Assembly: GCA_903915735.1 (NCBI GenBank)
Contig: CAIWUA010000047.1
Span: 1-33,127, forward strand
Reading direction: 5' to 3'
Length of the DNA: 33,127 nucleotides
DNA from: Candidatus Adlerbacteria bacterium
GTDB taxonomy: Bacteria; Patescibacteriota; Minisyncoccia; Phycocordibacterales; SBAW01
In this document: piece by piece, positions 1 through 33,127 of the stretch
Position numbering within the stretch: position 1 is the stretch's first letter
Layout: each line of letters starts with the position of its first letter
Notes under the pieces: model-generated
The model's input: the letters and a program-made list of their open reading frames with translations, nothing else
Database searches by the model: none
Told to the model about the DNA's origin: nothing
Program-made: the position numbers and the translations under genes

Positions 1-1
1 A

Positions 2-316
2 ATATCGGCCGAGCTGTACCGCCCCCACCTGCAAAAGACCATCTACCTGCTCGACGAGCCGACCGTAGGCTTGCATTACGAAGACGTGCGCAAGCTTATC
101 GACATACTCAACAAGCTGGTGGCGGCGGGCAACTCGGTGGTGCTTATCGAGCACAATATGGATATCATCAAGTCGGCCGACTATCTGCTCGACTTTGGCC
201 CCGAGGGCGGGGTAGGGGGCGGCAACTTGGTAGCCAAGGGCACGCCCGAGGAGGTGGCCAATAACAAGCACTCGCACACCGGCACCTACCTCCGGCGCGT
301 ACTGAAGGGTCGCTAA
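2..316 (+). CDS. uvrA: Excinuclease ABC subunit A, C-terminal end (partial; runs off the left edge)
   Basis: Frame open from position 2: [13 protein letters not shown] (Walker B), [19 protein letters not shown] and GTPEEVA...SHTG.YL are the UvrA C-terminal ABC motifs. Confidence 0.95.
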
Positions 317-324
317 CCAATCGT

Positions 325-1578
325 ATGACACTCGAGCAATTTAAAAAAAAGGCTGCAAAAATCCCGGATGCGCCCGGGGTGTACTTTTTTTTGGCGAAAA
401 ATAAAAAGATACTGTACATCGGCAAAGCCACTAGCTTGCGTGACCGCGTGCGCAGCTATTTTGCCGGTGATTTGCATCAGGTGCGATCGCCGCTTATTGC
501 CAACATGGTCGAAAAGGCGGCTTCGATAGACTGGCGGCAAACCGACTCGGTGCTCGAGGCGTTGATACTTGAGGCAAATTTAATCAAGACCTACAAACCC
601 GCAGCAAATACTGACCTTAAAGACGATAAAAGCTTTAACTATGTAGTGGTCACGCAAGAGGATTATCCTCGCGTGCTAGTTGTCCGTGGCAGGGATTTGA
701 AAATTGAAAATTTAAAATTGAAAAATATTTTCGGTCCCTTCCCGCACGGGCTGCAGCTGCAGCAGGCGATGAAGTTGGTGCGCAAAATATTCCCATACCG
801 CGACAAATGTTTACCCTGCGAAGCCTTGGCGAAGAAGGGCGTGCGATGCAAACGTTGCTTTAACGCGCAAATAGGCTTGTGCCCCGGCGTGTGCTCGGGC
901 GAAACCAGCAAAGCCGAGTATGCTAAGACGGTGCGGCATATCGTGCTGCTCTTTAAGGGTAAAAAGAAAGAGCTTATAAAAGAGCTCGGCCGCGAGATGA
1001 AGCGCGCCGCTAAAGAAGAAAAGTTTGAAGAGGCCAAGCAGTTGCGTGGGCAGGTGTTTGCGCTCGGTCATATCCAAGACGTGTCTCTTATTAAAGACGA
1101 GTATCGAAACCCTCGGACATCCGATGTCCGAACTTTTAGAATCGAGGCCTATGATGTTGCGCACTTGCGCGGCGGCAGCAATGTCGGCGTGATGACGGTG
1201 GTCGAGGACGGGACGCCAAACAAAAAAGAGTACCGCAAATTTATCATCCGCACCGCCAAAGGTGGTGATGACGTCGGCGCGCTTAAAGAAATTTTGAGTC
1301 GTCGGTTGGGACACAACGAGTGGCCGCTACCGCGCTTGGTGGTGGTAGACGGCGCCACCGCGCAAATAAAGGCAGCCGAAAAGCTGCTTGAGTCGCTGGG
1401 GATAAAAATCCCCGTGGTCGGTGTAGTGAAGGACGAAAAGCATCGCCCGCGCGAGCTGCGCGGCGACAAAACAATAATCAAAGACCGCGAAAGGGATATC
1501 TTGCTGGCCAACGCCGAGGCCCACCGCTTTGCCATTGGCTATCACCGCAAAACCCTACGAAAAAGAGGGTATAATTAA
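325..1578 (+). CDS. uvrC: Excinuclease ABC subunit C (short form, no C-terminal HhH domain)
   Basis: GIY-YIG domain (PGVY...LYIGKA.SLRDRVRSYF), Cys-rich segment, UVR domain (EKFEEAKQLR), RNase H-like domain (RIEAYDVAH, VVDG, EAHRFAI). Follows uvrA. Confidence 0.93.
   Translation: MTLEQFKKKAAKIPDAPGVYFFLAKNKKILYIGKATSLRDRVRSYFAGDLHQVRSPLIANMVEKAASIDWRQTDSVLEALILEANLIKTYKPAANTDLKDDKSFNYVVVTQEDYPRVLVVRGRDLKIENLKLKNIFGPFPHGLQLQQAMKLVRKIFPYRDKCLPCEALAKKGVRCKRCFNAQIGLCPGVCSGETSKAEYAKTVRHIVLLFKGKKKELIKELGREMKRAAKEEKFEEAKQLRGQVFALGHIQDVSLIKDEYRNPRTSDVRTFRIEAYDVAHLRGGSNVGVMTVVEDGTPNKKEYRKFIIRTAKGGDDVGALKEILSRRLGHNEWPLPRLVVVDGATAQIKAAEKLLESLGIKIPVVGVVKDEKHRPRELRGDKTIIKDRERDILLANAEAHRFAIGYHRKTLRKRGYN
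697..724 (+). repeat. Heptamer tandem array (TTGAAAA)x4 inside uvrC
   Basis: TTGAAAA TTGAAAA TTTAAAA TTGAAAA, encoding LKIENLKLK. Reverse-complement family of the leuS array at 20353-20380. Confidence 0.85.
814..839 (+). repeat. 26-bp hairpin element (EALAKKG type) inside uvrC
   Basis: CCCTGCGAAGCCTTGGCGAAGAAGGG; 25/26 identical to 30804-30829 in ung. Confidence 0.9.
1113..1131. repeat. Palindromic element GGACATC-S-GATGTCC, copy 1 (inside uvrC)
   Basis: TCGGACATC-C-GATGTCCGA, 9-bp arms, encodes RTSDVR. Confidence 0.95.
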
Positions 1579-1581
1579 AAG

Positions 1582-2478
1582 ATGAGAACCGTGGTTGCGG
1601 TGTTGCGCGGCGGGCCGAGTAATGAGTATGACGTATCGCTCAAGACGGGGGCGAGCGTGCTTGGTGCACTCGACAAAGACAAGTACGAGGCGCGCGATAT
1701 TTTTATATCGCGCGGTGGCGTGTGGCACCTGCACGGCATCGAGATACATCCCGAGCGCGCCTTGCGCGGCGTCGACGTGGCCTTTAACGCGATGCATGGT
1801 GAGTATGGCGAGGACGGTGCGGCGCAGCGCTTGCTCGACAGTCTAGGTGTGGCATATACCGGCTCGGGCGCGCACCCGTCGGCGGTGGCTTTTGACAAGC
1901 ATCGCACGCGCGAGGCGGTCAAAAACCTGGGGGTAAAAATAGCCCATGGCAGGGTAGTGGATAATAGCGGCAGTGTCGAGAGTCTGGCGCACGAGCTCTT
2001 TCGTAGCTTCCCGCATCCGGCGATAATTAAGCCGGTCAGTGGCGGCTCATCTATAGGGATAGCGGTTGCAGAAAACTTTCATTCTCTGCAATGGGCTCTT
2101 GAGTGTGCATTCGAAATATCACCGCAGATATTGGTCGAAGAATATATAAAAGGCCGCGACGCAACAGTGGGTGTTATTGATAATTTTAGGAACGAAAAAA
2201 CATACACCACGATCCCGGTGCCGGTCAATTTTACCGAGCAAGAAAAAAATATATTAACCAATACAGCCCGCGCCGTGCACGAGGGGCTTGGGCTGGCGCA
2301 TTACTCGCGTTCTGACTTTATCGTCAGCCCGCGCGGCATCTACTTTTTAGAGGTCAACACCTTGCCGGGGCTTACCACCGAGTCGCTGCTCCCCAAAGCG
2401 CTCGAGGCCGGCGGGACCAAACTGTCGCATTTTCTCGACCATGTCATTTCGTTGGCGCGTGGTAGAAAACAAGCATGA
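1582..2478 (+). CDS. ddl: D-alanine--D-alanine ligase family ATP-grasp protein (omega loop apparently deleted)
   Basis: GGPSNEYDVS, HGEYGEDG, IIKP..GGSSIG, EEYI, SRSDF and LEVNTLPG motifs. Confidence 0.9.
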   Translation: MRTVVAVLRGGPSNEYDVSLKTGASVLGALDKDKYEARDIFISRGGVWHLHGIEIHPERALRGVDVAFNAMHGEYGEDGAAQRLLDSLGVAYTGSGAHPSAVAFDKHRTREAVKNLGVKIAHGRVVDNSGSVESLAHELFRSFPHPAIIKPVSGGSSIGIAVAENFHSLQWALECAFEISPQILVEEYIKGRDATVGVIDNFRNEKTYTTIPVPVNFTEQEKNILTNTARAVHEGLGLAHYSRSDFIVSPRGIYFLEVNTLPGLTTESLLPKALEAGGTKLSHFLDHVISLARGRKQA

Positions 2479-2807
2479 CCAAGCTGGCTAAAAAAAAGTG
2501 CAAGCCGTGCGAGGGCTGCGTCGACCCGCTGTACCCCGAGCAGTCCGAGGTGCTCTTAAAGCAGCTTAACCCCGAGTGGATGCTCATCGACCAGTGCCGC
2601 ATGCTGGCGCGTACATTTATCTTTAAAGATTTTAAACAGGCGCTCGCCTTTGCCAATAAGGTGGGCGCCATTGCCGAAGAGGAGGGTCACCATCCCGACC
2701 TCACCATAGGCTACGGCAATGTCGGGGTCGAGCTAACCACCCACGCCCTGGGTGGCCTCTCCGAAAACGATTTCATAGTGGCAGCCAAGATAGACGAAAT
2801 AAAATAA
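2475..2807 (+). CDS. phhB: Pterin-4-alpha-carbinolamine dehydratase
   Basis: AEEEGHHPDL, LTTHALGGLSENDFIVAAKID, N-terminal CKPCEG. ATGA overlap with ddl. Confidence 0.9.
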   Translation: MTKLAKKKCKPCEGCVDPLYPEQSEVLLKQLNPEWMLIDQCRMLARTFIFKDFKQALAFANKVGAIAEEEGHHPDLTIGYGNVGVELTTHALGGLSENDFIVAAKIDEIK

Positions 2808-2811
2808 CTCA

Positions 2812-2835
2812 GTAGTTAACTACGTAGTTAATTAC
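2812..2835. repeat. Tandem 12-mer palindrome forming a 24-bp near-perfect inverted repeat
   Basis: GTAGTTAACTAC GTAGTTAATTAC, lying between the convergent phhB and tRNA-Ala. Confidence 0.75.
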
Positions 2836-2842
2836 ATACTTG

Positions 2843-2915
2843 TGGACCCAACCGGGATCGAACCGGTCACCTCCTCATTGCAAATGAGGCGCTCTACCAA
2901 ATGAGCTATGGGCCC
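2843..2915 (-). tRNA. tRNA-Ala(TGC)
   Basis: Minus strand GGGCCCATAGCTCATTTGGTAGAGCG-CCTCA TTTGCAA TGAGG-...GGTTCGATCCC...TGGGTCCA. G3:U70 pair present; CCA not encoded. Confidence 0.97.
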
Positions 2916-2943
2916 TTATTAGATACTCTACCGTTTTTTGGGC

Positions 2944-2974
2944 AAAATAAAAAGCGCCCCCAGTTGGGGAGCGC
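2944..2974 (-). terminator. Intrinsic terminator for the 2981..3628 gene
   Basis: GCGCCCCC/GGGGAGCGC hairpin next to an A-tract (U-tract on the minus strand). Confidence 0.65.
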
Positions 2975-2980
2975 GTAATG

Positions 2981-3628
2981 TCAGGCAGGTTCTGGGCCAA
3001 ACGTGCCGCCTTTCGACCGGATGATGCTTTCGGCAGAAGGCATAGCCGGTGTCGGTGGTTCGGCCATGCGATTAAGCGCGGCTAGTACCCGTAGTCGGCG
3101 GAAGTGATGCCGCAACGGGGCCCAGACGAAAACATTCGACAGGCCGACTAATCCCAAAGCCAAAAACAAGTACGCGGACCAGTCATCGAACCCGAACCGC
3201 AGTAATCCGGCAATGCCTAAGACTAGGCAGAATCCGAGACCCGCGACGTCTTTAGGTCTTAAGGATTTTATTTCTGCCCAAGCTGACCATGGTTTTGTCC
3301 GCTCTTTTGCCAACCATATAACGTGTAGTGTTGGAGGATTAAGGAGCGGGTGAAAAGCCATCAACTTTTTGTCGGGTGTGATACCGAGAACGTAATAGAC
3401 CGAACCCCGCATAGGTTTGGGCTCGGCATAGATCACGACCTGATCGAGCAGGTTGCCGTGTTCGGTGAGATTGTAGTTGATGGCAAAGCGGACTTCTGAC
3501 GGCAGTCTGGCAAACTGCGCAAACGAACCGCGGCCACGAAAGGTAAAAGTGCTTTGTTTAAACGGCTCAAGCGCCGCTTGTACCACCGTCGCCTCGTCAT
3601 CGCTCAGGTAGCGCGCTATTTCGGTCAT
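2981..3628 (-). CDS. Hypothetical membrane protein (two C-terminal TM helices)
   Basis: 215-aa ORF, SD-like GGGAG upstream of ATG, hydrophobic hairpin, own terminator. No family recognised. Confidence 0.75.
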   Translation of the reverse strand: MTEIARYLSDDEATVVQAALEPFKQSTFTFRGRGSFAQFARLPSEVRFAINYNLTEHGNLLDQVVIYAEPKPMRGSVYYVLGITPDKKLMAFHPLLNPPTLHVIWLAKERTKPWSAWAEIKSLRPKDVAGLGFCLVLGIAGLLRFGFDDWSAYLFLALGLVGLSNVFVWAPLRHHFRRLRVLAALNRMAEPPTPAMPSAESIIRSKGGTFGPEPA

Positions 3629-3716
3629 GGCCGTCTCCCTTTTGTTACAAGTTGCGTCTGCAAAAAGTTAACCACATTTGTCGAGGTTAGACAATGTTTG
3701 CTATGATGCAACCACC

Positions 3717-3790
3717 GCACCTTTAGCTCAGCTGGTTAGAGCGCTGTACTCACACTACAGAGGTCTCAGGTTCGAATCCTGAAAGGTGCA
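3717..3790 (+). tRNA. tRNA-Val(CAC)
   Basis: GCACCTT acceptor pairs with AAGGTGC-A; anticodon arm CTGTA CTCACAC TACAG; GGTTCGAATCC T-arm. Confidence 0.95.
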
Positions 3791-3791
3791 C

Positions 3792-3820
3792 TTGACAGGA
3801 ATAGCAAAGGGGTGTATAAT
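3792..3820 (+). promoter_or_regulatory. Consensus sigma70 promoter
   Basis: TTGACA (3792-3797), 17-bp spacer, TATAAT (3815-3820): a perfect match. Confidence 0.85.
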
Positions 3821-3871
3821 GGCAACACCTCAGTTTGCGCAGTGCAGCTGATGAAATGAAAGGTCTTTCTA

Positions 3872-4033
3872 ATGTTGCCATCAACAAACCAGAGCGGGGC
3901 CTCTGGTAAAACACAGACCCCTAATCCGGCTGTCTGCAACTGTTGCGGTCGTCGCAAGCGTCTGGTCGAAGGGGTTTTGGTCTGCGCAGTCTGCGAGTCG
4001 GACAAGGCGCAGGAACCGGATCGCCAACGGTAG
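3872..4033 (+). CDS. Small zinc-ribbon-like protein, 53 aa (below the ORF track cutoff)
   Basis: MLPSTNQSGASGKTQTPNPAVCNCCGRRKRLVEGVLVCAVCESDKAQEPDRQR*; two CxxC knuckles; AAAGG upstream; lies between a perfect promoter and a terminator. Confidence 0.65.
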   Translation: MLPSTNQSGASGKTQTPNPAVCNCCGRRKRLVEGVLVCAVCESDKAQEPDRQR

Positions 4034-4087
4034 TCGGGGATAAAAATATTGTAAAAAGTGCGTGATGGCAGGGAGAAACGTCAAACG

Positions 4088-4122
4088 GGGTCGAGCTACT
4101 ATGCTCGACCCTTTCGCTTTTT
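4088..4122 (+). terminator. Intrinsic terminator
   Basis: GGGTCGAGC-tactat-GCTCGACCC followed by TTTCGCTTTTT. Confidence 0.8.
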
Positions 4123-4148
4123 ATTGCTATATTTGGGCTTACAGATTT

Positions 4149-4219
4149 CGGGCTGTAGTATACCGGTAGTACGCGCGCTTCGGGTGCGTGAAGACTGGGT
4201 TCGATTCCCAGCAGCCCGA
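4149..4219 (+). tRNA. tRNA-Pro(CGG)
   Basis: CGGGCTG/CAGCCCG-A acceptor; anticodon arm CGCGC TTCGGGT GCGTG; GGTTCGATTCC. Confidence 0.95.
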
Positions 4220-4245
4220 CAAGATGATATAGTTTTTTAGTTTAG

Positions 4246-4319
4246 GGGCCCGTAGTTAAGTGGTACAACGCTGCATTCGCATTGCAGAGGCGCGAGTTCG
4301 ATTCTCGCCGGGTCCACCA
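4246..4319 (+). tRNA. tRNA-Ala(CGC)
   Basis: GGGCCCG/CGGGTCC-A-CCA; anticodon arm CTGCA TTCGCAT TGCAG; G3:U70. Confidence 0.95.
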
Positions 4320-5111
4320 TTAGTAGTGTTCGGCTTTTCCGCGCCTAAAGACGCGATATAGGTACAAGTTGTACGCCATTACTATCGGTAAGAGCGGCAC
4401 TATCCCGTAGAGCATAAAGGTTAATGTTTTTGCCGAGGCGGCCGCATCGGTAATGGTTAAGCTGCCGGGGATCAAATAAGGATGCACGCTTAAGGCTACG
4501 ACGCAGGTGTTGACTACAAATGCACTAAGGAGGATGGTGTACAAATGGGTGCGCCAGCCGCGTGTGTTGGATGTTTTTTTAAGCAAATACGCATAGCCCA
4601 TCGCGCTGTACCCGACGATGATCCCCAGGGTGATAAAAAAGGTGAGCGGGGTCACCCAATCAAAAGGGCCGCCGGCAAACTGACCGTTACTAATGGTAAT
4701 GCCGCCCAAGAGTCCGCCGAGCGCTGCGCCTTGGCCGATAATTGCGAGCAAGCTCCCTAACCCAAACAGCAGACTCCAAAACCGCTTGCGCCGCGCAAGA
4801 GCGTGGAACTCAAACGAGGCTGCGCGGATAATAAGCCCAAAGAGTGTGAGCATAACGGGGACATATAGTGCGTTGAGTATGATCGAGTATCCAAGCGGGA
4901 AGGCTCCAAACAGCGTCCCGCCCGCGATAACCAACCAGGTTTCGTTGGCGTCCCAAATAGGGCCGATGGTTTGCATCATGAGCGACCTGCCCGACTCTTT
5001 GTTGGGCAAGAGTGAGAGGAACCCAAGCCCCAGGTCGGCGCCATCGAGCAGCACATACAAAGCCACCTCAAGACACACAATGCCAAACCAAATAGTCGGG
5101 AGGTTTATCAT
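4320..5111 (-). CDS. cydB: Cytochrome bd ubiquinol oxidase subunit II (shortened, 263 aa)
   Basis: YVLLDGADLG, IGPIWDANETWLV..GG.LFGAFP, IIRAASFEF and C-terminal Y..Y.YRVFR motifs. Overlaps the cydA stop. Confidence 0.93.
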   Translation of the reverse strand: MINLPTIWFGIVCLEVALYVLLDGADLGLGFLSLLPNKESGRSLMMQTIGPIWDANETWLVIAGGTLFGAFPLGYSIILNALYVPVMLTLFGLIIRAASFEFHALARRKRFWSLLFGLGSLLAIIGQGAALGGLLGGITISNGQFAGGPFDWVTPLTFFITLGIIVGYSAMGYAYLLKKTSNTRGWRTHLYTILLSAFVVNTCVVALSVHPYLIPGSLTITDAAASAKTLTFMLYGIVPLLPIVMAYNLYLYRVFRRGKAEHY

Positions 5112-6418
5112 ATTTTTGTCTCAAACTCGGGCCCGGTTTTGACGATGCGGTAGGTAAAATAAATAAACAGCGCGCCGAAAGCCAAATACATAAGCGTAAA
5201 TATGACGGTGGTAGCGGCGACGGTGGCCGGGTTGAGATTGCTCGAGACCCCCGCGCTCGTGCGCATGAGGTGGTAGACCACCCACGGTTGGCGGCCTATC
5301 TCGCGGACCATCCAGCCGGCCTCGGTTGCAACAAACCCAAGCGGCATGGCAAGCACCCATAGCCACAAGAATGCGCGGGTCTGAAGTTTATTTTTGTACC
5401 AGCACCACACGCCTGCGGCCATAAGAAAAAATAATATAAATCCGATACCCACCATCAGGCGGAACGACCAAAAGACTATAGTTGCCTCGGTGTCGATTGG
5501 GCGATCGTCGGCTGCAAAGTCGTTGAGGCCTTGTACGCGGCCGGTCGGGGAGTCGGTGAGCAGCATACTAAGACCGTTTGGTATAGACACCCCAGGCACT
5601 AACACAAGCGGCGCACCTTGGCCTGCCGGGTTGGTGTCAGAGTGCATCTCAAAGGCGGCGACCTTTTGGGGTTGATACTTAATTGCCACCAATCCGCTCA
5701 TGTGGCCGATTGCCAACTGCAGCGGCACCACGGCAATAGCAAGCACTAAACAGTATTTAAACGTATCCAAAAAGAAGTTCTTTTTTGCACTGTCTGCTTT
5801 CGACAAAAGTACGAGCGCGCAAATACCCGCCATCATAAACAAAGTTGTTTCGACGCAGGCGACCCACATGTGTGCAAACGACACGAGCGTGTCGGGGTTA
5901 AATATAGCGGCGCTGTAGTTTGAGACTATAAGTTTGCCGCCTTCGACGACGACGCCAACCGGCACTTGCATCCACGAGTTGGCGGCCATGATCCAAAACG
6001 CCGACAATGTCGCGCCGACAAAAATCATCGCGTTGGCAAACAGGTGCACCCCGCGACTAACCCGCTGCCATCCAAAAACAAAGATGCCAAGAAAAGCGGC
6101 CTCAAGCGCAAAGGCGACGGTCGACTCAAACCCTAGTACGTTGCCAAAAAAGTCGCCCGCTGCGCTGCTAAACGCCGCCCAGTTGGTGCCAAACTCAAAC
6201 TCAAGCGGGATACCACTCACGGTGCCTATGGCAAAAGTCAGGATAAAAATTTTAGTCCAAAAACGCAGTTGCCGATAGTAACGCTCGTCGTTGGTGTACA
6301 GCCACAGCGCCTCCATCACGAGCATAAATAACGACAGGCCGATCGACATAATCGGCCAAAGGATATGAAAAGCCGCTGTGTCGCCAAACTGCAGGCGCGA
6401 AAAAGCTAAGACGTCCAT
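5108..6418 (-). CDS. cydA: Cytochrome bd ubiquinol oxidase subunit I (short Q-loop type)
   Basis: SRLQF...FH (heme His), FEFGTNW, LSAFWIMAANSWMQ.P, FAHM, QPQKVAAFE, FRLMVG and EAGWMVREIGRQPW motifs. Confidence 0.96.
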   Translation of the reverse strand: MDVLAFSRLQFGDTAAFHILWPIMSIGLSLFMLVMEALWLYTNDERYYRQLRFWTKIFILTFAIGTVSGIPLEFEFGTNWAAFSSAAGDFFGNVLGFESTVAFALEAAFLGIFVFGWQRVSRGVHLFANAMIFVGATLSAFWIMAANSWMQVPVGVVVEGGKLIVSNYSAAIFNPDTLVSFAHMWVACVETTLFMMAGICALVLLSKADSAKKNFFLDTFKYCLVLAIAVVPLQLAIGHMSGLVAIKYQPQKVAAFEMHSDTNPAGQGAPLVLVPGVSIPNGLSMLLTDSPTGRVQGLNDFAADDRPIDTEATIVFWSFRLMVGIGFILFFLMAAGVWCWYKNKLQTRAFLWLWVLAMPLGFVATEAGWMVREIGRQPWVVYHLMRTSAGVSSNLNPATVAATTVIFTLMYLAFGALFIYFTYRIVKTGPEFETKI

Positions 6419-6427
6419 GTACTGAAT

Positions 6428-6437
6428 ATGCTAGCAT
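6428..6437. promoter_or_regulatory. Putative bidirectional extended -10 element (palindrome ATGCTAGCAT)
   Basis: Reads TGcTAGCAT on both strands, 8 nt from ATG 6446 and 9 nt from the cydA ATG, in a 27-bp divergent gap. Confidence 0.55.
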
Positions 6438-6445
6438 GACCAGCG

Positions 6446-6937
6446 ATGACCTTAACGACCCACGCTATAGTCGGCGCCGCGGCGGCAAGTTTTTTCCCAA
6501 CCATGCCGTACGCCGCGTTTGCCGCGGGGTTTGCAAGCCATTTGTTAATAGACAGTCTGCCGCATTGGGATGAAGGTTCGGCCGTGTTGCGCTCGATGCG
6601 TATCGACCCCCAAGGTCGTCGAGATATGAAGATAGGGAAGAGTTTTGTACTTGATCTTTTGTATTTAGCGGCGGAGAGTTTTGTCGGTTTAGCGGCCGGT
6701 ATTTTATTTTTTTCGGTGTGGCTGCAGGTACCGCTTGCTATCGTGCTTGTTGGTGTAGTGGCCGGCCTTTTACCCGACGCGCTGCATTTTGTATATTTTA
6801 AAACACGGTCAGTGCTTTTGCGCGACTTTGAGCGCTTTCATGCCTATATTCAACACGAGTACACAAACAAACTCTATCTTTTGGTAGAGGCGGCGTTGGT
6901 GGCCGGGGCGGTTGTGCTGCGCGCTGCTATTGGTTAG
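6446..6937 (+). CDS. Membrane protein resembling membrane-bound metal-dependent hydrolases
   Basis: N-terminal TTHAIVG, SHLLIDSLPHWD, GLLPD and FHAYIQH His/Asp motifs within hydrophobic helices. Confidence 0.7.
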   Translation: MTLTTHAIVGAAAASFFPTMPYAAFAAGFASHLLIDSLPHWDEGSAVLRSMRIDPQGRRDMKIGKSFVLDLLYLAAESFVGLAAGILFFSVWLQVPLAIVLVGVVAGLLPDALHFVYFKTRSVLLRDFERFHAYIQHEYTNKLYLLVEAALVAGAVVLRAAIG

Positions 6938-7382
6938 AGGCTTGATCAAACAAACTGTGTATATAGGCAGTAAAGGCCGCCGGAGCCTGGGCAAGGTTTG
7001 TCGTGTGCTGCACCAGCACACTTTGGAAGCGAGACGCAAGGTCGCTCGCTCGGGCATCTTCGCCTACTGCTTTAAGCAGGGTTACGCGGTCTGAAATGTG
7101 TTGGACATGTATACGCAGGCTGGTCATGATGTTTTGTTGCGCAGCACTGTCGAGCTTGTCGTGCGAGGCGAGTGCCTGCGCTTCGTCGAGCCGCACGGTC
7201 ACGACCGAAAGATCCCAGTTTGCTTTAGCGTCGCCTCCTTGAGCGAGCACCCCCTCGACGTTTTCGTTAATATCAGTTTTAAAGCCCCACAACGGGTCGC
7301 CGGGGAGCGCATGATCGGCCAGCAAGGCGGTACCACCACCAAGCGCCGCTGCAATAATAAGAGCAATAACTATCGCGGGCAT
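6927..7382 (-). CDS. DUF5667-like secreted/anchored helical protein
   Basis: N-terminal hydrophobic segment followed by ALPGDPLWGFK..NE and RLDEA motifs. Confidence 0.75.
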   Translation of the reverse strand: MPAIVIALIIAAALGGGTALLADHALPGDPLWGFKTDINENVEGVLAQGGDAKANWDLSVVTVRLDEAQALASHDKLDSAAQQNIMTSLRIHVQHISDRVTLLKAVGEDARASDLASRFQSVLVQHTTNLAQAPAAFTAYIHSLFDQASNQ

Positions 7383-7486
7383 ACCCTTAAGTATAACTGG
7401 ATATTAAATGGTGGGGATATAGATATTGACTAATTGTGTTGAAGTTGTACTATTCTCTCCAGAATCTTTGACCAAGGGAGGGAAGT

Positions 7487-7990
7487 ATGGCCTATGCATC
7501 GGTTTCGTTCGGCACTACCCGCCTCGTGTTCCTGGTTGGTCCGGTCGCCATTAAGGTGGCCCGTGTCCGATTAGTAAGCCCATTGTGGCGTGCGTACCGC
7601 CTGTTGCGCGAAGGGCGCTTGGCTCAAACTTGCGAGTTGCATCGGGAGGAGCACGGGCATCCGCTGTATGCAGCTCTCATGATATTTATCCTGGGTGGTA
7701 TCAGGGCAAATCTCAATGAGCGAAAAGTGTACAAGGCCTTTCCGCGAGCGGCCTTTGCTCCTACGTACTTTTCGTTCCTCGGCCTGGTCAACGTACAGGC
7801 ACGAGGCGAGCCCATCGAGCCGCAAGAACTCCCGGCAAGTATGCTTGGGATCAATGGCGTAATGATGGATTACTACGATCTCAAGTACTTCAACATGTGC
7901 AAGATCGGCGGCACCCTTTGCCTGATCGATTACGGCGGCGACCGCCTGCAAAGGCACCTGTTTTCGCAGCCAAGTCTTGCATTTGCTTAA
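7487..7990 (+). CDS. Minimal protein-kinase-like fold protein
   Basis: GTTRLVF, VAIK, NLNE, DLKYFN and IDYG in kinase order; SD GGGAGG upstream. Confidence 0.7.
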   Translation: MAYASVSFGTTRLVFLVGPVAIKVARVRLVSPLWRAYRLLREGRLAQTCELHREEHGHPLYAALMIFILGGIRANLNERKVYKAFPRAAFAPTYFSFLGLVNVQARGEPIEPQELPASMLGINGVMMDYYDLKYFNMCKIGGTLCLIDYGGDRLQRHLFSQPSLAFA

Positions 7991-7995
7991 GCGTC

Positions 7996-8028
7996 ACTCC
8001 TCCAAAATCCGGAGGAGTTTTTCTTTTT
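7996..8028 (+). terminator. Intrinsic terminator
   Basis: ACTCCTCC-aaaatcc-GGAGGAGT followed by a T-tract. Confidence 0.85.
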
Positions 8029-8053
8029 AGTTTGTGTTAAAATGGCCCTAAGT

Positions 8054-8803
8054 ATGGACAAGGGTCTGCATATATCGCTCGCGGCCGAGCGGGTGGGTAC
8101 CTTTTTGGGTTTGCCTATCACTAACACACTTATCACCATGTGGGTGGTCATGGCCGTGCTTATAGTCGTTGCTTTTTTGGTGCGCCGGAGTCTCAACGTG
8201 GTGCCCGGCAAGCTGCAAAACGCCTTCGAGATGCTTATCGAGTACGTACTTGGGATGATGGAGCAGACCTTTGGCAGCCGCGCTACTGCCATACGCTACT
8301 TTCCCCTCATTGCGACTATTTTTGTCTTTATTTTGGCGTCGAACCTCTTTGATTTTATCCCCATCTTTGGCTCCATCGGCTTTCATCGCGGCAGTGAGTT
8401 TGTACCGCTCTTCCACCCCGTTAACGCCGACCTCAACACCACGCTTGCGCTCGCTATCATATCGTTTTTTGTTATCGAGTTCTCCGGCATACTCACCCTA
8501 GGTGTGTTGAAGTACGGCTCAAAATTTGTTAATGTCAGACAAGGCGCGATGATGTTTGTCGTAGGGCTCCTTGAGCTCATCGGGAACCTTGCGCGTCTCA
8601 TCTCGTTCTCCTTTAGGCTCTTTGGGGCCATTTTTGCGGGCGAGGTGCTGCTGATGGTTATCGGCACGTTTGTGCCGTACTTTTTGCCGGTGCCGCTCAT
8701 GGCCTTTGAGGCTTTTATCGGCCTCCTGCAAGCGGGCATCTTTGCGATTCTGACTATGGCGTTCATCAAGATCGCGATAGAAGAGCCGCACGTAGCGCAT
8801 TAA
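8054..8803 (+). CDS. atpB: F0F1 ATP synthase subunit a
   Basis: PGKLQNAFE, ADLNTTLALA and ISFSFRLFGAIFAGE (essential Arg), LQAGIF. Start at 8054 preferred because ATG 8042 overlaps a TGnTAAAAT -10 box. Confidence 0.95.
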   Translation: MDKGLHISLAAERVGTFLGLPITNTLITMWVVMAVLIVVAFLVRRSLNVVPGKLQNAFEMLIEYVLGMMEQTFGSRATAIRYFPLIATIFVFILASNLFDFIPIFGSIGFHRGSEFVPLFHPVNADLNTTLALAIISFFVIEFSGILTLGVLKYGSKFVNVRQGAMMFVVGLLELIGNLARLISFSFRLFGAIFAGEVLLMVIGTFVPYFLPVPLMAFEAFIGLLQAGIFAILTMAFIKIAIEEPHVAH

Positions 8804-8829
8804 TTAATTATTAAATTAGTAAGTAGTAA

Positions 8830-9063
<234 letters not shown>

Positions 9064-9066
9064 CTC

Positions 9067-9507
9067 ATGTCGGCGGTTCTCTCTACATTTGGCATAGACT
9101 GGCGGTTGCTGCTTATTAATGCGGTCAACTTTGGAGTGCTTATGCTCGCGCTGTGGTACTTTCTCTACGGGCCTATCACCACAATGCTCGAGGAGCGCCG
9201 CCAAAAGGTAGTCAAGGGAGTTGAGGACGCACAAGCCGCCGCCGTTAAGCTTGCCGAAATAGAGGGTTCGCGCAAAGAGGTGTTGGCCCACGCCGGCAAA
9301 GAGGCCGACGCTATTGTGGCCGAGGCTCGTGCCGCTGCGTTGCAAAAAGAGCACGACATACTTGCCGCCGGCGAAGCGAGAGCCGGGCAGGCGCTTAAAG
9401 AGGCTGCCGCACAAGCGCTTGAGCTTAAAACACAAGCTATAGAGGAGAGCAAACAAGAAGTCGCCAAACTCATCGTCTTGGGGATGCAAAAGGCGATGAA
9501 CAAATAA
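9067..9507 (+). CDS. atpF: F0F1 ATP synthase subunit b
   Basis: N-terminal TM (NF..L...L..FLYGPI...LEERR), Ala-rich coiled coil, operon position. Confidence 0.93.
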   Translation: MSAVLSTFGIDWRLLLINAVNFGVLMLALWYFLYGPITTMLEERRQKVVKGVEDAQAAAVKLAEIEGSRKEVLAHAGKEADAIVAEARAAALQKEHDILAAGEARAGQALKEAAAQALELKTQAIEESKQEVAKLIVLGMQKAMNK

Positions 9508-9509
9508 CT

Positions 9510-9749
9510 ATGCTTGCTACCGACTACGCCAAAGCGCTATACCAGTTGGGCGAAAAGCAAAATTATTTGCCCGGCCTGCGCGAGGCGCTTAAGCGTCGCG
9601 GGCACGAAAAGTTATTGCCGCAGATTTTTGCAGAGTACAAAAAGTTGGTCTTGGGCGCCGAGCGGTTAGCCGAGCATAAAAAAGTAACTCCCGAAAAAGA
9701 ACAAACGCGCATATTGCTAGAGTTGTACAAAAAATTGATACATGGCTAA
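9510..9749 (+). CDS. atpH: Truncated ATP synthase delta-like subunit (79 aa)
   Basis: Lies between atpF and atpA; N-terminal YAKALY and LLPQI resemble the delta N-terminal domain. Confidence 0.65.
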
Positions 9750-11304
9750 CTTCATCGAACAATTTAAAAAAGAGATAGAGGGCTTTACGCCGACGACGCG
9801 CCCCGCTAACAGCGGCGTGGTGTTGCGTGTGGGCGACGGTGTCGCCGAGATAGAGGGCCTGCGCGGCGCGGTAATGTCAGAGATGGTGCGTTTTGACACG
9901 GCACACGGCAAAAAGCTTGAGGGCGCCATAGGCACGAGCGAGATTTACGGCGTGGTCCTTAACCTCGAAGAGGAGTCGGTACGCGCGATTATTTTGGGCG
10001 ACACCAGCGCGGTTGCCGAGGGTATGGAGGTGATCCCGACCGGGCAGGTGCTGAGCATCCCGGTGGGGGATGCGCTCTTGGGTCGCGTGGTAAGCCCGCT
10101 CGGCGAGCCGCTGGATGCGCTTGGGCCGATTGCATCAGTAAAACGAAACCCCATCGAGCGCGAGGCCTACGGCGTGATGAGCCGCCAGTCGGTTAACCAG
10201 CCGCTGCACACCGGCATCAAGGCTATCGACTCGATGATCCCGATAGGCCGCGGCCAGCGCGAGCTTATCATTGGCGACCGCTACACCGGCAAGACCACCG
10301 TCGCTATCGACACCATCCTTAACCAAAAAGCCGAACCTAAAGAGTCGCGCCCGATTTGTATCTACGTATCGATCGGCCAAAAAGAAAGTAAGACCGCACG
10401 CCTGGTCGCGCAGCTTAAAGAGGCGGGTGCGATGGAGTACACCATTGTGGTTGATGCCGGTTCGTCGGCGCCGGCCGCGATGCAGTACCTGGCGCCGTTT
10501 GCCGGTGCGGCTATCGGCGAGTACTTTATGGACTCTGGTCGCGACGCGCTCATTATTTATGACGACCTGTCCAAACACGCGGTCGCGTACCGCCAGTTGT
10601 CATTGTTGCTCCGCCGTCCGCCGGGCCGCGAGGCATACCCGGGCGACGTCTTTTACTTGCACTCGCGTTTGCTCGAGCGTGCGGCCAAACTCAACAAAGA
10701 GTACGGCGGCGGCTCGTTGACCGCACTGCCGATTATCGAGACCCAAGAGGGCGACGTGTCGGGCTATATCCCGACCAACGTTATTTCGATTACCGACGGG
10801 CAAATCTTCCTCGAGACCGACCTCTTTAACAAAGGTATGCGCCCCGCGATTAACGCCGGCATTTCGGTATCGCGCGTCGGTTCGTCGGCACAAACCAAGG
10901 CGATGAAAAAGGTGTCCGGTCGCATCAAGCTCGAGTTGGCCCAGTTTAGAGAGCTCGAGGCGTTTATGCAGTTTGCCCAAGACCTCGATCCCGAGACTAA
11001 AAAGCGCATCGACAGCGGCCAGCGCATGATGGCGATTTTGCGCCAAAAAAACGGCCAGCCGATGGCGTTTGAGCGCCAAGCGGTGATTATCTATGCGGCA
11101 GTCAACGGCTACTTGTCGAAGGTATCCGTCGATCGCGTCCCCGAGTACGAAGAAAAGTTGATGACCTATCTCGATACGCACGCACCAGAGGTGCTTGCGA
11201 GCATTGAAAAGGCGCGCGAGATGGCAACCCAAACCGAAGAAGAGTTAAAGGTGCAGTTGGCTAAGTTTGCCGAGACACACCCCGACCTCGTGGCAAACAA
11301 CTAA
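9742..11304 (+). CDS. atpA: F1 ATP synthase subunit alpha
   Basis: [41 protein letters not shown] and [11 protein letters not shown]. Confidence 0.98.
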
Positions 11305-11305
11305 T

Positions 11306-13617
<2,312 letters not shown>

Positions 13618-13619
13618 CT

Positions 13620-13856
13620 ATGCACATAGTGATTGCACAAGTAGACGAAGTGCTCTTTGAGGGCGAGGCACACAGTATGACCGTGCCCGGCGCGGAGGGC
13701 GAGATGACGCTGCTCGGCGAGCACATGCCGCTTATCTCGACGCTTAAAGAGGGCGACATCCGCGTGCACGTGTCCAAAGATACCGAGCCAAAAATATTCC
13801 ACGTCCAAGGCGGCATCCTAGAGGTCCGCGCCGATGGTGCAACGGTTATTCTCTAA
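13620..13856 (+). CDS. atpC: F1 ATP synthase epsilon subunit, beta-sandwich domain only
   Basis: PGAEGEM..L..H.P...L..G and GG.LEV motifs; ends at 78 aa. Confidence 0.9.
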   Translation: MHIVIAQVDEVLFEGEAHSMTVPGAEGEMTLLGEHMPLISTLKEGDIRVHVSKDTEPKIFHVQGGILEVRADGATVIL

Positions 13857-13890
13857 ATTTAGGTTTTGTTGTACTATCGTTATTGAGTAA

Positions 13891-13963
13891 GGGCCCGTAG
13901 CTCACTTGGTAGAGCGCTTCCATGGCATGGAAGAGGTAACCGGTTCGATCCCGGTCGGGTCCA
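13891..13963 (+). tRNA. tRNA-Ala(GGC)
   Basis: GGGCCCG/CGGGTCC-A; anticodon arm CTTCC ATGGCAT GGAAG; GGTTCGATCCC. Confidence 0.97.
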
Positions 13964-14059
13964 CAAAATCAGCGCCCGTGCTTTTTCTTTACATTCGGTG
14001 CGTTTTTTGCGATAGTGCGCTTAGACGCTCACCATAGTTCGAATCAAGGAGGAGGCCGC

Positions 14060-14887
14060 ATGAACGGCATTTTGCACGTTGCTATCAAACAGGCACTCTC
14101 GGCACAAAAGCCGCGGGGTCATGTCGATATCGACTATCGCTGGTCGGTCATCAAAGCTGCACTTCGCTCCAACCCTGTGGCGCAAGCCGTGTCCGACTCG
14201 ATCGATCTTAAGACGATCGAAAAGATGCTGCCGGTCTTGTTTGAATTTACGCCTCATATCAAGACTGTCGGCGTGTGCACGGTCGAGTTTGAGTCTCAAA
14301 CGATCAGGAGCAGCGTAAACGAGGCTTGGCTGCTCGACCTTGACCCGTCGACCGATCGTCTGACGTTGCGGGTATGTCTGCATCCCAACGTTATCGCTGT
14401 CGTGCGGTTGCAACTCGGGCCGCGTAACTCGCTTGCACGCTCGAGCCAAGAGCTATGCTCGGCTATGGCGACTATTCGCGGCGCCTTCCCGCCTACGGCG
14501 GTGGCCGACTCGCACACCGAGGTACAAAAGACGCGGCTAGAGGAGAAGGTCCGCCTAGTTGAGGGGCTTTTCGAGCGTTGTCCTAAGGCGACGCTCGAAG
14601 AAAAGATGCTCATGGTCACGTATGTCATGCGCAAGACCGCTCTTCGAAAAAAGACCAAGTTTATGGTCCCGATGAGCTCGTACGTAGATGTGTTTAGGCT
14701 CATCTGCGTCAAAGACCGCCCTTCGCTTAAGGATCTGGATAAGACCCTCGAGATCCTCGAGAGAAACCAAGAGGCCGAGCCCAGGCACCAGTTTGGCGGC
14801 CGAGAGAATAATATCTCGGTACACGTTCTCGAGAAGGGATGGCGCCGCCTCGGCAAACTTTTGTCCGAGAATATTAAGTACGAGTAA
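14060..14887 (+). CDS. Hypothetical protein with possible C-terminal winged-helix
   Basis: Strong SD AAGGAGGAGG before ATG 14060 (275 aa); own terminator; C-terminal ...LEILER...GGRENNISVHVLEKG resembles a MarR-type wing. Confidence 0.75.
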   Translation: MNGILHVAIKQALSAQKPRGHVDIDYRWSVIKAALRSNPVAQAVSDSIDLKTIEKMLPVLFEFTPHIKTVGVCTVEFESQTIRSSVNEAWLLDLDPSTDRLTLRVCLHPNVIAVVRLQLGPRNSLARSSQELCSAMATIRGAFPPTAVADSHTEVQKTRLEEKVRLVEGLFERCPKATLEEKMLMVTYVMRKTALRKKTKFMVPMSSYVDVFRLICVKDRPSLKDLDKTLEILERNQEAEPRHQFGGRENNISVHVLEKGWRRLGKLLSENIKYE

Positions 14888-14888
14888 C

Positions 14889-14915
14889 CCGCACCGACAA
14901 GGTGCGGTTTTTTTT
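14889..14915 (+). terminator. Intrinsic terminator
   Basis: CCGCACC-gacaa-GGTGCGG followed by T8. Confidence 0.85.
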
Positions 14916-14931
14916 CTGTTATTATTAGCGC

Positions 14932-15888
14932 ATGGTCGAGGTCTTTGCGCTGGTTATCTATAGTGTGCAGTGGCTTGGCGTCGTACTCGGCGTCGGGGCC
15001 GAGGTCGTGCTCTTGGTGGCACATCTTATAGCGCTGCACCATCGCCAGCCGCAGTGGATAGAGAGCGTGCCCGCGGTGCGCGCGGCGCAGTTTATAGGCT
15101 TGTTGCTTATTGTCGCCTCGGGCGTGGCGGCGGTCGTGTATCAATTTTTAATAGGGGACACGGCGCCTTTGTTTATGGCCGTGTTTGGGTTTAAGTGGGC
15201 GCTTATTATCGCGCTTAGCGTGGCCTATATGCTCGAAAAGAATTTGCTTCGCGGCCACGCGGTGCTCGAGGGCTTTACCGGCGCCACCTGGCTCGCACTC
15301 TTTTTGGTGCATAGCGTTGCGCCCATATCGCCGTGGCTCGACCTTATACTTTTTTATACGGCGTGGATAATTGCCTTCGGCGTTGTGTGGGGCTCGTTTG
15401 TACTGTTGATGAAATATACGGGAAAAGGTTCGATCACAGCTCCGGCGGCGAAACTTCCTGATCAAAAGGTCCCTGGGTTTACTCGTCCTGCGGAAAAGCC
15501 GCAGGCGAGGCCAGACCATTTTGCTCAGAAAGTTTCGCCGCCTCCGCCCCCACCTGTTCCTAAACCTGTGCCCCCACCACCACCGCCTACTCCAATAGTC
15601 GTTTCTGCGCCGCCACCGCCTCCTCCTGCACCTAAACCTACACCTCCACCCGTGCCCTCCATAGCTTTAGCGAAGGAGGGACCGGCACCAGTGCTGGCAT
15701 CTAAGCCTATTAACTTGCCTGTTATAGAGCCGCTCGAGCTTGCCGCGCCGCGTGTTACCCAGGCTGCCAAACCTGCGGTTGCGCGCTACGCGCCCGACTA
15801 TGACCACATGCCTGGGCTTAGGGTGATGCCGCAGCGCGTCGAGGACCTGCATCTGCAAAATCGCGGCCCTGTGGTGCAGGCCGCATAA
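14932..15888 (+). CDS. Membrane protein (~5 TM) with proline-rich C-terminal tail
   Basis: Hydrophobic N-terminal half; poly-Pro runs at about 15535-15660. Confidence 0.8.
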
Positions 15889-15896
15889 TATACACT

Positions 15897-16511
15897 ATGC
15901 AATTCTTTGCTGATCACAAAAAGAAAAAGATAGTCATACTGCTCGGCCACCCCGACACCGCCCCCACGCATACCAGCAACTTGGCGATGCTTTACGAGTC
16001 GGCCGCCCGTAAAGCAGGGCATGAGGTGCGGCGCTTTAATATAGGTGAGATGAAGTTTGACCCGATACTCCATCACGGCTACCGCCAAATCCAAACGTGC
16101 GAGCCCGACCTGGTGGCGTTTCAAGAGGCGATTAAATGGTGCGACCATTTTGTGTTGCTGTACCCCAACTGGTGGTGCACCATGCCTGCGTTGCTTAAGG
16201 GTTTGTTTGACCGCGCGTGGATACCGGGGGTCGCCTTTAGGATGCGCAAAGATTGGGTGGGGCAGCACATTGGTGGCTGGTACCGGCTGCAAAAGGGCAA
16301 GACCGCGCGGGTTATTGTATTGTCGGGCACGCATCCGTTTTTAATCTGGATGCTGTTTGGCGACTACACCAACGAGATCAAGCGGGGGATACTGTGGTTT
16401 GCCGGATTTAAAGTCAGGTTGTCGCTCTTTGGCCCGTCCGAAAAAGCCCCGGAGTGGAAGCAAAACGAGTGGCGCAAAAAAGTTATTAGGTTGGGAACGT
16501 TGGGGGAATAA
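15897..16511 (+). CDS. Flavodoxin-like fold NAD(P)H dehydrogenase (quinone) family protein
   Basis: LLGHP, FDPIL, EPDL...[23 protein letters not shown] and L.KGKTAR motifs (Flavodoxin_2 family). Confidence 0.88.
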
Positions 16512-16536
16512 AAAAACACCACTCAAACGAGTGGTG
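16510..16536 (-). terminator. Intrinsic terminator between convergent genes
   Basis: A-tract followed by CACCACTC-aaac-GAGTGGTG. Confidence 0.7.
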
Positions 16537-16546
16537 GTCTTGACCA

Positions 16547-16720
16547 TTAGTGCTTGAAGAGCAGCACAACGACAACGATAAAAAGTGCAACCCAGCCCCA
16601 CGTGTGCCAGTCGAGCGAGAAGGTGCGAGCAGGCGCTTGCCTTGAAGCTGACTCAATTTCATAGGGCATTACGCAAGGTTCATCACTCCGACGGAACGGC
16701 CTTCTGTTGTAGCCGAGCAT
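16547..16720 (-). CDS. Small tail-anchored membrane protein (57 aa)
   Basis: SD GGGAGG 5 nt before ATG 16720; MLGYNRRPFRR...WGWVALFIVVVVLLFKH; terminator directly downstream. Confidence 0.6.
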   Translation of the reverse strand: MLGYNRRPFRRSDEPCVMPYEIESASRQAPARTFSLDWHTWGWVALFIVVVVLLFKH

Positions 16721-16770
16721 TTTTTCCTCCCGTTGCGAAAACCAGTCTGAACTGATATTGTAATTTTTAT

Positions 16771-17721
16771 ATGAGTTTGTCAATCGGGATAGTCGGGCTG
16801 CCCAACGTGGGCAAGTCAACGCTTTTTAACGCGCTCACTAAAAAGAGCGTGCTGGTGGCCAACTACCCGTTTGCCACCATCGATCCGTCGGTGGGCGTCG
16901 TGGCCGTGCCCGACGAGCGGCGCGAGCAATTGGCGAAGTTTAGCCAATCTGAAAAGGATGTACCGGCGGCGGTCGAGTTTGTCGACATCGCAGGGTTGGT
17001 TAAGGGCGCGGCCGACGGCGAGGGCTTGGGCAACCAATTTTTGTCGCATATCCGCGAGGTGGACGCTATTGCCCACGTGGTGCGGATTTTTGAAAATCCC
17101 AACATCACCAACACCCAAGAGCACCTCGACCCCGTGTCGGACATCGAGCTTATCAACACCGAGCTCGAGCTCTTTGACGTCGAGTCCAAAGACAAAACGC
17201 GCCTGCTCGGCAAAAAGCCGGTGCTCTATGTGCTCAACAAAGAGGCGGGCGGCCACAACCTCGATGAGACGCCGAGCGACCCGCGCTGGGTGCACCTGAT
17301 GGATTATTTTCAGAAGACCGGCGCGCAATATGTGATAGTAGACGCGGGTGTTGAGTCTGAATTAAAAGATTTGCACACCGACGACAAGCAGCAGTTTAGG
17401 CAAGAGTACGGCGTGTTTGACGACGGTATCAACGGGCTTATCCGCGGCGGGTACGAGCTGCTTGGGCTTATCTCATTTTTTACCACCGGCAAAGACGAGA
17501 CCCGTGCGTGGACTATTAAACGCGGCTCAACAGCCCCGGTTGCGGGGGCGGCGATCCATACCGACTTTAAAGACAAATTTATCCGCGCTGAAGTAATAAA
17601 CTGGCAAACTCTAATAGAAGCCGGCAGCCGTGCAAAAGCTCGCGACTTGGGACAACTCCGCACCGAGGGCAAAGAGTATGTGGTCAAAGATGGCGACGTC
17701 ATAGAATTTTTGCACGGGTAG
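16771..17721 (+). CDS. ychF: Obg-family ATPase YchF (shortened)
   Basis: GIVGLPNVGKSTLFNALT, NYPFATI, DIAGLVKGA..GEGLGNQFL, and TGS domain (AG.IHTDF, RTEGKEYVVKDGD). Confidence 0.95.
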   Translation: MSLSIGIVGLPNVGKSTLFNALTKKSVLVANYPFATIDPSVGVVAVPDERREQLAKFSQSEKDVPAAVEFVDIAGLVKGAADGEGLGNQFLSHIREVDAIAHVVRIFENPNITNTQEHLDPVSDIELINTELELFDVESKDKTRLLGKKPVLYVLNKEAGGHNLDETPSDPRWVHLMDYFQKTGAQYVIVDAGVESELKDLHTDDKQQFRQEYGVFDDGINGLIRGGYELLGLISFFTTGKDETRAWTIKRGSTAPVAGAAIHTDFKDKFIRAEVINWQTLIEAGSRAKARDLGQLRTEGKEYVVKDGDVIEFLHG

Positions 17722-17739
17722 AGACAGGTGTCGTATAGT
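17710..17739 (+). promoter_or_regulatory. Putative sigma70 promoter for the ncRNA candidate
   Basis: TTGCAC (17710-17715), 18-bp spacer, TATAGT (17734-17739). Confidence 0.5.
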
Positions 17740-17744
17740 AGTAT

Positions 17745-17857
17745 TGCTCGCTCTTTCGAGGTCATCCGGTAATGGGCACGGCTCGCAAGGCCTCCTTAGG
17801 ATGCAGGCGACTGATTCCTAATTTAGGGACGGCAGGTTGCGCCACGGAGAGTGGGCA
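17745..17857 (+). ncRNA. Candidate structured small RNA (three-way junction), family not recognised
   Basis: 5' TGCTCGCTCTTT pairs with 3' GGAGAGTGGGCA; internal arms CATCC/GGATG and GCGACTG/CAGGTTGC capped by TTCCTA/TAGGGA; bounded by a promoter and a terminator. Confidence 0.5.
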
Positions 17858-17864
17858 CTTATTT

Positions 17865-17894
17865 CTCTCAGTCTTTAATGGCTGAGAGTTTTTT
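17865..17894 (+). terminator. Intrinsic terminator
   Basis: CTCTCAGTC-tttaat-GGCTGAGAG followed by T6. Confidence 0.8.
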
Positions 17895-17950
17895 ATAAAA
17901 ACCACTCCTGTGGTATAGTCCTCGCCAGATAGAACAGAAAGGACCTTTGC

Positions 17951-18631
17951 ATGTTCAAGCATCCTCTGGAGAATCCGTCTCTGGCGCCATACGGGCTCAC
18001 TACGCCGTTGTCCTACCAACGCTTGCAGTACAAGCCAACAACAAACCCGTACTGGGTTAATCAAGAAAAACTGCTGGCCGAAATGTGGGACAAGTGCAAC
18101 CGCGCCGACGCACCGCGCCCGTTGCCAGTGCAGACTATCATCCACGAAATCCTGCCGGGACAAAAGCGGCGCAACCATCTTGCCCAAGGAAACTTCGTTT
18201 TTGAAGGCAAGCCGTATCTGACCCGCGACCTCATGATGCTCTCGAGTATTGTACAGTGGCTTGGCAGCAACGTCGGCAACTGTTTTCTTATACGCGACAT
18301 ATCACAGAAACTTGGCTACAGTCTTGAGCGAGAGTTCTTGACGAAGTATGCCGAGGACTCCAAGATTCACGACATGGTGACGTTTTGGTGCCACATCTGC
18401 ACTCCAAAGTGCAAAGAGCCCACATACTTCAGCCTTATCGGCGAAAGTAATCATCGCTACAACCCGCGGACTGTGACCGATCGGGATGTGGCAGTGGTGG
18501 ATGGGCTATTGCGCTGGTTGGGTCGCCCTGCCGGGCGTGGGTTCCTCTCTCGCTACGAGGCCCGCAGAAAACGTGCCTGGAATATGGTTGATGCTCAAAG
18601 GCAAAAAGCGCGGCACACCAACGCTGCGTAA
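17951..18631 (+). CDS. Hypothetical protein with an internally duplicated RD...WLG...G..FL motif
   Basis: 226-aa ORF; TGgTATAGT -10 at about 17911-17919; AAAGGA SD; own terminator. Confidence 0.8.
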   Translation: MFKHPLENPSLAPYGLTTPLSYQRLQYKPTTNPYWVNQEKLLAEMWDKCNRADAPRPLPVQTIIHEILPGQKRRNHLAQGNFVFEGKPYLTRDLMMLSSIVQWLGSNVGNCFLIRDISQKLGYSLEREFLTKYAEDSKIHDMVTFWCHICTPKCKEPTYFSLIGESNHRYNPRTVTDRDVAVVDGLLRWLGRPAGRGFLSRYEARRKRAWNMVDAQRQKARHTNAA

Positions 18632-18640
18632 CCAAAAAAT

Positions 18641-18670
18641 AAGACCTGCCCAATTTGGCAGGTCTTTTTC
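18641..18670 (+). terminator. Intrinsic terminator
   Basis: AAGACCTGCC-caattt-GGCAGGTCTT followed by T's. Confidence 0.85.
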
Positions 18671-18692
18671 TATAAATGATATACTAGGGGAC

Positions 18693-19634
18693 ATGGACAC
18701 ACCTAAGACAACCCCTAAGGACTTCTTTCTTTGGGCAGGGGCGATGGTCTCTTTATACGCGGGCGTGATCGCGTTTTTGGCGCTTATATTCGATTATTTA
18801 AACTACGTCTTCCCCGATACGGCGCTTACCTACTATGTCGACCCCTACCAGGGGAGTGTGGCGTATGAGATGGCGACGCTTATTGTGCTGGCACCTGTCT
18901 TCCTTATACTCATGCGGGTTATCCGCCGCGCCATTGCCGCCGACCCCACCCGCAACGAGGTGTGGGTGCGCCGTTGGGGACTCTTTTTGACCGTTTTCTT
19001 TGCGGGGGCGGTTATCGTTGTCGACCTTATCGTGCTTATCTACAGCTTCCTTTCGGGCGAGGAGATAGGCATCCGCTTTTTGCTCAAAGTTGCGGTCGTG
19101 CTGCTGGTGGCATCGGCGGGCTTTATGCACTTTATGGCCGACCTGTGGGGCTATTGGCAAAAAAATCCCAGTTATGCCCGCTATGTTAATTGGGCCACTG
19201 CGTTGCTGGTGGTGCTTACCATCGGCTCGGGCTTTGTAATCATCGGCACGCCGCAAAGTCAGCGTGCGCTGCGCCTCGACCAGCAGCGCGTCAGCGACCT
19301 GCAGTCGATACAGTCACAAATAGTCTACTACTGGCAGCAAAAAGCATCTTTGCCGGCACAGTTGAGTGACCTAAACGATTCGTTGTCTTACTTTACGATA
19401 CCGGTCGACCCCGAGACCAAAGCGGCTTATGTCTACAAGCGCCAAAGTCCGCTCGACTTTAGCATCTGCGCGACCTTTGGCGCCGCGGGCACCGACCAAT
19501 ATGGCAGCCCCGTCGCCCGCCCAGTCGCCTACGGCGCCCCTGCCGACAAATGGGGGCACGCGGCCGGAGAAGTATGCTTTGACCGCTCAATAGACCCCAA
19601 GCTCTACCCGCCGGCTCCTACAAAAGGGCTCTAG
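18693..19634 (+). CDS. DUF5671-like membrane protein with pilin-like C-terminal domain
   Basis: TPKDFFL start, ~5 TM helices, R..R.D..R.SDL..I...I..Y......LP..L..L, DP.T...Y.Y and F.ICA.F motifs. Start at 18693 follows TGaTATACT. Confidence 0.8.
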   Translation: MDTPKTTPKDFFLWAGAMVSLYAGVIAFLALIFDYLNYVFPDTALTYYVDPYQGSVAYEMATLIVLAPVFLILMRVIRRAIAADPTRNEVWVRRWGLFLTVFFAGAVIVVDLIVLIYSFLSGEEIGIRFLLKVAVVLLVASAGFMHFMADLWGYWQKNPSYARYVNWATALLVVLTIGSGFVIIGTPQSQRALRLDQQRVSDLQSIQSQIVYYWQQKASLPAQLSDLNDSLSYFTIPVDPETKAAYVYKRQSPLDFSICATFGAAGTDQYGSPVARPVAYGAPADKWGHAAGEVCFDRSIDPKLYPPAPTKGL

Positions 19635-19653
19635 TGTGGTATGGTATTTCTGA

Positions 19654-21939
19654 ATGGCTTCAGAATACGACTACAAAAAAATAGAGAAAAAGTGGCAGGA
19701 CACATGGGCTGCTTCTAGCGCCTTTAAAGCCAGCGACGACTCGTCTAAACCTAAAACGTACGTGCTCGACATGTTCCCGTACCCGTCGGGCGAGGGGCTG
19801 CACGTGGGGCACCCCAAGGGCTATATAGCGACCGATATTTACAGCCGCCACATGCGCATGCGCGGCCACAACGTGCTGCACCCCATGGGCTGGGACGCCT
19901 TTGGCCTGCCGGCCGAAAACTTTGCGCTTAAGAACAAAATCCATCCCCGCGCCGCGGTCGAGCAAAACATCGCCAACTTTAAAGAGCAGCTGGCGCACAT
20001 AGGCTTTGACTACGACTGGTCGCGCGAAGTAAATACCACCGACCCTGCGTTTTACAAATGGACGCAGTGGATATTTTTGCAAATGTTTAAAAAGGGTTTG
20101 GCGTACCAAAGCAACGAGCCCATCAACTGGTGTCCGTCGTGCATGACTGGCCTTGCCAACGAAGATTTAGACGGCGATGTGTGCGAGCGCTGCGGCACCA
20201 AGGTCGAGAAAAAGAGTTTGCCGCAGTGGGTGCTCAAAATCACCAACTATGCCGACCGCATGCTCCAAGATTTGGACGCGCTGCAGTGGCCCGAGTATAT
20301 AAAGGAAGCCCAGCGCAACTGGATAGGAAAATCTGAGGGGGCAGAACTAGAATTTTCAATTTCCAATTCTCAATTTTCAATTAAGGTGTTTACGACGCGG
20401 CCGGATACGCTGTTTGGTGCGACGTACATGGTGTTGGCGCCCGAGCACCCACTTGTCGCTCAGTTACAAATAGAAAATCGCGCCGAAGTTGATTCGTACG
20501 TCGTCGCCTCAAAAGCCAAGACCGAGATAGAGCGCGGCGCGGCTAAAGACAAGACAGGTGTTGAGTTAAAGGGGATTAAGGCAATAAATCCGGCCAACAA
20601 AGAAGAGATTCCCGTCTTTGTCGCCGACTACGTGCTGTGGGGTTATGGCACCGGCGCGATTATGGCCGTTCCCGCGCACGACGAGCGCGACTTTGAGTTT
20701 GCCAAAAAGTTTAACTTGCCCGTGCGCGAGATAGAGCTCGAAGATTCTAAAAAGATTGTCGAAAAAGTTGGCGGTACCTGGACAGTTAACTACAAACTCA
20801 AAGACTGGGTGTTTAGCCGGCAGCGCTATTGGGGCGAGCCTATCCCTATTATTCATTGCCCCAAAGACGGCGCTGTAGCCGTGCCCGAGGATCAGTTGCC
20901 TGTACTTTTGCCCGAAGTCGCTTCGTACGAACCGTCAGGTACCGGCGAGTCGCCCTTGGCTACCATTACCGAGTGGGTCAATACCACGTGCCCGACCTGC
21001 GGCGGCCCCGCCAAACGCGAGACCAACACCATGCCGCAATGGGCCGGCAGCAGCTGGTATTACCTGCGCTTTATGGATCCGCACAATACCGAGGCTTTGG
21101 TTGATACAAAAAAAGAAAAGTATTGGGCACCCGTGGATGTATATGTCGGCGGCGACCATGCGGTGCGGCATCTTATTTATGCGCGGTTTTGGCACAAGTT
21201 TTTGTATGACATTGGCGCCGTGAGCACCATCGAGCCTTTTGCGCGGCTCGAGTTTTTGGGCTTTATTTTGGCCGAGGACGGCCGCAAGATGAGCAAACGC
21301 TACGGCAACGTCATCGACCCGACCGATGTTGTCGTGGAGCACGGAGCGGATGTCTTTAGACTCTATGAGATGTTTATGGGTCCGTTCGAAAACACAACCG
21401 CGTGGAACCCGGCCTCGATAAGCGGCGTCGGGCGCTTTGTCGAGCGCGTGTGGAGGGTGGGGACATCCGATGTCCTTAGGACATCGGATGTCCTAGCTTT
21501 GGACACCTTACTCGAGCAGACAGTCAAAAAAGTCGGCGATGACATCGAGTCGTTTAAGTTCAACACGGCAGTGAGCCAGATGATGATACTGCTTAATGCG
21601 ATCGAAAAAGAAAAGATGATAGGCAAGGGACAGTGGCAAAAGTTCCTGAGCATCCTGTTGCCTTTTGCGCCGCACATTGCGTCCGAGTTGGCACAAGTAG
21701 CCGGCATTGATATATCAGCGTGGCCGGCAGTCGACACCGGCAAGTTGGTGGCCGACACGGTGGTTATGGGTGTGCAGGTTAACGGCAAACTCAGGGGCTC
21801 GATAGAACTCGCCCCGACTGCCTCTGAAAAAGAGGCAGTCGCAGCCGCCAAAAACGACCCCAAAATCGCCAAATGGCTGACGGGGGAGCCGACCAAGGTC
21901 GTATATGTCGCCGGCAAGATTCTTAACCTGGTCGTATAG
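19654..21939 (+). CDS. leuS: Leucine--tRNA ligase
   Basis: MFPYPSG.GLHVGH, FTTRPDT and GTGAIMAVPAHDERD (CP1 editing domain), SRQRYWG.PIP, KMSKR, VQVNGKLR. Confidence 0.97.
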   Translation: MASEYDYKKIEKKWQDTWAASSAFKASDDSSKPKTYVLDMFPYPSGEGLHVGHPKGYIATDIYSRHMRMRGHNVLHPMGWDAFGLPAENFALKNKIHPRAAVEQNIANFKEQLAHIGFDYDWSREVNTTDPAFYKWTQWIFLQMFKKGLAYQSNEPINWCPSCMTGLANEDLDGDVCERCGTKVEKKSLPQWVLKITNYADRMLQDLDALQWPEYIKEAQRNWIGKSEGAELEFSISNSQFSIKVFTTRPDTLFGATYMVLAPEHPLVAQLQIENRAEVDSYVVASKAKTEIERGAAKDKTGVELKGIKAINPANKEEIPVFVADYVLWGYGTGAIMAVPAHDERDFEFAKKFNLPVREIELEDSKKIVEKVGGTWTVNYKLKDWVFSRQRYWGEPIPIIHCPKDGAVAVPEDQLPVLLPEVASYEPSGTGESPLATITEWVNTTCPTCGGPAKRETNTMPQWAGSSWYYLRFMDPHNTEALVDTKKEKYWAPVDVYVGGDHAVRHLIYARFWHKFLYDIGAVSTIEPFARLEFLGFILAEDGRKMSKRYGNVIDPTDVVVEHGADVFRLYEMFMGPFENTTAWNPASISGVGRFVERVWRVGTSDVLRTSDVLALDTLLEQTVKKVGDDIESFKFNTAVSQMMILLNAIEKEKMIGKGQWQKFLSILLPFAPHIASELAQVAGIDISAWPAVDTGKLVADTVVMGVQVNGKLRGSIELAPTASEKEAVAAAKNDPKIAKWLTGEPTKVVYVAGKILNLVV
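20353..20380 (-). repeat. Heptamer tandem array (TTTTCAA)x4 inside leuS
   Basis: TTTTCAA TTTCCAA TTCTCAA TTTTCAA, encoding FSISNSQFS. Confidence 0.85.
21461..21495. repeat. Palindromic element GGACATC-S-GATGTCC, copies 3 and 4 (tandem, inside leuS)
   Basis: GGACATCCGATGTCC-tta-GGACATCGGATGTCC-ta, 18-bp period, encodes GTSDVLRTSDVL. Confidence 0.95.
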
Positions 21940-21948
21940 TCGGTCAGT

Positions 21949-21979
21949 TTGACATTAAAAGTAGGGCGTGATATACAAT
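21949..21979 (+). promoter_or_regulatory. Putative sigma70 promoter, likely leaderless transcript
   Basis: TTGACA at 21949-21954; TGATATACAAT ending 7 nt before ATG 21987. Confidence 0.6.
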
Positions 21980-21986
21980 ACCACAC

Positions 21987-23033
21987 ATGGTAACCCAAAC
22001 AGCGGACAAAACAGGCTTTAAACCCAAGGCAATTGTTAAGCGTCTTATGGTCGCTCTCCCCGAGCGCTCGCGCGCCGTGCTCGAGGCGCGTTTTGGCCTT
22101 GGTACTAATACCGAAAAGGTCACTTTAGAGGCTATCGGCAAGCGCTACGGCATCACCCGCGAGCGTGTCCGCCAGATAGAGAACCACGCTTTGGCGAGCC
22201 TCAAAAAGTCGCCTGCTTTCGAGTCGGCCGACGCGGCCTTTCACGAGCTTGAGCGTATTATCGACAGCCTTGGCGGCATTGTCTGCGAGGACGACCTGCT
22301 CAACTTTATGACCAAGGACAAGTCGATGCAAAACCACATCTACTTCCTCCTGGTGCTTGGCGACCCGTTTAAATACCGCAAAGAGGATGACGAGGTCAAC
22401 CGCTGCTGGTATGTCGACCCCGAGTTGGCCGGCAAGGTTGAGGATGCGCTTAAGCGCCTCTACGGTGGCCTGAGCGACGAGGATTTGATCCCCGAGGGCG
22501 AGATGATAGACCGTTTTCTTAAAGAGCTCCAGACCATCAACGACAAGCACCGCAACGACGAGGTGCTCAAGCGCTGGCTCTCGATCTCTAAAAACATCGG
22601 CAAAAACCCGCTCGGCGAGTGGGGTCAGGCCAGCTCGCAAAACGTTAAGACCAAGGGCGTGCGCGACTATGCCTACTTGGCGGTTAAAAAGCACGGCTCT
22701 CCGCTGCACTTCCGCGAGGTGGCCAACATGATTGAAAAGACCTTTGACCGCAAGGCGCACGTCGCCACCACCCACAACGAGCTTATTAAAGACCCGCGCT
22801 TTGTGTTGGTGGGCCGCGGCATGTACGCGCTGCGCGAGTGGGGGTACACCCAAGGTGTCGTGCGCGACGTCATCCGCGAGGTCCTGCGCCAGAGCGGCCC
22901 GTTGACCAAAGACCAAATAATCGAAAAAGTGCTCAAAGAGCGCCACGTCAAGCCGGGCACGATAGTGGTCAACCTCCAAAATCAAAAATACTTTAAGCGC
23001 GGCAAAGACAGCAAATTTACCCTCGTCAAGTAA
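21987..23033 (+). CDS. Sigma70 region-4 HTH protein with C-terminal HARE-HTH-like domains
   Basis: RFGL....TLE.IG..YGITRERVRQIE..AL (sigma R4); PLHFREVA...HNELIKDPRFVLVGRGMYALREWG. No sigma region 2 visible. Confidence 0.85.
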   Translation: MVTQTADKTGFKPKAIVKRLMVALPERSRAVLEARFGLGTNTEKVTLEAIGKRYGITRERVRQIENHALASLKKSPAFESADAAFHELERIIDSLGGIVCEDDLLNFMTKDKSMQNHIYFLLVLGDPFKYRKEDDEVNRCWYVDPELAGKVEDALKRLYGGLSDEDLIPEGEMIDRFLKELQTINDKHRNDEVLKRWLSISKNIGKNPLGEWGQASSQNVKTKGVRDYAYLAVKKHGSPLHFREVANMIEKTFDRKAHVATTHNELIKDPRFVLVGRGMYALREWGYTQGVVRDVIREVLRQSGPLTKDQIIEKVLKERHVKPGTIVVNLQNQKYFKRGKDSKFTLVK

Positions 23034-23034
23034 C

Positions 23035-23060
23035 AAAAAACTCCCGAAAGGGAGTTTTTT
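23035..23060. terminator. Bidirectional intrinsic terminator
   Basis: AAAAAACTCCC-GAAA-GGGAGTTTTTT between convergent genes. Confidence 0.9.
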
Positions 23061-23406
23061 AATGCCCGCCGCCTCCACTTTTGCCGGAGGCTAGGCCCCT
23101 CAGCCACGGTATCCACAGGGGAGTAAGTAAAAAGAGTGAGAGCCACAGGTAGGTGAGCGGTACTTGGCCCAAGATGACGCGCAGCACCTCCCACAGGCCA
23201 AGCACAACCATGCACACCAAGAGGCCCCAGACCGCGCGGCCGCGCGCATGGGCCATGTGGTGGTCGTCCTCGCCATAGGTAAACACGTGCCTAAAGCCGC
23301 TGCCAAAGCCCGCCATAAACAACAGCACCCCAAGCGCGCCTAAAAAGGCAAACAGATACTCGAGGTAGCGCAGCGGGTCGTGGTACAACGCCGTGAGGAA
23401 GTCCAT
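23059..23406 (-). CDS. TrbC/VirB2-like (T4SS pilin-like) membrane protein
   Basis: TM, then GF.....GE......AR....WGL.......LW, then TM: the pilin-like pattern. Confidence 0.65.
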   Translation of the reverse strand: MDFLTALYHDPLRYLEYLFAFLGALGVLLFMAGFGSGFRHVFTYGEDDHHMAHARGRAVWGLLVCMVVLGLWEVLRVILGQVPLTYLWLSLFLLTPLWIPWLRGLASGKSGGGGH

Positions 23407-23412
23407 AAAATA

Positions 23413-23424
23413 TATTGTACAATA
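23413..23424. promoter_or_regulatory. Putative bidirectional -10 element (palindrome TATTGTACAATA)
   Basis: TACAAT on both strands, 8 nt from ATG 23432 and 7 nt from ATG 23406, in a 25-bp divergent gap. Confidence 0.6.
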
Positions 23425-23431
23425 GAAATTA

Positions 23432-24808
23432 ATGTTCTTGCATCACGAAGCCGAAGGGATAGACAAGTGGCTTGGCGGATGGGGTATCGAAACCATCATT
23501 GTCGCGCCGGTTGCCATGCTCATATTCGCCTTTGTGGCGATGGGGTACGACCCGGATGCCGTGTCGGCGACCTTTGCCGCGTTTGTGGCCACCTCGCCGG
23601 TGTGGTTGCCGCTCGTGCTCTTTATTATGTTTTGGAGGCGCTGGATGCACTACATCCGTTTTGCGTTTTGGTTTACCCAGCCGATGGTGTTGCTGCACAT
23701 CGAGCTGCCCGCCGAGGTACAAAAGACCCCGCTCGCTATCGAGCTGGTGCTGACAGCACTTTTTAATAGCGGCGGCGAGACCACGTTTATCGCCCGTATT
23801 TGGGAGGGCAAGTTTCGCGCGGTGACCACGCTCGAGATAGCCTCGACCGGCGGCCGCATTGGTTACTATGTGCACCTGCGCCGCGCTTGGAAGGATGTTT
23901 TTGAGGCGCGGCTCTACGGCCAGTTCCCCGAGGCGCAGATTACCGAGGTCGACGACTATGTGACCGCGCTTGGGTATCACCCGAGCACCCACGAGCTGTG
24001 GGGGACCGAGTACAAAAAAAGCTCGCCCGACGCAGTACCTATCCGAAACTATATAGACTGGGGGCTCGACAAAGACCCGGACAAACCCGAAAAGCAGATA
24101 GACCCGCTCACGAGCATACTCGAACTCTTTTCGGTGTTAGGGCCCGACGAGCACATGTGGTTTCAGATAGTGATGAAGGCTCGCAAAAAGGACGAGTGGT
24201 ACGGCTTTTATAAAAAAACCGACAGCTACGTCGAGGGCGGCAAGAAAGCGATTGAGGATATATTTAAAGAGGCGGTCGCGCGCGCTCAGTCGCGGGTTAA
24301 AGACGAACAACAAAAAGAGGCTGCTGCCGGCCGCGGTGTGCAGCTGCTGTCCCAGCCCGAAAAGGATCGCGTCGAGGCTATCGAGCGCAACTTTAGTAAA
24401 CTCATTTTCGAATGCGGTTTTCGCGTTATGTATATAGCCAAAAAAGACAAGTTTGACGGCGCTAAAATAGGCACGATTATCAACTTTTTTGTACCGTTTC
24501 GGTATCCTAACTACAACGCGCTCGGTGTCACGCGCGGCATGCAGATATTTGACTATCCGTGGCAGGACTACAAAGGCATCCGCCGGCGGATGATACAGCG
24601 GCGTATGTTCTTTTGGCACAAGCATCGCGCCTACTTTTATGTCCCGTACGACCAGGTGCCCGTTATGATGACTACCGAGGAGCTGGCCACGCTGTGGCAC
24701 TTCCCAAGCTCGGTAGTTAAGACCCCGGGGTTGGTGCGCGTGGCAAGCCGCGTAGGCGAGGCGCCTCCCAACTTGCCCACCTCGCGCGATGCTTTGCAAG
24801 GCAAATGA
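23432..24808 (+). CDS. Conserved membrane-anchored hypothetical protein (resembles the N-terminal region of CPR T4SS coupling-type proteins)
   Basis: LEIAS, LYGQFPEAQITEVDDY, PIRNY, IDPL and EELATLWHFP motifs; two N-terminal TM helices; no Walker motif. Confidence 0.75.
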   Translation: MFLHHEAEGIDKWLGGWGIETIIVAPVAMLIFAFVAMGYDPDAVSATFAAFVATSPVWLPLVLFIMFWRRWMHYIRFAFWFTQPMVLLHIELPAEVQKTPLAIELVLTALFNSGGETTFIARIWEGKFRAVTTLEIASTGGRIGYYVHLRRAWKDVFEARLYGQFPEAQITEVDDYVTALGYHPSTHELWGTEYKKSSPDAVPIRNYIDWGLDKDPDKPEKQIDPLTSILELFSVLGPDEHMWFQIVMKARKKDEWYGFYKKTDSYVEGGKKAIEDIFKEAVARAQSRVKDEQQKEAAAGRGVQLLSQPEKDRVEAIERNFSKLIFECGFRVMYIAKKDKFDGAKIGTIINFFVPFRYPNYNALGVTRGMQIFDYPWQDYKGIRRRMIQRRMFFWHKHRAYFYVPYDQVPVMMTTEELATLWHFPSSVVKTPGLVRVASRVGEAPPNLPTSRDALQGK

Positions 24809-25833
24809 ACATCCCAAAATTAAAGCCAGGGTCGCATGTATTCCGCAGCACGGCCGTGTGTGACGAAAACTGCTGGGAGTGCCGCGCCTATGACCGCTTG
24901 CTGCCGCTGGCCTTTTTAGGCGGCGTTTTGCTGTATCTTATTTACTTTTTGACGCTCGGTGCGCCGATAGACTTCCCCATAGGGGCGTACGTGCGTGTTA
25001 AAGACGGCCAAACGCTGGGGCAGGTGGGCGAGCAGCTCAAAGCCAAACATCTTATCCGGTCGGTCGCTATTTTTGAGGGGTTGGTGCGGCTCATTGGCAA
25101 TGACAAAAAGATATATGCGGGTGAGTACTTTTTTTCGGGCAAAGAGAGCGGTTGGCGCGTGGCCGAGCGGCTCGCGTTTGGCGACTTTGAGTTGACGCCT
25201 ATACGCATGGTCTTTTATGAGGGGCTGACCGCTAAAGACATGGCCTCCTTGTTAGCTAAAAAAATACCCGACTTTGACGCCAACGCATTTTTTGCTGCCG
25301 GGCAACCCAAAGAGGGGTACCTGTTCCCCGACACCTACTTTGTCGTACCGGGCGAGGACCCGCTGCTGTTGCTGCGCTCGATGCAAAATAATTTTAGTAC
25401 GCACGTATTTACCGCGTCGAGCACGATAGCCAAGTTTGGCAAGCCGCTGCCCGACATTTTGGTGATGGCGTCGCTCCTCGAGCGCGAGGCTGCCGACAGC
25501 CAGAGCCGCCGCATGATAGCGGGCATTTTGTGGCACCGTATTGCTATCGGCATGCCGCTGCAGGTCGACGCCGTCTTCCCCTACATTATTGGCAAAAACT
25601 CCTTTCAACTGACCAAAGCCGACCTCAAGGTCGACTCGCCGTACAACACCTACACGCATAAAGGCCTCCCGCCCGGCCCCATAGCCAACCCCGGGATGAG
25701 CTCAATCGTGGCGGCCGTGACACCGATAAAGTCAAACTATCTATTTTACTTGTCTGACAAACAGGGCAACTTCCATTATAGTGCCACGTATGCGGGCCAG
25801 CTCGCCAACCAGCGCAAATATCTTGGATACTAA
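24805..25833 (+). CDS. mltG: Endolytic transglycosylase MltG
   Basis: EGYLFPDTY, ASLLERE, MPLQVDA and SPYNTY..KGLPPGPIANPG. Confidence 0.95.
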   Translation: MNIPKLKPGSHVFRSTAVCDENCWECRAYDRLLPLAFLGGVLLYLIYFLTLGAPIDFPIGAYVRVKDGQTLGQVGEQLKAKHLIRSVAIFEGLVRLIGNDKKIYAGEYFFSGKESGWRVAERLAFGDFELTPIRMVFYEGLTAKDMASLLAKKIPDFDANAFFAAGQPKEGYLFPDTYFVVPGEDPLLLLRSMQNNFSTHVFTASSTIAKFGKPLPDILVMASLLEREAADSQSRRMIAGILWHRIAIGMPLQVDAVFPYIIGKNSFQLTKADLKVDSPYNTYTHKGLPPGPIANPGMSSIVAAVTPIKSNYLFYLSDKQGNFHYSATYAGQLANQRKYLGY

Positions 25834-26884
25834 AGGCAAAAAAGTGTTTGCCGGCCTCTCCGGCGGGGTAGACTCGGCCGTGTCGGCGGCTTTGCTGCAG
25901 CAGCAGGGCTACGACGTGCACGGCGTGTTTATCCGCATCGCGCTGCCGGGCTACCCGTGCTCGGCCGGTGTCGACAAAATAGACGCCATGCGCGTGGCAG
26001 CGCATCTTAAGATTTCTTTTGTCGAGATAGACATGTCCGAGGAGTATGAAAGGGAGGTGTTTAAAACCAGCATGCGCGAGTTTGCAAAGGGTCGCACCCC
26101 TAACCCCGACGCGCTATGCAATCGCGAGATAAAGTTTGGCCTTTTTTATGAGTGGGCCATGAGTGAGGGCGCCGACTTTGTTGCGACCGGCCACTACGCC
26201 CAGGTTGATAGTCGGACATCCGATGTCCGACTATTGGCCGGGGCAGATGAGAACAAAGATCAAAGCTACTTTTTGTGGATGGTACCCGAAACAAAGCTGG
26301 CCAAGACACTCTTCCCCGTTGGGGGGATAAAAAAGCCCGAGGTCCGCGCGCTGGCTAAAAAGTTTAAGCTGCCCAACGCCGAGCGCAAAGACAGCCAAGG
26401 GTTGTGCTTTTTGGGCGAGGTCTCGATAGACGACATGTTGCATCGAGAGATCGAGCTGGTGCCGGGCGACGTACTCAACGAGGCGGGCGAGGTAGTGGGC
26501 GCCCATGAGGGCGCACAGGCCTACACGCTCGGGCAGCGGCACGGCTTTACTCTTTTTAGCCAAACGCCGGACTCGGTGCCGTACTATGTGATAGAGAAAG
26601 ATGTTGAGTTTAATACTATTACCGTGTCGCCCAACAAATTTCCTACCAATGCCGCCAAGACAGAGGTCTTGCTTACTGAAACTAATTGGATAGGTGAGAT
26701 AAAAAATGGTAATTATTTTGCACGCTATCGGTATCGGCAAGAACTAATACCGGCAATCAAAGAGACTGACAACAAAATTACTTTGCTCAAGCCGCATTAC
26801 GTGCCGCTTGGGCAGTCGCTGGTGCTTTATGAGGGGGAGAGATGCTTGGGCGGTGGTATTATTGACCGCGCTATAATAAAGTAA
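25823..26884 (+). CDS. mnmA: tRNA-specific 2-thiouridylase MnmA
   Basis: SGGVDS, TPNPD..CN..IKFG, ATGHYA, KDQSYFL, KDSQGLCF and YTLGQR. Probable TTG start at 25823 overlapping the mltG end. Confidence 0.95.
   Translation: MDTKGKKVFAGLSGGVDSAVSAALLQQQGYDVHGVFIRIALPGYPCSAGVDKIDAMRVAAHLKISFVEIDMSEEYEREVFKTSMREFAKGRTPNPDALCNREIKFGLFYEWAMSEGADFVATGHYAQVDSRTSDVRLLAGADENKDQSYFLWMVPETKLAKTLFPVGGIKKPEVRALAKKFKLPNAERKDSQGLCFLGEVSIDDMLHREIELVPGDVLNEAGEVVGAHEGAQAYTLGQRHGFTLFSQTPDSVPYYVIEKDVEFNTITVSPNKFPTNAAKTEVLLTETNWIGEIKNGNYFARYRYRQELIPAIKETDNKITLLKPHYVPLGQSLVLYEGERCLGGGIIDRAIIK
26208..26234. repeat. Palindromic element GGACATC-S-GATGTCC, copy 5 (inside mnmA)
   Basis: ATAGTCGGACATC-C-GATGTCCGACTAT, 13-bp perfect arms, encodes SRTSDVRL. 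Confidence 0.95.
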
Positions 26885-26887
26885 GTC

Positions 26888-27733
26888 ATGTCTATCCTCA
26901 TAGCGAAAGCCGACGGCACCCTAGAGCCTTTTGACGAACGCAAACTGGTCTCGAGTCTTTCGCGCGCCGGTGCCGAGGCCGCCGTTGCTGCACAAATAGC
27001 GCACGACGTGAGTGTTACGCTGCAGCCGGGCACTACCACCGGCGAGATATACCGGCGCGCCTTTGCCCACTTGCGCGAGCACAAGCGCGGCATGGCGGCG
27101 CGCTACAGCCTTAAGCGCGCATTGCTCGACTTTGGTCCGTCCGGATTCCCCTTTGAGTCATATTTGGCTAAGTTGTTCGAGGTCGAGGGGTGGCACACCA
27201 AGGTCGACCAGATAGTGCAGGGGCACTGCGTCGAGCACGAGGTAGACGTCGTCATGACTAAAAAAGACGCCGATAAAGAAAAAACAACCTACGTCGAGGC
27301 AAAATTTCATAACACGGCCGGCTTTAAAACCGATCTTAAAACCGTCTTGTATGTGCAGGCGCGCATAGAGGACATTGCCGCCAACTATCCCAAAGACCCT
27401 ACGCGTACCCGGGGCATGGTCGTCACCAACACCAAATTTACCGCGCCGGCGGTGCAGTATGCCGAGTGTCGCGGGCTCGAGTTGTTGAGTTGGGAGTATC
27501 CGCGCACCAATAACCTGCACGACCGTATCGAGGCGGCCAAGCTCTACCCGGTGACGGCGCTTACCAGTTTGAGTAAACGCGACAAGACCAATTTGCTTTC
27601 GCAGCGGTTGGTGTTGTGTAATACTCTTCCGCAAGAGACGCGGGCTCTGGCGACGGCCGGCATAACCGGTAAAAAAGCCGACGCCGTGCTCGAGGAGGTG
27701 GGGTCATTGTGTATACCCGGCACCGCCGTATAA
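26888..27733 (+). CDS. ATP-cone domain plus Mrr-like restriction endonuclease domain protein
   Basis: N-terminal I.KADG..EPFD..KL..SL (ATP cone); GFPFE, HEVDV, VEAKFH and VTNTKFT (PD-(D/E)xK). Confidence 0.85.
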   Translation: MSILIAKADGTLEPFDERKLVSSLSRAGAEAAVAAQIAHDVSVTLQPGTTTGEIYRRAFAHLREHKRGMAARYSLKRALLDFGPSGFPFESYLAKLFEVEGWHTKVDQIVQGHCVEHEVDVVMTKKDADKEKTTYVEAKFHNTAGFKTDLKTVLYVQARIEDIAANYPKDPTRTRGMVVTNTKFTAPAVQYAECRGLELLSWEYPRTNNLHDRIEAAKLYPVTALTSLSKRDKTNLLSQRLVLCNTLPQETRALATAGITGKKADAVLEEVGSLCIPGTAV

Positions 27734-27743
27734 TAGGGGCATT

Positions 27744-28352
27744 ATGAATACAAACAACGATAATAATAAGCAGACAGGACTTAGTTGGTCGGCACCACAA
27801 AACACACCCAAACCTTTTATGCCGCCGGTAAAACCTGCCGTTGTGCCAGTGACGGTTAAAAGCAACACTAATAATAACGCTGCAAAAATAGTCGGTTGGC
27901 TCGCTGTCGGTGTAGTCGCAGGTGTAGTTATTGCGTGGGGTGCAACATTGCTCTTTAAGCACGGTAACCAAACTCCGGTTAATAGTGCGGTACAAAATGC
28001 CACGTCCACAGCAGCAACCAACACTACATCCAACACCACTTCGACATTAATTGTCCCGACGCCGCAAAAGGCAGGACTCTCGGTCACGATAGAAAATGCG
28101 TCGGTGTCCGCGCCGACCTGGGTCGTAGTGTATGAGAGTCTTGATGGCAAACCGGGCAATGTGCTTGGTGCGGCTATCTTTAGTGCCGATCATAGCTCGG
28201 GCACGGTAGACCTTTTGCGCGGTACTATGGCAGGACAGACCTACTTTGTTACCGAGCAGAGCGACAACGGCGATCGCAGGTTTTCGCTTAAGGACGACAC
28301 GCTCGTTACGGTAGATAGTCAGCCGGTATGGGTCAGCTTTACTGCTAATTAA
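27744..28352 (+). CDS. Single-TM exported protein with Thr/Asn-rich linker and beta-rich domain
   Basis: One TM, low-complexity linker, Q.AG..V......V..P.WVVV.E...G.PG.VLGA domain. Confidence 0.8.
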   Translation: MNTNNDNNKQTGLSWSAPQNTPKPFMPPVKPAVVPVTVKSNTNNNAAKIVGWLAVGVVAGVVIAWGATLLFKHGNQTPVNSAVQNATSTAATNTTSNTTSTLIVPTPQKAGLSVTIENASVSAPTWVVVYESLDGKPGNVLGAAIFSADHSSGTVDLLRGTMAGQTYFVTEQSDNGDRRFSLKDDTLVTVDSQPVWVSFTAN

Positions 28353-28361
28353 TTAAAAAAT

Positions 28362-28835
28362 ATGCATCCAATACTCCAGTCAGAGGTAGTGCTTGAGCTT
28401 ATTGTCGCAACCGTGCTCGGCGCTGTGCTCGGGTTTGAGCGCTCGCTTGCAGGCAAACACGCCGGCATGCGCACCTATGCGCTGGTGTCGATGGGGTCGT
28501 GCCTGTTTACCGTCGCGGGGACATTGGCTGCGTTTGAGTTGTCGATATTTTCGGCCATCAATCCGCTGCTCATCGCCTCATCGGTGGTGGTCGGCATCGG
28601 CTTTATCGGTGCAGGGCTCTCGGCTACGCACGGCGAGGGCAACAACCATGCCGAGCTTACTACCGCCTCGGGTATCTGGGTCGCAGCGGGCATTGGTATG
28701 GCGGTTGCGTTTGGTTTTTACAGCATCGCAATCGCAGCCACCCTGCTTGGGCTGCTTACCTTTTCTCTCTTGGCAAACGTCGAACGTCGTTTGCGGCTCC
28801 GTTTTGGCGCAAAATATACCGAGAACAATAATTAA
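28362..28835 (+). CDS. MgtC/SapB family membrane protein
   Basis: LG.ER....K.AGMRT.ALV..GS.LF, VV.GIGFIGAG and LTTASGIW..A.IGMA. Confidence 0.92.
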   Translation: MHPILQSEVVLELIVATVLGAVLGFERSLAGKHAGMRTYALVSMGSCLFTVAGTLAAFELSIFSAINPLLIASSVVVGIGFIGAGLSATHGEGNNHAELTTASGIWVAAGIGMAVAFGFYSIAIAATLLGLLTFSLLANVERRLRLRFGAKYTENNN

Positions 28836-28880
28836 GGTAGAATGGCTCTATGAGCCCCGTTGGAGGAGCTCTCCAACAAA

Positions 28881-29747
28881 ATGAGTAAGTTCTACAAGCC
28901 CAACCGTAACCCCGACTACAGCTACGGGGGGCCTCGCTGGACGCTGTCTCGCTCTAAAATTGACCTCTTTATGGAGTGTCAACGGTGCTTTTACCTCGAC
29001 AACAAGCTTGGGGTGGCGCGGCCGCCCGGCTATCCGTTTAACCTCAACTCGGCGGTCGACGCGCTGCTAAAAAAAGAGCTCGACACCCACCGTGCGCAGG
29101 GCACACAGCACCCGCTTGCTAAGCAGTATGGGCTCGACGCTATCCCGCTTAACCATGAGCGCATGGATGAGTGGCGCGATGCGCTTAAGCGGGGAGTCAA
29201 GACGGTGCACCAAGCAACCGGGCTTACGGTGCGCGGCGGTGTCGACGACATTTGGATCAACAAAGACGGCGAGCTTATCGTCATCGACTACAAAGCCACC
29301 AGCAAAGACGCCAAAATAGAGTCACTTGACGAAGAGTGGCACCGCGGCTACAAGCGTCAGCTCGAGGTGTATCAGTGGTTGTTGCGCCAAAACGGGTTTA
29401 AAGTGTCCGACACGGGGTATTGGTTTTATGCCAATGCCACCAAAGACCGCGAGGCGTTTGACGGCAGGCTCGATTTTGAGTTAACGTTGGTGCCCTACAC
29501 CGGCTCGACCGACTGGGTCGATGGCGCCCTGATGCAATTAAAGGCTTGTTTAGACAGCGACACATTGCCCGCCTCCGGCACCGACTGCGACTATTGCCGC
29601 TATCGCGAGGCCGCCGGCAAGGCACTGCTGCCGTTTGGCTCGCGCTCGACACCTGCTGCAGAGTCTGCACCCGGCATCTTGCCCGGCAAAAAAATTGCGC
29701 ATGAAAAAGAAAAGGCAACCGACAACCCGACCGCGCACCTCTTTTAA
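28881..29747 (+). CDS. PD-(D/E)XK nuclease superfamily protein (RecB/Cas4-like, Cys-bracketed)
   Basis: SRSKI..F.ECQRCFY, GGVDD, IDYKAT, QLEVY and CDYCRY motifs. Confidence 0.85.
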   Translation: MSKFYKPNRNPDYSYGGPRWTLSRSKIDLFMECQRCFYLDNKLGVARPPGYPFNLNSAVDALLKKELDTHRAQGTQHPLAKQYGLDAIPLNHERMDEWRDALKRGVKTVHQATGLTVRGGVDDIWINKDGELIVIDYKATSKDAKIESLDEEWHRGYKRQLEVYQWLLRQNGFKVSDTGYWFYANATKDREAFDGRLDFELTLVPYTGSTDWVDGALMQLKACLDSDTLPASGTDCDYCRYREAAGKALLPFGSRSTPAAESAPGILPGKKIAHEKEKATDNPTAHLF

Positions 29748-30003
29748 ATCGTTTAGCGAGCGAGTGTGTTTGGTCGTGGCTAAAATCCCCAAGGGCAAAA
29801 CATTGTCATACAAACAGGTGGCGGCCAAAGCCGGCAACGCCAAAGCGGCGCGCGCCGTCGGTACGATCATGGCACACAACTACAACCCTAAGATCCCGTG
29901 CCACCGCGTCGTGCGCTCAGACGGCGGGGTAGGCGACTACAACCGCGGCGGCCCCATGCGTAAAATGGAACTGCTGATGGAGGAGGCTTACAGTTTGCGG
30001 TAA
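29701..30003 (+). CDS. MGMT/Ogt family methylated-DNA--protein-cysteine methyltransferase (single domain)
   Basis: IPKG...SY..VA..AG..KAARAVG and PCHRV active site. Start uncertain; in-frame ATG 29701 overlaps the upstream gene. Confidence 0.85.
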   Translation: MKKKRQPTTRPRTSFKSFSERVCLVVAKIPKGKTLSYKQVAAKAGNAKAARAVGTIMAHNYNPKIPCHRVVRSDGGVGDYNRGGPMRKMELLMEEAYSLR

Positions 30004-30012
30004 TATACGCAC

Positions 30013-30504
30013 ATGGACAACACTTTTTTGCACGAGGTTGCTATTACCGCCATTATTATCAAAGATGGCAAATATTTAATTACCCGCCGCTCGCCGAACA
30101 AAAAGCGCTTCCCGGGCATGTGGACGGTCCCCGGCGGTCGGCTCGAGGCCAAAGACTATTTAGCTCTGCCAAAAGATACCGAATTTTATTGGTACAACGT
30201 ACTTGAACGCGTTTTAGAGCGCGAGGTCAAAGAAGAGGTAGGTCTTACCATCAAAAACGTGCAGTACCTCACAAGTCTTGCGACCGTACATAAAGACGGC
30301 AGCCCCTCTATCGTGATCTCGTGCGTGGCAGACTATGACAGTGGCGAGGTGACGCTGCAAAAAGAAGAGACGGATGATTTTGCTTGGGTCACTACTGAAG
30401 AGTCAAAGCAATACCAACTCTTAGACGGTATCTTTGAGGAATTTGTGCAGATAGACAAGTTGAAGAAAACTGGTATTAAACCTCTATGGGAACGGGCGAA
30501 ATAA
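30013..30504 (+). CDS. NUDIX hydrolase
   Basis: W.VPGG...REVKEEVGL Nudix box containing an insertion. Confidence 0.9.
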   Translation: MDNTFLHEVAITAIIIKDGKYLITRRSPNKKRFPGMWTVPGGRLEAKDYLALPKDTEFYWYNVLERVLEREVKEEVGLTIKNVQYLTSLATVHKDGSPSIVISCVADYDSGEVTLQKEETDDFAWVTTEESKQYQLLDGIFEEFVQIDKLKKTGIKPLWERAK

Positions 30505-31169
30505 AACTCGAAGCTTCGTGGAAGGCGGCTTTGGCGGAGGAGTTTGGCAAAGAGTATTTTAAAAATCTTTCTGACTTTGTCCGTGGCGAATACACACACG
30601 GAGTAGTCTACCCGCCGCCCAAAAATATTTTTAGGGCTTTTGATTTGTGTCCGTTCGATAAAGTAAAAGTTGTGATACTCGGCCAAGATCCGTACCACGG
30701 CCCGGGCCAAGCCAACGGCCTCTGCTTTGCGGTGGGTGAGGGAGTTGCCCTGCCGCCGTCACTACAAAACATATACAAAGAACTCGCAGCAGAAACGGGC
30801 GCGCCCTTCGAAGCCTTGGCGAAGAAGGGGGACTTGGAACGCTGGGCTAAGCAGGGAGTGTTGCTTTTAAATGCAACGCTTACCGTGTCGGCCAAGAGCC
30901 CCGGCTCGCATCAAAAAAAGGGGTGGGAGGAGTTTACCGACGCGGCTATTAAAGCGCTGTCAGAGCAAAAAGAGCATCTGGTGTTTATTTTGTGGGGCAA
31001 CTATGCGCGGCAAAAAGGCGCACACATAGACCGCGCCAAACATTGTGTTATCGAGTCGCCGCATCCGTCGCCCTTTTCGGCCTACTCGGGCTTCTTCGGC
31101 TCAAAACCCTTTAGCAAAACCAACGCGTATTTAAAAAAGACGGGCCAAAAACCAATCGATTGGCTTTAG
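30486..31169 (+). CDS. ung: Uracil-DNA glycosylase (family 1)
   Basis: VVILGQDPYHG, GLCF, PPSLQNI, QGVLLLNA.LTV, LWG and HPSP.S motifs. Confidence 0.97.
   Translation: MGTGEIKLEASWKAALAEEFGKEYFKNLSDFVRGEYTHGVVYPPPKNIFRAFDLCPFDKVKVVILGQDPYHGPGQANGLCFAVGEGVALPPSLQNIYKELAAETGAPFEALAKKGDLERWAKQGVLLLNATLTVSAKSPGSHQKKGWEEFTDAAIKALSEQKEHLVFILWGNYARQKGAHIDRAKHCVIESPHPSPFSAYSGFFGSKPFSKTNAYLKKTGQKPIDWL
30804..30829 (+). repeat. 26-bp hairpin element (EALAKKG type) inside ung
   Basis: CCCTTC-GAA-GCC-TT-GGC-GAA-GAAGGG; matches 814-839. Confidence 0.9.
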
Positions 31170-33122
31170 TTACCAAATTTCGGCGCGGGTTTTGGGGTCG
31201 CGATAGAGCTTGTCGCCTTTTTTAAGATTGAAGGCTTTATAAAACGGCTCAAAGTTAGAGAGCGGGCCGTTGATGCGCCACACGGGGTTTGCGTGTGGGT
31301 CGGTAAGTGCGAGCAACTTTTTAATCTCAGGACGAGATGTTTCTTGTTCTGCCTGTGCAAAGCCGAAGAAAAACCGCTGTTCGGGCGAAAGGCCGGCAAT
31401 AGTTTTTCGCTCATGCTTGGCAAGATAGCGTTGGTAAGCCTCGTAGCCGATTACCAGCCCGCCCATGTCGGCGATATTTTCGCCCAAGGTCAACTGGCCG
31501 TTGAGCTTGACGCCCGGCTCGACCTCAAACGTGTTGGCTTGCGCGACAAAGCGTTTGGCCTTGAGCATGAACCGTTTGCGGTCCGCGGCAGTCCACCAAC
31601 TTTTCATGTTGCCTTTGCCGTCAAACTTTGAGCCCTGGTCGTCAAAGCCGTGGGTTATTTCGTGACCAATCACCGCGCCAATGGCTGCATAGTTAACGGC
31701 CGCATCGGCCTTAGGGTCAAAAAAGGGCCATTGCAGTATTGCCGCGGGGAAGACAATTTCGTTCATGTTAAAGCTGCAGTAGGCGTTGACGGTTTGCGGC
31801 GTCATGAGCCACTCGTTGCGGTCGATAGGCTTGCGCAGTTTGGCCATCTGCTTGCGGTGGTGCCACTCCTCGGCGCGCAGCATGTTGCCAAAGTGGTCGT
31901 CGGGATTCAGCACAAGCCCGCGGTACTGCTCCCACTTGTCGGGGTAGGCTATTTTGCGATTCATGGCGTGCAGCTTGAGTATCGCCTTGCGCTTGGTTGC
32001 TGCCGACATCCAGTCGAGCTGCTTGATGCGCGCTTCGTACGCGTCAAAAAGATCGGTGACCAGCGCGCCCATGGCGCGCTTAGACTCGGCGGGGAAGTAG
32101 CGCTCGACATACAGCTTACCGAGCGCCTCGCCCACAGCGCCGGTTGCCCCAAGCGCGCGGCGCCACAGCGGGCGCATCTTTTTTTGGCCGGTCAGCACCT
32201 GGTTGTACGAAAAGTTTTCTTTAATAAACCGCTCCGACAGTAAACCCGACAGGTCGCTTATCACATGCCACTCCATATACAACTTCCAATCCTCGAGCGG
32301 GATGGTTTTGATCATCGCGCTCACCGCTTTAAAAAAGTCTGGTTGCCCGACCACCAGCTCTTTAATACCGGCGGCGTGGGTGTGTGCCGCATACTGTGCC
32401 CACTTAATCTCGGGCGCGAGCTTTTGGAGTTGGGCGAGCGTGTATTTGTGATAGACCTTTTCGGCGTCGCGGGTGTCCTCTTTGCGCATAGCGGCTTTGG
32501 CCAGCTTGGTCTCTATGCGCATCACGGCAGTTTGCATGGCTGACACTTCTGCGGCGCCAAGCCCTGCAAGCTTAAGCAGCCGGCCCATGTGCGCCACATA
32601 GGCGTCGCGCACGCGCTTTTGCTCGGGCGTATCAAGCAGGTAGTAGTCGCGCTCCGGCATGCCTATCCCGCCTTGCCACAGGTGCAATAAATAGCGCTCG
32701 GAGTTTTTAGCGTCTTGGTCAATAATCGTGCCCCAGCACACCGAGACACCAAGCACATGCAGCTTGGCGATGGTTTTAAGCAACTCGTCTTTGGTGCTGA
32801 TGTCGCGCACCATCAAACGCCAGGGCGCCATCGGGCCGATGCCGAGCTTGTTGCGCGCCGGCAAATCGGCGGCGGCAACATACGCGTCGTGCACCAGCTG
32901 CGCGGGCGAGCCGGGCTTAAACTTTTTTTGCTTCAGCAATTCTTGCACCAACGTGCGCAGCTGGGTGTCTGTTTTATACCGAAGCACGATAAATGCACCC
33001 CAGCGCGACTCCTCGGCCGGTATTTTGACTTTTTTGAGCCAGCCGCCGTTAGCATAATTAAAAAAATCATCCTGCGGCCGCAATTTTTTATCTATATTTT
33101 TTATATCGAAGCCCCAATACAT
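31170..33122 (-). CDS. M13 family zinc metallopeptidase (PepO/neprilysin-like); may extend past the right edge
   Basis: PQDDFF.YANG.W, VNAY, HEITHGFDDQG, GENIAD.GG and DPH motifs. Confidence 0.95.
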   Translation of the reverse strand: MYWGFDIKNIDKKLRPQDDFFNYANGGWLKKVKIPAEESRWGAFIVLRYKTDTQLRTLVQELLKQKKFKPGSPAQLVHDAYVAAADLPARNKLGIGPMAPWRLMVRDISTKDELLKTIAKLHVLGVSVCWGTIIDQDAKNSERYLLHLWQGGIGMPERDYYLLDTPEQKRVRDAYVAHMGRLLKLAGLGAAEVSAMQTAVMRIETKLAKAAMRKEDTRDAEKVYHKYTLAQLQKLAPEIKWAQYAAHTHAAGIKELVVGQPDFFKAVSAMIKTIPLEDWKLYMEWHVISDLSGLLSERFIKENFSYNQVLTGQKKMRPLWRRALGATGAVGEALGKLYVERYFPAESKRAMGALVTDLFDAYEARIKQLDWMSAATKRKAILKLHAMNRKIAYPDKWEQYRGLVLNPDDHFGNMLRAEEWHHRKQMAKLRKPIDRNEWLMTPQTVNAYCSFNMNEIVFPAAILQWPFFDPKADAAVNYAAIGAVIGHEITHGFDDQGSKFDGKGNMKSWWTAADRKRFMLKAKRFVAQANTFEVEPGVKLNGQLTLGENIADMGGLVIGYEAYQRYLAKHERKTIAGLSPEQRFFFGFAQAEQETSRPEIKKLLALTDPHANPVWRINGPLSNFEPFYKAFNLKKGDKLYRDPKTRAEIW

Positions 33123-33127
33123 GTGTG

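What the first reader, a model, noticed from the sequence alone, without database searches (positions are those of the whole stretch)
1113..26234. A 15-bp palindrome GGACATC(C/G)GATGTCC recurs in-frame inside four unrelated housekeeping genes, always encoding (R/G)TSDV
Seen: five copies at 1113-1131 (uvrC), 11943-11969 (atpG), 21461-21495 (leuS, tandem pair) and 26208-26234 (mnmA); none was seen between genes. The arms extend beyond the core with different, still self-complementary flanks (TC/GA, AAACTA/TAGTTT, ATAGTC/GACTAT), so symmetry itself is being maintained. All copies use the same frame, although the other two frames of the core (GHPMS, DIRCP) contain no stop. With 14 fixed bases, about 1e-4 chance occurrences are expected per window. 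Family knowledge: each site is a variable loop (UvrC UVR-to-RNase H linker, gamma loop before Y..EP, LeuS after RVWR, MnmA after ATGHYA). Coding palindromic elements are known in Rickettsia (RPEs), and DNA-uptake sequences accumulate in preferred frames in Neisseria and Haemophilus. Inference: this is either a miniature REP-like element spread in trans (for example by a RAYT/HUH tyrosine transposase) or a binding/uptake site for a dimeric protein written into coding DNA. Best candidate for an undescribed system here.
Basis: partly seen in the sequence, partly recalled or inferred. Interest (0 to 1): 0.9.

Follow-up and report, generated by a model that had tools for sequence, protein, structure and literature searches.

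The report
Mobile hairpin repeats inside essential genes
The 15-base palindrome found inside four housekeeping genes belongs to a small family of selfish DNA hairpins tied to a hairpin-cutting transposase-like gene elsewhere in this tiny genome; elements of this kind are known, but here they sit mostly inside genes rather than between them.

Summary
GGACATCSGATGTCC occurs 5 times in the window against 0 expected, in frame in uvrC, atpG, leuS and mnmA.

It is the core of a 33-bp perfect palindrome, CCAAAACTAGGACATCSGATGTCCTAGTTTTGG, with 10 exact-core copies in the 682-kb genome. One full copy abuts the stop codon of a Y1/HUH transposase-like gene on contig C66. Its predicted fold is closest to the E. 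coli REP-associated tyrosine transposase, RAYT. Homologues of this gene are bracketed by the same core in G038, L092, L096 and L108. In 21 of 30 homologue loci, a lineage-specific palindrome brackets the gene, against 0 of 120 control loci.

I read it as a REP/RAYT-like system. TSDV is not conserved in orthologues. The shared frame follows from TAG codons in the arms. Other frames are used elsewhere.

Three features are unusual. Eight of 10 copies are intragenic. Other palindrome families occupy the same protein loops in relatives. The copies replace the loops rather than lengthen them.

Verdict: new variant of a known kind, moderate interest.

The parts
1105..1139 (.). Copy in the uvrC linker between the UVR motif and the RNase H-like domain. 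The perfect palindrome is 1113-1131, with worn arms around it. It is read as RNPRTSDVRTF.
   Evidence: ssDNA hairpin -7.3 kcal/mol
11940..11972 (.). Copy in the atpG loop. It is the 33-mer with 2 mismatches to the full element; the perfect palindrome is 11943-11969. It is read as [11 protein letters not shown].
   Evidence: hairpin -10.6 kcal/mol; spanned with 0 differences by X1 contig record 1
21461..21495 (.). Inverted doublet in leuS: a core with central C, the spacer TTA, then a core with central G. It resembles a REPIN and folds as one 33-bp hairpin. It is read as GTSDVLRTSDVL.
   Evidence: hairpin -17.9 kcal/mol; spanned by X1 contig record 4
26208..26234 (.). Copy in the mnmA loop after ATGHYAQ. 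Its arms, ATAGTC/GACTAT, differ from the full element at three paired positions, and every change is compensated. It is read as VDSRTSDVRL.
   Evidence: hairpin -11.8 kcal/mol; spanned by X1 contig record 8
325..1578 (+). Host gene uvrC (417 aa)
   Evidence: Pfam GIY-YIG, UVR, UvrC_RNaseH_dom
11267..12229 (+). Host gene atpG (ATP synthase gamma, 320 aa)
   Evidence: Pfam ATP-synt, 1.6e-79
19654..21939 (+). Host gene leuS (761 aa)
   Evidence: Pfam tRNA-synt_1, tRNA-synt_1_2, Anticodon_1
25781..26884 (+). Host gene mnmA (367 aa)
   Evidence: Pfam tRNA_Me_trans and its M and C domains

Best explanation
The palindrome is the core of a REP-like hairpin element, roughly 19-37 bp as a single copy and 33 bp as an inverted doublet. 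It belongs to a REP/RAYT-type system.

Proposed mechanism:
- The partner is a single-copy Y1/HUH transposase-like gene on contig C66 of the same genome (7379-8020, minus strand, 213 aa), outside the window.
- As single-stranded DNA each copy folds into a perfect hairpin.
- The RAYT-like protein is inferred to bind that hairpin, cut it and rejoin it through its HUH motif and catalytic tyrosine. This would seed new copies in trans.
- About 88% of this 0.68-Mb genome lies under long open frames. New copies therefore mostly land in genes.
- A copy survives only in a loop that tolerates any sequence and in a frame without a stop. For the full element in this genome that is the [10 protein letters not shown] frame alone, because the arms carry TAG in the other two frames.

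Shown: the repeat family, its hairpin potential, its physical association with the gene in five genomes, co-variation of the core with the gene's phylogeny, and the HUH and Tyr residues and fold.

Inferred: catalysis, mobilisation in trans, and the selective filter.
For: 1. Repeat family. There are 10 exact cores in the genome. Three of them are the identical 33-bp perfect palindrome (C6, C53, C66). A further 29-bp variant on C29 carries only paired, compensated changes.

2. The gene in this genome. PF01797 (Y1_Tnp) hits three genes in G000. The C66 gene scores 40.6 bits against a cut-off of 23. The palindrome at C66:7344-7380 ends at the gene's stop codon. Contig C66 breaks 2 bp upstream of the gene's start, and contig C53 begins exactly with the 33-mer.

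3. The same arrangement elsewhere. In G038:C49 the homologue (63% identity) has the core 13 bp beyond one end and 35 bp beyond the other, and a third copy in frame inside itself. In L092, L096 (titled Kaiserbacteria) and L108, two cores about 705 bp apart bracket a homologue (E 1e-61 to 1e-74).

4. Generality. In 21 of 30 homologue loci from relatives, a pair of palindromes with the same core lies 500-950 bp apart around the gene. The figure is 0 of 120 for housekeeping control loci. Each lineage has its own palindrome.

5. Co-variation. All 5 genes flanked by GGACATC fall in one clade (support 98/99) of 9, together with genes flanked by the related cores GGACAC-GGG-GTGTCC and GACTT-CGT-AAGTC. 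None of 500 label shuffles was as clustered. The two closest homologues among 40 relatives, G007 (71%) and G038 (63%), lie in genomes that also carry the motif.

6. The protein. PNH(Y/F)H and Y128 (in YIHLN) are invariant in 20 sequences. The AlphaFold2 model has pLDDT 83.8. The best PDB fold match is 4er8_A, the E. coli RAYT bound to a REP hairpin (E 3.7e-5), followed by IS200, IS608 and ISDra2 TnpA.

7. Hairpins. Free energies as ssDNA are -7.3 to -18.5 kcal/mol, with z-scores of -3.3 to -11.9.

8. Doublets. Most have opposite central bases, meaning the two cores are inverted, as in REPINs.

9. No protein-level selection. TSDV is absent from the 29 other rows in each of the AtpG, MnmA and UvrC alignments. 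In LeuS it is present only in G019.
Against: - In G000 only one flank of the gene can be seen, because the contig ends there.
- NCBIfam REP_Tyr_transpos scores 46.3 bits, below its cut-off of 80.
- There is no GTAG or CGTC tag next to the G000 copies.
- The copy number is low: 10.
- G019 carries a doublet, but its best homologue of the C66 gene is only 38% identical.
- G007's closest homologue is flanked by a variant core, not the exact one.
- At all five sites compared with relatives, the copies add only -2 to +4 residues although they encode 6-12. Simple insertion does not predict this.
- No empty-site allele was found. Nearest LeuS relatives are at most 67% identical in metagenome contigs and about 80% within the genus (G003: 84% and 79% over the two halves). 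No listed joint skips a copy in the runs laid (26 further joints were not shown).
- No biochemistry was possible.
Confidence: 0.8

Rival explanations
1. The unit 'palindrome - Y1 gene - palindrome' is an autonomous IS200/IS605-type insertion sequence. The scattered solo palindromes are then its end-derived miniature derivatives (PATE/MITE-like), rather than REPs served by a resident RAYT.
For: - The gene is bracketed by inverted palindromes about 660-740 bp apart, which is what a minimal IS looks like.
- Distribution is patchy: 4 of 41 relatives, and 2 of 401 in the phylum draw including G000.
- The gene tree puts rows from another family (G038) and a record titled Kaiserbacteria next to G000. 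This fits horizontal movement.
- IS200-family TnpA structures are close fold matches.
Against: - Each gene is single-copy. The three Y1 genes of G000 are only 33-48% identical to one another.
- No second copy of the whole unit was seen in G000.
- The dispersed copies are bare hairpins.
- The best fold match is the RAYT, not an IS transposase.
Confidence: 0.1
2. The core is a binding site or DNA-uptake signal for a dimeric host protein. It would be written into coding DNA by mutation plus biased uptake or recombination, which could explain why loops are replaced rather than lengthened.
For: - The copies replace loop codons with almost no net change in length. Uptake sequences in coding DNA behave this way (recalled knowledge, not tested here).
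- Saccharibacteria are naturally competent (abstract of PMC10187176 in the listing).
- The 15-bp core is invariant across distant lineages while the arms vary.
Against: - Ten copies in 682 kb is far below known uptake-signal densities (recalled).
- Only 1 of 400 other genomes in a draw across the phylum has the motif, and there are 0 copies in 1.13 Mb of related loci.
- The copies bracket a Y1 transposase-like gene in five genomes.
- The core changes along that gene's phylogeny.
Confidence: 0.04
3. The hairpin or its peptide serves the host genes, for example as an mRNA structure that tunes translation, or as a useful (R/G)TSDV loop, and is kept for that reason.
For: The hairpins are stable. 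Many hosts act on nucleic acids: UvrC, DnaG, LeuS, LysS, MnmA, Dus and TsaD.
Against: - TSDV is absent from orthologues.
- Across 54 CPR-titled loci, the 33 copies in long ORFs use all three frames: 15 TSDV, 14 GHxMS, 4 DIxCP. A further 31 copies lie outside long ORFs.
- Different palindrome families fill the same loops in relatives.
Confidence: 0.04
4. The copies are assembly or library artefacts.
For: Two contigs break at or beside copies.
Against: - The copies are in frame in conserved genes.
- Independent contigs of run X1 reproduce them with 0 differences.
- The core is present in many unrelated public assemblies with lineage-specific arms.
Confidence: 0.01

Closest known systems
REP/RAYT ('REPtron') systems and REPINs of Proteobacteria (E. 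coli REP with TnpA-REP, PDB 4er8; Pseudomonas fluorescens REPIN/RAYT)
   Same: - A single-copy Y1/HUH transposase-like gene is flanked on both sides by its own short palindrome.
- The same palindrome is scattered through the genome.
- Inverted doublets occur.
- Each gene lineage has its own palindrome.
- The best fold match is 4er8.
   Different: - Here the palindromes are perfect, with only 1-3 unpaired central bases.
- No GTAG or CGTC tag lies beside the G000 copies.
- There are about 10 copies, not hundreds.
- Eight of 10 copies lie inside genes.
- The protein carries about 80-100 extra C-terminal residues compared with the 165-residue chain of 4er8.
- The protein falls below the NCBIfam RAYT cut-off.
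Intragenic GTAG/CGTC REPs (Opitutus terrae and others) and Rickettsia palindromic elements (Di Nocera et al. 2013, PMC3733652; passages read)
   Same: Short palindromic repeats lie in frame inside functional genes, often DNA-repair genes and tRNA synthetases, and are tolerated as extra or altered loop residues.
   Different: - In those species intragenic copies are a minority of large extragenic families. The paper states that most REPs are intergenic.
- The classic RPE-1 elements are longer (the paper calls them longer palindromic insertions).
- Here most copies are intragenic, and they replace loops instead of adding 20-30 residues.
IS200/IS605 insertion sequences and their palindrome-associated miniature derivatives
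   Same: Both use a Y1/HUH enzyme that recognises hairpins at the element ends on single-stranded DNA. The folds match.
   Different: Here the gene is single-copy in each lineage, there is no TnpB, and the dispersed units are bare hairpins.
DNA uptake sequences of Neisseria and Haemophilus
   Same: Both are short fixed motifs found inside coding DNA, in tolerant protein regions, without lengthening the protein.
   Different: Uptake sequences are about 100-fold denser, are not palindromic in themselves and are not tied to a transposase gene (recalled). Here distribution is patchy and tracks the Y1 gene.

Membership tests
REP/RAYT system | A Y1 transposase-like gene with an HUH motif and a catalytic tyrosine | tested here: met
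   Pfam Y1_Tnp 40.6 bits, cut-off 23. PNHxH and Y128 are invariant in 20 homologues. The fold is closest to 4er8_A, E 3.7e-5.
REP/RAYT system | The gene is flanked on both sides by copies of the repeat | tested here: met
   Both sides are flanked in G038, L092, L096 and L108. In 21 of 30 homologue loci the gene is bracketed by a lineage-specific palindrome, against 0 of 120 controls. In G000 only the 3' side is visible, because the contig ends 2 bp before the start codon.
REP/RAYT system | The same palindrome is dispersed elsewhere in the genome | tested here: met
   10 exact cores on 6 contigs, plus one compensated variant.
REP/RAYT system | The repeats are extragenic and abundant (tens to hundreds) | tested here: not met
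   8 of 10 exact copies lie inside Pfam-supported genes. There are only 10 copies.
REP/RAYT system | A conserved GTAG or CGTC tetranucleotide at one end of the palindrome | tested here: not met
   G000 copies read CTAG or CTCG at the junction and share no flank beyond the palindrome. In other CPR-titled records, and records titled only 'bacterium', the commonest arm is GTA|TAC (6 of 51 copies). With the first G of the core this makes GTAG.
REP/RAYT system | Match to the curated RAYT equivalog model (NCBIfam NF047646) | tested here: not met
   46.3 bits against a cut-off of 80.
REP/RAYT system | The protein binds and cleaves its palindrome as single-stranded DNA | not testable with these tools
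   Only hairpin potential could be computed.
IS200/IS605 insertion sequence | Several near-identical copies of the whole gene-bearing unit in one genome | tested here: not met
   The three Y1 genes of G000 share 33-48% identity.
DNA uptake sequence | High, fairly even density, shared by all close relatives | tested here: not met
   10 copies in 682 kb. The motif is in 4 of 41 relatives and 2 of 401 genomes of the phylum draw, including G000.

The most novel reading that the evidence does not exclude
In these ultra-small genomes the hairpin elements do not simply insert. They overwrite unconstrained protein loops, and different palindrome families succeed one another at the same codons of essential genes: the uvrC linker, the atpG loop and leuS sites. 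The variable loops of housekeeping proteins would then be the working niche of REP-like DNA where there is almost no intergenic space. This would imply a replacement step that has not been described for RAYT-type enzymes, either hairpin-for-hairpin exchange or hairpin-triggered repair.
Probability: 0.25. Interest if true: 0.7.

Novelty: new variant of a known kind. Interest (0 to 1): 0.5.

Why it matters
REP/RAYT systems have been studied almost entirely in Proteobacteria, as extragenic repeats. The present case differs in four ways.
- A related family appears in very small, apparently Patescibacteria-type genomes.
- The palindromes are perfect and specific to each gene lineage.
- Most copies are translated as parts of essential proteins.
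- The same protein loops carry different palindrome families in different relatives.

If this holds more widely, three things follow. It gives a clean system for asking how selfish hairpin DNA persists where intergenic space is nearly gone. It shows that short 'lineage-specific insertions' in conserved proteins of such genomes can be repeat-derived, which matters for alignments and phylogenies. And the paired gene and palindrome sets are ready-made material for studying how Y1/HUH enzymes recognise hairpins.

My searches found no paper that links RAYT or REPIN with Patescibacteria, Saccharibacteria or the Candidate Phyla Radiation (listings only, and the hits for 'rayt' were unrelated). Supplementary files could not be opened. 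Additional files 3 and 4 of PMC3733652 list intragenic REPs and REPtrons and may hold related cases.

Tried and rejected
1. Conserved peptide. TSDV is not present at these sites in orthologues. Rejected.

2. Known RNA. Rfam finds only 5 tRNAs in the window and nothing at the copies.

3. C6:4973 (AGACATCAGATGTCT) as a family member. Rejected: it encodes the conserved DnaG stretch LCRHLMST, which G007 also has as LCRHLVST. It is a chance near-palindrome.

4. An early reading that L011 and L062 carry copies in UvrC. This was wrong. Those ORFs are TsaD.

5. Hits in Streptomyces and other non-CPR records. I treat them as chance or as one conserved gene. About 1,100 chance hits are expected in 596 Gb by my own arithmetic. 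Only 3 of 38 such copies have 4 or more extra paired bases, against 23 of 44 in CPR-titled records (covering the first 80 of 119 loci).

6. Larger insertions at the mnmA loop in G019, G015 and G036. None contains a palindrome with a stem of 7 or more (G027 could not be parsed). That loop is simply permissive.

7. A search for empty-site alleles. The metagenome scan gave no LeuS relative above 67% identity. In the runs laid, no listed joint skips a copy; 26 joints were not shown. X2 and X3 had no contig across the sites. This is no evidence either way.

8. A target-site motif beside the copies. None was seen by eye in the flanks. No statistics were done.

9. phmmer against the PDB gave only a marginal ISDra2 TnpA match, E 0.39. 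The fold search was needed.

Full report
**The observation.** GGACATCSGATGTCC occurs five times in the 33-kb window, at 1115, 11949, 21461, 21479 and 26214. None appeared in 100 dinucleotide-preserving shuffles, and allowing two mismatches adds nothing. The perfect palindromes run over 1113-1131, 11943-11969, 21461-21493 (a doublet that is itself one 33-bp palindrome) and 26208-26234. The host ORFs are UvrC, ATP synthase gamma, LeuS and MnmA by Pfam. All five copies are read as (R/G)TSDV. Logan contigs of run X1 span the atpG, leuS and mnmA copies without a difference. X1 holds 0.94 of the sampled words, so it is probably the source sample and is not independent data.

**The whole element.** The window is contig C47 of a 682,096-bp genome in 74 contigs, 55% G+C. 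That genome holds 10 exact cores.
- Three copies (C6, C53, C66) are the identical 33-bp perfect palindrome CCAAAACTAGGACATCSGATGTCCTAGTTTTGG. The other copies are shortened or diverged versions of it.
- The central base, C or G, is the only asymmetric position, so it marks orientation. The genome has five of each.
- A 29-bp variant on C29 (AAAACTTGGTCATCGGATGACCAAGTTTT) differs from the 33-mer at six positions and is still a perfect palindrome. The mnmA copy differs from the full element at three paired arm positions, all compensated. Symmetry is therefore maintained.
- As single-stranded DNA the copies fold with -7.3 to -18.5 kcal/mol.

**Why one frame.** In the full 33-mer, two of the three frames hit TAG in an arm on either strand. 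Only [10 protein letters not shown] is open. Of the eight exact copies that lie in Pfam-supported genes in this genome, seven use that frame: UvrC, AtpG, LeuS twice, MnmA, DnaG and class-I LysS. The copy in Dus has CTC/GAG arms without TAG and is read as KLGHRMSEF. Two copies are intergenic. In 54 CPR-titled public loci (64 copies), 33 copies lie in long ORFs (15 TSDV, 14 GHxMS, 4 DIxCP) and 31 do not. The shared frame is thus a stop-codon filter, not a property of the core.

**Not a conserved peptide.** In alignments with orthologues from up to 40 relatives, TSDV is absent from the 29 other rows of each of the AtpG, MnmA and UvrC alignments. In LeuS it occurs only in G019, which carries its own doublet at that site. 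All four sites are loops of variable length.

**The partner gene.** PF01797 (Y1_Tnp) finds three genes in this genome.
- The one on C66 (7379-8020, minus strand, 213 aa) has a full palindrome, 7344-7380, ending at its stop codon. Contig C66 stops 2 bp upstream of the start codon, and contig C53 starts exactly with the 33-mer. A second flanking copy is plausible but not shown.
- In G038, a genome of another family in the same order, the homologue (63% identity) has the same core 13 bp beyond one end and 35 bp beyond the other, plus a third copy in frame inside itself.
- Among the 119 public loci that hold the core, a profile of the protein finds five homologous ORFs. In three of them (L092, L096 titled Kaiserbacteria, L108) the locus's two cores, about 705 bp apart, bracket the ORF.
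- Among 30 homologue loci from the 40 relatives, 21 have a pair of palindromes with the same core 500-950 bp apart around the gene, against 0 of 120 housekeeping control loci. Each lineage has its own palindrome. G007's gene (71% identity, the closest) is flanked on both sides by CCCAAAACTTGGACACGGGGTGTCCAAGTTTTGGG, which has the same arms and a changed core.
- On a maximum-likelihood tree of 33 homologues, all five GGACATC-flanked genes fall in one clade (support 98/99) of nine. The clade also holds the related cores GGACAC-GGG and GACTT-CGT. None of 500 label shuffles was as clustered.

**The protein.**
- Pfam Y1_Tnp is above its cut-off. NCBIfam REP_Tyr_transpos is the only NCBIfam hit, but it is below cut-off at 46.3 bits against 80.
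- Twenty homologues share an invariant PNH(Y/F)H (the HUH motif) and Y128 in YIHLN.
- The AlphaFold2 model (pLDDT 83.8, pTM 0.82) is closest in the PDB to 4er8_A, the E. coli REP-associated tyrosine transposase bound to a REP hairpin (E 3.7e-5). IS200, IS608 and ISDra2 TnpA follow.
- The three Y1 genes of G000 are 33-48% identical to one another. Each is therefore single-copy, as RAYTs are. The C60 gene has its own palindrome, TACCGAGGTTCAACCTCGGTA, around and inside it.

**Distribution.** The exact core is patchy.
- It occurs in 4 of 41 genomes of the relatives' draw (G000, G007, G019, G038).
- It occurs in 2 of 401 genomes of an even draw across the phylum, including G000.
- It has 0 copies in 1.13 Mb around 80 metagenomic LeuS homologues.
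By my reading of their titles, 54 of these come from Patescibacteria-type MAGs: Saccharibacteria, Paceibacterota, Kaiser-, Giovannoni-, Moran-, Nomura- and Jorgensenbacteria and others. In the first 80 loci, 23 of 44 copies in CPR-titled records have 4 or more further paired bases, against 3 of 38 elsewhere.
- The single hits in Streptomyces and similar genomes are within the chance expectation by my own arithmetic.
- Doublets mostly pair a C-centred core with a G-centred one. The same doublet, with spacer CAG, sits in different genes in G019 (LeuS), G007 and L119.

**What is unusual.**
1. Eight of 10 copies are inside genes. About 88% of the genome lies under open frames of 150 aa or more, a mechanical proxy for coding density.
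2. Other palindrome families occupy the same loops in relatives.
   - G007 has GACGTAAGTCAGACTTACGTC in the atpG loop.
   - G038 has a 46-bp doublet of CATAGGWCSGWCCTATG in the uvrC linker.
   - G009 and G020 carry the palindromes that flank their own Y1 genes inside uvrC and leuS.
   - The first two are repeated families in their genomes, at 4 and 6 places, and the second occurs at 12 places in G019.
3. The copies hardly lengthen the loops. Against the nearest relatives (76-84% protein identity), the change is:
   - -2/+1 residues in UvrC,
   - 0 in AtpG,
   - +2 in LeuS,
   - +4 in MnmA,
   - +3/+4 in DnaG.

   The copies encode 6-12 residues, and the DnaG copy is a perfect 33-mer. Plain insertion does not predict this. 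The cause could be insertion together with deletion, selection for loop length, or replacement of an earlier hairpin. No empty-site allele was available to decide.

**Comparison with what is known.** REP/RAYT systems and REPINs are established. Intragenic REPs in DNA-repair genes and tRNA synthetases, and the in-frame Rickettsia elements, are described in PMC3733652 (passages read). My searches of the paper library found nothing that links RAYT or REPIN with Patescibacteria (listings only). Supplements were closed. The system here works like REP/RAYT but fails several defining features: extragenic location, abundance, the GTAG/CGTC tag and the curated model cut-off. I therefore file it as a new variant of a known kind.

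**Limits.** That G000 is a Patescibacteria-type organism is an inference. It rests on genome size and on the titles of records that share the element, not on a marker-gene call. Catalysis and mobility are inferred, not shown. ORFs outside the Pfam-checked genes are mechanical.

Noticed in passing
window 19654-21939 (leuS) versus G003, G017, G018 and others: This LeuS is 761 aa. Most relatives in the genus have open frames of 940-1000 aa, in which the match splits at about residue 360. G003 is 84% and 79% identical on the two sides. They therefore carry an extra segment of about 180 aa that G000 lacks.
   Followed up: no
G000 contigs C7, C26, C31, C36, C68, C74: A second perfect palindrome family, CCTGCCTGCCGGCAGGCAGG, has 6 copies. 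All lie in open frames of 118 aa or more and read LPAGR(Q/A/S). No partner gene was sought.
   Followed up: partly
G000 contigs C29, C37, C44, C54, C60, C73; also leuS of G023 and G027: A third family is built around ACGATATATCGT (for example AAAGACTACGATATATCGTAGTCTTT). It has 6 copies plus one variant, mostly in long open frames. Related palindromes sit at one leuS site in two relatives from different families.
   Followed up: partly
window 2816-2831: TTAACTACGTAGTTAA is a 16-bp palindrome just after the ORF that ends at 2807. It is repeated at C7:2170 and, in longer form, at C29:22661.
   Followed up: no
uvrC linker of G007, G021, G022 and G023 (L226, L250, L233, L251): These relatives share a linker S(P/L)STxxG(A/T)I(R/H). 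In three of them (G007, G021, G023) its codons form a palindrome (GATTCGC...GCGAATC in G007) whose right arm overlaps the conserved RIE codons.
   Followed up: no
G000 C66 end and C53 start: Contig C66 ends 2 bp upstream of the Y1 gene's start codon. Contig C53 begins exactly at base 1 of the 33-bp palindrome. The assembly appears to break at these hairpins.
   Followed up: partly
L011 992-1035 and L062 2647-2690: Two public MAG records, titled Saccharibacteria and Paceibacterota, carry a doublet of the core at the same site of TsaD, between ISRLAE and LPRPM. The arms differ between them, and the proteins are 65% identical.
   Followed up: partly
G019 contigs C56 and C30: G019 has two LeuS genes (784-aa and 981-aa open frames). 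Only the longer one carries the doublet. This could be a paralogue or bin contamination.
   Followed up: no
G000 C29:6632-7675: The diverged copy (GGTCATCGGATGACC core) lies in frame in a reverse-transcriptase ORF (Pfam RVT_1). The same ORF also holds a copy of the ACGATATATCGT family.
   Followed up: no
mnmA loop in G019, G015 and G036 (L368, L369, L371): The loop that holds the copy in G000 carries insertions about 14-26 residues longer in these relatives, with no palindrome of stem 7 or more.
   Followed up: yes
window 2843-4316 and 13891-13963: Five tRNA genes are the only Rfam matches in the window.
   Followed up: no

Follow-up and report, generated by a model that had tools for sequence, protein, structure and literature searches.

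We propose, with a probability of roughly 0.7, that a sequence shared by the uvrC and ung genes of a Candidatus Adlerbacteria bacterium is a dispersed, roughly 30-nt, REP/RPE-like nonautonomous mobile palindrome that is tolerated in protein loops. Both genes lie in the 33,127-nt stretch of DNA analyzed here (termed the window; GCA_903915735.1, contig CAIWUA010000047.1, positions 1 to 33,127 of the forward strand). A REP-like hairpin family, distinct from a palindrome called RTSDV, had been suspected in an initial sequence-only reading of the window, and this idea is supported by the 26 copies that we found in the genome, by covariation of the hairpin, and by the finding that RTSDV (GGACATCCGATGTCC), with about 10 copies, forms a family of its own. 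"REP-like" describes looks and behavior; several features that define classical REPs are lacking.

The two starting copies read CCCTGCGAAGCCTTGGCGAAGAAGGG (window positions 814 to 839, in uvrC) and CCCTTCGAAGCCTTGGCGAAGAAGGG (30804 to 30829, in ung). Direct read-out of the sequence gave the identity previously claimed, 25 of 26 positions, with an exact 21-mer common to 819 to 839 and 30809 to 30829. Allowing up to 3 mismatches, this 21-mer matched the window only at these two places, and none of 100 dinucleotide-preserving shuffles of the window gave any match. The first host is a uvrC-like gene (325 to 1578, plus strand, 417 amino acids [aa]; Pfam GIY-YIG at 17 to 92, UVR at 215 to 247, and UvrC_RNaseH at 271 to 404), with orthologs in 41/41 genomes of the genus sample. 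The second is ung, encoding a family-1 uracil-DNA glycosylase (30486 to 31169, plus strand, 227 aa; Pfam UDG, E value of 4.4e-18), with orthologs in 21/24 other genomes of the genus. Both copies begin on a codon boundary and are thus read in the same frame in two nonhomologous DNA repair proteins, as had been noted, giving PCEALAKKG (residues 164 to 172 of the UvrC ORF) and PFEALAKKG (residues 107 to 115 of the Ung ORF). Their placement also agreed with the earlier description: the former sits in the Cys-rich loop between FPYRDKC and CFNAQIGLCPGVC and the latter in the loop between NIYKEL and LERWAKQGVLLLN, where the predicted Ung structure shows a short helix (108 to 112) flanked by helices 91 to 104 and 118 to 122.

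A covariance model matched the uvrC copy at 807 to 844 (core 814 to 839, plus strand, sense; 49.7 bits, E value of 1.6e-10) and the ung copy at 30797 to 30834 (core 30804 to 30829, plus strand, sense; 47.4 bits, E value of 7e-10). The window also holds a third family member, absent from the sequence-only reading, at 15648 to 15685 (core about 15655 to 15680, plus strand, sense; 38.4 bits, E value of 2.2e-7). This copy 3 is a CATAGC..GCGAAG variant, read as PSIALAKEG in the Pro-rich linker of a 318-aa ORF (14932 to 15888, plus strand) that has no Pfam match and has relatives in 5/5 close genomes.

Over the whole 682-kb genome, the covariance model retrieved 26 copies (E value of ≤2.3e-4) on 18 contigs, i.e., one copy per roughly 26 kb, and a loose regular expression retrieved 15; the uvrC and ung copies are thus not the only ones. 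Of these, 17 fall within a gene or a long ORF and 7 between genes; the position of the other 2 is ambiguous. Thirteen copies reside in 11 Pfam-identified genes, which encode UvrC, Ung, TIM, ArgRS, a beta-CASP RNase, RNase R, S16 (2 copies), an HhH-GPD glycosylase, a PRTase, NusA, and a DUF5667 protein (2 copies), and four more are in long ORFs. The intragenic copies (7 sense and 10 antisense) are read in four different frames, and the encoded peptides differ with frame and strand. Because the copies are read on both strands and in four frames, we consider the unit to be a DNA-level element rather than a peptide motif. We give virtually no credence to a chance match or to convergence of two unrelated proteins on EALAKKG, even though the peptide is plausibly helical and the frame is the same in both proteins. 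That explanation is refuted by the shuffles, by the size of the family, whose 24 further copies extend to other frames, the opposite strand, and intergenic sites, and by the orthologs that bear the peptide, which use the same codons; EALAKKG was not found to be carried independently with other codons.

The consensus is open in five of its six frames and the sixth holds a TAG; in every copy that is read in the TAG-bearing frame, those of uvrC and ung included, that T is replaced by A or G. Most copies are singletons, with three head-to-head doublets in the study genome, G000 (contig C66, 1344/1436; contig C15, 6813/6859; contig C1, 24281/24345), and others in G003, G069, G084, and G170. The genome carries several families of short palindromes.

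We then analyzed the fold. The sequence-only reading had proposed a CCCTTC/GAAGGG stem, a GAA/GAA internal loop, and a GCC-TT-GGC tip for both starting copies. The ung copy does fold in this way (RNA, −14.3 kcal/mol; DNA, −5.4 kcal/mol, z score of −0.66), but the minimum free energy structure of the uvrC copy is a different, weak one, with a G.A mismatch beside the CCCT/AGGG stem (DNA, −2.4 kcal/mol, z score of +0.66). Neither copy is more stable than its shuffles; the value for copy 3 is −6.1 kcal/mol (DNA, z score of −2.36). The hairpin is backed by covariation across the family, not by stability. In 15 aligned copies, 86.7% of cells were paired versus 82.0% in shuffles, and the covariation score was 0.198 versus 0.112, neither observed value being reached in any of 500 shuffles; slid-alignment controls gave 30 to 58% pairing. 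Compensatory changes convert GCC/GGC into GCT/AGC in 5 copies and CCCT/AGGG into CACT/AGTG or TCCTC/GAGGA. The unit consists of a leader (CTTG or GTG), an outer stem (CCCTT/TAGGG) that covaries, a CGWAG/CGAAG purine internal loop, and an inner stem, GC(Y)-tip-(R)GC. The CGWAGC-tip-GCGAAG core is conserved, whereas the tip varies in length and the inner stems, of 3 to 7 bp, are unrelated in sequence between copies. A GTAG is found inside the 3' arm (alignment columns 28 to 31), not at the end of the stem-loop; its T pairs or covaries with column 12 and gives way to another base in 9/26 copies.

Orthologs of the host genes showed filled, decayed, and empty sites. Clean gains of 27 to 33 nt were seen at four sites: in the HhH-GPD gene (+30 nt, absent from 5/5 relatives), in TIM (+33 nt, absent from 3/4 relatives and decayed in G007), at an intergenic copy of G007 located directly after a terminator (+33 nt relative to G000), and at the copy 3 site (+27 nt in G000 relative to G007, which is without those 27 nt). 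The element in ung is present letter for letter at the orthologous site of G007, full CTTG leader included, and in decayed versions in G019 and G021; in 17 of the 22 Ung sequences examined, the loop is shorter and unrelated. The UvrC of G011 shares the uvrC copy, which is read in the same frame and shows a single difference. Since they recur at the orthologous site in other species, the copies in uvrC and ung are old. The ung gene of G006 contains an independent copy, read in another frame, and another copy is found in the second variable loop of uvrC in G044. At 6 of 9 sites compared between G007 and G000, the partner had decayed to 36 to 50% mismatch.

We propose that the copies arrive by insertion. 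In a gene-dense genome, most insertions would hit genes, and the survivors would be those in permissive surface loops that keep the reading frame and contain no stop codon. The repeat would then be translated, as the intact host ORFs suggest, into 9 to 11 extra or replaced residues and would slowly decay. Simple insertion does not account for all sites, since the change in loop length is much below one unit at many intragenic copies (Ung, +6; NusA, +3; beta-CASP, +12; ArgRS, +15; RNase R, +18; and 0 at three sites compared between G007 and G000). Some loops of equal or nearly equal length carry the element in one species but unrelated sequence in the other; this could instead reflect short templated replacement, by conversion or template switching between copies or by an uptake-sequence-like drive, which would overwrite part-resembling loops without transposition. 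Empty sites do resemble the ends of the element (..GCC and then TAGGGCGCG in TIM, TACTCCGCCAAAG beside the copy in RNase R, and CCCTT in Ung), and the palindrome family that occupies a given UvrC loop differs from species to species. We nevertheless regard replacement as very improbable: the four clean gains occurred without similar sequence at the empty site, one copy is nested in another in G190, and the density of the family is far below that of DNA uptake sequences, about one per kb. Furthermore, equal length is also expected of an old shared insertion that has decayed in one lineage, because neutral sites are near saturation (37 to 54% of conserved-residue codons differ).

The family is not limited to the study genome. 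Matches were obtained in 31/61 genomes of the genus, 26/81 of the order, and, at an E value of ≤1e-5, 36/141 of the phylum, the best of the latter (52 bits, G268) belonging to another class, and the motif is also present in viral contigs of 37 to 67% GC. Copy number is patchy (0 to 26 per genome) and low beside that of classical REPs; near-identical sequence over a whole phylum and in viral contigs is unusual for REP families. In addition, some orthologous sites show much stronger conservation of the hairpin than of its flanks: the uvrC copies of G000 and G011 are identical at 27/28 positions versus 37% flank divergence, with 0/8 synonymous changes versus a 51% background (codon test, P = 0.0035), and the PRTase copy is identical at 30/31 positions versus 28% flank divergence. 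Nucleotide-level tests gave P values from 4e-5 to 0.013 and the Ung codon test was nonsignificant (P = 0.10), all with pairs picked because both members still resemble the motif, which is an ascertainment bias.

Such conservation counts against a purely selfish passenger, which should decay. It would fit a maintained nucleic acid signal in the form of a structured RNA or of a site in single-stranded DNA, recognized by a conserved Patescibacteria protein; the coding loops would then carry a second, overlapping code under purifying selection, which is compatible with mobility. In line with this are the breadth across the phylum and the viral contigs, the conserved internal loop with its variable tip, the abutment of the 3' end of the copy on the 3' end of an opposite-strand tRNA gene in 6/6 cases (three of them tRNA-Leu genes, in three different genomes), and the location on one strand of all 17 matches fetched from G190. 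Yet the mixed orientation in host genes argues against a single transcribed RNA motif, the majority of the order (55/81) and phylum (105/141) genomes searched and 30/61 of those of the genus have no match, six of the nine G007 partners have decayed, and the conservation tests carry the bias given above. Moreover, an Rfam 15 search at the gathering threshold, covering the window and 6 copy-bearing loci, returned tRNA, tmRNA, and SSU rRNA only and left the hairpin unmatched. We therefore consider a maintained signal unlikely. The same holds for its fullest form, a phylum-wide signal under base-level selection even inside essential genes, whose old copies would be renewed in place. Its reader would be a conserved hairpin-specific protein, perhaps a domesticated RAYT-like nuclease, and the near absence of intergenic space in Patescibacteria would explain why the signal is kept inside genes; a true second code would then be present in uvrC, ung, and other genes.

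If the family is a mobile palindrome, as we favor, a candidate mobilizing enzyme is at hand. Three ORFs of 203 to 213 aa in the study genome score above the Pfam Y1_Tnp cutoff, display HUH and Y motifs, and have the NCBIfam REP-associated tyrosine transposase (NF047646) as their best match (66.9, 46.3, and 46.7 bits, below the cutoff of 80). The sequence-only reading had suggested looking for an association with a tyrosine transposase gene, but none of these RAYT-like genes adjoins a copy: with filters off, no copy was found in the three loci of about 3 kb, one of which is truncated by a contig end a short distance upstream of the gene. The Y1 gene of contig C60 is flanked by a different palindrome family, and REP-RAYT-type pairs thus do exist in this genome. 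Across the genus, a Y1 gene was found in 14/17 genomes with at least 5 copies versus 22/44 of the rest (Fisher test, P = 0.04), but co-occurrence of any Y1 gene with any copy was weak (genus, P = 0.20; order, P = 0.086), and some copy-bearing genomes have no detectable Y1 gene, such as G092, which is 100% complete and has 3 copies. We only tentatively suggest that one of the RAYT-like Y1 (HUH) transposases of these genomes moves the copies in the form of single-stranded DNA hairpins, a possibility that we hold to be somewhat short of even.

Genomes of Patescibacteria (candidate phyla radiation) are considered streamlined. This one still carries several palindrome families, and about two-thirds of the copies of the present family are intragenic, many in essential housekeeping genes. 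Some lineage-specific insertions or variable loops in these proteins are therefore probably remnants of mobile DNA and not adaptations, as in the UvrC Cys-rich loop, whose palindrome differs between species, and the family provides a compact natural test of the tolerance of enzymes such as TIM, ArgRS, and Ung to foreign peptides. REP-like elements can last almost unchanged throughout a phylum, a point relevant to the question of whether REP-RAYT-type systems are parasitic or reside in their hosts for the long term. Should the base-level conservation prove real, it would clearly exemplify a protein code and a structure code that overlap.

Like REPs and REPINs, the family consists of short imperfect palindromes of about 30 nt (REPs, 20 to 40 nt) at dispersed sites, with patchy copy number among relatives, head-to-head doublets, placement behind terminators and in the gaps between convergent genes, some intragenic copies, notably in DNA repair genes, and RAYT-like Y1 genes in the genome. 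Intragenic REPs, often in repair genes, have already been described: Di Nocera et al. 2013 (PMC3733652) report REPs of the GTAG and CGTC types inside genes, with many copies in UvrABC, RecBCD, and polymerase genes and a predominance of head-to-head dimers. In contrast to REPs, which are extragenic by definition even though intragenic ones are on record there, 17/26 copies are intragenic here; there is no GTAG or CGTC tag at one end, the conserved 5' leader being CTTG or GTG; copies number only tens; no RAYT gene is flanked by this family; and the core is conserved over a phylum rather than over a species or genus.

The in-frame RPEs of Rickettsia genes, as summarized in a review (PMC10969869, citing Ogata et al. 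2000), are likewise palindromic, lie in unrelated housekeeping genes of a small-genome bacterium dependent on other cells, and, once translated, add peptide segments at positions that the protein tolerates. They differ in being about 150 bp long (about 100 to 150 bp as a class) and in encoding a conserved peptide in one frame, whereas the present units have about 30 nt, four frames, and both strands and belong to another phylum. The end hairpins of IS200/IS605 elements and their miniature derivatives (PATEs) resemble the family in conserving mismatches, in being hairpins that a Y1 HUH transposase could recognize as single-stranded DNA, and in having a short conserved leader 5' of the hairpin. 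Here, however, no left-end/right-end pair bounds a cargo, G000 has no IS200-type TnpA, and the end hairpins of the classical IS200-type TnpA of G052 differ from this family. USS/DUS are also short conserved motifs in tolerated frames of coding regions, and in some species they align with equal-length nonmotif sequence, but they occur at very high density and need no secondary structure, unlike our covarying hairpin, which is gained as clean whole units and is unmatched in half of the congeners searched. What is unusual in the present family is its sequence conservation across a phylum, the mostly intragenic location of its copies, and the base-level conservation at some orthologous sites.

The two stretches picked out in the sequence-only reading, 814-839 in uvrC (CCCTGCGAAGCCTTGGCGAAGAAGGG) and 30804-30829 in ung (CCCTTCGAAGCCTTGGCGAAGAAGGG), were found as described, and the claim that they share a reading frame held, each copy starting on a codon boundary. 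The uvrC copy (full extent 807-844, + strand) lies in an open reading frame (ORF) of 417 aa (325-1578; Pfam GIY-YIG, UVR, and UvrC_RNaseH) and encodes PCEALAKKG; the ung copy (30797-30834, + strand) lies in an ORF of 227 aa (30486-31169; Pfam UDG) and encodes PFEALAKKG. They have an exact 21-mer in common, which matched nothing else in the window with up to 3 mismatches allowed, and 0 of 100 dinucleotide-preserving shuffles of the window yielded a 21-mer match. The window is the entire contig C47 of the G000 assembly (682 kb, 74 contigs, 55% G+C, 92.8% complete). The nearest named Ung relatives carry the labels Candidatus Paceibacterota or Patescibacteria, and an Ung scan of genome contigs returned no additional close orthologues.

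We then looked at the extent of the family in G000. A relaxed-core regular expression (CGNAGCNTNNGCGNAG) retrieved 15 copies, the alignment of which (A1) has the consensus CTTG CCCTT CGAAGC YTTR GCGAAG TAGGG. A covariance model built from A1 gave 28 matches at E ≤ 1, 26 of those at E ≤ 2.3e-4, and added a third copy in the window at 15648-15685 (+ strand). The genome thus holds 26 copies and not two only, which upholds the proposal of a REP-like family; three pairs of model matches form head-to-head doublets, and Rfam gave zero family matches for the hairpin repeat. Contigs from sequencing run X1 span the uvrC copy and the third copy with zero differences, and none of the joints listed for the assembled contigs, which are blind to rare excision and to expression, skipped a copy. 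The tip of the third copy is longer by two letters (TC), at window position 15666, in one contig of run X3, a rhizosphere metagenome (depth 3.9 of 6); this sequence may stem from the copy of another organism.

Pairing on the proposed hairpin reaches 86.7% of the cells of A1 (shuffles, 82.0%), with a covariation score of 0.198 (shuffles, 0.112); 0 of 500 shuffles equaled either value. When the partner column of A1 was slid, pairing fell to 30 to 58%. Both-sided changes occur in 4 of the 10 pairs, a measure matched by 64 of the 500 shuffles. In some variant copies the inner stem is extended to 4 to 7 bp of unrelated sequence, while CGWAGC...GCGAAG is invariant. The fold first read from the two copies is backed by covariation, and we base the structural claim on it, because standard energy models show no unusual stability (DNA folding z-scores of +0.66 for the uvrC copy, -0.66 for the ung copy, and -2.36 for the third copy).

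Half of the copies (13/26) lie in 11 genes identified by Pfam: those for UvrC, Ung, triosephosphate isomerase (TIM), ArgRS, a beta-CASP RNase, RNase R, an HhH-GPD glycosylase, a phosphoribosyltransferase (PRTase), and NusA, and two that host doublets, for ribosomal protein S16 (in the C-terminal tail) and a DUF5667 protein. Four more are in long ORFs without a Pfam match, among them the host of the third window copy, which has relatives in 5/5 close genomes. Two locations are ambiguous, and seven are intergenic, two of them after a terminator-like hairpin with a T-run and five abutting tRNA genes. The 17 intragenic copies run sense (7) or antisense (10) to the host gene and use four of the six possible frames. 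A shared peptide motif is excluded by these copies on both strands and in four frames, and the same pattern counts against a single sense-strand RNA function. Read directly, the consensus is open in five frames, and the sixth, that of uvrC and ung, contains a TAG; counted from the copy sequences, the T of this TAG is A or G in 4/4 copies of that frame versus 5/22 others.

Relative to the ung copy, a T-to-G change in the uvrC copy produces a Cys codon and with it a CxxC...CxxC pattern; the uvrC copy is located between the GIY-YIG and UVR domains, within the Cys-rich segment, and the corresponding segment of other UvrC proteins binds a metal or an iron-sulfur cluster. In an AlphaFold2 model of Ung (28-sequence alignment, mean pLDDT of 86.3), PFEALAKKG is predicted to form a short helix (108-112) connecting helices 91-104 and 118-122.

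In 17 of 22 Ung sequences (2 of 24 loci were not parsable), the loop is shorter and unrelated, with the form G.PL--KNK.GD. In genome G007 the element is preserved to the letter, CTTG leader included; in G019 and G021 it is present but decayed, and G006 has an independent copy in a different frame a few residues downstream. Across 30 UvrC loci, the loop bounded by FPYRD.C.P and CFN is hypervariable: 12 are short, 1 is intermediate, 8 are long without a detectable element, 2 (G000 and G011) have the hairpin repeat in the same frame, and 7 have other palindromic inserts. One of these seven, in G006, resembles by eye a long-tip variant of the hairpin repeat that the model did not detect. Across loci L039, L044, L051, L053, L061, L062, and L064, the palindromic inserts differ between species, examples in this loop being the TACAAAGG..CCTTTGTA types, CGGAGGACCGTCCTCCG, and a GKGT.MP.TA segment that is shared. 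The UvrC Cys-rich loop is a hot spot of palindrome turnover. A second UvrC loop holds a separate palindrome (RTSDV) in G000 and a hairpin-repeat copy in G044. The RTSDV palindrome (CGGACATCCGATGTCCG) lies at 1114-1130 of the window, and G000 has ∼10 occurrences of its 12-mers. Several further palindrome families have 8 to 15 repeats each (CCTGCCGGCAGG, ACTACGATATATCGTAGT, AAAGAGCTCGAGCTCTTT, CGCGCTTGCCGCGC, and AAACTAGGACATC/GATGTCCTAGTTT), and palindromic repeats abound in this genome, small as it is.

Other features of uvrC were also seen. An A+T-rich low-complexity stretch at 700-726 (aaaattgaaaatttaaaattgaaaaat) encodes KIENLKLKN, at the position of which three orthologues (L055, L060, and L066) have insertions of 17 to 25 residues. 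The UvrC match falls into at least 2 pieces in 15/41 genomes, with the break mostly near residue 130. The protein is short, Pfam showing no C-terminal helix-hairpin-helix domain; orthologue matches span residues 1 to ∼410-416, in surrounding open frames of 409 to 500 aa.

Comparison with relatives revealed clean gains of copies: 30 nt in the HhH-GPD gene (missing from 5/5 relatives), 33 nt in TIM right after GHSERRA (missing from 3/4 relatives and decayed in G007), 27 nt at the third window copy relative to G007, and 33 nt in G007 relative to G000 just past an intergenic terminator. Smaller net changes accompany the copies in Ung (+6), NusA (+3), beta-CASP (+12), ArgRS (+15), and RNase R (+18). 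The idea of a 33-nt unit fitting the frame by design was dropped, given the lengths of the clean gains (27, 30, 33, and 33 nt) and of nested units in genome G190 (31 nt).

We fetched 12 copies from G007, of which 9 could be aligned to G000 and scored for conservation. The copy is shared and nearly identical at 3 of these sites; at the other 6, G000 differs at 36 to 50% of the scored aligned positions, and its counterparts are of equal length or up to 15 nt shorter. Of the remaining three, one was gained at an empty intergenic site of G000 and two aligned on one flank only. Conserved copies stand out from their flanks in UvrC (G000 versus G011, 27/28 hairpin positions against a flank divergence of 37%; P = 4e-5), in the PRTase gene (G000 versus G007, 30/31 against 28%; P = 5e-4), and in Ung (G000 versus G007, 27/28 against 21%; P = 0.01). 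At the codon level, synonymous changes number 0/8 in UvrC versus a background of 51% (P = 0.0035) and 1/9 in Ung versus 37% (P = 0.10). These tests are biased upward because the pairs were selected for both members still matching the model. Together with the decayed sites they give a bimodal picture, some copies appearing maintained or renewed and others abandoned, and it is chiefly this bimodality that a model of a purely selfish passenger fails to predict. The mechanism that we adopt as the most probable is a mobile REP-like palindrome, the copies of which are filtered by selection on host proteins.

The family extends well beyond G000. At E ≤ 1e-3, the model matched 31/61 genomes of the genus sample (0 to 26 copies per genome) and 26/81 of the order sample, in which nearly every genome represents another family (up to 31 copies); at E ≤ 1e-5, it matched 36/141 genomes of the phylum sample, the best foreign match (52 bits) equaling G000's own copies. 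An exact 24-letter pattern was present in 8 IMG/VR contigs of 37 to 67% G+C, including two contig pairs with identical flanks. Copies fetched from other classes keep the core and have a similar leader, with CTTG or GTG in G159, G170, G208, G268, and G280 and TCGCAGA in G163 and G190. In G190, three copies are nested in another copy, the host copy being split between CGA and AGC (loci L204-L216); the 17 model hits that we fetched from G190, an assembly of two contigs, are without exception on the + strand. Locus L222 of G163 (526-612) holds a tandem repeat of 49 nt made up of two identical copies, with CTTACCTGCTTACCTGTCGCAGA as the spacer.

In six cases from three genomes, a copy and a tRNA gene on opposite strands meet or overlap at their 3' ends: on G000 contigs C28 (930-967, Leu-caa), C34 (18109-18152, Gly), C66 (1344-1393, Ile), and C71 (1987-2024, Cys) and at loci L218 (Leu-tag) and L219 (Leu-caa), three being tRNA-Leu. 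These copies are mostly of a CACTT..AGTAGTG subfamily, and tRNA-Leu(caa) has an abutting copy both in G000 and in G170, from a different order of the same phylum. G280 has two sense-orientation copies between tRNA genes. Contig C66 (L009, 1-1820) carries, in order, a 16S rRNA 3' end, tRNA-Ile, a head-to-head doublet, a GIY-YIG ORF (1400-1717, 105 aa), and tRNA-Leu; within the rRNA spacer, this ORF could represent a gene akin to those of homing endonucleases. On contig C1, a tmRNA gene (L001, 574-953; Rfam, 111.7 bits) lies ∼2.5 kb from two repeat copies.

G000 encodes three Y1 (HUH) proteins of 203 to 213 aa, on contigs C53, C60, and C66, with visible HxH and GxLxQGRY motifs. All are above the Pfam Y1_Tnp cut-off, and their best NCBIfam match is "REP-associated tyrosine transposase," with scores under its cut-off. 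The association of copies with a transposase gene raised in the sequence-only reading was not borne out, as none of the three genes has a copy beside it, one locus being cut by a contig end. The C60 RAYT-like gene (L013, 1291-1902) has copies of a different, perfect palindrome (TACCGAGGTT/AACCTCGGTA) on either side, located just upstream (1260-1280), within the gene (1447-1467), and across its 3' end (1876-1906), and REP-RAYT-like pairs are therefore present in G000. Two copies near TnpA genes were discounted as end hairpins of the respective insertion sequence (IS): the one 230 bp upstream of an IS200-type TnpA in G052 differs from the end hairpins of that IS, and the one ∼1 kb from a TnpA in G048 is likewise not an end hairpin of its IS.

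Co-occurrence of Y1 genes and the element is weak. With genomes that are related to each other, Fisher tests of any Y1 gene against any copy gave P values of 0.20 in the genus and 0.086 in the order, and those of at least 5 copies against a Y1 gene in the genus and of a C53-type orthologue against any copy in the order gave 0.04 and 0.023, respectively. C53-type orthologues occur in 9/80 genomes of the order, 6 of which have the element; in the genus, the element is in only 4/8 genomes with C53-like hits, a class that we defined by long Pfam coverage and 53 to 72 bits. The high-copy genomes G007, G071, and G074 are without a C53-type Y1 gene, and the C66 and C60 types, in ∼50/80 genomes, occur too widely to be informative markers. 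Mobilization of the hairpin repeat by a RAYT-like enzyme is possible, with a probability that we put at roughly two in five.

The original observation is real and its REP-like interpretation is supported. A limited open-access literature search gave no match to the core sequence (16-mer and variants) and, among the matches listed, no link between Patescibacteria and REPs or RAYTs. Elements of this kind have been described before. GTAG- and CGTC-tagged REPs, with head-to-head dimers and copies inside genes, are the subject of Di Nocera et al. (2013, PMC3733652), who report a striking share of intragenic REPs in UvrABCD, RecBCD, and polymerase genes and equate some tagged REPs with Rickettsia RPE-4 and RPE-6; in-frame RPE insertions in Rickettsia are covered by a review (PMC10969869). 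The hairpin repeat works in a fashion similar to that of intragenic REPs and RPEs. Unlike REPs, it lacks three defining features that were tested (extragenic location, terminal tag, and RAYT flanking), and unlike RPEs as that review describes them (PMC10969869), it is far shorter. What is new is the phylum, the conserved purine internal loop, and the mostly intragenic copies in a minimal genome, together with the breadth of sequence conservation and a hint of base-level maintenance within coding regions.
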